Shown here one piece after another: positions 1-64,000 of a stretch of DNA of 64,000 nucleotides. The translations under genes were made by a program, and so were the position numbers. Under the pieces are notes generated by a model, which worked only from the letters and a program-made list of their open reading frames with translations, was not told the origin of the DNA and made no database searches. This DNA is from Octopus bimaculoides (Eukaryota). The stretch spans positions 24,488,557-24,552,556 of the forward strand of contig NC_068994.1 in NCBI RefSeq assembly GCF_001194135.2, in the 5' to 3' direction. Numbering within the stretch: the first letter of the stretch is position 1; each line of letters starts with the position of its first letter.

Positions 1-219
1 CAATTAGACGGATGAAATTTACGTACGCTTAATAATGTTACGCAAAACAGCCTTCAGACTTTCCCTATTAATTTCATCGTCTTTTGAATTATGAACATAT
101 TTACATCATAAGGGTTTTTTCGTTGTAAGGCTTTCTTTTTTAGTTGATTTTCACCTAGCAAGACTTATCGTAGATGGCGTAATAAGTCACACCCGGACAA
201 GGTCGGGTTATACTGTTAG
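1..219 (+). mobile_element. 3' end of a non-autonomous Helitron-like element (runs off window start)
   Basis: Hairpin ACCCG(G)AC-aag-GTCGGGT at 191-208, then TATACTGTTAG-T (a CTAG variant). Immediately followed by TATATAATAAACGTGAAGTTGTGTGTCTG, which resembles a Helitron 5' start. Confidence 0.45.
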
Positions 220-2235
220 TATATAATAAACGTGAAGTTGTGTGTCTGTGTGAAGCCTTTTTAAAAGTTTATACAAATCTACATTTTCCACTTTTTCATA
301 AAAATTTTTACATCAATGGAATTTTCTCAATGTGAACTTTCCAGTGCTGTAATTAGATTTTTTAAATTCCGTTTACTTTGTGTGATTTAAGGGAGATTTG
401 GCTGTTGTTTCTAGCAACTTTTATATTTCTTCCCTTCTACCCGTAACGGCGTTCTTACACACACGCTCAACATAAAGATATAGAGAGTAAGAGTAAAAGA
501 GGGAGAGAGAGAGAAAGTGATACATACAACGTCATAGATTAAACTTTCATCTCAGTATTGTTTACCTATTTTTCATAACATAGATACGTAAAAACACACA
601 CAACCACACAAACGTGACCTGTGACAACAACATACACATTACTCTTGATCTCTATTCATTTCTCCCCCTCGTCCTCTCTTGCTCTCTCAAGCGCATACAC
701 GTGCAAGTAAACACAATCATTCACAAAAATATAACTCATGTTCGTCAATTTGGCCTAACTACAGAGTTGTATCCCCCAACTTTGGAAGGTCATAACTTTC
801 ATAAAAATGAATATTTTTTAATGCAATTTTATGTGCATATATTATTTATTATGTAGATTCCGAATATACAATGCATATATTTTTTTTTGAAGGGAGATGA
901 AAGTAAGAAGGAGCAATGAAATCAAAAGAATATAGTTGTGGAGTCCCATCGTATTGATCATTGTTGAAAGTAACGTTGATGTTATGTTATATTGAAAGTA
1001 ATGTTTAAGTTCATGTTATCTAGAAGTGCTGGATGTCCTAATTTGGATTCAAAAGATAGAAAGTATTTTGATAACATATAATGGTATAATTAACTTGTAT
1101 AATTTGTAGTATGCAAATAAATAAATAAATAAATAGATAAGTTGTACCAGTTATATAAAGTTGGAGGAGTTACTTATATGAAGTAAATGTATGTCTTTGC
1201 CAATGTTTACATCTATATGCTCTTTCAATAATTGTGTTAACCAGTTTATTCTTCGAGAACAAAATGAAGAACAGTTCCATATTACATAATGGGCAAAATT
1301 CCTTACCTTTATCATATGGTATTGATGTAGAGAGAATTAACCAGTCTAGATTAAATTGCTTATTGTTACCCTTAAGTTCCCAAATTAACTTACTAAGTCA
1401 CGTGCTGTTGCGTTTAATAAGAAAAATGATAATAATAATTACTACAACATTATTTTTTCGGAAGTTAATAACAACAGAATTAGTTTTTTAAGTGAAAATG
1501 CAAAATCCAAGAACACTGTATATCACTGCAAAGTCACCACCTCTACCGATGTATTTTTTTACATAGGTTGCTCCTCTTTGCAGAATCTCAAACCATTATT
1601 CTACATTTAGGGATAGAAATAAATGTATCGTGTGTGTATATATATGTCAATACTACAAGTATAAATACACGATTATTTCCCTTTTACATTTCCATTACAC
1701 AGAAAATACTTTTCTTTCGACTTTAATCTGGTTTAAAAATTATTCTATCTACTTTCCACTCCAGATTCTAATTTTCTCTTTTTTCCTCCTTTTCTTCCTT
1801 CCTCGTTCAACGTACTGTCTCGTAGCGTTGCATTTTCCAACGGTTTTTTCAAATAAGCTATGTAGCATTCTTCTCTACTCGCAGTTGTCACATTCGGTAA
1901 TAATGTCTTACAGTTGAGTTGATTTTTATGCATTTCCCTGAAGAGAAGATAACATCTTTCTCAACATCATTCATTCCTTTGGAATGAACCAATTGTAATC
2001 TTCGAAACATATGTCGGAAATAAAAGAAATCATTTAATACATGCATATAACTCCATTTATTTAAACTTATACACACACACACACACACACACAGAAAAGA
2101 TAGATTGATAGATGCAACTGAATGGACAAACAAAAATATGAGACACTGCCTAGTGTTTTTTTTTATTTTGATAAGCTTGGTACTTATTCTATCAGTTTCT
2201 TCTTGTCAAACCAGTAAGTTATGGGGGTGTAAATA

Positions 2236-4025
2236 AACAAACAGCCTTTGAGAGTGTAGTGGGTGCTTTTTATGTGCCACCGGCACAAGGGCCAGTCAGG
2301 TAGCACTGGCATTGACCATACTCGAATGGTGTTTTTTATGTGCCACCGACATGGGAGCCAGTCAGGCGGCACTGGCAACGGCATGCTCAAATGGTGCTTT
2401 TTACATGCAACTGGCACAGGAGCCAGTCCAGTGGGACTGACATTGACCACACTCGAATGGTGCTTTTTACGTGCCAGTCAGGCAGTACTGGCATCAGCCA
2501 TGATAATAATTTCACTTGACTCAACATGTCTTCTCAAGCACAGCATATTACCCAATGATTGAATGGTACTTTTAAATGGGCTGGTTATGCAACATTGGCA
2601 TAGGCCATGGCTAAGGTCTCACTTGGCTTGCTGGGTCATCTTAAGCACAGCATATCTCCAAAGGTCTCAGACGCTTGTCATTGCCTCTATGAGTCCCAAG
2701 ATTTGCAGGTTGCGCTTCATTACCTCATCCCAGGTCTTCCTGGGTCTACCTCTTCCACAGGTTCCCCCCACTGTTAGGGTATGACACTTTTTCACACAGC
2801 TGTCCTCATCCATATGTAACACATGACCATACCAGCACAGTTGTCTCTCTTGCATGCCACATCTGATGCTTCTTATGTCCAACTTTTCTCTCAGGGCACT
2901 TATACTCTGTCATGTATGCACACTGACATTACACATCCACTGGAGCATACTAGCTTCATTTCTTGCAAGCTTGCGTATGTCCTCAGCAGTCACAGCCCAT
3001 GTTTCACTGCTGTGTAACATGACTCTTCACGCACATGCATCATACAGTTTACCTTTCACTCTGAGCAAGAGGCCCTTTGTTACCAGCAGAGGTAGGAGCT
3101 CTCTGAACTTTGTCCAGGCTATTCTTATTCTAGCAGCTATGCTTTCAGAACATCCACCCTCACTACTGACTTGGTCACTTAGGTGACAGAAGCTATCAAC
3201 TACTTATAGTTTTTTCCCCTGGCGTGTGATGGAAGCTGTTTTCTGCATGTTTTCAGTGTTTATTGCCCCTGTGCATCTGCCACACACAAAAACTATCTTC
3301 CCAGTTAGCCTTCCTTTGATATTGCTGCACCTCTTATGTGTCCATAGCTTACACCGGGTACATCTTATGGAGTTTCTACCTATGCCTTTTCTACAGATCG
3401 AGCAGGGCCATCTACCTGAAGGGATTTGTGATTTGTCTGCCTTCCTACTTACTAAGACTTCAGTTTTTGCTAGATTGACTCTAAGGCCCTTCGATTCTAG
3501 ACCTTGCTTCCACACCTGAAACTTCTCTAGTTCTGAATGTGACTTAGCTATTAGAGCAAGGTCATCAGCACAGAGGAGTTCCCAGGGGCATTCTGTCTTG
3601 AATTCTTCTGTTATTGCCTGGAAAACTATGATGAATAAGAGGGGACTGAAGACTGATCCTTGGTGGACCCCTACCCCCACCCGGAATTCTTCACTATACT
3701 CGTTGCCAACCCTCACCTTACTGACAGCATCCCTGTACATGGCTTTTACAACTCTCACCAACCAGTTTCCACATTGACCACCAGATAAGGGATCAGGGGA
3801 CCCTGTCAAAAGCTTTCTCTATCTCAACGAAATCCAGGTACAGAGGTTTGTCTTTGGTTAGGTATTTCTCCTACAGCTGTTTTACCAGAAATATAGCATC
3901 AGTGGTGCTTCTCCCTGACATAAACCCAAACTCCATCTCGTCTAAACTAACTCTCTCCCTAATTAGTTGGGCTATGATTCTCCATGACTTTCTTCACCTG
4001 ATCCAACAATTTGATACCTCTGTAA
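2236..4025 (-). mobile_element. RTE-X-like non-LTR retrotransposon, 5'-truncated and decayed
   Basis: ORF 3204-3809(-) has RT motifs GVHQGSVFSPLLF, ELLCADDLAL and VNLAKT, followed by an inserted C-x2-C...C-x2-C...H-x2-C...C-x2-C finger. C-terminal WYGHV...RGRPRKTW lies in ORF 2667-2882. The 3'UTR carries ~60-bp tandem repeats (2240-2500). Confidence 0.85.
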
Positions 4026-4402
4026 TTATTCATATATAATGTGTCACCTTTACCTTTGTAGCAGTTGACTATAGTGCTGCTGAAATTATGTGCACTGAAA
4101 ACCCTGTAAATGTGCTACGCTCCTATTTTGATGAATTTGAAGTCACTGCTTAAACACACATTTTCTTATTTTTTGTAACTATTAATACCCCATTATGCGT
4201 ATTGATATTGTTAGCCAGAGAAGAGAAGCAGCCAGACTTCATCAACAGGAGAGGCAAAAAAGATTGAGCAGTGACCAACGAGAAGCTGTAAGAAACATAA
4301 ATGCTGCACAACAGAGAGAAGTGCAGGCTAACTTGAGCTAAGCACAACGCTCCAAAATTTTACTACAGGACTCTCAACAACATAGAGTAGCAAGAGAACA
4401 TA

Positions 4403-5592
4403 CAGGGGTTGGACAAAATAATGGAAACACCTTAAAATTTCAAACAAATTTATTTTAATATTGGGTAGGACCGCCTTTAGCAGTAATTACAGCTTGAATT
4501 CTACAAAGTATGGACTTGTCCAAAGGAATTTTTGTCCATTCTTCAGCTAAAACAGTCTCCAGTTCTTGTAGTGGTGATGGTGGAGGATATTGACTCTTTA
4601 CTTATTTTTCTAAAATGCACCATAAATGTTCAATAATATTGAGATCTGGGGACTGTGGTGGTTGGATAAGATGTTCAACTTCAATTGAATGTTCCTCATG
4701 CCATTCAGTAACAACTTTAGCTGTATGAATTGGTGCATTATCATCCTGAAAGATTCCGTTTCCCTCCGGAAACAGTTTTGCAACCATAGGATGAATTTGA
4801 TCAGATAAAATACTTAAATAGTCCTGACTATTAATTCTGCCATGAAGGGAAACCATTGGGCCAGTAGATTTCCAAGATATAGCCCCACCAAATCATCACA
4901 GATCCTCCTCCATGTTTAACAGTTGGAATAAGGCACTCTGGGTCAAATGCTTCTTTTGGCTGTCTCTACACGTATAGTCAGCCAGTGGTTGGAAATAAGG
5001 TAAAGGATGACTCATCCAGGAAGATAACATTCTTCCACTGCTCTAGGGACCAATTCTGTAGGTTTTTACTCCACTCTAAACGCCTTGCAAATGTTTGTTT
5101 TTGAAAGGAGTGGTTTTCTGATTGCAGCCCTCCCATGAAATCCGGTTTTGTGCATCTCCCAGAAAACAGCTTTTGTGGAAACTGGGTTCTCGAGGTGGTC
5201 ATTAAGCTCTGCGGTAATTTTGGGAGCTGTATTTTTGTGATCCTTTCTAACAATTCGCATTAGAGTCCGATGGTCCCTATCTGAAAGTTTTGGTTTTCTT
5301 CCTTTCTTGATACACCAAACATTTCAGCTCTTTTTATCATGCTAGTGCCTGCCATACAAGCACCAACAATTTGACCTCTTTGAAAGTCTGATAGATCTGT
5401 CATTTTAATGAATTTTAATTACCTTTTCCTGATGATATCTGAAAAGAAACAGCAATTTTAGCAAAACATATTAAGCAACACTAATGATAAATCAAAAAAC
5501 ATTAAAATAAACAAGCTTTTCATGATTTTATAGATATTTCAAAATTATGATCCTGTGATGCTAGGTGTTTCCATTATTTTGTCCAACTCCTG
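4403..5592 (-). mobile_element. Tc1-family DNA transposon, DD36E spacing (Incomer-like), frameshifted transposase
   Basis: 29-bp TIRs CAGG(G/A)GTTGGACAAAATAATGGAAACACC and TA duplications at 4401-02 and 5593-94; length 1190 bp. Transposase starts at ATG 5403 (MTDLSDFQRGQIVG) with motifs VIFLDES, FQDDNAPIH and SPDLNIIE; 36 residues separate the 2nd D and the E. Confidence 0.92.
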
Positions 5593-5689
5593 TATATCAC
5601 AGGAAAGAAGAGAAGAAATTCTGCATCAAGATGCTCAACAACATTGCACAACTCAAGAGAATTTATCACAGGAAAGAAGAAGAGAATTT

Positions 5690-6174
5690 CTATCAGTGGT
5701 CTACCTCCGCATGAGAATAAATTAAAAATTGAAGCACCAATAATGTTACTGAGAAATCTTGCTCACAAAAATGGTCATTGTAATGGCACAAGGTATAAAA
5801 TTGTAACTTCAAAAAAATTGACTGCACTTGATGTGGGACAAATTGTTCTGATTCCTCGGATCAGTTTAATGCCTTCTGATTCTGACTTACCCTTCACATT
5901 ACAAAGACGCCAATTTCTATTAAGACTGGCTTTTGCAATTTCCATAAACAAAAGCCAAGAACAGAGTCTGTCAAAATGTAGCATTTATTTACCAAATCCA
6001 GTTTTCACTCACGGTCAATTATACATTACTATAAGCAGGGTTGGAGACCCAGACAAGATAAGAATTTATGCTGACCAAAATGAGTTCCTCAATTACAATC
6101 CAAATTCAAGACATCGGGACCATCATGCTATACAAAAACTAACTAGAAATGTTGTATATACTGAAGTTGTCTAA
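5690..6174 (+). pseudogene. Pif1-family helicase C-terminal fragment (Helitron RepHel remnant)
   Basis: ORF 5644-6174 contains PIMLLRNL...CNGTR, LIPRISLMPSDSDLPFTLQRRQF.LRLAFAISINKSQ.QSL and FTHGQLYITISRV (SF1B motifs V/VI region). Confidence 0.85.
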
Positions 6175-6545
6175 TTGTAAAAACCTCCCTGTATATACAT
6201 CTTATATATTAAGAATAAATTGTACATGTTCAGTGTATAAATATTGTAATATTTATTTGATATATGGAGATTTTCGGATTAATTATTCAAAACAAACAGT
6301 TTAAAGATTAGTTTCAATAAGTGCACATTCTATTTCCATTTTATTTTCAAGTGTGACTGCTGCTTGGGATCAAGAGAGTGTAGTATCAGAGCCAGGTATG
6401 CATTAGCAATTTTTGCACTGGTTGCGAACACACTTAATTGTTCTTGAGCAACTGCTGATTATTATTTATATTTATTATTTAATTTTTGTCATGGATTTAT
6501 CCTGTGTGCATAAAATTTTTAATAAATTTGTATAATACATATATA

Positions 6546-7347
6546 CCATAAATCCTCGAGTATAGTCCGCCCTTGAGTATAATACGCAGGGGATTTTTAG
6601 GGGGCTGTACCTCTGAAAAATTTAAACCTTGTGTATAATACACACCCCTTCTCTAACTTGAGTCAAGGAGGTCTATATATCGTCCTTGGTTTGTAAATAT
6701 ATATATACAGTAACGTCCTTTATCATTATTGTATATATAACATAATGCAAACATGTAGCTTTATTGTGCACTTTGTTTGCAGAAAATAAAGAAATAACAG
6801 TAATAACGTCAGTGAAAAATAAATATTAAGTAAATTGCCTTTACATATTTATCACTATCAGTTACAAAAGCAAAAGCAAAAACATTTATTCAAATCCTTC
6901 AAATTCAACGTCACTTTCAGCATCAAATAACTGTTCCATTCGTTCCTCCGTAAACATGCCAGCATCATTGTAATGTAAATCTCCGTCATCGTCAGATTCA
7001 TAGTCAACATTAGAAGATTCACTTTCATTTATTTCATCTTTCCATACAACATCATCCTGAGTACCATCCAGTTCAGACAATATACAACACTTTTATTTTA
7101 ATAAATGTGGCTTACTGCAAGTTATGGATGATTCTTTTATGACTTCATTGCTTTCAGGCTTAGCTTAAGGTATTTTCATGCCTGACATCACAAAATGTGT
7201 TTGAATAAACATTACCGGACAGCAAATAGAAACTTGGACATTGCTTAGAAAATATTTTTCATTTTTAACCTCGTATATAGTACGCACTAGGGATTTTGAC
7301 CTTTAAATTTGGGGAAAAACATGCGGATTATACTCGAGGATTTACGG
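6546..7347 (-). mobile_element. pogo-like non-autonomous DNA transposon (internally deleted)
   Basis: 25-bp TIRs CC(A/G)TAAATCCTCGAGTATA(G/A)TCCGC; TA on the left (6544-45) and CA (mutated TA) on the right. Retains the transposase tail KKCCILSELDGTQDDVVW and the acidic end ESDVEFEGFE typical of pogo transposases. Confidence 0.8.
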
Positions 7348-7936
7348 CATATAGATTTATGTAAATACATGTAAAACTGGTTATTGATACTTTCAATTAC
7401 TTTTGGGTATACATGAGAAAAAATAGGACATTAAACTAAACATTGTTTAATGGGTGCCCTAGTAATAATAATAATGGGATAGAATTGGACATTTGCATTC
7501 TTAACAGTATTTGGTCAGCCAAGCTGTGACAAGTGTTATGCTTTGACTTAACATTTCATATCCCAACTCCTTGTTATAAAAATATCTAAATTAAAACCTC
7601 CCTTCAAAATGTTTCAATACATGTTCCAAATTCCACATTAATAATGACAAACTTATTTTACAGAATTCTTCATTATTTTCAAAATCAAGTGAAACAAAGG
7701 CAGTGTATTTCGACATAAATATGGTAACAAAAAGATTAAGAAAGCTCTTATTTGACACTGAAAAACTCATAACATTTTAGAAAAACATCTATTTTAACAT
7801 GTATATCCAAGATTATATTTTAACTTGCAAATGTTAGTGTTAATTTTGTGAAAATGAGAGACTTTTATCTGATAAAATATTCTATACTTTGTGCTTTTAA
7901 AATACATACTTAATGATATATTTGTATTTCTTTCAG

Positions 7937-8153
7937 ATTCCTTATTGTGATTACATGCTGTGTTGCTAGTCACACTGAATGAATGCAAATATACAATAAA
8001 TTATAAAGGCAACATAACAGATTTTCCTTAAATATTATTTTAATTTAAAATAAAATCTTAGAAATGCAGTACAAAATATGATGTCAAAAAGAAGTTAAGC
8101 TTTAATGGTGTCAATAGAATAGAAAATTTTTGTGACTTTTATTTTACAAATCA
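7937..8153 (+). other. Putative 5'UTR part of the first coding exon
   Basis: Strong acceptor TTTGTATTTCTTTCAG|A at 7921-7937. An in-frame TGA at 8133 supports 8154 as the start codon. Transcript support is lacking. Confidence 0.35.
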
Positions 8154-8787
8154 ATGTCTCCTGCTAAAAGTAAAGGGCAAGGTCGGAAATCCAAAATGAA
8201 ACTGAAACAACATAGTCAGTATTACCCTCAGAATCAACTATATGTTGATTCTCATGTCTATAAAAGAACTTCTAAAAAACAAAAATCATCTGAATTTCAT
8301 GATGAATGTATGGACCCTGCAACCTTAGAAGCTCATGTTGAAGCAGCCACAGCTGCTGCATCAGCTGCAGTTGCAGCAGAAATGGCTAATTCTAATCATT
8401 CAAATTTAAAGTCAAATGTGTATTCATCTTCAAAAACAGATACATCACCATCAAGATTACTTACATCTGAAGTTCCAATATTGCCTGATGACTATCAAAT
8501 GCAATCTTCTCCTAAAGGTGTAGATATTGGGCAAGTGAAGCAAGAGGACTTACAGTTGTTTCTTGAGTCTATTCCAGACTTTCATCATGCTAATATTGTC
8601 AGAGGTGGTCGTTGTGTTAAATCAGGTTTTGTTCATGTTGTCAAAGGTGAAAATTACTTAAGAGATATATTTTATAACACAGCAACAACTCCACAACGAA
8701 ACATAATTGTTGTAAGAGAAACTCTTTATTGTAGTGGGCGTGGAAACTGTTTGCGTGCCTGTGGAGGTAGAGGACATTGTGTAGAAG
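8154..8787 (+). CDS. Coding exon 1 of an uncharacterised Cys/His-domain + coiled-coil protein (aa 1-211)
   Basis: 634-nt open frame with non-repetitive composition, a basic N-terminus, an Ala tract and CSGRGNCLRACGGRGHCVE. Ends at strong donor GAAG|GTAAGT (phase 1). Confidence 0.88.
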
Positions 8788-9333
8788 GTAAGTTATATTT
8801 CATTGTTAAGCAATAAATGTTGTATCTAATTGCTTCAGTTTACCCTGTTCAATCTCTACCAAATTTGTTAAACCATTAAATATAGAAGCATCTCTTACTC
8901 CATTGTTAATTATAGCAAACAGTTACCATTAAATTGTATTTTCATAGCTATGTTGATGACATAGTTGTATTTGCCATACAGTAATGTTGTAAACTTGATA
9001 AAACTATATAACTTACTCTTTTTGCTTTATATAATAAATTGTGTTTTTTTAATTAAAAAACATACAATTTTTAATTATATAATCAGTTTATAATCAAATG
9101 TTATTGAATGACTTGATTAATATTCAAAAGGACCTTGAAACAATTGTAATTCATGTTTACTGCATTTCAGGAAGCAGATCATAATTTTGTTAAAAAACAA
9201 GGTTTAATTGTAACAAAATAAGTATCAAGGGAATTAATTTCAGCTTGTTTGAGATAAGATGGTAATCAGTGCAATAAACCAACAAATTACCTATCCATTT
9301 TCTGTTAAATTAGTTCTGATCTCTGCTCCCCAC

Positions 9334-9401
<68 letters not shown>

Positions 9402-9584
9402 NNNNNNNNNNNNNNNNNNNNNNNNNNNNNNNNNNNNNNNNNNNNNNNNNNNNNNNNNNNNNNNNNNNNNNNNNNNNNNNNNNNNNNNNNNNNNNNNNNN
9501 NNNNNNNNNNNNNNNNNNNNNNNNNNNNNNNNNNNNNNNNNNNNNNNNNNNNNNNNNNNNNNNNNNNNNNNNNNNNNNNNNNNN
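9334..9584. repeat. (CT)n-(TA)n microsatellite running into assembly gap (N 9402-9584)
   Basis: Direct reading. Confidence 0.95.
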
Positions 9585-9910
9585 TACAGCTGGATGCCCT
9601 TCCTAACGCCAACCACTCAGAGAGTGTAGTGGGTGCTTTTACGTGTCACCCGCACGAAAACAGCCACGCTCGAAATGGTGTCTTTTATGTGCCACCCGCA
9701 CAAGCCAGTCCAGGGGCACTGGCAACGATCTCGCTCGAAAATCCTACGGGAGCCAGTCAGGCGGTACTGGCAACGGCCACGCTCAAAATGGTGCATCTCA
9801 TGTGCCACCCGCACAAGAACCAGTCCAGGGGCACTGGCAACGATCTTACTTGGCTTGCCGGGTCTTCTCACGCACAGCACATTACCAAAGGTCTCGGTCA
9901 GTAGTCATCG
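9585..9910 (-). mobile_element. RTE-X-like LINE 3'UTR fragment
   Basis: Same sequence and orientation as 2236-2650 (GAGAGTGTAGTGGGTGC..., tandem repeats, CTTGGCTTGCCGGGTC). Confidence 0.8.
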
Positions 9911-12872
9911 CCTATATTTATATATATATATAAATGAAGTAGTGCAGACTTTGTGTCTTGCTGAGAGTGTAGTCTAGTTTCAGAAATGAAATACAAATTC
10001 ATAACACTTCAGTCTTACACATTATCGCATGAAAACTATGATAATATACTTAAGTATATGCTTAAGTAATTCATGTCTTGAATCTATGTTTACAAAATGC
10101 ATCTCTGCTTCAGAATACAAGTTTGGTTAAATGTAAACTACTGGAATGGGGTTAGCTGATAGTTATATTTTGTATCTTGTATTTAAATCAAAATCTAAAA
10201 AGTTAGTTAAAAGCTTTTGGTGGGAATAATACAGATCAAGGTTTAATAATGACTAGAAAATCTGTTGCTGACTTTCCCTGTTAGTTTAAATATGAAAGTT
10301 ATCATTATCATTGATATCCTAATATGTGCTTTCATGTTCATTTTGTTTGCATAGATCTGCAGTACAGCATATCACTTACTAATACAGACTTTTGTTACCT
10401 GCTCTCTGAAGTCCAGCATCTTAGGATCTGACCACACCTCTTTCCCTGTTTTACTCAGTCATCCTATTCTTCAAATATGCTCCATCCACAGCACTTTTTG
10501 ACTCAGTATTTATTACCAATTCACCTCACATGTCCATACAACCACAATCATCTTTCCCCATGTTGATGTATTTAATATCTAATTGTTCTCTCAAATACTT
10601 GTGCTCTGCCTTTCAGGCAAGATGACATTGCATTTTGTTGTGAGCAAAGTCACTTTCCAGGTGACAGTGGGTTTTTCTGTTCTCAGTTACTAATAAGTAC
10701 TTTGATATTTGCTTTGCTAACTTTTAGCTCTTTAGCATTCAAATTACTCTACCAAATGTAAAGCTTATTTACTCATATTGCTTTGAATTGAGCATAGCTT
10801 TGAGATTTCAATGGTGTTATCTATTTTTAGGGTGACATTGTAGGGTAGGTGTGAGAGACTAGACTTGGCCAGTTTGAACTTAAAACAAGGGGTATATTTG
10901 GGCCAGATATGGCCAGTTTAAATGCTAAAGGGTTAAGTTTAACTAGTCATGACCAAGGTTACTGAGCTAGGTTCCTGAATGTTCATCTAGATCAAATTTA
11001 TGTTAAAGGGTTACTTTGTTGACAAAAGCAAAATGTTAAAAATTTCTATTATTTAGAAAAAAAAGTTAAATTATTTAACCCCTTGCACATAAAATTCTAG
11101 GATCTGTAATATCTCATCTAAATAATGCAAATATGCTACACAAATATTATATGACCTCCTATAAGGAAAGAGGTAAACAAATAGATCTAAATAAATAACT
11201 GAAAATATAATTTATTAGTGATAGCCTTTACAAATTACTTAGCTGATTTCACTACATTAGACTCCCTACAATTTGAAATTAACAAGATAAAAATGATTTG
11301 ATAATATGAATGTATTAGAAATTGTTTTTGAAATAACTCTGTTTGAGATTTCTTGAGATAAACTTGTTTTGAATGATATCAGAAAGTTTGATATAAAACT
11401 ATTTTGACCTCTTGTTTGGTAGGTATTTCCCTTAGTTTTAACAAAATATGCCTACATCTTATTTGAACATCGATATCTTTTTATCTTAAGTGTCCTTTAT
11501 CAGTTTAATTTGTATTGCAGTTGATGAATCATTATTTACAGGTTTCCAGTAGGACAGTCATTGATCCACTGCATTTCCAATGGCAACATAAACAAGGAAT
11601 GTTTAACTTGTAAAACAAATGTTACACGAGACTTTGCTCAGAGTCCAATTCATTTTATTTTGTTCTGTTGCTCATGTTTACTTCCTTTGCTGAGACAAAT
11701 TGACAAAAGATATCATCATCACCTGACATCAATATTCCATGCTTGTATGGGTTGGATGATTTGGCAGAATCCAACGGATCAGAGAACCATCTTTTGTCTT
11801 AGTTTTTAGTTGGTATCTTACTATGGAAATTTGCTTGTGAGCAAATTTTGTCTTTCTTTGCAAAGTATAAGTAACCTATCTTCAATTTAAAAAAATTCAA
11901 TTTCATCTCAAAAACTCTGTATGCGCAATTTTTCCACTCTGTACTAGTTGTAAAACGTGCATGCACACAAGCACATGGCTTAGAGGGAATATTGGTGATG
12001 AGGTGTGAGAATGTATCCTCAAGGTAGAAGATGATTAGAAGAGAGAATGGGGACCGAAAGACAGAGCAGGCAAAGATTGCAAAAGTGTTAGGGGAAAGTG
12101 GGAAATGGTTAGAAATAAGGGTGGAATAAATGTAGTGAATGGTGAACAAGGGCAATAAATGGTAAATATAAGTAAGGGTTGAGTGAGAAAACTGAAGGAT
12201 GTCAACAGAAGTGGTTCAGGGAAGTGGGGTGCTGGCTGGCAATACAGTAAGAGTAATAAGCTGCAGATTAATACAGTAGTTGGGGGAACGGTGAATGGAT
12301 GGGTGATGTGGAGATGAGGCTAAGTAAAAGTTGCAAGAATGTAAGGAAAAGTGAGAGACAAATAGAGATAGGTGTGACAATGGTCAGAGGTATATAAAGG
12401 CCCAAAGTGCCACACAGTGGGACTGAACCATGTCGTGGAGAAGGAAACTTCTTACCATACAGCCATGCCTGAAACAAACTTCAGTGTAGTTATACATAAT
12501 GTTTAATTTGTGGTATCAAAATAAGACTGTTCATGATGAACAAAAATGCATTCAGTAGTAAATGCTACATGAAATAAGCAAATGTAATATTCAAGAACAA
12601 AAATGTGTAATAAGTGAACAATCTGAAGTTTGGGTCAAGAATAGCATATCCATGTATCAACAGGATATATGGACACTCATGCATATAATAATGTATATAT
12701 AGACTTGCCTTACCACTTATATATGCATGCACATAAACAGATCAATATACTCATCAATATAACTGTACATGTATATGTAAAATCACATACAGACATACTC
12801 TGGTATGTGGTTTCACGGTCCTCTTTAAATTCTAAATCCAATGTAGGAAAGGTTCCAAGTATGGTGTAAAAT

Positions 12873-13206
12873 AAGAACACAAATGGGTTTCAGATACGTG
12901 TTTTGTTGATGAACAAATCAATAACATCATGAAATGAAAACTATTTTCTTCATATGAATAAAAATTTAAATCTAAAATTTAAGATTCAGCTCATAATGGA
13001 GAAATAATTTTTCTTTTTCTGATCATCACAAAAATTATACTTATTATGAGCCTAATCTTAAATGTTAAATTTCAGGTTTAAATTTCTATTCACCTTGAAG
13101 AAAATGTTTTTTTTTGTTTTTTTTCATGATGTAATTGATCTGTTCATCAATAAAAATAAAAACATGTCAGAAACAGTTGTAGTGAACTTCAACCCATTTC
13201 TGTTCT
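12873..13206. mobile_element. MITE-like element with degenerate inverted ends
   Basis: Left end AAGAACACAAATGGGTT...TGATGAACAAATCAATAACATCATGAAA is the inverse of the right end TTTCATGATGTAATTGATCTGTTCATCA...AACCCATTTCTGTTCT. Confidence 0.45.
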
Positions 13207-13741
13207 TTTATGTATATGTACATGTGTGTATGTGGGTACACATATTTGTGTTGTGTGTGTATATGTGTGTACACGTACACGTGTGTGTGTATGCATGAAA
13301 AGGTGATGATAGCTTTGTAACTTTCTGCTGCACTGAGGTTTGCATTCTTTTATCTCACTTAATGGACACAGTATCTTCCTGACTTTAATGACCTTAAGAA
13401 CACTAGCTTGGCTACAGCATGCCTGTGTTTCTTGTATGTCCACACAGTCAGTTTTGGATATAAAGTAATTAAGATAACTCTTTTGAAATTTGAGTAGTTT
13501 CATCTCTTTGCTTCTTGCATGCCTGTTATAGCCGCTCCTAATTTCCCTATAAATTCAAATATAATTTTTTAAAATACCACTTATCCAGAAATGTTGGTTC
13601 AATTTGTCAAGATATTATATTTGTACTTGTTTAACATTTTACCTGAAGATGGTAGATTATGTGCTATGATGTAGTCTATGAATAATCTATAAAATTCTAC
13701 CAAAACAGCTGTTGCAAATTTTAAACCCCATTTGTGTTCCT

Positions 13742-13742
13742 T

Positions 13743-13773
<31 letters not shown>

Positions 13774-13782
13774 GAATATATG

Positions 13783-13856
<74 letters not shown>

Positions 13857-13870
13857 CATATATACACACA
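13742..13870. repeat. (TA)n microsatellite
   Basis: Direct reading. Confidence 0.95.
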
Positions 13871-14024
13871 CACGTGTATATACACACACACACAAATATG
13901 TGTACCTACATACACACATGTACATATACATATAAGAACAGAAATGGGTTGAGGTTCACTACAACTGTTTCAGACATGTTTTTATTTTTATTGATGAACA
14001 AATATATATATTTACCACATGTAG

Positions 14025-14098
14025 TTTATTTTTCTCTTTGAAACCTATTTCTATTATATATATATATAATAGAAATAGGTTTCAAAGAGAAAAATAAA
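14025..14098. repeat. Perfect 74-bp palindrome
   Basis: TTTATTTTTCTCTTTGAAACCTATTTCTATTATATAT|ATATATAATAGAAATAGGTTTCAAAGAGAAAAATAAA, checked base by base; no spacer. Confidence 0.95.
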
Positions 14099-14099
14099 G

Positions 14100-14950
14100 T
14101 AAGAAGAAAAAGCGAAAATGCACATTGGATATTTAAAAAATAAAGGCTTTTTTATGAAAAGTAACGATAAATATATACAGTTAGATGAACTGAGGTAGAA
14201 TTAAGAGGAATAAAGTTATTATTTTGAATTGTTAAAGGAATTCAAAGTCATACCGATTTCATCAATTGCTGTTCACTGGCTTTCAATGCACACTGATTAC
14301 CAAATGGTGTTGTGTCTACTAGTCCCTGAATAAAAAGATTATATGTAAGGGAGGTAAGTAGTTCTGGGAGTGGTGCAATTAGGGTAGATGTAATAATGTA
14401 ATATGAATGGTGTATAGAATGTATGGGAATTAGTGGTATTAATGGTAGGGTTAGTAGTGTTCTATGTTATATGTTCACGTTGAGTTGTGGATGATATTTA
14501 TTGATGAAAGTTGCTTCTTTATTTCTTTGCTGAACTGAGGTATTCTGTGAACATTGATATAAAGGGAAAATTTGGAAGTTCCTAGCACACCTTTCTATGT
14601 GTTCACTGACCTGTAACTGTCTGTATTGTGGGTAGTGGATTTGTTCCTTGTGAAGAGTTGTTCTTTAATGGAGTGACATTCCTGTTTGGCCAATATAATG
14701 ATTATCGCACCCTAAGCAGGTAATGGCATAGATTAAGTTTTCCAAAGCACAGGTGAAATTTGATTTTATCTTAAATATTTCACTTTGTTTAAAGTGGAAC
14801 TCTGTACCCTCCAAAAGGTGGGGGCATGTACCACAATTAGGCTGACCACATTTTTTCACTTTCGGTTCCATTGTTAATGGATATAGTCTTGCATTGGTTA
14901 ATATTTTTTCAATGATTTCGGTTGCATTTTGCTCTTGATAATTTTGTGTG
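14100..14950 (-). mobile_element. Penelope-like element 3' part (GIY-YIG endonuclease)
   Basis: ORF 14665-14871(-) reads KCGQPNCGTCPHL...FTCALENLIYAITCLGCDNHYIGQTG, then RTTLHKEQI...VSEHI after a stop. This is the Zn-knuckle plus GIY-YIG arrangement typical of PLEs. Confidence 0.85.
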
Positions 14951-15469
14951 AGTCTAAAATTTTGTTCATGTATGTATGTATGTATGCATGCATGTATGTA
15001 TAAAATTAATTTACAAAGGTACCGTTAATTCTATTATTATCCAATGTCACTAGTTTAAGAATGATAATAACAGAATTAACGATACAGGCGGCTGCAGGCC
15101 AAAAAATGGCATTTAAATAGCCGAGGAATTATAATTAATCAAAGGACATACTAAGTATGTCTACCTGCTTGAAATAACAGTCAAAACTCGTTATTAAATC
15201 GTCAAAACTACACTGGTGATTACTACAGAAATCAAACGAAGGTAAATTTGGTTAAGACAATCTACTTACATACATTCAAGTATATGGATTTATGTGGACT
15301 AGTTTCTGCATTGGCACAAAATGCCTTAGCTTCTTCAGCACATATCACCACCAAAGCGATTTCCAACCTATCCTTCTGAAATCTGTGCCGCTACTGATTT
15401 GTTTCGCGCCGAAATCACAGCAGCTTCCCAGTGTAAAAAATAATCTCGTTGCCGATATATCTATATAAC

Positions 15470-15760
15470 TGATGACGAGGATTCCAGTTGATCTGATCAA
15501 TGGAACATCCTGCTCATGAAATTAACATGCAAGTGGCTGAGCACTCCACAGACACATGTTACCTCAACTTAGTTCTCAGGGAGATTCAGTGTGACATGGA
15601 ATGTGACAAGGTTGGCCCTTTAAGATACAGGTACTACTCAGTTTTGCCAGCTGAGTGAACTGGTGCAACATAAAATAAAGTGTCTTGTTCACAGACGTTA
15701 TGTGCTGCTGTGAACTAAACTCATGACCTTATGGTCATGAACAGAATATCCTAACCACTA
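15470..15760 (-). mobile_element. CORE-type SINE, decayed
   Basis: Contains GCCAGCTGAGTGAACTGG...AAAGTGTCTTG, resembling the reverse of a CORE domain; a related copy lies at 60170-60350. Confidence 0.5.
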
Positions 15761-17647
15761 AGTTATGCACCCTTACATCATTGAGCTTGGCCATTGGTCA
15801 GTTCATGAGAAATTTCCTAACAGTGTCTGTTCACAAGGCCAAGCTTATGGAGATGCCTATTAATGGTGCTTTGTGAGGATCAAGTTCTGCTAACAATGTA
15901 CAAGTGCCTCTGCTTGGCTGTTGTTTAACTTTTTCAAGCAAAGCTTCATCATCCACAACAGATGATCTGCCTGACCTTGGTTTGTCTGAACCAGTTTTGT
16001 GTCACACGTTTGTTGACAGTTCCTGAGCCTTCTACATCATTAATTTCTTTTGCCACTGCCCTTGTACTCAGTCCTTTTTCCACAGGTAGCGTAAAATGGC
16101 AATTTATTCAGCACAGAATAAATAATTCATGTTCATGTGTTAAACATAAAAATAAAGAATAAACAATTCAGCAATGGTAGGATAAGTTGTATCAAATTGA
16201 TGATGTAACATGAAGATGCAAGTTGCCAAAAATCATCAGAGAAAATCTGAAAAGATTTTTGCTCAACCTGGTATATATAAAGACATATACAGACAAGTAC
16301 TAATACATACATCTGCACATACATATATACACAAATTATACATTCAAAAAATATTGTTATATATCTCTATGCATTAACGTGTGTGTGTATAAATGTGTGA
16401 CAGTATGGCATACTAGTTTGAGTGTTCAGCTTATAATCAAAATATCATGGAGTCATTTCCTGTTTCCAACGCATTGTGTTCTTGAGCAAAATATTTTATT
16501 TCATGGTGTTCCAGTTTCCTCAGCTGAAAGTGTATACTAGTCAAATGCTGAAGCAGTTCTCTCTGTCTAACTATCCTGAATGTGCTGTTTGGTCAAAGAG
16601 TGGGAGAGGTAAAAGTTGTATTTTTATATGTACATATACAGGGTACCCTTAACAAATGTGTACACACATTGAATGATTATAAAGTCAGTGTTTATTAAAA
16701 TGCATTTTATCAAAAGGTAATAGAATCTACAAGAATAATTTTTTTCATTTTATGAATGCCTGTTTTTCAACTGATGACTGTTCTGGCCCAGATACTGCAG
16801 ATAATGCAGAGCAACAGAATAGCAAACATCAAGAAACATTTCCAGTGGACACAGAGTATTTTTACTGAACCCGTTTGGCAAATTATTATCAAGTTAAACC
16901 TTTACATTACTATGGTATGTAGCGAGGTCCCCATCTTACTGAAAATATAACTCCACATCTTAAAATCCTCTTGAGTGCTTGACATAACATATAGTTGCAG
17001 TAAATGGAGTAAATGGGACTAGTCACAGTATCATCAAAACAGATTGATCCAATTAATCCTTTTTTTTTTTTTTTCGTTTTTTAAGCCACACCAGTTTGGC
17101 AACAGACTAATAGAATAATTTCCAGACTTTAAAAATAAGTACTGGGGGTGATTTGTTTGACAAAACCATTTAGTGTCCCAGCATGGCCACTGTCTAATTC
17201 CTGAAACATGTAGAAGATGAAAGATAGAGATATATTTATATATGATGTTTAACAGTATTTTTCTATAATTCTGCTACTTATCAAGTACAGCATTTTTTTA
17301 TTGTCTCTCTGGAAATTTGCAGAGAAATATCCATTATGTTGATGAATTTTTTTTTTCTTCAGAAGGTGAATGATTCTGTACCTTGTTAAAAACATTCAGT
17401 AACTTCCTGCACAGCATAAAAAAAAAAAGTAATCTGTGTGATATTATTTCAGTTCATACTATTCATTATTAACATGAAATTAGAAGGCATGACGAAAAGT
17501 TTTTGAGTTTCGCTCAATGATACGGATGTAAAGTATTCTGAATGAACACTCCTATAGAATGGAGTTGAAACTATCAAAAGAATCAAAAACCATTTTCTTT
17601 GGGTGTGTAGTTTTATGGATCTTAGATTGTGATTAAGCAAATATCAT

Positions 17648-17960
17648 TGTCATCATCATCATCGTTTAACATCCGCCTTCCATGCTGGCATGGGTGGGAC
17701 AGTTTGACAAGAGCCAGCCAGGCAGAAACCTGCACTAGACTTCTGTAATTGTTTTGGCGGGATTTTTACAACTGGCTGCCCTTCCTAACACCAACCACTC
17801 ATCAGAGTGGACTTACTGCTTTTTACATAGCACAAGCACTAGCAAGGTCAGTTTTGACAAGGTTTTTGCAGTTGGATGTCCTTCCAAACACCAACCACTT
17901 TACAGTGTGGACTGCATGCTTTTAAGTGGCACCTACACTGACAGGATCACCAAGTACTTG
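17648..17960 (-). mobile_element. RTE-X-like LINE 3' end with (GAT)n tail
   Basis: Plus strand reads CATCATCATCGTTTAAC...CCATGCTGGCATGG...GCCCTTCCTAACACCAACCACTC, matching the other copies. Confidence 0.75.
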
Positions 17961-18468
17961 CAAGATAAAAAAATAAAACTCTTTTGAGAGGTCAGGGGGC
18001 ATTGGAGGAGGTGATTTTTTGTTGGATGATAAAAGGTTATAGTGAGGCAGAGAGATTCCCAAAGTGGGTGATGAATTTCTAGAAAATGGTGGTTGATTTG
18101 AGATTTGAGCAGGCAATATGAACATTTTGTGGGTGACAATGAATTTTTAGAAATTAAGTCTGCATTTACTGATATCTAGGCATGCCTAGAATAAGGATGC
18201 ATTTTTATCAATTTGACTATTTGTATTAAAAACGTGGACTTGTTTATCGATCAAATATTTTTGTCACAGACTTTGAGATGGTTGTCATGCATGCTAAAAA
18301 TAGCAGCCAAATAGGCCTAGGCCTTAAATCACACTCCACCACAAATTTTTTGGAGGTGGGGCATAGTCATATAAAGTCCCACGTGTTGAATTCAAAATCT
18401 CAAAAATTTCCCGAAAACTTTGAAAAATAAAAAAGTTAGGAGTTATATGTTGTGCATAATTCTGTGGT

Positions 18469-18663
18469 NNNNNNNNNNNNNNNNNNNNNNNNNNNNNNNN
18501 NNNNNNNNNNNNNNNNNNNNNNNNNNNNNNNNNNNNNNNNNNNNNNNNNNNNNNNNNNNNNNNNNNNNNNNNNNNNNNNNNNNNNNNNNNNNNNNNNNNN
18601 NNNNNNNNNNNNNNNNNNNNNNNNNNNNNNNNNNNNNNNNNNNNNNNNNNNNNNNNNNNNNNN
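18469..18663. other. Assembly gap
   Basis: N run. Confidence 1.
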
Positions 18664-21005
18664 CAGCAATTTAACTTGGAAAGGTACATTAATGTGCTGA
18701 ATTTTTAAATTTTCAATAAACTTTGATTTTTGAAATGCTGGCAGCCAAACAAACTAGATCCGTATTTGCTCCAGTAAAGACGTGTCATCTAACTCTGCTC
18801 TATTGACTTCTTCTTCTCTTTGGGAATACCATACTGCCTTTCTGATGCCATCTGTAGAAATTCATTTCCACCTTTCCATTTTACTGATGCCTCCAGTCGA
18901 GAAAATTTGTCGACAGTACAGTAGTGATTATTTATTGTTTGGATTTATTCCCTCTCCTCAGAACTGTCAGTTACCAATGTGCCTTCTTTGCTATCAAACA
19001 TTGACCAGCGAAGCAATGAACCCTTCACGCTTGAAGTATCACTTTGATGCAAAGCATCCTGACAAGGCGCACAAGCCATTGTCATAGGTTTTGCAACAGA
19101 GCTCCTCTTTCAAAAAGTAAATACAAACATTCAACACGCTACTCCAGGAAACTAGTAAACAGGAGAATGATGGGTTGATTGTACAACATTGCATTGCTTG
19201 TTGGTAAGTCTGGGAACTTTCACACAATTGGAGAAACATTATTTCACCCAGTTCTCTAAGAAGTTTTGTCAACCATTATGTGTTATATCGCACGTTCGGA
19301 TGGCGTGCCTTCACCAATAACATACCTTTACTCTACTACTGAACTCTCACTTCCAACGACTCAACTCAACAGAACTTGATGTCTAGTCTACCAACGGCTC
19401 CGGCTCGCTGTATGTGATGCTTCTACGACTAGCTATCACATCCACTATTTATACATATTTGACTAGCCTACTCGTTGTCTGTGGGCGTCCACACAACATT
19501 ATGCACAAAAAACCCAATAACATTATGAAGATCCCACTTAGTAATAACACAATTTCTCGAAGCATCAATGAAATAGCCAATGATGTCAAACATCAGTGAA
19601 TTAATATTCTCCAGTGTTCTGAATTTTCTATACAAGTGGATGAGTCAACTGTTGTGGACAATCAATGTTTGACAATGGTATATGTTCTGTATTTCAGCGA
19701 AGACCTTCAACCTTTTGAGGAAATGCTGTTCACAGAGAAATTGCCACTCAATTCAAGAGGTGCAACTACTTTTCACACTCTCAAGTCTTTCATTTTTGAA
19801 TATAATATCCTACTCAGTAATATTCTTGCCTGTGCATCTGATGGAAACCCTTTGATGATAGGAAGATACAGAGGTTTGTTTTTCATCTCTCCTAAAGCAT
19901 GAAATTTCCCACCAGATACTAACTGTTCATTGCTTGGCACATCAGCAGCATTTAGTGGCAAAATATATGAATGGTAGGTTGAATGATGGACTACAGTTAG
20001 TTATCAAGACTGTGAACAAATTGAAGTCCAGTCCCTTGTCTGATTGAATTTTCCACCAACTCTGTGTGAGAAATTATGAGGACTATACTAAACTCTTATA
20101 CCATACTGAAGTAGAGTGGCTGTCAAAAGGAAACTGTGTTTTACGCTTTGTTGAACTGTTTCATATAATCATATCTTTCTTTGAAGATACTCCACTCTCC
20201 ACTTCATTGATGGCTGCAAGGTATGGTATCTTTTTTCTTTGTGATATAGCCACAAAATTAAATGATTTGAATAAGTTATTGCAAGGAAACAGAAAAACTC
20301 TCATTGATTGTAAATCATTTATCACTACCTTCATTTTGAAATTAGTGTTGTATAAGACTAACATTTCAAAATGTCAATTCCATCAATTTCCACAACTTAT
20401 TTCTTTGAAAGATCAATTAGTTGATGAGGATTTAACTACATATCACAGCTATTTACAATTATTGCATGATAACATGGTGGAGCAATTTCAAGATGTTATT
20501 GCACTGAATATTCCAAATTGGTATAGCATTCTGTTTGAGGTCAATGCAGTCGATTGCGAGGATGACGTTCAGTAGGAACTGACAGAATTACAAAATGACA
20601 ATGACACCACAATGTGATATTGCCGTAATGGCAAAGAAGGTTTGTGGTACCACCAGAGTATATTGAATTCCTACCACATCTGAAATTACTTTTGCTTGCC
20701 TTCCCTACCTCATACCTGGTTGAATTCGGTTTTAACCATGTTTGAACTTTACTTTCCCATAAAAGAATTGGACTGGATGTGACACAACGAGATCTGCGGC
20801 TAAAGATTACAATTTTGAAACTGAATGTATCTGCACTAACTGCATTGCACCAGACACACGGTTCTCATTAAAATGTTTTATTCTTTTCCTTTATAATACA
20901 ATCATTAATTATTTTTGCATTGGTAGTTCTTATCAATGGTTAATTTGTGAAAATGATAATCAGTGTAAAAGAAAGCACAATTTTTCAAAAGTTTGGGAAA
21001 CACTG
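18664..21005 (+). mobile_element. hAT (Buster/Charlie-type, ZBED5/SCAND3-like) transposon, decayed; left end lost or in the gap
   Basis: BED finger PMCLLC...RLKYHFDAKH from ATG 18887, then PLSNNTISR, FSIQVDEST, CASDG and YHTEVEWLSKG fragments with stops. Right TIR GTTTGGGAAACACTG (20991-21005) is followed by CTGTAGAG, which fits the nnnTAnnn TSD consensus. Confidence 0.88.
19281..19498 (-). mobile_element. Solo LTR (218 bp) inserted in the hAT transposase
   Basis: TGTT...AACA termini and a 5-bp TSD TTATG at 19276-80 and 19499-503. Removing it restores EVLSTIM|HKKPNNIMKIPLSNNT. TATAAAT and AGTAAA lie on the minus strand. Confidence 0.85.
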
Positions 21006-21414
21006 CTGTAGAGGAAGTACAAAGTTACCCAGCCAGGGAGAGAGATCAAGAATGAAGACAGTAAGAGGTGCGCTGCCACAAAGGAAATACATGGTTACTC
21101 AGCCTGAGGGAAGTGCAGGAGAAAGAGAGAGAGAGTGGGAGACAGCAGGATAGAGATGGTGACAAAGTGCCAGGCATACACAATGATACAGTGAGACAGG
21201 ATGTGGGTGGAACACACAGGTCGCAAACTAGCAGAAAGCAATGATACAGTGGCACAGGGCCAAGAGGACAGGAGTGAGGAGTGGGAAGTAAGCCTAATGC
21301 ATGAAGTGGAAATGTGAGGAAGAGAAGAGATGTAGTTTGGTTTGTTGTGGTAGAGTATGTGAGAAATTTTCTATTTAAGTGTAGGTGGGACACAGCACTT
21401 CTAGCATTCAGTTT

Positions 21415-22390
21415 TGCTGATGTGAGCAGGTCTTCTCAAGAACTTCATATCGCTAGACATCTCCGTCCATTGTCATTTCTTCCGTGAAGCCCAGCATACT
21501 GAGATCAGCCCTTATCACTTAATCCTACTTCTTCTTAGGTTTCTCTCTTCTGCAGGTACCATCTACTTTCATATGCTTCACATCCAAACCAATGTAGTCT
21601 TCTCTCTTGCATGCTACATTTGGTTCCTCTTATGCCCAACTTTTCTCTCAATACATTTGCACTTTGTCACACATGTACACTGATGTTGCACATCCAACTG
21701 AGAATACTACCTTCATTTCTCTCCAGTCTACACGTCTTCTGCATTCAAAGCCCATGTCTCACTACCATGGAGTATAGCCATTCGCACAAACATCATAAAG
21801 TCTACCTTTTACTCTGAGAGAAAGTCCTTTTGTTGCCTATAGAGGTAGCTCTCTAAACTTCCTCCACCCAATTCTTATTCTAGAAACAATACTTTCAGAG
21901 CATCCTCCACCATTGCTAATTTGGTCACCTAGGTAACAGAAACTATCTACAACCTCAAGAGAGCCTCTTAAGTTCTGTGTGCTCTTAGTGCTTATTGTTC
22001 CTGCACATCTGCCATATAGAAAGGCAACTTTATTTGTTAACCTACTTGTTATTTCACTGCAACTCTTATGTGTCCATAGTTTACACTGGGTGCAGCAAAT
22101 GGAATTTCTTCCATCTCCTTTCCTACATATTTAACAGGGCCATTTACCTGACAGAAAGAGAGTTTTAACAACAACTTTGGTCTTTGCTAAGTTAACTTTA
22201 AGGCCCTTTGATTCCAAGTTTTTGTTTCCATACCTGGAATTTTTTCTCCAATTCTGCTAAAGTTTCTGCAATAAGATCAAGGTCATCAGCATATAGCATT
22301 TCCTATGGGCACCCAGTTTTGAATTCTGTTATGACCTGGAGGACTATAATGAATGAGAGTAGGCTGAGAACTGAGCTCTGGTAAACCCCA
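21415..22390 (-). mobile_element. RTE-X-like LINE fragment (RT to C-terminus)
   Basis: Alignable by eye to 2640-3680 (ACCCAGTTTTGAATTC, GATCAAGGTCATCAGCA, AGGCCCTTTGATTC); truncated at the HQGS region. Confidence 0.8.
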
Positions 22391-23876
22391 AGCTGTATGC
22401 TATGGTACTGTTACTACATGTTTCTCCTAGCGAGAAATATGTAGTAACAGTACCATACAGTACAGCTTATTTGCTAATGCAACGTCACAGTCCTGCGCAG
22501 AATGATGTTACTACTTGTTAACCCCAAAAAAACATCTTTTCCAGCTGGCTACCAACACATGATCTGCATCCGTATACTGTGAGAAAGGCAGTCTACTGCT
22601 CCCTTTCTAGCCATAACGATACCTTTAGACCAATTTTTTCTGGGTAATTTCCCTTCCTTGGTACAGGACAACTGCCAGCTAGAGTTAGCAGTCAATCACT
22701 CTTACTCACAGTATATAATTTTAAAGTAATACAACAGTTACTGATCAATAAAGAGAAAATGACTAGTTTTAAATCTCTGAACGAGAAATATGTAGTAACT
22801 GTACCATACAGTAAAGTCTATTTGCCAATGCAATGTGCTAGTCCTACACGGGATGATGTTCCTACTTTTTAGCCCCAGGAAAACATCTTTTTCAGTTGGC
22901 TACTGACACATGATCTTTGTATACTGTGAGCAAGGGTGTCTTCCGCTCCCTTTCTAGCCACAGCCATACCTGTAGACCAACTTTTTCTGGGTAATTTCCC
23001 TTACTCGGTACAGGACAACTGCCAGCTAGAGATAGCAGCCACTCCCTTGCTCACAGTATATACTGTGAGCAAGGGAGTATACCGCTCCCTTTCTAGCCAC
23101 AGCCATACTTGGAAATACTTGTAAAGTGACACACAGCCACTAATCTTGTGAAGAGAAAAACAACTAGTTTCAAATCTCTGGGCTAGAAATGTGCAGTAAC
23201 TGTATCATACAGTAAAGTCTGTTTGCCAATGCAACACGCCAATCATACGCAGGATGATGTTACTACTTTTTAACCCGAGGAAAACATCTTTTCCAGCTGG
23301 CTACCAGCATATGATCTGTGTCTGCATACTGTGAGCAAAGTGGTCTACTGCTCACTTTCTAACCACAGCTATACCTGTAGACCAATGGTTTCTGGTCAAT
23401 TTCCCTTACTCAGTACAGAACAATCACTGGCTAGAGATAGCAGTCACTTGCTCTTGCTTATACTATATACATTTAAAGCAACACACAGTCGCTGATGTTG
23501 TAATGAGAAAAACAAACTAGTATCAAATCTCTGAGCGAGAAATATGTAGTAACAGTCCCGTACAGTAAAGTCTATTTGCTAACGTAATGTGGTAGTTCTG
23601 CACAGGAGGATGTTACTACTTTATAGCTTCGGAAAAACATCTTTTCCAGCTGGCTACCAACACATCTTCTGTGTTTGTATACTGTGAGCAATGGAGTCTA
23701 CCACTCCCTTTCTAGCCAAAGCGATACCTGTAGACCAATGGTTTCTGAGTAATTTCCCTTACTCGGTACAGGACAACCGCTGGCTAGAGACAGCAGTTAC
23801 TCACTCTTGCTCACAGTATATACTTTGAGCAGGGGAGTATACCACTCCCTTTCTAGCCATAGCCATACCTGTAAAC
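22391..23876 (+). repeat. ~351-bp tandem repeat array, left block (4+ units), starting with a fold-back
   Basis: Unit starts (CGAGAAATATGTAGTAAC) at 22431, 22782, 23183 and 23536; an inverted arm 22391-22426 pairs with 22432-22467. Confidence 0.9.
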
Positions 23877-26800
23877 CAGTGATTTTCAACCAGTGTGCCA
23901 CGGTATACAGGTGTGCTGTGAGATCTTCCTAAGTGTGCCGCGAAATTTTGAATGACACATTAAGAAAATGCGAAAAACCACGTGATCCCAATCAAGTATT
24001 CACAGTCTGTGGTATAACATGTTGCACCACATAGCTTTGTTCATTTAGAGATAAGTGAAATGTTTCCAAATGTCACAATACTAAAATTTCTATATCTTTT
24101 ATTGTTTCATTTGTCATTAGTATTGATCATATGAATGGATATTGGTTAATACTTGTCTTAAGTTGGGACACACCCCACACCCCCAAAAGAAAAAAATTTA
24201 TATCATGCATCTTTTTTCCACTTTTATGGTAGAATCTACCTCTAAAACTGAGACAAATGATATATTTCTTTTTCCTCTGGTCCTAATTTTTGCTGAGACA
24301 TGACCAAAAATGGTTGAAAAATAGCGTAATTTTCAGAATTCTTTTGAGAAAATCCAAATAAGCTATGAAGGTGGTTTTTACATTTTTTAGAATCTGATAA
24401 CCCGTCATTGTATAGTAACAAAAGCCTTTTTTTTTTTTTTTTTTGATATTTTGGGAAAAAAAAATTTATTGTCATTAGTGGATGGACAATAAAAAAAACT
24501 GAAAAAAATCACATTTTTTTTTTTTATAAAAATGACTAACATTTTTTCAAGGCAGAATTTTTTTTAAAGGCTTCTGTCATGATGAAGCTACTATTATGAG
24601 GAAGGTCTCCTCAAAATTTCAAGCAAATCTATTGAGTAGATTTTTTGGAAAGAGCTTTGAACTTTTGATAAGTACCCATTTTGAGAAAATTACCTGTACA
24701 GAATTGAAACACAAATGTCAGCTTCTACCTCTGTTTCAGAACAATCTGTGGATGATTCCAATGATTTAGCTCAGAATTCTCTGGTTCATGCTACTTAATA
24801 AGTCTATGTTAGCTTCCTTTTACTCATATTTTGTCTTGCTTCATCTCTATATGCCATAATTTCCTAATTTTTGGGTGGATTATCGCATTGGAAGAGTGAA
24901 TTTGGCCGCCATGTTTACATTGTGATGGTGGACTGTGTGGTCATGTGATGTACTGGACCAATCAGCGGGCACCATTTACCGAGTGTAGCTGCAAAGGAGG
25001 CTCAGTGTGCATTTGCTTGTTCAATATGGGCCAATTTTCAAGCTTTTTACACCAGTGAGTTCTAGTGTTTCATCACCTTATGCTAATGAGGGTATAGTAG
25101 AGGTCTATAGCTGTTTACTGGTGCATGGAACATAGCATAAATGGTGGATTTACGATGTGTTGTCAGTGTGCTAAGATTGACTATTTTTGTGTGTAATGCA
25201 TCGAAAATTGATGATTTCCAGCTAGACATGGTTTCATAAAACATCTGTTTTAGGTTGGAAGACATATTTTTATTGTTTTGCTGTGTTTGTGCATGAAAGA
25301 GAAAACTTTGTGGGACCAACAGACACTGTCATCTCAATATAGACAATCCTACCCAAAACTGTCATAGTGATATTTCATCACCCTTCACAATGGATAAATA
25401 TTTGAAAAGGAAAAATATTAATGATGAGTCCAGAGGCGAACAATCATCAACCTCTATTGTCAAAAAAGAGAAACATTAATCAACAATATTGTGAAAATTA
25501 TTTGAAATTTGGATTTTATTGGCCTGGTGATGTTGACATACAAATCCATCATGCATAGTGTGCAGTGAAACAATGTCAAAAGAATCCAATGTACCAAGTA
25601 AATTAGAAAGACATTTTAACTCAAAACATTTATCTCTGAAAGATAAAAAGCTTGATTACTTTCAAAGACTGTTAGAGCAGAAATCAAAATAGTGAAGTTA
25701 TTTTGAAAAAATAATGATCTTGTCTGAACTAGCCCAACTAGCATCAATTCAGGTGGCTGAAATAAAAGCATCAACATCTGAATCCCACATGCTTGCTGAG
25801 TCAGTCATCCTCCCAGCTTGCAAAAAGATGGTAAAATCCATGTTTGGTGAAAAAGCTGAAAAGGAATTGAACAATATTCCGCTTTCAAATGATACAATAC
25901 ATTGAAGAATTCTGTTGAAAAATATTGAAGACAATGTTCAGAAAAAGCTTAAGAATTCAAATTTTGCTTTAACCTTGAATGAATCCATTGACATCAGTAA
26001 TAATAGTCAATTGCTTGCATTTGTATGTTTTATTGATGAGAATGAAATAATCAATTTTTGTGCTGTAAAGAAATGTCCACAACTACAAGAGGTCAAGATA
26101 TTTTTGATTTGATAACAGGTTACCTCAAAGAAATGAATTTGTCTTGGAAGTCTTGTGTTGGCATTTGCACCAATGGAGCTCCCATACATGACAGGCTGTA
26201 TTACAGGATTTGTATCCTTCATAGAGAAAGAAAATCCAAATCTCATTCATACTTATCGCTTTCTATATAGAGAAGTTCTTGTTTCAAAAATATTGCAGGA
26301 AGATTTAAAGGTTTTGTTATATCAAGTTGTTGGAATGGTCAGTTATATAAAAAGTAGGCCATTGAAGTCATGATTATTTGAACAACTGTGCAAAGAGATG
26401 GACTGTCAGCATGTTAAGTTGTTAATGCACACTGAGGTTCACTGGCTGTCGAAAGGCAAAGTACTAAATCGTGTTCACGAACTTCACAAGGAATTACTAT
26501 CATTTTCTCTCAAGGAAAAGCAGGAGAAATTCTGTGAATACCTTAGTTGTGAATTTTGGATGTCTAAAATGGAATACCTAACAGAAATATTTAGTGAACT
26601 AAATAAAACAAACAGTAGAATGCAAGGTAAAAATGAAAATATTCTGACTTCAACTTGCCTTCAAAAAGAAAATTGTGATTTGGGAAAAAAAGAGCAATCA
26701 CTGGTAATTTTGATATGTTACCTTTATTGCATTCTACCTGCTTTAGAGAAATGATCCCTATTGTGTTTACTCATCTGACAGCCCTGGACGAAAGCATCAA

Positions 26801-27371
26801 CAATTACTTTCTGAAATTAAAGACAGAAAAGTATGGGATTAGAGATCCTTTCATTAATCATTCTTCCAACATAGAACTTGATTTACAGGAAGAAGAAGAA
26901 TTGGCCACCTTCTAGTGACCGAGGGTTAAAATTAAAACATTTGAGTCTGCCCATTGATTCATTTTGGATTTCAATTCAAGAGGAGTATCACATATTCTGT
27001 AAAAGAGCTTTCGCAATTTCATTACAATTTTCAACTTCTTACATATGTAAATTAGGCTTCTCAACATTAAACAACATCGAAAACAAGAAGCGCAAGAAAT
27101 TGCGTACAACAGAAGAAGAAATGAGGGTGTATCTGTCTCATATTCAACCAAGCATTGAGGAAATTATGAATAAAAGCCAGGCACAAATTTCTCACTAAAG
27201 AAGCCAGCTATTTAACTGATGAAATTTGAAACACTGCAATAAAGTAAGTTCATAGCTGTGTTTTTGAGTCATTCTGTGTGTCTCTGACTAGTCTGTGTCT
27301 ACAGTTATATGCTGTCTATGACTTGCAATGTTCTTATTTTGCAAAATTCAAATATTTTTCGTATATTTAGT
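23877..27371 (+). mobile_element. hAT (Buster-type) transposon inserted in the tandem array; right TIR deleted
   Basis: Left TIR CAGTGATTTTCAACC at 23877 is preceded by CTGTAAAC (the array unit has CTGTAGAC). The transposase remnant runs from ATG 25390 (MDKYLKR; BED finger CIVC...LERHFNSKH; PLSNDTI; HTEVHWLSKGKVL; FSTSYICKLGFS) to TAA 27198 with many frameshifts. It stops after subterminal GGTGTGCC, where the array resumes. Confidence 0.88.
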
Positions 27372-28460
27372 TAGGTGTGCCTTTATTTTCCCAGGGAAAT
27401 TTCCCTTCCTCGGTACAGGATAACAGTACCTGGCTAAGGATAACAGTTACTCGCTTTTGGTCACATCATATACATTTAAAGCGACACACAGTCACTAATC
27501 TTGTAAAGAGAAAAACAACTGGTATTAAATCTCTGAGCAAGAAATATGTAGTAACAGTACAGTAAAGTATATTTGCCAATGCAACATGGCACTCCTGCGC
27601 AGGATGATGTTCCTACTTTTTCGCCCCAGGAAAACGTCTTTTCCCTCTGGCTACCAACACATAATCTGTGTCTGTACACTGTGAGCAAAGGAGTCTACCG
27701 CTCCCTTTCTACCTGTAGTTTCTGGGTAATTTCCCTTCCTCAGTATAGGACAACCACCAGCTAGAAATAGCAGTCATTCACTCTTGTCAGTATATACTTT
27801 TAATGTGACAATTAGTTTTAAATCTCTGAGTGAGAAATATGCAGTAACAGTACCATACAGCAAAGTCAATTTGCCATTACAATGTCGCAGTCCTATACAG
27901 GACGATGTTACATTTTAGCCCCAGGAAAACATCTTTTCCACTGGCTACTGATACATGATCTATGTCCATATACTGTGCACATGGGCATCTACCGCTTCCT
28001 TTCTTTTTGTAGCAATACCTGTAGACCAATGGTTTTGGGGTAATTTCCCTTCCTCAGTACAGGACAAATGCCTGCTAGAGATAGCAGTCACTTGTTCTTG
28101 CTCAGTGACACACAGTCGCTGATCTTGTAATGAGTAAAACAACTAGTTTTAAATCTCTGAGCGAGAAATATGTAGTAACAGTACCATACAGTAAATTCTA
28201 TTTGCCATTGCAATGTGGCAGTCCTGCGCAGGACAATTTGGAAGTTGTCCCATACCAAAGAAGGAAAATTACCCAGAAGCCATTGGTCTACAGGTATCAC
28301 TACAGCTAGAAAGGGGATGGTAGCCTCCCTAGCTCACAGTGTATGGACATAGATTTTGTGTTGGTGCTGGCAAGAAAAGGTGTTTTCTTAGGGCTAAAAA
28401 GTAGTAATAACGTTCTGCATATGACTGTCATGTTGCGTTAGCAAATAGATTTTACTATAT
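27372..28460 (+). repeat. ~351-bp tandem repeat array, right block, ending in an inverted unit
   Basis: Unit starts near 27537, 27829 and 28161; 28235-28460 is the reverse complement of the unit (GGAAAATTACCCAGAAGCCATTGGTCTACAGGTATC...). Confidence 0.88.
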
Positions 28461-29814
28461 ATATGTACATGTATATTTATATATATATATATAATTATTA
28501 TGGAGTGGTTTTTGCGCTTCCACCCTTTTTCTGTAATTTTTTACTTTCTCTTGAAAATTTTTCAGGTTCGTGTCTTATACATTTGAAACGTTTTCAAAAA
28601 AAAATCTAAAAGCTGGAAAACTGGGATGGGGGATAGTAGGACAACAGTTATTTTTTCATTTTTATTTTTGTTTGTGATTGTGCATGTAAGAGGGGAGTGG
28701 AAACACCAAGTGCTGGATTATGGTATCCCCTGGGAGCAGGATTTTTGTGTTGTAATCCATGTTTTCTGCCACTGCTGTTGACTTAGATATTGATATTTTG
28801 TGGTGCTGTTGCTGTTGTCTCCACATTATTGCTGAAATGAGTTAATGCTATTGTTGATGTTGGTATGGATGTTGTTATTGTTTTTCCTCATTTACCCTTA
28901 CTGCTGTTGCTTATGCCTTACTTGTCACATGTCATTGTTATGGTGTCAGCAGCAGGATAGCCATTTCCACTCCCACTCCACCTTTTCTGTTTTCATTGTT
29001 TGGTAAGTAGGCTATCAGATGGTTGATTCTTCCACACAGTGGCATCTCAGCCTTCTACAGTTACTTGCAGCTCTGTCCCTTTCAGCAGAGAGATGAGACG
29101 TGGAATCTTTTCCAGATGTTCAGGATTTTTTGGAGAAAAACCTCTAGTATAGTCTCAAACTAGTTTTTCCTGCTTGTTCTCTTTCTGTCCAACAGGGTAT
29201 CATTTCCCTCCAACACTCTGCAAGTTAGGATCCACTAGAGACCCAGCTTTGGTAGGACATCCTGTATTGTTAACCTCATTGTCCTTTCCAAATAGGTAGG
29301 GAAGAGAACAGTCATCACTGTGGTGGGTAATTACTGAGTGTTGAATTGCCTTACATTGGACTTACTCCGTGCAGAACTGCCTTACCCTCGGTATATGTTG
29401 GATATATGTTGCTATACATTATGGAGGGCTGTTCCAATGTGTGTTTGTCGTTGTCTCCTTTTGAATGATACTGTGACGATATTTTACTGTCTTTCTAGCA
29501 GTTACAGCTTGAGTTTCAGGTTGGAGGTATAAGAGCTGTCCTTTTTCCTGCAATTATCTTAAATAAAGTGATGCCTTCAAGTTTGGTTCTCTTGTCCTCT
29601 AGGGAGAGACTATATGGCTCCTCCTGGAAAAATGACCTTGTTTCTTTTGCTGTTGGTATTATTGTTTTATTGTTGGTGATGTTATTGCTGTTGTTGTTGC
29701 TTCCATCACTGATGTCATTGTTGTCATTACCATTGTTGAAATTGTTGCTGCTGCTGCATTGTTTATCTGCCTCTTGCATGTCAAAATATGCATGTAGTGA
29801 CTATATGCACTTAT

Positions 29815-30105
29815 GTATTTATGCATGGTTACACTTATGTATATTCATAAGTGCAGTCATGTGGTTTTGGGTTCAGGCTCACTATGCAGCACATAGGGCA
29901 AGTGTCTTCTACTATAGTCCCAGCCTAACTAAGGCCTTGTGAGTGAATTCAGTGGTCAGAAAACTGTATAGAAGTCCATCATATATATGTACATGTGTTT
30001 TTAGTTGTCCCTTCACCACTTGACAACTAGTGTTGGTTTGTTTATATCCCCATAACTTAGTGGTTTGGCAAAAGAGACTAGTACGATAGGAACCAAACTT
30101 AAAAG
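29815..30105 (+). mobile_element. tRNA-derived SINE (family A), decayed
   Basis: GGCAAGTGTCTTCTACTATAG...AAGGCCTTGTGAGTG matches the 47016-47401 copy. Confidence 0.7.
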
Positions 30106-30635
30106 TATGTAACAGGAGCAAACTGAAACCTGATTGAGGAGAAGGAAAGTAGAAGATAGAGTAAATGAAATACCACTAAAAGGATAGTCGTTGCATGGTT
30201 TGCAAATTATTGGGAGAGTAATTTAGGCTTTTATATGTATTCTATAACATATAAATAATGTATTAACAATATAAAATAAATGGAACACTCAGGATACATC
30301 ATAGTAACAGAAATAATGGATCTGATTGAAATAGTTTAGTATTATGATGAGATAGTGAAAGATAGCAGAAAATTAGAACTTACATACCTTATAAGGTGAG
30401 TGACCAATAATATAAAGTAGATAAGGTTAAATATCATCACCATTCTTGTCTTAACATCACTTTTCCTTTCTGGTATGTATCAGACAAAAGTTATTGATGC
30501 AAATTTTCTTTGGCCCAATGCTCCTCCTGTCAAAAACCATCACCTGTCTATTTGTCTGAATGTCTGTCTATCTACCCAGCTATATGTTTGTCACACTTTC
30601 TCTCTCTGAATATTTGTCTCTATCTATCCATTTAG

Positions 30636-30922
30636 GCTGTACCAGAAAATCAGAAAGAGTAACTGGTGGACATTCATGTTTTTTTCAAGTGAAACTGTCC
30701 ATGTATTCTGCATCCATCGGAACATGGAGGGTAAAAGTACAAGGCAGTCACAATGGACCAGTAGACTCCTGGAAGAACTCAATCAACCATAAAGATGAAG
30801 TGGGTAACAGAAATCTGGATTTTTTTAATCTTGATGCTACTCATTCTGTTAACAGTTCTGGAAATGACTTGATAACTTCACAAACAGATGCTATCACAGA
30901 ATCTGTATACTTGAAATCTGAT
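30636..30922 (+). CDS. Coding exon 2 (aa 212-307); second half of the Cys/His domain
   Basis: Acceptor ...CTATCCATTTAG|GC (phase 1, matching exon 1); reads CTRKSERVTGGHSCFFQVKLSMYSASIGTWRVKVQGSHNGP; donor GAT|GTAAGT (phase 0). Confidence 0.85.
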
Positions 30923-31099
30923 GTAAGTTAATCAGAACTTTTTGCTTTTTATTTTAAGTAAATATAAACCATGAGAGCAGGAACCTGACATATTTATGTC
31001 TGGAATATCAGTAAATATATTTTATTCTATAGCTAAAAGTGTATGGTATAATAACAGCTAATATCTTGAATATATTTCACTACTTCATTTAATATGTTA

Positions 31100-31430
31100 A
31101 TCATCATCATCATTTAACATCCATTTTCCATGCTAGCATGGGTTGGATGGCTTGAAAGGAGCTGGCAGGCCAGGGATCACACCAGGTTTCATAGTCTGAT
31201 TTGGCTTGGTTTCTACAACTGGATGCCCTTTCTGATGCCAACCACTTTACAGAGTGTACTGGATGCTTTTTACATGGAACCATCACCAGTGTTTTTTATG
31301 CATCACTATCACCAGTGCTTTTTTTATGTGGCACCAGCACCAATGCTTTTTACATTGCACTTTGGTATTAGGATATCAATTCTGTTGTGGTGGACAGGTC
31401 TTCTTAAGTACAGCAATGCGCCACATATCT
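31100..31430 (-). mobile_element. RTE-X-like LINE 3' end
   Basis: CATCATCATCATTTAACATCC...CCATGCTAGCATGGGTTGG...GGATGCCCTTTCTGATGCCAACCAC. Confidence 0.75.
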
Positions 31431-31749
31431 TAATATAATAATAGTACAATCTGATTGATTAATTTATACTTCATCCATAAATGTGTTTGTGTATGTATGT
31501 ATATGCATATGTAATTGTGTATGCATACTCGTATTGAATTTAATAATTCTATCAGTTCATTTCCCATATATATTTTTTATTTCAGATCCCAAATTCTTTT
31601 CAGAGTAGGAAATCAGGAATTGCCTCCATTATTTTACCAAACTTAATGATGATGATGATGATGATGATAGTCAATTTTACATCTCATCTCCCCTCCTAAT
31701 TAGATGGATTCAGTATACAAATCAATAAGCTAACCTCTCATCACAACAC

Positions 31750-32600
31750 TGACACCAACTCTTCTTTCAGCAACTATACCACCACAATCACCTTTAGTTT
31801 ATCATCACATAGTCAATAAATCTTTAAATAACTAACATTGAAGTTTCTCTTACTAAACTTGCAATCATCTTGTGAGGGGTTTGACTTCTACTCCCACAGT
31901 GAAAAAAACCTATCTAAAAGTTCAAGTTACTCTGAATTCTAGTCAACAGTACTGATTGTGATCTTTGTTCAATGATATAATTTCTTTAGTGCTGTTGTTA
32001 CAATAAACCACCATAGCCTTTTTTCAGGAGTCACCTCATTTAATACCAGTACCTTGCTCTTGGGTGATTTTAGCTAAATTCACTCTGTTCTAAGCATTCA
32101 AAGCAGGCTTCCAATCAAAAGATAACATGGTCCATTGATGTGCCAATTCTCACAATAATTTTCCTTTACAAAAATGTCACTGTTTGTAAGAAACCTTGTT
32201 TACAAGATACAAGAGCTTAATCCCATGAGTAGATTGACTTGAAGGATTTCATTATCAACTATCACATAATCCTGTAAATTCTTCTCCATTAGTTTGTCTT
32301 CAGTACTACTTATTCTGTTTTCCTTGAATACTTTCAATTAGGTGTTTGCAAATCTTTTGAAATAGAAATGGTCCCCTAAAGTCATGACTTGTAAATGTGA
32401 ATCTAAAGTTTCATGTTGATCTGAATGTGCATTAGGCGCTCTTTCAGGATTTTCAAGAAACAGGATAAGGTCCTGCCTCTTAAACATCTGTTATTTTCCA
32501 ATACAAAATTTGCTTAAGTATTCTCAATTTTTTTCTCTTTTTGCCTGCTCTACAACTGACCCATCTAGACTATTTTGGTAAGGAGGATTTCATCCCAACT
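31750..32600 (-). mobile_element. Highly decayed RT fragment, possibly Penelope-like
   Basis: Minus-strand translation gives GTSMDH...LE...P...YWY, loosely like the PLE motif G.SMGS...LE...W.RY.DD; many stops. Confidence 0.28.
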
Positions 32601-33035
32601 CCTTCAGTTTACCATGCCATAAAAACCACAGTATATATCTAGTAAATAAGTCATTTTAATAAAGAATCTATTTATATACAAGTTAGAAAACAGTTGCTAT
32701 TTGCAATTTTATTGAAAAAAAAACTTCCATTCTCTGTCATATTTACATTTTTAAGTTGAAAGATGATGTTCCTGTTTAAAATAAGGATAATTTTAGTATT
32801 TTACATATCTTGTTTTTTAAAAAGGTATAGATTATTCACTTGAGTGCTCAAAAGACCATAATCCATTTCAGCATCCAAAATAAGAATGAGCAAATGCATT
32901 GTGTTCAAAATAATTGATGTGCACTAATGCTGAAAAAAGCACATGATAATTAATCTTGAATTTCTAAAACTGGGGCAATATTCTATTATTTGTTTTTACA
33001 ATATATTTTTTTCTTGCTATGAAAACTCATTTCAG

Positions 33036-33252
33036 TGTAAACCTGTAACTCAAGGTATATTGAATCACGACATTGATAGTGTTGTTAATAGTGTTGGCAA
33101 TGGTGATAACATGCAAAACTGCAAAACTGAAGTTCAGCATACCAATGATAGCAGCTATCAATCGACTTGTGATGGCAGCTGCCAATCAGAACTCAAGAAG
33201 TTACGCCAAGAGAATACATCTTTAAAATTAGAGATCCTACAGTTACGACATG
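33036..33252 (+). CDS. Coding exon 3 (aa 308-379); start of leucine-zipper-like coil
   Basis: Acceptor AACTCATTTCAG|TGT (phase 0); reads ...CQSELKKLRQENTSLKLEILQLRH; donor CATG|GTAAAA (phase 1). Confidence 0.8.
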
Positions 33253-33827
33253 GTAAAAAGAAAGACACTTTTACATTCTTATATTTTGTTAATTTATTCT
33301 TAAATATTTCTCATTTATTGAGGGAATTCTTGTTTAGCTACATTAGTTTTATTCTCATAAATACCCATTATTTGTATTTTTAGTTCACAAAGTGGAATAA
33401 GTTATTTTATTGAAAGAAGGAAGATATATCAGGGCCTTTCATTGTCACTTCTCTGCTGAGTGGGGCCTGCCCCAAATCTCAGTGACTTTTCTTCCTCACT
33501 GCAAAATAACTTATTCTGCTTCTGAATTTTCTGTATTTACTAATTGCCTAATCAAACCATTGCTAGTTTTCTCAAACTATATTGTATCTTTAACTTTAGC
33601 TGATATCTGAAATACAGATCTTTCTTTAATCTTTATTATACAAGCTTCATTCTCCTCTCTTAGGAAAATGATTTTAAGAATAAAATAATTTCATTTAGGA
33701 AAATAAAATAATGAATAAAATATTTACAGTGAGATATCAAATCTTATTCAACATCACTCTAAATCTTCTCAGAAAATTGAAACAAAAAAACAGTAACAAA
33801 ATGATTTTTTTTTTTCCCCCTATCTAG

Positions 33828-33942
33828 CAGCTGATGGATTTAAACTTTTGGAAGATCTGAAAGAATTGATTGAGAAGTATGAAACAAATGATAGTTTACC
33901 AACTACTCCCACATCACCTGCAATGTATTTGATGAAGGTGAA
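33828..33942 (+). CDS. Coding exon 4 (aa 380-417); NAGNAG acceptor (33828 or 33831)
   Basis: T11-CCCCC-TATCTAG|CAG|CT acceptor (phase 1); reads (A)ADGFKLLEDLKELIEKYETNDSLPTTPTSPAMYLMKV; donor GAA|GTAAGT (phase 2). This exon is missed by the ORF track. Confidence 0.8.
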
Positions 33943-34199
33943 GTAAGTTAAACAATGCACTTGGTTTGTGATTTGTTTTAATAGTCTTGGTTAACTCAGA
34001 AAATAATACATCTAACATAATACTTGGAATAAGTAATATCATATAGGGTATTGGTTAGTAGAAATGATAATGATAAATGGAAATGGTCCTACTTTATTAG
34101 AGTATAAAAAAATAATTACTCTTTTAATTTTCTTCATTAAAATGTCCAACAGATCATCAGTAGTGACAGGAACATAGTATTACAGTAACTGAATAAATA

Positions 34200-34445
34200 T
34201 ATGCACTTACATGCATGCATGCTTGCGTACATGCACACGCACATACAGAAGGAGACATAATGGTAGATGCAGCCAAGGTTGTATAATTGAGAAGTTTGTT
34301 TCTCAACCACATCGTTTTGGCTTTAGTCGTACTATGTGACACCTTTGACAAGTGTTTTCTACTATAGCCCAGGTTAATGAAAGCCTTATAAGGGGATTTG
34401 GTGGACAATACCTGAAAGCCTGTCATATATGTGTGTGTGTTTGTC
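34200..34445 (-). mobile_element. SINE family A, partial
   Basis: GACAAGTGTTTTCTACTATAGCCCAGG...AAAGCCTTATAAGGGGATTTGG, a match to the family body; the orientation call is approximate. Confidence 0.5.
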
Positions 34446-34694
34446 TCATTGTTTTGACTGATATTTGTAAATGAAATTTACTATCTTCAAACCAGTGTTG
34501 CTCATTCCCACTTTTCTGTGAAAACATGTCTAATAATAGCATGGAAATAGGTAAGGCTTCATAGAAAATCTGCCTAAACGATTTCCAGCTGACCCTTGCA
34601 ATCATGGAAATGTAGATATTAAAATGTTAATGGTCATCATCATTATGTGTGGTGAGCATGTGTATATATGCATGTACATATGTTTACATGTATA

Positions 34695-34840
34695 GGCACA
34701 GGCATGGTTGTGTGGTAAGAAGCTTGTTCCGGGTTCAATCACACTGCATGGCACTTTGGGCTACTGTATTCTATTATAGCCCTGGGCCAACCAAAGCCTT
34801 GTGAGTGGATTTAGTAGACAGAAACTGAAAGAAGCCCATC

Positions 34841-34886
<46 letters not shown>

Positions 34887-35130
34887 GTATGTGTGTGTGT
34901 GTGTGTGTATCTCTGTTTCTGTGTTTGTTCTCCCATCACTGCCTAACAACCAGCATTGGTGTGTTTACATCCCCAGTAACTTAGCAGTGCAGCAAAAGAG
35001 ACTGATAAAATAAGTTCTAGGTTTAAAAAAAAGTTAGTCCTGGGGTCGATTTGTTCAACTAAAACCTTTCAAGGCAGTGCTCCAGTATGGCCACAGTCAG
35101 ATGACTGAAACAATTAAAAGAATAAAAGAA
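34695..35130 (+). mobile_element. tRNA-derived SINE family A, near full length
   Basis: A-box-like TGGTTGTGTGG, B-box-like GGTTCAATCAC, conserved body, internal (TA)/(TG) tract and TAAAAGAA tail. Confidence 0.85.
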
Positions 35131-36229
35131 TGTGTGCAGCTATCCAACTTTTTCTATCCAAAAGGATTTTTCAACCCAATATTTACATGCTATTATTTAC
35201 AGCTTTATGTGTATGCTTTGAAATATATTATTCTAAATAAGAATTATTTCACATTCTCTCAAAAGTTTATAAAATTCTTATAATGTCAAGAACATATATA
35301 CGTGCATATACATATTTATATACACCTACACTTATTAACAAAAACCCATCAAAGTACGCACCAGTACATTAAGCAGTGTACACATACACTCTGCTAACAC
35401 ATGGACACACTTATCTATATCACACATGCTAACACATACACACTTCAATTAAAGTCCCACATGCTACCCATATGAACACATACAGTAACGAGAAAACATA
35501 AACACACCTACAATTCCTAGTGCCTACACACACTTATGACACATCTGTTTCACAATCATATCTATTCAGTAGACATGTGCACACATATGTGAATTGAATT
35601 TTTTTTTAAAACTAATCAGCTCACATAAAAATACTATCTCTGACTCAGGATGCACACATGTGACATTGCCTTCTGAATATCTTCATGACTTAAAATTTAA
35701 AAAAACCCATAACAAAAAAGAGACAGTCACGAACTGTTTACACAAACAATCCAGGACATTCAAATTCTATAAGTTGAGATATAAGCACAATATGAATAAA
35801 TAACATACAGCTGGTACGTTATGTTTGTACATACATACACTCACACTTGTATATGTTTGTATGCATACAACTAAATGAATAGTAATTATGTTTTTCTATG
35901 TATATTTATGTGTGAGTATAGTTGCATGGGTACATGGATGTGTGTAAGCAATTTATGAATGTGGAACCTAGGGTAACCCCATAGACCAGACATATCTATC
36001 TTCATATACATATAAATGTATGTATGTATATTTTGTGTTTGTTCATATATACACACACACGCCAATGTGTGCACATGTTGACTCGTGTATATAAATATAC
36101 GTTTAAGTATATAGTAGTTTGCATATTGCATTATCAATTGTGTGTGTGTGTGTATAGATATATGTTTGTGAATATGTATTTGTGTGTGTGTATATGTGAG
36201 TATGCATCTATGAAAAAATATCTGCAAAA

Positions 36230-39095
36230 TTCTACACGAGGATAAGATTATCATATTGGGTGATTTTAATGCAAAGATCATGAGATATGGGGTGTGATTG
36301 GAAGACACGGAGTGGGAAATCATAACAGCAATGGCTTACTTTTGTTATAGATGTGTTCTGAGCTGAATCTATGTATTTTGAGCACTGCTTTTCAGCAAAA
36401 AGATAAGTTCAGAACAACATGGATGCACCCCGGTTCAAAACTATGGCACCTGATAGACTATATGATAACTAGAAGGTAAGATAAGAGAGATTTCTGTATA
36501 GTGCGGGTCATGCAGGGAGCAGGATGTTGGACAGATTATCACTTGGTTCGTGGGATGATCAAGTTTATAGTGAAGCCAAAAAATAGACAAAGTGGCACTG
36601 GCATCCCTAAACATTTGAATGTGAATCTCCTTAAGGATAAAACAGTTAGAGTAGAATTTCTGCAGAAAATCGAAAATTTGGATTGGACAGATAAGTGGAT
36701 GGACTTCAGAGGACAACTATAAAATTTAAGTAAAGGAGAAGAAACATCAAGATTGGTTTGATGAAGTTATGGAAATATTCAACATTTGTTAGAAGTAAAA
36801 TGAAAGACATTCCATTCATTACTAACAAATGATTCTGACCAAAATAGAACTTTTTTCAAAGAGATAAAAGCAGATGTGCAAAGAAAGATTCGAAGCATGC
36901 AGGTTACTTGGTGGAAGAAGAAAGCAGAAGAGATAGAGGCTCCTTCCAATGTTAAGAACACTAAGTTATTATATACTCTCCTTCATGAGGTGTATGGGTC
37001 ATTATGTCCTACTTTGGCTCATGTGAAGAATAGGAATGGTGTTTTATTGAGGAGCCCAAAAACATCTTAAAATGATGGGAGGAACATTTCAGTGAACTTT
37101 TGAATCGACCATCAGTTGTTGATGAAAAAAGTATTGATATAATTCCACAGAATGCACCCATTGAGTGCTTAGATGACACCCTGTCAGTGGAGGAAACAAT
37201 AAAAGCAGTATCAAAGCTGAACAATGGCAAAGCACTGAGAGTTGATAGTCTGAATGTAGACCGTTTTAAGTTTGGTGGGTACTACTTGCTAGAAATGCTG
37301 ACAACAGTAATACAGAAGATTTGGAAAAATGAAGTTATGCCAAAAGACTGGAAGGATGCAATCATGGAAGTTGTGTTCAAGGGTAAGGAACAAAAGGGTG
37401 AGTGCAATAACTTTCATGGTATTTGCTTGCTTGCTACAGCCGGTAAAGTTTTATCATGAATAATGTTGGACTGGCTGCAGATATATGTGGCTGATGAGAT
37501 TCTTCCTGAATCACAGAGTGAATTCAGAAATGGTAGGGGTACTGTTGACATGATCTCTGCATGGAAGTTACAGGAAAAGAGTGTGAACAGCAAATAGGAC
37601 TTTATCAGGTATTCATTGATCTTACTAAGGCTTTTGACTCTGTCAATCAAACTGCTTTGTCAGAGATCTTGAGGAAACTTGGATGCCTGGTAAAGTTTCT
37701 CACTATTCTGAAGCAGTTTCATGAATGGGGTAAAACAAGGTAACATACTAGCACCCACTCTCTTCACCCTCTATTTTACTATAGTTTTTCTGTTGGCTTT
37801 CAAAGGCTCCTATGAAGGCATATATGTCAGATATTGCACAACAGGAAAAATCTTTAACATCAGAAGACAGTCAGCTAAGTCAAGAACATCCTCAACTCTT
37901 ATTAGAGACCTCCTCTATGCAGATGATTGTGATATTGTCACTCATACTGAAGAGGACATGCAAAATCTTATGAATGCTATTTCAATAGTTGTGAGGCATT
38001 TGGCTTAACTATAAATCTAACCAAAGCTGTTGTCATGTTTCAGCCAGCACCAGGAATGCCATACATAGAACCTGGTATCTTTGTGTATGGAAGAAAACTT
38101 GCTGTGGTTTCTAAGTTTGTTTACTTAGGGAGCACACTAAATACATCAGCAAATCTTAATGATGAAGTGTCACTACGCATTCAGAAAGCCAGTTTTGCTT
38201 TTGGCAAACTGGAAGACCGCCTATAGTCTAGACATGGTATTTCCACTGCTTAAGATTAAGGTATACAATACGTGTATCTTAACCTCTTTATTGTATGCTT
38301 GTGCACTTAAAACTTATGGAACATTTTCATCAACAATGTCTCAGAAGGATCTTGAGGATCAGCTGGAAAATGTTTGTAAGTGATGATGAGGTGCTTGAAA
38401 GAGGGAAATGCTTCAGTATTGAAGCTTTGCTATTGCAGTACAGATTGAGATGGAGTGAACACTTAGAATGACAGACAACAGAATGCCTAAACAACTTTTT
38501 TACAGAGAATTGGTGACAGGTAAGCATCCATCCCACAAACCAAAGACGAGGTACAAAGATTGTCTGAAGTCAGGATTGAATAAGATAAATGTTCCAATTG
38601 ACAACTGGGAAGATTTTGCACATTGCCGAGTAAAATGGAAAAAAGTCGTGTATGAAGGCAAAAATGAATTTGAAAGGAAGAGAATGGTTCAAAAGAAAGA
38701 TGAGAAAAAGTAACAGGAATGATGTTCTAACAAGCATTAATGAACGTGATGATCTTACATGTGATGAATGTGGAAAGATTTGTCTTAGTAAGAGCCACAT
38801 GAAATCACACATTGCACAACCGCACATTGATTACAGATGGACAGATGATTTCGAATGCATACTCTGTCATAAAGTATGCAGATCAAAAAGTGGCTTGAAA
38901 AGGCATAGTAAAGTTCATGGAGCTGTAAATTATACAATCACCAAGTTTTCTTGCACTAATTGTTCAAAAGCATGCAAGTCTTCGGCATGCCTCAAAAGCC
39001 ATATTTCGTGCAGCTCATCAATGTTATTCTAGGGCATAAAGAAATCAGGCAATGGCTCTACTCAAAATCAAGTTGGCAACCATCATATGTATATA
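36230..39095 (+). mobile_element. RTE (BovB-like) LINE, near-complete ORF2 remnant with C-terminal C2H2 fingers
   Basis: APE motifs GDFNAK, TTWMHPGSKLWHLIDY and CWTDYHLV; RT motifs GICLLATAGK, FIDLTKAFDSVN, GVKQGNILAPTLF, LLYADDC and FVYLGS; ORF 38652-39032 carries three C-x2-C-x12-H fingers. Confidence 0.9.
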
Positions 39096-39663
39096 TGTAT
39101 ATGTATGTATATTTACAAACTTATTCCACTATCCAAGTCATTGATCTCTTGTTTAGTTGGTGGCCTGTTGATTTGGGAGTTATGTAACATTGCTTTCCCT
39201 CCTTAGTTTATTGCCCTTGAACTCAAACTCTTGCTGAATTTATATATTGAACTCAAACCTCTTGCTGGAATTAAATATTGTACCTTAACTGTAAAACTGC
39301 ACTGGCTGAAATACTAATTATCACATTCATTAGGCTTAAATTAGCCTGAAGTGTTTGGATGTCTATAAAAAGTATGATGTAATCTGTTATGACTACATTA
39401 AATACAGATTTCCAATGAAACACTTGTCTCAAATTTAAACTCCATTTATCTGTTTTTTTTATATTTCTCTCAAAATCATGAGTTTACCTATTTATTGGTT
39501 CATTGGTAAATAATTGAAATTTAAAATAAACCAACAGCAGTATCAAGTTCCATATAATTTGTGACTATGATGTTGGATCTTTTCCCTTTCTGCTCTGATT
39601 CTTCTAGTCAACTGGTTGCATTTTACATGGTGATGTACCTTGATTCCTAATCAATCCTTTTAA

Positions 39664-39699
<36 letters not shown>

Positions 39700-39719
39700 T
39701 GTGTGTGTGTGTGTGTGTG

Positions 39720-42700
39720 TGTAACATCATTTAATGTCAATCTTCCATGCTGGCTTGTGCTGAATGAGTCTACAGGTTCTGACAAGCCAGAGGACTGTGT
39801 CAGGCCCTGCTGTCTGCTATGTTTTCTACTTCTGAATGCCTTTCCTAATGCAAAACACTTTCCAGAGTGTAGGGGAGGGTGCTTTTTACAAAGCACTGGC
39901 ACTAGTGAGGTCACCAAATGACTCACAGAACAAGACCCATCCACTGAGTTGGCTACAGTATTGAAGGAAGTGAGTTTATAGTCAAGTGTTAAGAGGTTAA
40001 AATATGAGAGACGGGTGGTAACAGATGACTGGCTGTAGAGGTTACTTGCTACTCCAACTTTACGAATAAAGGGATAGTGGTGATGAAGTGTCAAGGACAT
40101 CTTCAAAGTACAGGAAGGGTATAAGTGGGAGTACAGACAGAGAATCAGAAAGGTTTGGAGGGAAGGTAAGTTTGTGAGACTGTAAAAGAAGATTGACAGA
40201 TGGTTAGAGATGGGGAGAGGAGAATGGAGAACAGGGTTGGAGGCATGGTCAATGGTGAATTGGAGAGCAAGTGAAGGAAATTGTAGTGAGCCAAGGAGGA
40301 GGATTAGAAGGTGATAAATGATGGAACAAAAAGTGGATCTGCAACATTAGAGTGTGCACATATACTGGTATGATCATGTGACATGTAAGGATGCATAAAG
40401 AAGTGCTAATTGCAAAATGTGGATGGAGGGGATGACTAAGACAGTCCTCATCTATACATGTCACACGACCATACCAGTACAATCTCTTGCACACTATGCC
40501 TGACATGATCAATAGTGAACTGAAGTGAAGGTGAAGGAAATTAGTGAATCAAGGAGGAGGAGTAGAAGGTGATAGATGATAGAATAAAATGTGGAATGGA
40601 GAACAACAGCAAAATAAAATCATAAGGAGATTAGAAACAGAGAGATGATATGAAGCATGGTGAGATGAGAGAAAGATGCACTGTAACAGAGACTGAGGTC
40701 AGATAGTGGAAACAATAAGTGATAAACAAATGTAGTTGGGGCATCAAAAGCTGATATGAGAGGGTGTTCAGGACAAAGGTGCATAGGAAGATGAGTTGTG
40801 AGGAAGGATTGACAGGGACTGATTATATGTGAAGTGTAGGCATAAACAATATACTTTTGGGACCACTAAAATGAACAGGTCATCCTGAGCACAGCATGTC
40901 ACTAATCATCTTGGTCTTAGTCATCCCTTCCATCCACATTTTGCAATCAGCACTTCTTTATGCAACAGTCTTCATGCATACATGTCATATGACCATACCA
41001 GTACAATCTCTTTTGCACACTATATCTGATGTCTCTTACGCCCACATTTTCTCTCAACACATTTACACTTTGTCATGCATACATTTTAATGTTGCACATC
41101 TAATGGAGCATACTAACTTCATTTCATTCTCGTCTTCATATATCGTCTGCATTCAAAGTCCACATTTCACTACCCTGTAGCATTACTATTCATAAACAAG
41201 CATCATACTCTGATGTAATAACACTGAACTTTTTTTATTGCGAGTTGTTACTCTTTCAGAACACCTTCCTCCACTGCTAATTAGGCCACCTATATAACAG
41301 AAATTATCCACTACCCGTAAGAACCCCCCTGAGCATTTGAGAAAATCTATTTCCTATGTGCTCTTAGTGTTTTGTACTCTGTTGTATATTCTATAAACAA
41401 AAGTGCTAATCTGTTAACCCTCCTGTGATTAAACTGCATCTTTAATTTGTCAATAGCTTGCACACCATATGGAATTTCTACCTACATGTTTTCTACATAT
41501 CAAACTGGGCCATTTAACTAAAGTGGCTTGCATCCTGTCTGTTTCCCTGCTTACTAAAACTTTCATCATTGTTTATTAACTTTAAGGATTTTTGTTTCTA
41601 GGTTTTGCATCCACACCTGGAAATTCTTTTATGATTTCACTACAGATTCAGGTATGAGAACAAGGTCATCAGCAAAGAAAAGTTCTTATAGGCAACTGGT
41701 CTAAAAATTCCACTGTTATGACCTAGAGGATTATGATAGATAGGAAGGGACTGATGACCAAGCTCTGGTGACCTCTTACCTGCACTCTAAATTCATGGCT
41801 GTAGTTGTTGCTAAATCTTAACTTACTGACAGCACCCTCGTACATGGCTTGGTTGGTCCCAACAGCCATTTGTCTATTCCTTCCACAGCAACCACCAGTT
41901 TTGGGAAAGGTTGATGTATGCCAAGTACAGCAGTTTACTTGATGCAAAATCTTCCTGCAGTTGCCTTACTAGAAAGACAGCATCAGTACTTTTCCTTGAA
42001 ATAAAAGCAAAAATGCTTCTGATCTAAGCTAACTTCCTTCCCAATTAATTCAGCTTCGGCAATTTTATATTTCTGTTATTAATTCAGTGTAAGGCATCTC
42101 CTTTAGTTTTGTTACACTTGCCTATGCTGCTGCTACACCAGTTGTAGGATATGATACCTTCCTGTATAAGCTCTTTAACTACTCAGGTGTCTAGACCCAT
42201 ATCCCACCCCAGTAGATATTTTAGCAGTAATTCTTGATGGACCAGGAGTGCTTTCTTTATCTTCATGTCCTTAATTACTTTGTCAATCATAAAACTAGAA
42301 TGACTGGCTCCTCACTAGGTTCACTTTCAAAAAACTTACTTTCTCCATTCATTCTCCACATTTAGTAGCCTTTCATGATAGCATTTTTATTCTTCTTTCT
42401 TTTCAGAATCACTAAGTGCAAGTATACCGCTATCCCCATCTGTGCAAACTTCTTTCTCTCAACATCTCTTTCTGCTGGTTGTCCCATAAAATCTCCCACC
42501 TGTCCTCTGTGTTACTCATCCCTATCTCTTCCTCTTTCTCAGTGCTTCATTTGGCACATTGCTAAATCTCTCTCTGTTCAATGGATCTTTATGCTTCTAT
42601 ATCTTCCTTTTCCAGATTGATTTGTGTCTTTGAGTTCTTCTGTCTCTAAGTCTGAAGTTACTAACTACTGACCTACGTCGGATTGTATATGCTTTATCAG

Positions 42701-44700
42701 GGAAGGACTTTGCATTCATGAGATTCTGTCTATCTCTTTTTCTGCTGAGAATGTAGTCAATCTGGCTTATATGCCCACCAGATGGATAAGTGTTCTGGTA
42801 GCTAGTTGGTTTCCTGATGTTAGTGTTACAGATCACCATTTGCATCACAGGACTCCAACAGCCTTATTCCCTTTTCATTTCTAGAACCAAGGTTACACAG
42901 TTACACACATTTTAGAAGAGAGAGTTGGGGGGATCAGAGTAGAACTGGAAAGAGATAAAGTAGTGGTGATACGATGTCTGTATGGACCCTCAAGGTTCAA
43001 AGGGAGTAGAAGTGAATGAGGGAAGAAAGACAGGAGTGTGAGTGGGTAGAGGTTGCAAGAGTGTATGGGAGAGTGAAACATGGGGGAAAGGGTGAATATA
43101 ATGAATGAAGTACAAGTATTGAGGGGTGATACGTAGTGGAGGTAAGGAAGAGGTGACAACTGTATGGATTGGATGGGTCTGAGAAGTGGATGTAGTGAAC
43201 GGTGGATAAGGGATGGAGGTTGTAGAGGGATGTGGATGTAGAGCAGCAAAATAATAATAATGATACAGTAGACAAGGAAAGGATAAGAGAGTATAGGGAA
43301 AGAGAGGTAGGCATAATGCATGGGCAATGCAAGAGACATAACGATGCAGAAGATAAGATGATTTGGTGGGTGAGGGTACTGTTCTCTCTGCAATTTAATA
43401 TCTGTGAAGAGGACAGTATTAAGGATGAAGGATGAATATCAAGTGAAATGATTCCAGGTTGTGAGAAAGATTAGTGGTATTAAGAAAAAGTTGTCATTAG
43501 AGAAATGATGGGTTGTGAGAATGTTTCGACAAGCAAATTGAATGAAGGTCCCAGCTGTGCATGTAAATATACTCACACAGCACTTCCAGATCTTAGTTTT
43601 GCCAAGTTGGGTGGGTTTTCGTGAGAATCACATATTGCTAGTAACCCCTGATTTCCTGTCATGTCCTCCATGAGATCCAAAGTCCTGAGAACAGCTTTTA
43701 CTACTTCAGACCATGTCTTCCTGGGTTTCTCTCTTCCACAAGCTCCATCTACATTAAGTGATCAGTACTTTATACAGCTATCCTCATCCATATGCATCAC
43801 ATGCCTGGAATTTCCTGTCTAGTTCCATTATAGATTTAACTATGACAAACAGATCAATCTTCTTTCTTGCATACTACATCTGATTCCCCTTAAGCCCACT
43901 TTTTTTTTATCAGCACATTTGTACTATGTCATTCATCATCATCATTTAATGACCATTGTCCATGCTGCACATCCAATGGAGCCTGCCCACTTAATTTCTT
44001 TCCAGTTTTATTAAGTTCTCAGCATTCAAGGCCCATATCTCACTACCATGCAGCATAACAGTTCTAATATAAGTGTCATACAATCTGTCCTTTACTCTGA
44101 AGTAAAAACCTTTGTTTCTAGCATTGATAGAAACTCCCTAAGCTTTCTCTTGTTCATTCTTATCCTAGCTAGGTAACCAAGACTATCAACTATTTCTGTA
44201 AGCCATCCAGGCATTTAAGACAATTTATTTTTATTTTAGTGTGCTGATAATGTATACTGCTCCAGTGCATCTATCACATATGAAGCTTACATCCTCTGTT
44301 AGTTTGCCTGTGGTTCCAATACACCTCTTGTGTGTCCATAGCTTACAATGGATACAGCACATCAAGTTTATACTAAATCTTATTCTGCATATCAAGCAAA
44401 GCTATTTCCTTGAAGATACCAGAGACCTGTCCTTTTTCCTACCTACCAGAACCTTTGTCTTTGCCAAGTTTACTGCAATGTACTTGATTCTAGGTTTAGC
44501 TTCCATGCATGAGATGTCTTCTGTAATTCTACTATGAATTCAACTATGTATGCAAGTACCCATGGACAGCTAGTCTTAAACTCTTCTGTGATGAATAGGA
44601 CTATGATGAATAGAAGAGGACTGAAGACTAAGCTTTGATGGGCTCCTGCCTTCACGCTAAGTTTGCCACTTCTAAGTGGATCCTGGTTTTATCCAAGTAG
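39720..44700 (-). mobile_element. Cluster of RTE-X-like LINE fragments (tails, RT, APE and pyrimidine-rich 5' region)
   Basis: Tail at 39720; WYGRV/WYGH fragments at 40440-40500 and 41000; RGHQSLVISP (ORF 41723-41947); APE SQIDYIL (ORF 42597-42848); second RT copy 43590-44700 (GAHQSLVFSPLLF). Confidence 0.75.
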
Positions 44701-44719
44701 TTCACATGGCCAATCCAAC

Positions 44720-46330
44720 CAAGCTGAACCTTTAGGATCTTGACTTTAATGCTTCATGTCCAAGACTGTCAGGTTGAAGATACAGTTCTGCTGCTGGATC
44801 TGCATAATTGATTGCAGAAAGCAATTTTGAAACTTGTTCAAGCTGTTTGATATGTCTGCAATACACTGTCCACATTCCACACACATACAGGAGTGATGGA
44901 AGCCCAACAGCATTGGTGGAGAGGTGAATATCTTTGTGCTGCAGAACTTCCCAACACTTGACTTGCTTTCTGTTAAGGGCGCCACCACTGGAGATGGTAC
45001 TCCCCAAGTATTTGAAGCTATTGCGTGTTATCAATGGTAATGCATGATTGTAGAAGGAAACTGTTAGGTGTAGGTTGAAGGAGGGCCTCTGTCTTACTGA
45101 GGCTGATTGTCAAACTGAACAATCTGGATGCAGTGGAAAACCTATTAACAGGTGCCCAGTCATCTGCAAAGAATTTGTCTTTGATGAGCTTCCAGAAGCT
45201 TTTTGTGTGTGTTGCAAGGCAAAGCATGTTGCCCATCCAGATAGTATTTGATGTAAATGCCCAGATTTGAGTCTTCAGCAGCATGTAGAACTTTGGTGGA
45301 AAAAGAGATTAAAGAGTACTGATGCAAGCACACATCCTTGTTCAACACCATTGGAGATGTCAAACTTCTTACCAGGTTCATCAACTGAGTGCATCTCTCC
45401 AGTCATGTTATCATGAAAGAGATATATGAAGTTGGTGAATTTTGGTGGGTAGCCAACTTCCCAAGAATGATCCACGGATCTTCTCTGTTGACCTTGTTGC
45501 ATGTCTTATCAGAGGGATAAAAACAAAACACAAGTTCATGTTCTGCTCTAAGCATTTCTTCTGCATTTGTCTGACACTGAAAATCATATCTATAGTGCTA
45601 CATTCAGGCTGAAATCTGCATTCCAACTCAGGAAGATACTTCTTTGGATGCTGTTAAAATAAGTCTATTAAGGATGGTGTGGGCCAGAATTTTGCTGATG
45701 ATGGAAAGTCAAGAGATGCCTCAGTTGTTCTCTCAGTTTGTTCATAAACCTTTGTTCTTATTTAGGGAAAGTATTGCTGCATGCCAAAGGTCATGTGGCA
45801 GTTCTTTTTCTTCCCAGATACTGACCTGGAATACTTCAAGGGGCTCCTAGCTGAAGGCTTTGTATAGCTCTTCAAGAATGCTATCCTTGCTGTGTGCTTT
45901 GCTACAGCTCATCTGCTTTATGGCTGACAAGGAAGACCTGTACATGAAAATATTATAGTGGGAAAAGCCTTGACACAGCCCCACTCTATCAGCCTCAAAG
46001 TCAAGATCCACTGGCATGATCATTATGAATAGTTGCCTCTTCAGCTTTGAAATGCTGGCTAGTAGATTGATACAATCCACTTCATTGACCACTTTTGGGA
46101 CTCTTGCTCCAGATTTCTTCTCTTGGTTAACTTCCATATCCTTTCCCATGGCTGGGTGTAGTTAAAAGGCAGTGAAAGTTTTAAGTCAGGTTTTTTTTTC
46201 TAGGTGAGCTATTGGTCAAGACTGATGGACTCCACCTACCTAAAGCAACTGGTTTTGAGGTGCCAAGGATCTACTTTTGCTTCTTCTCCCATTAGTAGGA
46301 ACCACATGAAGGCTGGGAGCTGGACTCGGT
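44720..46330 (-). mobile_element. RTE (BovB-like) LINE fragment
   Basis: STIDMIFSVRQMQKKCLEQN, NGVEQGCVLASVLFNLFF, FFADD, LTISLSKTE and FKYLGSTIS across ORFs 44732-45626. Confidence 0.82.
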
Positions 46331-46847
46331 TAATAAAGGCTGTTCGAGACACAAGCTACATGGAAGCACTTCAGAGGCAATGAAAGCCTATCCCCATTAC
46401 AACTTTCAGTTATGCCAACTTTGAAATTCACATGCATGCATACATGTGTATATATGTCCACACATACGATTGAAAATCCTTTATCTGAACTTCCAGAATC
46501 TGGATAATTTTTGAAAACTGACATAACATGCCACAAGTGGAAATTCCACCAATTGCTGAGAAAGTTCCACAAAGTACAGATGTGTGCCATTAAAACACAG
46601 GAGTTCATAAGCAGCAACTATCATGTTTCGCTTTGTTTATTTGGTTTTTAATAGTAGAAGACACTTTTCCGAGGTTCTACACAATGGGACTAAGCCCGAA
46701 ATATATACATATACACATAAGGTATATACATGCATAATGTGTAAGTTTGTGTGTGTACACATATATTTATATGCATGTATGTATGTATAAGTGCTTACAC
46801 ACACCCATATGTATATATGTATCATACATATATATATATATATATAT

Positions 46848-46990
46848 ATCATCATTGTCGTTTAATGTCCACTTTCCATGCTGGCATGGGTTGGACAGTT
46901 TGACTGAGGGCTGGCGAGCCAGAAGGCTGCGCCAGGCTCCAGTCTGATCTGACAAAGTTTCTACAGCTAGATGCCCTTCCTAACACCAAT
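46848..46990 (-). mobile_element. RTE-X-like LINE 3' tail
   Basis: ATCATCATTGTCGTTTAATGTCC...CCATGCTGGCATGGGTTGGACAG...GATGCCCTTCCTAACACCAA. Confidence 0.75.
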
Positions 46991-47015
46991 TTATATATAT
47001 ATATATACATACATA

Positions 47016-47401
47016 GGTGCAGGAGTGGCTGTGTGGTAAGTAGCTTGCTTAGCAACCACATGGTTCCGGATTCAATCCCACTGCATGGCACCTTGGGCAA
47101 GTGTCTTCTACTATAGCCTCGGGCCGACCAAAGCCTTGTGAGTGGATTTGGTAGACGGAAAACTGAAAGAAGCCCGTCGTATGTATGTATATATATGTTT
47201 GTGTGTCTGTGTTTGTCCCCCAACATCGTTTGACAGCCGATGGTGGTGTGTTTATGTCCCCGTAACTTAGCGGTTCGGCAAAAGAGACCGATAGAATAAG
47301 TACTAGGCTTCCGAAGAATAAGTCCTGGGGTCGATTTGCTCGACTAAAAGAGGCGGTGCTCCAGCATGGCCGCAGTCAAATGACTGAAATAAGTAAAAGA
47401 G
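47016..47401 (+). mobile_element. tRNA-derived SINE family A, full length, young
   Basis: GGTGCAGGAGTGGCTGTGTGG (A-box), GGATTCAATCCC (B-box-like), many CpGs retained, GTAAAAGAG tail. Confidence 0.9.
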
Positions 47402-47699
47402 TATACACACATATGTATGTATGTATACCCTTTTAACATTAACTGTTGGAGAAAAAAGAGTACTCAGTACCATGGTAGAGATTTATAATATATCTTATTT
47501 TGATCAAGTGAGTCTCTTACTACTCTGTTATCAGCTGTAGGTGCAGAGGGTCTTCCTGTGCACCTACAGCTAAAGCACAGAGTAGCAAGAGATTGACTTA
47601 ACCAAAATGAATGGATAAAGTGCATACTTAATTGTAAACCATACAGCTCATTTAATGGTGTTTCTACAAAGCACAAAATATTGGCAACAAAGATATGTC

Positions 47700-48790
47700 T
47701 AAGCCTCCAAGCAACTAAGAAAATAACAGCCTCAGTCCATCTATTTGCCTGTCATACAAGATAAAGAAATTTGCAAAAATTTCATCATCATCTTGAAAAA
47801 TCCTTTTGATGTTTTCCAGCTTGAGAGAGAAGACTTATAGCCAAATACCTTGAATGCAAACTTTATCAAAATACATCATGAATATGCCAAAGTATGCCTT
47901 CCATGAAAGACTAGATTTAAAAGAAATCTGCCTTAGGAAAAAAAGAAACCATAATAGGTAAGAAGAAATACCTCAAGCAGCTCTATGAGATCAAAAACAG
48001 AAACCCAACTGCAGCAAATACAGAAAAAAAACAAATAAACGCAGAAGGAACTCGCAGAAAAAACATCAAAAGTATATTCAGCACCAAGTTGACTCTATTG
48101 AGCAAGCAGCAGAGAACATGCAAATATCCCTAGCTTAGAAAGAAGACTTCTAGAGCAATGGTAAAATCATCTAGCCAGCATAACCGTCTAAAAAAGTAGA
48201 AAAAACCCTTCCAAAATCAGCTTGGCAAGGTCTGTTATTGATGACACTACAACCAAGCTGATTGTTACCAAGAACTCAGTATCAAGACTGAGACATTTGC
48301 AATAGATGAACTCCTGGCTCTGCCAAAGAAATTACAGAATAATAAATCTATAGGTCTTGACTCACTTGTATCATACTTGTTTATAATATATCTGGATTAT
48401 TATATCTTATATGTATGCTTTGATATCAACAAGGGTTATGAATTTACACCTGAGACAGCTAGAAGTAGAAGTTATCTTGCAGTTGAATTATTGGATGTCA
48501 ACTTTGCTGATGATCTTACTCTTTTTACAGAATTAGCAGAGAAAATATTACATGCTCTTGAGACAGCAGCTGCACATAGAGGACTATGTCTCGATGCTGG
48601 TAAGACAGAAGACTTGGACTTTAATATAATAGGTGATATCTACACTTTGAATGACACCAATCTGAAAATGGTTGATGACTACTTACCTGGGAAGTAACAT
48701 CGTTTCATGAGAAAAGGACATCCAGGGAAGGATTGCAAAAGTATGGAATGCCCTAGACAGACTCTGACTTATATGGAAGTTTATAAAATA
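47700..48790 (+). mobile_element. Decayed LINE RT fragment (RTE-like)
   Basis: ORF 48377-48697 reads LLDVNFADDLTLF...ETAAAHRGLCLDAGKTE. Confidence 0.6.
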
Positions 48791-48799
48791 TTTATTAGT

Positions 48800-51700
48800 A
48801 ACAGAAAGGTAATATTTATCCTCACTTAAACTATACTGTAGTAGTTACCATGAGAGAAACTCTCGTCTTGGTTTCTGGTGCAAAAATGCACTCTTGTCTT
48901 CTTCTTTCCATATGGAGAGCCAGGCTGGCAACCATATATTATTGATAATAAAACTAAAGCAAACATAAGGCAAGATGTTACAATGCTTCTACATAAAGTA
49001 TCTCTTACAGCAGTTAGAGATGGTGAGTTCAACCCAGTTATCCATGAAGCTCTTCCAGCAATGGGCAGTAGACTCTTACCTGCAAGTCTAAAGTAACAAT
49101 ATAAATTTTGTGATGAACTATCAACACAGGTTGAAAGTTGAACAATACTGTGGTCTTGCTGGTCATTTACGGAATGCTGCAAATGCTCAAGTAGGATACA
49201 CAGTTATCTTGCCTTCACCATTTCAAGGTTCTCCTAGGAATATGCATGAGTGCTATCAAGATACCATGGCTATTGTTTGCATATATGATCCTCCTGTTAT
49301 CTTCCTCACAATAACATGCAATCCTAATTGGCAAGAAATTAGAGAGAATTTACTTCCCGGCCAAACTTTATCAGATAGACCAGACTTGGTGGTCCATATA
49401 TTCAGTATAAAGCTGCATGAACTCTTGAATGACATCACTAAGAAACATTTATTTGGACAAGTCACTGCTTACTGCTTCACCATTGAATTTCAAAAGAAAG
49501 GCTTACCACATGCCCATCTATTGATCATTTTGCACCCTGATGATAAATTGGATGATCTTTAAAAAATTGATCAAATTGTCTGTGCCATGATCTCAGATCC
49601 TGTCACTGAACCTCTACTTCATGAAACAGTGAAAAGGTGCATGATCCATGGGCTCTGTGGTGATCTCAACCCTACTGCTCCCTGCATGGAAAATAACAAG
49701 AAATTAAAGAATTTCCAAAGGAGTATCAACAAGAGACACAGATAAACCCAAATGGTTACCCGTTGTACTGACGACGTCAGGGGGCATTAGTTCGAGTTTG
49801 CAACCATGCAATAGACAACCGATATATAGTACCCTACAATAAATATCTCTGCCATAAGTTCAGTGCTCACATTTGTGTTGAAATTTGCCTCTTTGTCTCC
49901 TCTGTGAAATATATTTACAAGGATATCTACAAGGGATATGACTCCATCAATCTTGACATCCATGAAGCAGTTTCAAACAATAAGATTGAGCATGATGAAG
50001 TACGCAACCATTTAAATGCTAGGTATGTGAGAGCTCCTGAAAATATGTGGCACCTGCTTGAGAATAAAATGCATGACAGATCTCATTCAGTTATTTGTCC
50101 GCCTGTCCATCTGTCACAAGAGCAACTTTTATGCTTTGAAGAGGTCAAGAGAAATAGGTACTTGAGAGAGCAATACAGAAGAACACACCACTAACAGCTT
50201 GGTATCTTCTGAATCAAACAGATGAAAATGCCTGGAACTTGCATTATTCGGATATTCTGTACAGTTATGTCTGCAATAAGCAGACTACTGTATGGAAACG
50301 CAGACAAAGAGGAGGTGATAAAGTCATCTCCAGATTGTACACTGTTAGCCCAAAGCATGAGGAGCGATTTTACTTGAGACTGTTGTTGCTATATGTTCCT
50401 GGAGGTCAAAGTTATGAGGATGTGAAAACAGTAGACGGTATAGTCTGCAACTAATTTAAAGAAGCTGCTCTCAGAAGAAATTTAGTTCAAAANNNNNNNN
50501 NNNNNNNNNNNNNNNNNNNNNNNNNNNNNNNNNNNNNNNNNNNNNNNNNNNNNNNNNNNNNNNNNNNNNNNNNNNNNNNNNNNNNNNNNNNNNNNNTGAA
50601 GGAGTTAATATTGTGCGGTGCACTGCATCCTTCACAGAAGCTCAGCGCCAGGTCTGCAAACACATTACTGCAGCCATCAATGACAATGAACAACAGAGTA
50701 GATTCTTTTCCCTCGATGGCCCTGGAGGTACGGGAAGACCTACCTGTACAATACATTGATAGCTTCTCTGAGAAGGCAAAACAAGTGTATCCTTTCCTAT
50801 GCTACTAAAGGCATAGCTGCTGATTTGCTCATTGATGGAAGGACAGTTCACAGTGGACTCAAGCTACCTGTCCCATTGCATGATAGTTCCACCCCTCACA
50901 TGAGAATCCCTTCAGAGTCCTCTGAAAAATTAAAGCAGGCTCACCTTTTAATTGTTGATGAAGCATCAATGTTATCATGCCATGCTCTGAGAGCCATTGA
51001 TCTGCTGCTGAAGCAAATAATGAATTCACTCAGACCATTTGGTGGAAAAGTGTTGCTACTTGGTGGAGACTTCAGACAAACTGCACCTGTCATCCCACAA
51101 GGATTCAATGCAACAGTAACTGAGTCATCAATTAAGCAGTCTCGTCTCTGACATTTCGTAACAAAACTCAGTTTGACAGAAAATATGCGCATGGCTGGGC
51201 AAGATGACTTCAACAGGTGGCTCTTAGAAGTTGGAAATGGAACCCTCTCCAACAATGAAGGGCTGGAAGAAAACCTCATAGAAATACCTTAAAACACAGT
51301 ATGTACAAACAACATTGTTAGAGAAATTTTGGAGAAAGAATTATTACTAGACAATGATGAGGTAGTTGAATGAGTGACATCAACAATCATTTTGACACCT
51401 AAAAACAAAGATTGTTTTCATATAAACACTGACATAATGTCCTTATTGCCTGGAGAGACAATGATCTGCAGAAGCCTTGACACCATAGTTGAAGAAAATA
51501 ACAAAGCTGTTACACATTATCCAGTGGAGTTTTTAAATTCACTGATACTTTCTGGGATGCCACCTCATATACTGACCTTGAAGAGGCATTCGATAGTCAT
51601 GTTGCTAGAGAGCTTTACTCAATGGGACCTGGATCTTAGTGCTGTCCATCAAGGATTTTTTCATTCATGGAAAAATACTTAGTGGAAGTAAGAAAAGAGA

Positions 51701-52091
51701 GGAGACCTTCATTCTGCGCATCAACCTCTGTCCTAGTGAGACAACCTTTCTCTTTAGTATGAGTAGATGACAGTTTCCTGTTATCCCAGCATTTGTAATG
51801 ACTATAAACAAATCACAAGAGCAGAGCTTCAATTATGTTGGTATCATCCTACCATCACCAGTAGTCAGCCATGGACAACTTTATGTTGCATTGAGTAGAA
51901 GTAGAAGTTGTAATAATATTAAAATGTTGGTAAAGGACCGTCCAAAACAAGATGAACTCATTGCTGGTAGGGTTTTCACTAGAGACATGGTGTTGAAGCA
52001 GTTACTGAGGCAAAGGTTGTAATGTTTTTATTTTAATTTTATTTTTCGTATCATTTTCATGCTGTCATTTCTGATGGCACAGATACACTAG
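48800..52091 (+). mobile_element. Helitron RepHel remnant (5'-truncated), spans gap N 50493-50596
   Basis: Rep motifs FLTITCNPNW, EFQKKGLPHAH (HUH) and KYIYK.IYKG. Pif1 motifs DGPGGTGKT, IVDEASM, GGDFRQT and TINKSQ.QS...[11 protein letters not shown]. The 3' hairpin GCTGTCA-tttc-TGATGGC (52061-52078) is followed by CTAG 52088-91 and T. Confidence 0.93.
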
Positions 52092-52298
52092 TAAGTAATG
52101 GTTTCACTAGTAAGTAATGGTTAAAAGCAGGAAACCAAAACAAGGATAGTTAAATAATATCTTGTATGTATAGTAGCTTCAATTTTCTTAAAATAAAAAT
52201 GGTGATAAACTTTTAAAATAACAGCAAAGTTGTCTTTTTCTTCTTATACTTTTTTTAACTTACTGCATATTATAATATATATTTTCTTTTGCTTTCAG

Positions 52299-52338
52299 GA
52301 ATCGGGATAATGAATATGTGACTATCACACAACCTTGA
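52299..52338 (+). CDS. Coding exon 5 (terminal; aa 418-430 plus TGA)
   Basis: Strong acceptor ATTTTCTTTTGCTTTCAG|G. Phase 2 completes AA|G = Lys and reads NRDNEYVTITQP* (TGA 52336-38). Short, so less certain than the other exons. Confidence 0.62.
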
Positions 52339-53145
52339 AAGTATTGGGTGCATTTTGACTTTCACTCTTCTGTGAAACAGATGTTTTCAATGGCATGTTG
52401 TTGCTGTTAGTGATGGCAATCATTGTTCAAAAGCACTACCACCAACTTCAAGTTATATTTCACCATTTACCAGAGGTTACTAAAATACAAAATGTCCAGC
52501 ATCTTTTCTTTATCTCTCTTTACACACACTTAGACAGGTCATTTTTAGATATAAATTTATCCTTATGATAGTTTTGGTAAAAACTACCTGAATATTGATT
52601 CTGTGCAAGTCAGCTGTATGATGATGAACATTGCTTGCAGTTTTACAAAGCAAGTGCCTTCACTTAACTATTCTTGCGTACTGTCTCATTTTCTGTGTAT
52701 ACATGTTAAGATTATCCTGTGCCAAGTTCTGAATTTGGCAACAAGGTTTCAGTTATTTTTATCAGTTTTAAAACATTGGCACAAGTGAAAGTATAGGAAG
52801 GCGTGTAATTGATTTTCATGATCTCATTTCATGCTTAGCACTTATTTCATCATTTCTTAGGAATGAAAGACAAAATCAGTTTTGGCAGCATTTGAACTTA
52901 TAGCATATCATTGTCAGCATCATCATCATCATCATCATCATCATCATTATCTTTTAATGTCAGTCTTCCATGCATGCATGGGTAGGACAGTTGACAAAAG
53001 CTGGCCAGGTAGAAGATTACCCCAGTGATGAAATTATTTTCTGAAAGGTTTTTAGTCCAGTATGCTACCTTTTTGACTGCAGAAAAAGAGTAGACAAGGC
53101 AATATATAATGACAGAAAAGTATTCATCAACTAATCTGGCATAAA

Positions 53146-53190
53146 ATTAAAGTCTAAAAATAAAAACCTGTGTATTGATTTGTATGTTTT
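53146..53190 (+). terminator. Candidate polyadenylation signal for the plus-strand gene
   Basis: ATTAAA 53146-51 and AATAAA 53159-64, followed by the GT/T-rich tract CCTGTGTATTGATTTGTATGTTTT. Confidence 0.35.
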
Positions 53191-53927
53191 TATGAAGAAA
53201 GATAGCAATCTGAATTATGGTTTGTGACAGCAAGAATATGGGGCACCATGCTGCAAATTGTAAAAATATGGAGTATTTTCTTTTCCTCAAAGCTGAGATG
53301 GCTTATGTCATTTCTCTTCTCACAAGTACAGACACAAGGAAACCAGCCTCTTCATGGTCACTTAATCTGCTGAAAATAGCAGCCAAATTCCTTTAAACAA
53401 TATTTCTACTGTCTTCAAAAAGAAAGAAGGCATTTGATGATACAGTCCTAAATAACCTTAAAAACAGCACAATTGTTAAGGCTAGAATGTCTTTGGTCAT
53501 TAGTCTATACAATCAAGACTGAAGTGTGATTAAACAACAGCAACCAAAATGTCTTTGCAAGTAATAAGCTACAAAAGAAGCTAAAATCTTCCACAGTATT
53601 CATTTATGGATTCTGATGTGACATAGGGAAAAGAAGTTTATGAGTTTTGTAAATGGAAACTTGTTATGGGGCTAACAGGAGAAAGCTTCAGAGAAAGAAC
53701 TCCGTTGGCCCATTCATTCCTGATACTCTAAGGGAGCTGAGCTCACTTGTCATGACTCCTTGATGTCTTACTGTTTTGAAATGCCACCTTTAATGGGGAT
53801 TAAACTCGGAATTGTTGAGTGAGCTTATTGCTAAGCCGCAACGAACACCACACAGACTTACACTTTCTTTCCGCCTATAGTTAGCAGCTTGCTGTATTCC
53901 ATTCCTTTTCAGTTCCATCTGTCATTT

Positions 53928-54160
53928 CTTATTTCTTTACTGCCCACAAGGGGCTACACACAGAGGGGACAAACAAGGACAGACAAACGGATTAAGTCGA
54001 TTACATCGACCTCAGTGCGTAACTGGTACTTATTTAATCGATCCCGAAAGGATGAAAGGCAAAGTCGACCTTGGCGGAATTTGAACTCAGAACGTAGCGG
54101 CAGACGAAATACCGCTAAGCATTTCGCCCGGCCTGCTAACGATTCTGCCAGCTCGCCGCC
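53928..54160 (-). mobile_element. tRNA-derived SINE family B (Deu/Nin-like core), young, with TSD
   Basis: Minus strand reads GGCGGCGAGCTGGCAGAATCG...GAGTTCAAATTCC...GCCTTTCATCCTTTCGGGATCGATTAAATAAGTACCAG; 10-bp direct repeat TCTGTCATTT at 53918-27 and 54161-70. Confidence 0.85.
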
Positions 54161-55486
54161 TCTGTCATTTCCATCTGTCATTTCTTTTCACCCATAATCA
54201 CCCATAACCACACTGAGCTCTTCTCAGCTGTTGCTATTCTTCTGCAACCCTTGATTCTGAGCTGTCAGTGTTAACTTTATATTTCTAGCATCAACAAAAT
54301 AAATACCAAGCATGTGCTAAGTTTGATTTTATCAACTAATGTTGGACCTTGTCCCAGAAATGAGGAAATAATTAATATTAGTAACTTGGTTTTTTCATTT
54401 GTTTCATTCACTTCAAATATCCATTCAAGTCTGAAATTATTTTAATTATTCTAAGCACATACTAAAATGTATTTTACTACATTTCTCCACTATTACACTA
54501 TACTAACCACTTTTACACATTACTTCATTATATTGTGCCAACCAGCAAGAGGAACGTCTATGTATTCATTGCTTGAAATTATACTCAAATTGCCCTTAAA
54601 TCATATCCTACTACCTGAAATAAAGAAGGATACCATCAGGGATTATTTATATTGATTACATTGTCGTCTTAGATATACAAACAGATGGAACCTCATTGAT
54701 CATATGTTTGACCTAATACTTATTATGCAACATTAAATTAAAAAAAAAGAACATTTAGATATCTTAATATTTTTTCTCTTCCTATTACATAGAACTATTT
54801 ACAACAATTAAAGCGATAGCAACTAAAATATTAATACCTTACTTCAGAACAAGACTGCATATTTATATACAGTCACCTTGAGAGATTCCTAATATATTTC
54901 TCAACTTCTTTATAAACCTGGAAGTGATGAAAAGCAAGTTGACTTTCAGAAAATTTGTACTCACAACATGTTTCTGAGTACTCTATTAATTTTGCATAAC
55001 AACAATCAAAATTAAATATCAGGAACAAACTGGAAATACTTAGTTTGAAAAAAACAAGTTTTGAATTATGGATAGTGAAGAAACACATTGCATAGTTTCC
55101 TAAGGCACTGATTAAGGCTAGAATATCTTTGATCATTGGTCAACACAGGTTTGCGCTGGGATTAAACAACAACAAACCTTTAAAAGAAGTTCTCAAAAGT
55201 AATAAGGTACAAAAGAAGCTATAACCTTCCCCAATATTCATTCATGGACTCTGATTTAGTGTGAGAAGAAATTACAAGCTGAAAGACAACATCAATATCA
55301 TTGTCTCCATGCAATGCAAAAGCGTTCAAAAAGGAGAAGTGAAACAATTTTTAAATAATTTTGTTTCTTTTTAAAACACTCTATCTCTGGACATTTGTAA
55401 AAGCTTTCACAAAGTGATTAAAAGTAAAGGGGTTGTAACTGTTGTTTGCCAGCACCACACTTGTCATATTTTATGAGTTATCCTAA

Positions 55487-55705
55487 GGTGGCATTGAGGT
55501 GGCAGAATCATTAGCACACCAGGCGAACTGCTCAGCAGCATCTCATCCATCTTTGCATTTTGAGTTTAAATTTCGCTGAGGTCGACTTTGCCTTTCTTCC
55601 TTTCAGGGTTGATAAAATAAGTACCATTTGAGCACTGGGGTCAGTGTAATTGACTTGCCCCCCTCTCCCAATATTTCTGGCCTTGTGCCTATAGTAGAAA
55701 GAATA
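55487..55705 (+). mobile_element. SINE family B
   Basis: GGCAGAATCATTAGC...GTCGACTTTGCCTTTCTTCCTTTCAGGGTTGATAAAATAAGTACC. Confidence 0.8.
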
Positions 55706-57216
55706 TTTCTGAGTTATCTTTGTAATCATTCATCTTCTCTGTTTGTAAATAAGTAACAGCTGTATATTGGGATTGAGTGTATGAAGTATGAACCTCACAT
55801 TTTTTTGTTAACTTTTCAAGTTATTCTGCAGTGATACAAAAATTCATGCTTCTAATGAGCCAAAGGTAAGTCAACATGAAAATATCAACATATAACTACT
55901 ATAACAATAGTAATAATAAGCTTTGTGCTTATATCAGAACTCAGTGATAATAATAATGACGATAATTTCTCACAAGTAATGATTGTTTCTTGCAATGTTT
56001 ACAAGAAGAAACATGATTCAGTAATGTTCTTGTCTTTTTGCAAAAGCATTAATAGCCTATTTGAATGAAATGGTTCTAACTGAAAAAAAATATGGATTTC
56101 AACTTATTCTACAGTTCTCACCTCTAAAAAATATGTATTATTTATTTTGTAACACTTAGTCATGGGAGTAAGGACAGTGCCTAAGACATTAATAGCTCAC
56201 CCAAACTGAAAACATCAGGGCAGTAAATGAAAACTTCAACCCTGGGGTTGGGAAAAGGCTTAATCAAGAATCTGGGACATGAAATATACTATCATCATCA
56301 TCCTTTTTACATCTGCTTTCCATGCTGGCATGGGTTGAACAGGTTATCAATGTTTGTGTCAGTCCTTATTTAGAGTTACTTCCCTCCGAGGAATGACCAG
56401 AAACGTTGCTTCACTCATTCATTTTCATTTGAGCATAGTTTCTATTAGATGCTTTACTTAATGCCAGACACTTTACTGAATGTACCAGGTGTATTTTTTT
56501 CCTGGCACTAACGCTAGAAAAGCTGTTATGCTCTTGACAAGACAAGACTATCCTCTTTGCTATATAATGTCTCTGTTCATCCACCACTTCACAGTGTTCT
56601 AAATGTACTTTATTGTAATACCTGTACTTGTACCAGGATCTTCACTGCTCTACATTGACTTGAATGTGAGGGAGAGAAGGAAAGCATTGACAATAGGGGT
56701 GAGAAACTGGAGAGCTAGTGCTGGAGAATAATGAGTAGTAATAAAGAAAATGTGTAAAAAGGGAAATAATAATGGCATGGTGTAAATGGCAGCTACATAT
56801 TTGCCAGTCAAAAATTAAGTGCAAGTAGTGAGTAACTGTTGGAATTGTGATGGATGTCAGTAAAAAGCAACAAATGTATGCTAGTAGGAGATAATGTTAG
56901 TAATGGATGATTGGTAAATGGAAATCATGCCAATTAAAGAGTGATCTCAGGGAGGGGGGGGGCATCGTGATAAACTCATATGTAAATATGTGAATACACA
57001 AATATATGCATGCAGACAATTATGTACACACACATAGAAGTATTTTAAATTTAGAAGTGCAAAATGATTATGTAAATGGTTAATCATAAATCAAAATCAG
57101 TTTATAAAGGTGATGTAAATGCAGTGAAAGCTATAATGGGAAAAGTTATAGTAATAATTGTTAATGATTATTTTTTTGAATTTTTATAACTTAAAAGAAA
57201 AAATTTTATACATGTA

Positions 57217-57570
57217 GGCACAGGAGTGACTGCGTGGTAAGTAGCTTGCTTACCAACCACATGGTTCCAAGTCCAGTGGCACTTGGGCAAGTGTCTTCTT
57301 CTATAGCCTCAGGTCGACCAAAGCCTTGTGAGTGGATTTGGTAGATGGAAACTGAAAGAAGCCCATCGTATATATGTCTGTGTTTGTCCCCCCAACATCG
57401 CTTGACAACCGATGCTGGTGTGTTTATGTCCCCGTAACTTAGCGGTTCAGCAAAAAAGACCGATAGAATAAGTACTAGGCTTACAAAGAATAAGTCCTGG
57501 GGTCGATTTGCTCCACTAAAGGTGGTACTCCAGCATGGCTACAGTCAAATGACTGAAACAAGTAAAAGAG
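57217..57570 (+). mobile_element. SINE family A, full length
   Basis: Near-identical to 47016-47401, with the B-box partly deleted. Confidence 0.88.
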
Positions 57571-57633
57571 TATGTATATAGCTAAACACAATGCATATGT
57601 GATCAATATACGCACAAAAGTTATAAATACATA

Positions 57634-58825
57634 CAAGGTCTGACCAGTAAGTATCTGGACTGGTGCTATAAAAAACAAAACTACAACACGTACCGATTTG
57701 GCATTTAATTTCTTTCAAAGTAGTCACACACTTAATCTAGCGCCGTTTCCATTGATGGAAGCATTCCTGGAACTCATTTTCTGGGATAATCAGCAGCTGC
57801 CTCATCATATTCTTCCCTTCAAGTGGGATTTGATATTTTGAAAGAGGAAAAAGTCTCAAGGGGGCGAGATCTGGGGAATGCTGTGCCTAGCCAAAAACTG
57901 CTGCGCTGAATAGAAATGCATTGTCATGGTGCAATTACCACTCACCAGACACATGTAGTCATGGCCTTTTCCAATGAATAGCATCACGGCTAGTACTCCT
58001 TGTTTACTGTCTGACCAGGTGGAGCATACTCATGATGAACCCTTGTAGTCAAAAAAAAAACGGTCAACAGTGTCTTCACATTGCTTTTATTTATTTTTGC
58101 TTTTGGTTTTTGAGATGTTGGAGTCTTCCACTGCGAAGACAGCCTTTGTCTCAGGGTCATAGCCATAGATTCACAATTCATCACCCATTATAACCGTTTC
58201 CAAAAAGTTTTCATTGTTTTTGACACAATCAAGGAGATCTTGTGCAACTAAAACCCAAGTGTCTTTTTGGTCAGCTGAAAGCAGTTTTGGCACAAACTTA
58301 GCAGACACCTACTCCCTACCCAAATCTTCAATGATAATGAACTGAACTATAACTAATCTGCACATCTGATAACTCACGGATGCTGATTCAACAACTTCTC
58401 TTCACAGCTGCATGCACATTTGCGATGTTTTTTTCAGTTCTGCTGGTTGCAGGTCTCCAAGAACATTCATTACTGTCAACATTTTTTCGGCCATCTTGGA
58501 AACATCTGAACCACTTGTGTGCAACTCATACACTTCTCTCCATATGCTTTCTGCAACTTTGTGTAGGCCTCTGAGCAGGTATTGCCAAATGACAAAAGTT
58601 GATGCAGAATCTCTGCTCAACTTACTCTGTCATGGTCAATGTGACGATCACATGCTACACATGTTCCTTCTAAGCACTGCTGTAAACAGCAGACATGACC
58701 TAGAACATTAAAACTTCGTGTGCATATACAGCAGAGTTGAAGATCAATCTGTGCCAAGCAGCTTTACTGTGTGCTTTAGTTTTGTTACTATGGCAACAGT
58801 CCGGATACTTATTGATCAGATCGCG
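57634..58825 (-). mobile_element. mariner DNA transposon, decayed
   Basis: Degenerate ~33-bp TIRs (consensus about CGAGGTCTGATCAATAAGTATCCGGACTG) with TA at 57632-33 and 58826-27. Remnants include QSSQWKTP...KSNVKTLLTVFF, EYAPPGQTVNKEY, HHDNA and SPDLAP. Internal deletions prevent counting the D-D spacing. Confidence 0.88.
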
Positions 58826-59065
58826 TACATGAAAAAGCATATAAATTATAAAATAGTATCACTAAGAACTTTCTACAAATAAATGTAATAGTGAATATAT
58901 ATGATTGATAAATTAATAGTAACAGCAATAATGATTAAGTAATAGATATATAATTAAAAAAATTAATGACTATGTTTTACTAATAATGAAGAAAACAATA
59001 TTCTTATATGTTAAAAATAGTGGAATGGAATGGGAGAGATTTGTAATGCATGGAATGGGCTAGTT

Positions 59066-59428
59066 TATTCTTTTACTTGTTTCAGTCATTTGACTGCAGC
59101 CATGCTGAAGCACTGCCTTTGGTTGAAGAAATGAACCCCAGGACTTATTCTTTGTTAGCCTAGTACTCATTCTATTAGTCGCTTTTGCCGAACCGCTAAG
59201 TTTCAAGGATGTGAACACACCAGTTGTCAATCGATGGCATGGGAGAGGGGACAAACACAGACACAGAAATAAAGATATATATACATATATGACAAGTTTC
59301 TTTCAGTCTACCAAATCCACTCACAAAGCTATAGTAGAAGACACTTGCCCAAGGTGTCATGCAGTGGAACTGAACCTGGAACCATGTGGTTGGGAAGCAT
59401 GCTTCTTACTACACAGCCATGCCTGCAT
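59066..59428 (-). mobile_element. SINE family A
   Basis: Reverse complement of the 47016 family (CTTTTACTTGTTTCAGTCATTTGACTGCAGCCATGC...ACACAGCCATGCCTGC). Confidence 0.85.
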
Positions 59429-60169
59429 CTACTAGTTTAGTAAACATTGTTTGTGTATTAGTACACGTGTAATCATATGCATTTATATTAGTTGGGATTT
59501 ACTGGTTGGCATAGTTTGAAGGATTCAAATGTCTGTAGGTCCTATACTTTCTATGAATGCAAGATGGAGTTTGTTATTTTATTTTTAAAAATGTCTTTAG
59601 AGAATATTTCCAAGCTTTCATATAAGCAAAAATCACATAGTTTTTCAGAGTTGGGTCTAGTTCTGGTGAGGATATTCCGCTAGATGTTATAAGGAAAAGA
59701 TTTACTTTTTATGGCATGGATATATTTAGCTAGTGATGTTTGGATAGCTCTGTTGCAATGTCTAAAGGAATAGCTGTGCAAATTAAATTAGATATGAACA
59801 AGTTTGAAGTGATACCAATATAGACACTGGATAAAGATTTGTCAACAGTAAATTTATAGACTGTGTACTAGCTAAACAGTTCTTGTTGAGTGGTAAATCA
59901 TTGGTGCTACTGAGATTGCTGTTGTTAGTAGAAAGGTTTTCACTTGTTTTTTAGCTTGTGAGCATGAGAAGAAGCAATAATCTGTTTGAAATTTGGAGAA
60001 GTCGAATAAGAAATCTTTACTGTATTTTTGGTCGAAAATTTTGCATTATTGATATATTTTATTAACTTTGTCGTCTCCACTTTGCATTGGAACATCATTA
60101 ATAGTAAGTTGAGTTATCATTAAAGATTTTTTTCATTAGGATAAAAAATTTTCCCCAAGTCATATAGAC

Positions 60170-60350
60170 TCATGGTGCATAAATTTCTCCCCCTGTATGG
60201 GATGCCAATCCATCACAGGAAATACTCATTTTTGAGTGGACTGGAACAACATGAAATGAAATATTTTGCCCAAGAAGACAATGCATCACTTGGTCCAAGA
60301 ACTGAAACCACAATCTTACAATCATGAGTTCAACACCCTAAGCCATGTGC
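60170..60350 (-). mobile_element. CORE-type SINE fragment
   Basis: GAGTGGACTGGAACAACATGAAATGAAATATTTTGCCCAAG. Confidence 0.5.
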
Positions 60351-60462
60351 CTCGACCTCTTTTTCATTAGCTAAAAGATTAAAAACGTTCTAAAATTTTT
60401 CTGGCTAAGCTAGTTATTGTGGATCTATGATAAATGGATGTTCATATATATATATATATATA

Positions 60463-61717
60463 CTAGCAAAAATACCCTGCTTTGCCCGGGTTAAAGAGAA
60501 TAATGAAATCTAAAAACGCCGTCTAGACTACGCAACCCTCAACTGTTAGTAGCTACGATACCATATTTCTACATTAATAACTCTCCAATCCATGCCAGCA
60601 TGGAACATAGACATTAAGTGGAATGCCAGTCTCTCATCTAGGAGGGCCTTGAAATCAATGTTACCAACTGGGGACTATGTGTGTCGTAGTGATAATAAAA
60701 AGACCCAAAGGAGGTCTGCAACAAAATAATTTTACTCAACACTTTGCAAGTGAATCAGTGGAGGCAAATATGCGTCTCATTTTCTTGACAATTTATGCAT
60801 CACATTGCAGAAATCACAATGTAAGNNNNNNNNNNNNNNNNNNNNNNNNNNNNNNNNNNNNNNNNNNNNNNNNNNNNNNNNNNNNNNNNNNNNNNNNNNN
60901 NNNNNNNNNNNNNNNNNNNNNNNNNNNNNNNNNNNNNNNNNNNNNNNNNNNNNNNNNNNNNNNNNNNNNNNNNNNNNNNNNNNNNNNNNNNNNNNNNNNN
61001 NNNNNNNNNNNNNNNNNNNNNNNNNNNNNNNNNNNNNNNNNNNNNNNNNNNNNNNNNNNNNNNNNNNNNNNNNNNNNNNNNNNNNNNNNNNNNNNNNNNN
61101 NNNNNNNNNNNNNNNNNNNNNNNNNNNNNNNNNNNNNNNNNNNNNNNNNNNNNNNNNNNNNNNNNNNNNNNNNNNNNNNNNNNNNNNNNNNNNNNNNNNN
61201 NNNNNNNNNNNNNNNNNNNNNNNNNNNNNNNNNNNNNNNNNNNNNNNNNNNNNNNNNNNNNNNNNNNNNNNNNNNNNNNNNNNNNNNNNNNNNNNNNNNN
61301 NNNNNNNNNNNNNNNNNNNNNNNNNNNNNNNNNNNNNNNNNNNNNNNNNNNNNNNNNNNNNNNNNNNNNNNNNNNNNNNNNNNNNNNNNNNNNNNNNNNN
61401 NNNNNNNNNNNNNNNNNNNNNNNNNNNNNNNNGTGATTGTTTCAGTTAGTAGAATAGTTTCATTTTTAAAGTGAAAGTATTTGACATGAGTGTTTTTGTT
61501 TCACTTTTGACACGTAATACTTAAATAGTGGAGGAGATATTATGTTGCTGTGGGCTCGAACTCTGCAAGAAGTTAAACTTTTTTTTTGACTAAAACACAA
61601 CTGGAACCGTAAGTAAGGCATGTGTAAAATTTGAATGAAATTGGTTGCGTAGTTCTCGAGTTTTAGGGATTCACACACACACACACACACACACATTCTC
61701 ATTTTTATATATATAGA
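60463..61717 (-). mobile_element. Non-autonomous Helitron in a (TA)n site, spanning gap N 60826-61432
   Basis: Minus strand starts TCTATATATATAAAAATGAGAATG(TG)n at 61717 and ends with hairpin ACCCGGGC-aaa-GCAGGGT followed by TTTTTGCTAG at 60463. Flanked by A and T. That the two ends belong to one element across the gap is assumed. Confidence 0.75.
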
Positions 61718-62424
61718 TAGATATATATATATATATATATATATGTGTAATATAAAGTTTCATTACATTTATCAGATGGGTAATAAAAGATAAAATTTTA
61801 AACTGTCAGATCAAGGAACTTTACAATTTTAATACTTTTTTCAATGATGATACATAAATCATAATTTAAAAAAAAAATTTAAGTAAAGATTTTCTAAGCC
61901 TTTCTAATTCAGAAAGAGAGTAGTTGATGACTGTGAAGAGAGAGTTATCATGTTGTAGTTGCTGCCTAATCACAAAAATTTGCATTTAGTTCAAATAAGA
62001 TAAATATTCCATCTAAATTATCTGAGCTGAGTTTGGTTAGCTCATAGTGAGTGATATCAAAATTATATCCAGATTTTCAATTCCAATAATCAACATTGAA
62101 GGATAGAATTGCACTTTTAACTGCTAAAATAATACCTGTCTGTCATGCTTAAAGGGGAGATCATTCTAGTGAAGATAAAGACTTTCTTAAGGAGTATTGA
62201 AGCATGCTTTGCATGATGCGTATCATAATGAAACAACTAACTGTTGAGTACAATTAAACTATGGATTATGTAAAATTTAGGCCTTTAATGTTGTGTGTGT
62301 GTGTGTATATATATTTCCACAACTATTAAATGATTCAGTTTAGCCTTTTATCTTTTCAAGATTTGTAAAATAAGTGAAGTAATAATTATAATAAATTATT
62401 ATAGCTAAGATTTATAACTAATTT

Positions 62425-62645
62425 CATTATTGATTTCCAGTTTTGGCATACAGCCAGCAAGTTAGGGGGAGAGGGTAAGTCAATTATGTTGACCCCAGTA
62501 CTAAACTAGTACTTATTTTAACAACCCTGAAAGGATGAAAGGCAAAGTCAGCCTCAGCAGCATTTGAACTCAGAACATAAAGACAGACAAAATAAAGCTA
62601 ACCATTTTACTAAATATGCTAATGATTCTGCTAATTTGCTGCCTT
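62425..62645 (-). mobile_element. SINE family B, decayed
   Basis: GTACTTATTTTA...CCCTGAAAGGATGAAAGGCAAAGTCA...TTTGAACTCAGAAC. Confidence 0.75.
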
Positions 62646-63084
62646 GAACTGTTCTAATAATTAAAAAGGAAAAAATATATATGAATTGAAAGGAGAAATA
62701 ATGTGCATACATTCAAGAGGCTTCCAATTATACCCAGCTGTTTTACCATTGCTATTTATATACATTTCACTGCATTGATAGTGTTCAAAATACATTTACT
62801 ATATTATCAGAAAAAGAATTTTTCTTGTGATAATTACAAACTCCTGTTGCAGCAAGTCTAACTGGCTATCTTGGTAGTGATATTATAACACGATTACTTA
62901 CATATTGTTCCTTCTTGTCAATATTTCTATTTTTCTAAACTTTCATTTAAAGCATTAATAAAGACATTTCACTCAAATATGTTTTCTACATTTTGATTTT
63001 CATAATTTTAGTAAACTTACTAAAATCTGTTGGTGTGACTGTGTGGGAGGAAGTTTGCTTTCCTACCATGAGGTTCAAGTTCAG

Positions 63085-63530
63085 TCCCACTGCATGAACA
63101 TGCACCTACAATTTCCATCCCCACCCTGTAATTTCTAAAACCCTACCAGCTGCCCTCTAGGCACATTCTGCCTTTTAAGGGATGTAGTCTATATAGCCGC
63201 CCTAACACCATTCAGTGGCATCACAAGGCACGACAGGGATATGACAGTCAATACTTCAAGGGAAGGTACACGCAGCAGATGCATTTGCTTAAATGCTGGG
63301 ATAGATAGAATTCCTCTCTTTGTCGCGTTACCTCTGGAGACTTCACAACCTCTAGAATGAAACCCCCAACATCAAATGGACCATCATCAACAGGGCCCCA
63401 CCTTACCCTGCACCCACAATTGCCAACTCTCCACAAAAGACTGCACATTCTCAACCAACCTGCACTATCAACAGGAAATATGAACCATCTTATCGCAGCC
63501 ATCAGAAGTACACCCTCCTAGTAAACTTCA
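63085..63530 (+). mobile_element. Penelope-like element, GIY-YIG C-terminal remnant
   Basis: Plus-strand pieces LWRL...PNIKWTIINRAPPY, NCQL and INRKYE...HQKYTL resemble the PLE pattern W.L....I.W.II..A..Y....C.LC...N.R.E....H..K..L; frameshifted. Confidence 0.45.
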
Positions 63531-64000
63531 AACCACTGCCTCCCCACAACCAAGGATAGGGTTTCTAATGACTGATGTTTATGCAGAACACAGGCTGAGT
63601 TTAGCCTTATGCATCCCCCGTAACTCCCTACGCTCGTCTCCATATACATGGTTGTGTGCACACACATCCGTTTATGTAAGTATACTTTTCCTTTTTTTAT
63701 CCCCCTAACATCACTAAACCTCGATCCAACATGAAATTTCCACTCGACTCCGCCTTCCCAGCAACGTTGTTGCAACCACACTAACACACATCTGTCTTGT
63801 TTGCACACATAAATACCAAAAGCATGAATATATATATATAAAGTAAAATTTAATGGCTGTCCTGTAAGGGACGTTACTGTTTATTGGTCCCAAGAAACAT
63901 CGATTCTAGCTGGCTATTCAACACATTATCTGTGTCCTTATATTTTCGAACCAGGCATCCAGTATCCCCGCCCCAGCACAAAACAACATCTGTAGACTTG

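What the first reader, a model, noticed from the sequence alone, without database searches (positions are those of the whole stretch)
8154..52338. Unrecognised 5-exon gene encoding a WRKY/GCM1-fold-like zinc finger plus leucine zipper: candidate novel transcription factor
Seen: five exons with canonical splice sites whose phases (1,0,1,2) all join (about 1/81 by chance), giving 430 aa across 44 kb. Introns are 21.8, 2.1, 0.6 and 18.4 kb. The domain only becomes visible after splicing over the 21.8-kb intron: ...NIIVVRETLYC193-[Cys insert]-GHSC226FFQVKLSM...GTWRVKVQGSH250NGP. Established: WRKY/GCM1/FAR1/AFT/FLYWCH domains use strand-C...C-x22-23-H-x-H, with alternating hydrophobic strands and a conserved W before the last strand; many derive from Mutator-type transposase DNA-binding domains. 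Here C-x23-H and W-x-V-x-V are present, but the second His is missing (H-N-G), so H224 in H-S-C may be the fourth ligand. Inference: a sequence-specific DNA binder. The basic NLS-like stretches (KSKGQGRKSKMK, KRTSKKQK), the Ala tract and the zipper fit this; no transposase catalytic domain remains, which suggests a domesticated, intron-bearing gene.
Basis: partly seen in the sequence, partly recalled or inferred. Interest (0 to 1): 0.85.

Follow-up and report, generated by a model that had tools for sequence, protein, structure and literature searches.

The report
Octopus gene with transposase-derived zinc domain
The five-exon gene is real but already annotated in Octopus bimaculoides as an uncharacterised protein; its conserved two-zinc domain belongs to an undescribed family found across invertebrate animals, and distant relatives of that domain sit at the front of Mutator-type transposases, which makes a DNA-binding role likely but untested.

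Summary
All three assembly gaps are intronic. The O. sinensis orthologue aligns with no indel.

The cysteine/histidine domain (aa ~129-260, split by the 21.8-kb intron) defines a family of at least 167 clusters. Members occur in molluscs, brachiopods, echinoderms, hemichordates, amphioxus and some fungi. There is no Pfam model, no PDB relative by sequence, and no paper was found.

Eight invariant or near-invariant ligand candidates suggest two zinc sites. AlphaFold models are confident (pLDDT 86-88). Foldseek finds nothing significant, although WRKY domains repeatedly rank at the top. Profile comparisons with WRKY and GCM are negative.

The best new evidence is architectural. Distant family members carry this domain N-terminal to a MULE transposase core plus a SWIM-like motif. 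That is the classic position of WRKY-GCM1-type DNA-binding domains.

Other animal members are fused to the gephyrin G domain or to PUS3, which weakens a simple "transcription factor" reading.

Verdict: a domesticated, MULE-type zinc domain plus a short leucine zipper. DNA binding is probable and untested.

The parts
8154..8787 (+). Exon 1 (aa 1-211 plus 1 nt). Start ATG at 8154. Contains the basic stretches, the Ala tract and the first half of the zinc domain up to C209.
   Evidence: Identical to XP_014770149.1.
8166..8201 (+). Basic stretch KSKGQGRKSKMK (aa 5-16), NLS-like. A second stretch, KRTSKKQK (aa 37-44), lies at 8262-8285.
   Evidence: Residues 1-50 have pI 10.1 and net charge +9. Nuclear import is inferred, not tested.
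8538..8787 (+). N-terminal part of the conserved domain (aa 129-211). It holds a helix, then the strand IVRGGRCV with invariant R153, D171, the strand IIVVRETLY ending in C193, then C199, C203 and C209.
   Evidence: HMM envelope. Invariant columns. AlphaFold secondary structure.
8788..30635 (+). Intron 1 (phase 1), about 21.8 kb. It contains assembly gaps 9402-9584 and 18469-18663 and transposon remnants. It splits the domain between C209 and C213.
   Evidence: About 70 of the 150 listed relatives match the profile only up to this point, which suggests an old, conserved exon boundary.
30636..30922 (+). Exon 2 (aa 212-307). The second half of the domain runs to 30781 and holds C213, H224-S-C226, the strand FQVKLSM, W242, the strand GTWRVKV and G248-S-H250. 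An acidic and polar linker follows.
33036..33252 (+). Exon 3 (aa 308-379). It ends with the short leucine zipper SELKKLRQENTSLKLEILQLRH at 33186-33252. The a/d positions are L360, L363, N367, L370, I374 and L377.
   Evidence: 79% identical in other cephalopods. Weak, sub-threshold Pfam Cnn_1N hit.
33828..33942 (+). Exon 4 (aa 380-417). It has an alternative acceptor at 33831 (NAGNAG, isoform X2) and an alternative donor at 33937 (isoform X3).
33943..52298 (+). Intron 4 (phase 2), about 18.4 kb. It contains gap 50493-50596 inside a decayed Helitron.
52299..52338 (+). Exon 5 (aa 418-430, stop TGA at 52336-52338). In isoform X3 the same exon is read in another frame as ESG, with stop at 52308-52310.
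   Evidence: The C-terminus is conserved in P0002.

Best explanation
LOC106869118 encodes a probably nuclear protein. Its core (aa ~129-260) is a beta-rich domain that likely binds two zinc ions.

**Proposed layout**
- A basic strand carries invariant R153 and would be the counterpart of the DNA-contacting WRKYGQK strand.
- A second strand ends in C193.
- A 32-residue insert carries two CxxxC knuckles (C199/C203 and C209/C213) and would bind the second zinc. This parallels the zinc-ribbon insert of GCM.
- H224-x-C226 leads into the third strand.
- The fourth strand carries the conserved W242 and ends in G-x-H250.
- The usual second histidine is absent, so the core site would be C193, H224, C226 and H250.

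A short C-terminal leucine zipper with Asn at an 'a' position would make the protein a dimer. Basic N-terminal stretches would serve as nuclear import signals.

**Shown:** the gene structure, the family and its conservation, the ligand pattern, confident predicted structure, and the link to MULE transposases.

**Inferred:** zinc binding, the assignment of ligands to sites, the WRKY-like fold, DNA binding, dimerisation and a regulatory role.
For: - **Gene model.** It is identical to RefSeq and colinear with O. sinensis without an indel.
- **Family size.** 167 clusters have E<=1e-3 among 1.84 billion representatives. Members are named from molluscs, Lingula, echinoderms, hemichordates and amphioxus, and all are labelled 'uncharacterized'.
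- **Conserved residues.** Across 36 members the invariant positions are R153, D171, G195, C199, R201, C203, G207, C209, C213, H224, C226, G248 and H250. Near-invariant positions are C193 and W242. That gives eight ligand candidates for two zinc sites.
- **Purifying selection.** Between two cephalopod transcripts, dN/dS is 0.05-0.07 in the domains and 0.15 elsewhere.
- **Structure prediction.** AlphaFold gives pLDDT 86.5 and 87.5, with pTM 0.78, for two divergent members. The strands fall where a WRKY-type sheet would place them.
- **Fold search.** WRKY DNA-binding domains are Foldseek ranks 1, 2, 3 and 7 for model 1 and ranks 2, 6 and 17 for model 2. For 7p8k_B the rmsd is 4.3 A over 68 columns and TM 0.45 per target.
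- **Transposase relatives.** P0148 has a MULE domain at 34.8 bits, above the Pfam cut-off of 27.6. P0126, P0138, P0135 and the chytrid protein P0144 carry the same domain at their N-terminus, followed by MULE / ZSWIM1-3 RNaseH-like matches. P0126, P0138 and P0144 also carry a C-terminal CxCx(n)CxH motif. P0148 is colinear with P0138 and P0126 at E 3e-47 and 3e-35.
- **Precedent.** Babu et al. 2006 (PMC1702500) describe exactly this architecture for WRKY-GCM1 domains. They also describe an insert-containing family with a conserved W in strand 4, and a zinc-binding insert in GCM.
- **Charge.** The domain has pI 9.25 and net charge +7.
Against: - No statistically significant link to any WRKY-clan family was found. 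Pfam hmmscan of the protein and of 36 members gave nothing.
- Sequence and profile searches of the PDB gave nothing.
- hhalign gave probabilities of 0.2-0.5% against a WRKY alignment, the mouse GCM1 sequence and a 75-sequence GCM profile.
- All Foldseek E-values are 0.44 or worse. That is the same range as the unrelated hits in the viral library. GCM (1odh) was not among the 50 hits listed.
- The C-terminal HxH/HxC motif that defines the superfamily is absent.
- Many animal relatives are fused to enzymes: the gephyrin G domain in 14 of 67 long members, and PUS3 in gastropods and bivalves. That is unusual for a transcription factor.
- No expression, zinc or DNA-binding data exist.
Confidence: 0.6

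Rival explanations
1. The domain is a general accessory module rather than a transcription-factor DNA-binding domain. It might bind RNA or tRNA, or it might target or anchor its partner protein. On this reading it was recruited repeatedly to enzymes, and the octopus protein is a free-standing adaptor or regulator.
For: - Conserved fusions exist. MoCF_biosynth (the gephyrin G domain) plus the domain occurs in echinoderms, hemichordates, Lingula, gastropods and bivalves.
- In Diadema the domain sits between the G and E domains of a gephyrin-like protein.
- The domain plus PseudoU_synth_1 (PUS3) occurs in Biomphalaria and Mya.
- The octopus domain is closer to the PUS3-linked form (40-45% identity) than to the gephyrin-linked form (about 30%).
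Against: - The fusions come from automated gene models. They could reflect nested or neighbouring genes, and no junction-spanning reads were examined.
- The transposase-linked relatives argue for DNA as the ancestral ligand.
- The octopus protein has no enzyme domain, and no PUS3 or MogA exons lie within 11.6 kb downstream.
Confidence: 0.25
2. The domain is a new two-zinc beta fold unrelated by descent to WRKY-GCM1. The resemblance (Cys after a strand, His after the last strand, W in that strand) would then be convergent or superficial.
For: - No significant structural or profile match exists.
- The model has seven strands and two or three helices, more than the four-stranded WRKY core.
- The HxH motif is missing.
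Against: - WRKY chains recur at the top of two separate Foldseek searches, although they are a tiny fraction of the 350,542 PDB chains.
- The position of the domain in MULE transposases is the position of known WRKY-GCM1 domains.
- The local motif C-x-G-x3-C-x-R-x-C has the same spacing as mouse GCM1 C76/C82/C86.
Confidence: 0.2
3. The model is a chance concatenation of ORFs, a pseudogene or a transposon fragment.
For: - The introns are full of transposon debris, and three assembly gaps fall inside the gene span.
- The last exon encodes only 13 residues.
Against: - It matches RefSeq isoforms exactly.
- It aligns with the O. sinensis orthologue with no gaps at 93% identity.
- Every exon, including exon 5, is conserved in other cephalopod transcripts.
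- Purifying selection is strong in the cephalopod homologues P0002 and P0003 (the dN/dS was measured on those, not on the octopus gene).
- No transposase domain is present.
Confidence: 0.02

Closest known systems
N-terminal DNA-binding domain of MULE (Mutator-like) transposases and its domesticated derivatives (FAR1/FHY3, yeast Rcs1/Aft). This is the 'insert-containing' family of the WRKY-GCM1 superfamily (Babu et al. 2006, PMC1702500).
   Same: - Distant members of this family have the domain at the N-terminus of a MULE core with a SWIM-like C-terminal motif.
- There is a long insert between the two core cysteines.
- A W is conserved in the last strand.
- Host versions lack the transposase.
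   Different: - No detectable profile similarity to Pfam FAR1, WRKY, FLYWCH or MULE-DBD models.
- The insert is a compact Cys4 unit (CxxxC-x5-CxxxC).
- The C-terminal HxH/HxC is reduced to one His, and an invariant HxC lies before strand 3.
GCM domain (glial cells missing; PDB 1ODH; Pfam PF03615)
   Same: - An animal, two-zinc, beta-sheet domain.
- The second zinc is bound by a cysteine-rich insert between the core cysteines.
- The local motif C-x-G-x3-C-x-R-x-C has the same spacing as mouse GCM1 C76-C82-C86, and the ending G-x-H-[DN]-x-P is similar.
   Different: - hhalign probability is below 1% against a 75-sequence GCM profile.
- There is no Pfam GCM hit, and 1ODH is not among the 50 Foldseek hits listed.
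- The insert is much shorter, and H154 has no counterpart.
Plant WRKY domain (PDB 1WJ2, 7Z0U, 7P8K, 9M0K)
   Same: - Best-ranked Foldseek matches.
- A basic, Gly-containing first strand (R-G-G-R against WRKYGQK).
- Cys at the end of strand 2 and His after strand 4.
   Different: - E-values are not significant.
- There is no WRKYGQK motif.
- Extra strands and helices lie before strand 2, there is a 32-residue insert, and the domain has a single C-terminal His.
bZIP transcription factors
   Same: A short heptad leucine zipper with Asn at an 'a' position.
   Different: No basic region precedes the zipper (the preceding sequence is ...STCDGSCQ), and there is no Pfam bZIP hit. The zipper here would only dimerise a separate DNA-binding domain.

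Membership tests
WRKY-GCM1 superfamily | Four-stranded antiparallel sheet. Zinc ligands lie at the end of strand 2, the start of strand 3 and after strand 4. | tested here: inconclusive
   AlphaFold secondary structure and the invariant C193, H224/C226 and H250 fall at those places. Coordinates and strand pairing could not be inspected.
WRKY-GCM1 superfamily | C-terminal HxH or HxC ligand pair | tested here: not met
   Only H250 is conserved. The next positions are N-G, V-P or N-D in the family. Invariant H224 is proposed as the replacement.
WRKY-GCM1 superfamily | Significant structural similarity to a solved member | tested here: inconclusive
   WRKY chains rank 1-3 and 7 (model 1) and 2, 6 and 17 (model 2). 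E-values are 0.44-8 and TM per target is 0.33-0.46.
WRKY-GCM1 superfamily | Significant sequence or profile similarity to WRKY, GCM, FLYWCH, FAR1 or MULE-DBD families | tested here: not met
   Pfam hmmscan gave none at E<=10. hhalign probability was 0.2-0.5% against WRKY and GCM. A profile search of 5.8 billion proteins returned no Pfam-annotated relative.
WRKY-GCM1 superfamily (MULE-associated) | Occurs N-terminal to a MULE transposase core, often with a C-terminal SWIM | tested here: met
   Met for distant family members, not for the octopus protein. P0148 is above the Pfam MULE cut-off. P0126, P0138, P0135 and P0144 are sub-threshold at the same position, and P0126, P0138 and P0144 also carry CxCx(n)CxH. 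P0148, P0138 and P0126 are mutually colinear.
GCM family (PF03615) | Match to the GCM profile over about 150 residues, with 7 Cys and 4 His | tested here: not met
   No Pfam hit. hhalign E 0.13-0.27 over 31-34 columns only.
bZIP | A basic DNA-contact region immediately N-terminal to the zipper | tested here: not met
   The sequence before the zipper is acidic and polar, and there is no Pfam bZIP hit.
Zinc-binding domain (any) | Stoichiometric zinc held by Cys/His ligands | not testable with these tools
   Eight conserved candidates are seen. Metal analysis is needed.
Sequence-specific transcription factor | Binds a defined DNA motif and changes transcription | not testable with these tools
   Only indirect evidence: a basic domain, NLS-like stretches, a zipper and transposase ancestry.

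The most novel reading that the evidence does not exclude
This is an undescribed, bilaterian-wide family of domesticated MULE-transposase DNA-binding domains with a new ligand arrangement: Cys after strand 2, a Cys4 knuckle insert, HxC before strand 3, and a single His after strand 4. It may be the closest relative of the animal GCM domain. It would be a genuine spliced module of the gephyrin and PUS3 genes in many invertebrates, tying a molybdenum-cofactor/synaptic scaffold gene and a tRNA-modifying enzyme to DNA or chromatin. Cephalopods would have released it as free-standing, zipper-dimerised factors, with at least three paralogues in octopus and a tandem-domain form in other cephalopods.
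Probability: 0.25. Interest if true: 0.7.

Novelty: new variant of a known kind. Interest (0 to 1): 0.5.

Why it matters
If the reading holds, a whole family of zinc-binding, probably DNA-binding proteins in molluscs, brachiopods, echinoderms, hemichordates and amphioxus is missing from domain databases, and so from every transcription-factor census of these animals.

It would be another clean case of a transposase DNA-binding domain turned into host genes. It might also clarify where the animal-specific GCM domain came from.

The recurrent pairing with the gephyrin G domain and with PUS3 is unexplained and can be tested directly with existing RNA-seq data.

For the octopus genome itself the result is modest. 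An 'uncharacterized protein' gains a domain definition, a likely metal-site map and a testable function.

Tried and rejected
- **Pfam on the full protein, four homologues and all 36 domain segments.** No relevant family was found.
- **PDB sequence and profile search.** No hits.
- **hhalign of the family against a WRKY alignment, mouse GCM1 and a 75-sequence GCM profile.** Probability was below 1%. The only overlap was the short CxGx3CxRxC or G-x-H segments.
- **Third large protein search with a widened 28-sequence profile, meant to bridge to FAR1/WRKY-annotated proteins.** It returned only unannotated, mostly Glomeromycota copies.
- **Foldseek against viral structures.** Noise only.
- **Search for PUS3 or MogA exons in the window.** None found, so the octopus gene is not visibly part of such a fusion within this window.
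- **bZIP reading.** Rejected because there is no basic region.
- **Pseudogene or chance-ORF reading.** Rejected on conservation and the RefSeq identity.
- **Rfam and tRNA scans of the window.** Nothing found.
- **Literature searches for the locus names and for gephyrin+WRKY+transposase.** Nothing found.

Full report
**Observation**

All are bordered by AG...GT, with good polypyrimidine tracts and GTAAG-type donors. They join in frame to a 430-aa product ending at a TGA.

An exact-sequence look-up shows that this product is XP_014770149.1 / XP_052828736.1, [quoted passage not shown] (UniProt A0A0L8HSG7). The 429-aa isoform X2 differs by use of the second AG of a tag|cag tandem acceptor at exon 4. 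The 419-aa isoform X3 uses a donor 5 nt upstream in exon 4, so exon 5 is read as ESG-stop. The gene is therefore real and annotated, but nothing is known about it. No paper in the library mentions the locus.

**Assembly gaps**

Gaps 9402-9584 and 18469-18663 are inside intron 1, and 50493-50596 is inside intron 4. None touches an exon or a splice site. Continuity and frame across the gaps do not matter for the protein. Only the intron lengths (21.8 and 18.4 kb) are estimates.

The O. sinensis orthologue comes from an independent assembly. It is also 430 aa and aligns with no gap (402/430 identical), so no coding exon is hidden in a gap. The first gap abuts a (TA)n microsatellite, and the third lies inside a Helitron remnant.

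**Support for the splice junctions from other species**

Two ~600-aa homologues (P0002, P0003; 41% identity) are encoded as uninterrupted ORFs on 2.1-2.3-kb contigs assembled from six different sequencing runs, with flanking untranslated sequence. These read like mRNAs. They carry the sequence that spans the octopus exon 1/2 junction (…CGGRGxCxEGCPK…GGHxC…) without interruption, and they do so twice, because they contain two tandem copies of the domain. Exons 3, 4 and 5 are also recognisable in them.

Between these two transcripts dN/dS is 0.11 overall. It is 0.07 and 0.05 in the two domain copies and 0.15 elsewhere (dS is about 1, so the values are approximate).

**The domain family**

A profile of the domain was run against 1.84 billion representative proteins. 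It found 167 clusters at E<=1e-3 and 107 at E<=1e-10. The named members are all 'uncharacterized' or 'hypothetical'. They come from these groups:
- gastropods: Biomphalaria, Pomacea, Aplysia, Patella, Gigantopelta
- bivalves: Mya, Sinanodonta, Dreissena
- the brachiopod Lingula
- echinoderms: Patiria, Diadema, Amphiura
- hemichordates: Ptychodera, Saccoglossus
- amphioxus
- at least two further octopus paralogues (LOC106879828, LOC115226066)

No vertebrate, arthropod or nematode name appeared among the thirty clusters looked up. I cannot claim absence from those groups.

About 70 of the 150 listed hits match the profile only up to position 84-86, which is the end of octopus exon 1. Their predicted proteins then run into unrelated sequence. 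I take this as a sign that the intron between C209 and C213 is old and widely shared.

In a 36-sequence alignment the invariant residues (octopus numbering) are R153, D171, G195, C199, R201, C203, G207, C209, C213, H224, C226, G248 and H250. C193, F173, G204 and W242 are above 90%. That gives eight Cys/His candidates, enough for two tetrahedral zinc sites.

**What fold is it?**

By sequence the family matches nothing known:
- Pfam hmmscan of the protein, of homologues and of all 36 segments gives no relevant family even at E<=10.
- Sequence and profile searches of PDB chains give no hit.

AlphaFold2 with the family alignment gives confident models for the octopus domain (pLDDT 86.5, pTM 0.78) and for the divergent Ptychodera domain (87.5, 0.78). 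In the octopus model, numbered from aa 124, the elements are:
- a short strand
- two helices
- strand 25-32 (IVRGGRCV)
- two short strands
- strand 62-70 (IIVVRETLY, followed by C193)
- a 35-residue loop that holds the cysteine knuckles and H224-S-C226
- strand 106-112 (FQVKLSM)
- strand 118-124 (GTWRVKV, followed by G-S-H250)

This is the order expected for a WRKY-type sheet with a large insert between the two core cysteines.

Foldseek against the PDB finds nothing significant (best E 0.44). However, WRKY DNA-binding domains are ranks 1, 2, 3 and 7 for the octopus model and ranks 2, 6 and 17 for the Ptychodera model. For 7p8k_B the fit is 4.3 A over 68 columns, with TM 0.45 per target. NAC domains appear at ranks 21-22 of the octopus-model search only. 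WRKY chains are a very small part of the 350,542 chains searched, so their recurrence is suggestive. Still, the scores are no better than the unrelated top hits in the viral library.

I checked my typed WRKY4 and mouse GCM1 sequences against PDB chains 1wj2_A and 1odh_A and found them exact. I then ran profile-profile comparisons. The family against a five-sequence WRKY alignment, against GCM1, and against a 75-sequence GCM profile built from a dedicated search all gave probabilities of 0.2-0.5%.

GTWRVKVQGSHNG aligns with AVVTTYEGKHNH of WRKY. YCSGRGNCLRAC aligns with SCLGVVVCSRDC of GCM, which has the same C-x5-C-x3-C spacing as GCM1 C76/C82/C86. These are leads, not evidence.

**The transposase link**

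I scanned 67 long family members against Pfam. This showed MoCF_biosynth in 14 and a MULE transposase domain in one.

- That one, P0148, scores 34.8 bits against a cut-off of 27.6.
- Four more distant members have sub-threshold matches to MULE and to the related ZSWIM1-3 RNaseH-like family at the equivalent place, 150-250 residues after the domain. They are P0126, P0138, P0135 and P0144 (from the chytrid Nowakowskiella). The three long ones, P0126, P0138 and P0144, end with a CxCx(n)CxH motif of the SWIM type.
- P0148 is colinear with P0138 (E 3e-47) and P0126 (E 3e-35), from the cysteine-rich domain through the catalytic region.
- These proteins had been found with the first profile, which contained only animal host sequences, at E 4.5e-10 to 2e-6 against the whole library.
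- A widened profile also finds many short, unannotated copies in Glomeromycota, the pattern expected of a mobile element.

An N-terminal zinc domain, a MULE core and a C-terminal SWIM is the architecture that Babu, Iyer, Balaji and Aravind (2006; PMC1702500) describe for WRKY-GCM1 domains of MULE transposases. [quoted passage not shown] That paper does not mention gephyrin, molybdenum-cofactor or pseudouridine-synthase fusions. A search for gephyrin+WRKY+transposase found no paper.

**Other architectures**

- In echinoderms, hemichordates, Lingula and several molluscs the domain follows an N-terminal MoCF_biosynth domain.
- In Diadema it lies between that G domain and the MoeA-type E domain of a 'gephyrin-like' protein.
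- In Biomphalaria and Mya it precedes a PUS3-type pseudouridine synthase.

These are automated gene models, and I could not examine junction reads. The same pairings recur across phyla, so they reflect either real fusion proteins or very old nested or neighbouring arrangements. No PUS3 or MogA exon is detectable in this window.

**The rest of the octopus protein**

- Residues 1-50 are strongly basic (pI 10.1). They contain KSKGQGRKSKMK and KRTSKKQK.
- Residues 51-128 and 257-350 are acidic and polar, with an Ala tract.
- The domain itself has pI 9.25 and net charge +7.
- Residues 358-379 form a short heptad repeat with a/d residues L360, L363, N367, L370, I374 and L377. This stretch is 79% identical in the other cephalopods.
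- No basic region precedes the repeat, so this is not a bZIP.

**Interpretation**

The most economical reading has four parts:
1. The domain is a divergent, two-zinc version of the MULE-transposase DNA-binding domain, which is of the WRKY-GCM1 type.
2. It was taken over by host genes before or early in bilaterian evolution.
3. It is kept under strong purifying selection.
4. In cephalopods it is combined with a dimerising zipper.

I propose C193/H224/C226/H250 as the core zinc site and C199/C203/C209/C213 as the insert site. I propose the R-G-G-R strand with invariant R153 as the DNA-contacting strand. All three proposals are inferences.

I give about 0.6 to this package as a whole. Within it, the MULE relationship is well supported, the WRKY-type fold is moderately supported, and the transcription-factor role is weakest.

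The main rivals are these:
- The module serves enzymes such as PUS3 and gephyrin in some non-transcriptional way.
- The fold is new and the WRKY resemblance is superficial.

**Novelty and score**

The gene is not new and the kind of thing is familiar: a domesticated transposase zinc finger. The family, its ligand arrangement and its fusion partners appear to be undescribed. I file it as a new variant of a known kind, with interest 0.5.

Noticed in passing
window 49110-52022 (+), intron 4: A decayed Helitron. It has the Helitron_like_N domain (E 7.5e-45), PIF1 helicase pieces (E 7e-32), a Pif1 2B domain and a helicase C-terminal piece, broken into several ORFs. The assembly gap 50493-50596 lies inside it. 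It ends about 280 bp before exon 5.
   Followed up: partly
window 5644-6174 (+) and 4602-5253 (-): Upstream of the gene lies another Pif1 2B-domain ORF (Helitron fragment) and a Tc1/mariner-type DDE_3 transposase remnant.
   Followed up: partly
window 3204-3809 (-), 37100-39032 (+), 45018-45626 (-): Reverse-transcriptase (RVT_1) fragments of LINE-like elements. One has a PHD-like finger, and one is followed by an ORF with C2H2 fingers.
   Followed up: partly
window 18782-20575 (+) and 26058-27198 (+), intron 1: Two sets of ORFs resemble each other (…EVEWLSKGNCVLRFVELF… / …EVHWLSKGKVLNRVHELH…) and look like hAT/ZBED-type transposase remnants. Pfam gave only a weak Spin-doc zinc-finger hit for one piece.
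   Followed up: partly
window 33825-33830 and 33937-33944: A tandem NAGNAG acceptor (tag|cag) and two donors 5 nt apart at exon 4 explain the three RefSeq isoforms (430, 429 and 419 aa). The 419-aa form loses the conserved C-terminal tail.
   Followed up: yes
related proteins P0026, P0029, P0031, P0033, P0034, P0038, P0039: In echinoderms, hemichordates, Lingula and molluscs the same domain follows a gephyrin-type G domain (MoCF_biosynth). In Diadema it sits between the G and E domains. It is not known whether these are real isoforms of the gephyrin gene or nested genes.
   Followed up: partly
related proteins P0022, P0016: In Biomphalaria and Mya the domain forms the N-terminus of the PUS3 tRNA pseudouridine synthase. 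Several independent annotations agree.
   Followed up: partly
loci L001-L006 (P0002, P0003): Other cephalopods (species not identified, Logan assemblies of six runs) express a ~600-aa orthologue with two tandem copies of the domain, followed by the same zipper and tail.
   Followed up: partly
related proteins P0315-P0368: There are many short, unannotated copies of the domain in Glomeromycota (Rhizophagus, Gigaspora, Scutellospora, Paraglomus). Two Gigaspora margarita copies are labelled 'gephyrin: PROVISIONAL'. This looks like a transposon expansion.
   Followed up: no
window 9340-9401 and 13600-13900, 34800-36300: Long (TA)n and (TG/CA)n-type microsatellites. The first directly abuts the assembly gap at 9402.
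   Followed up: no
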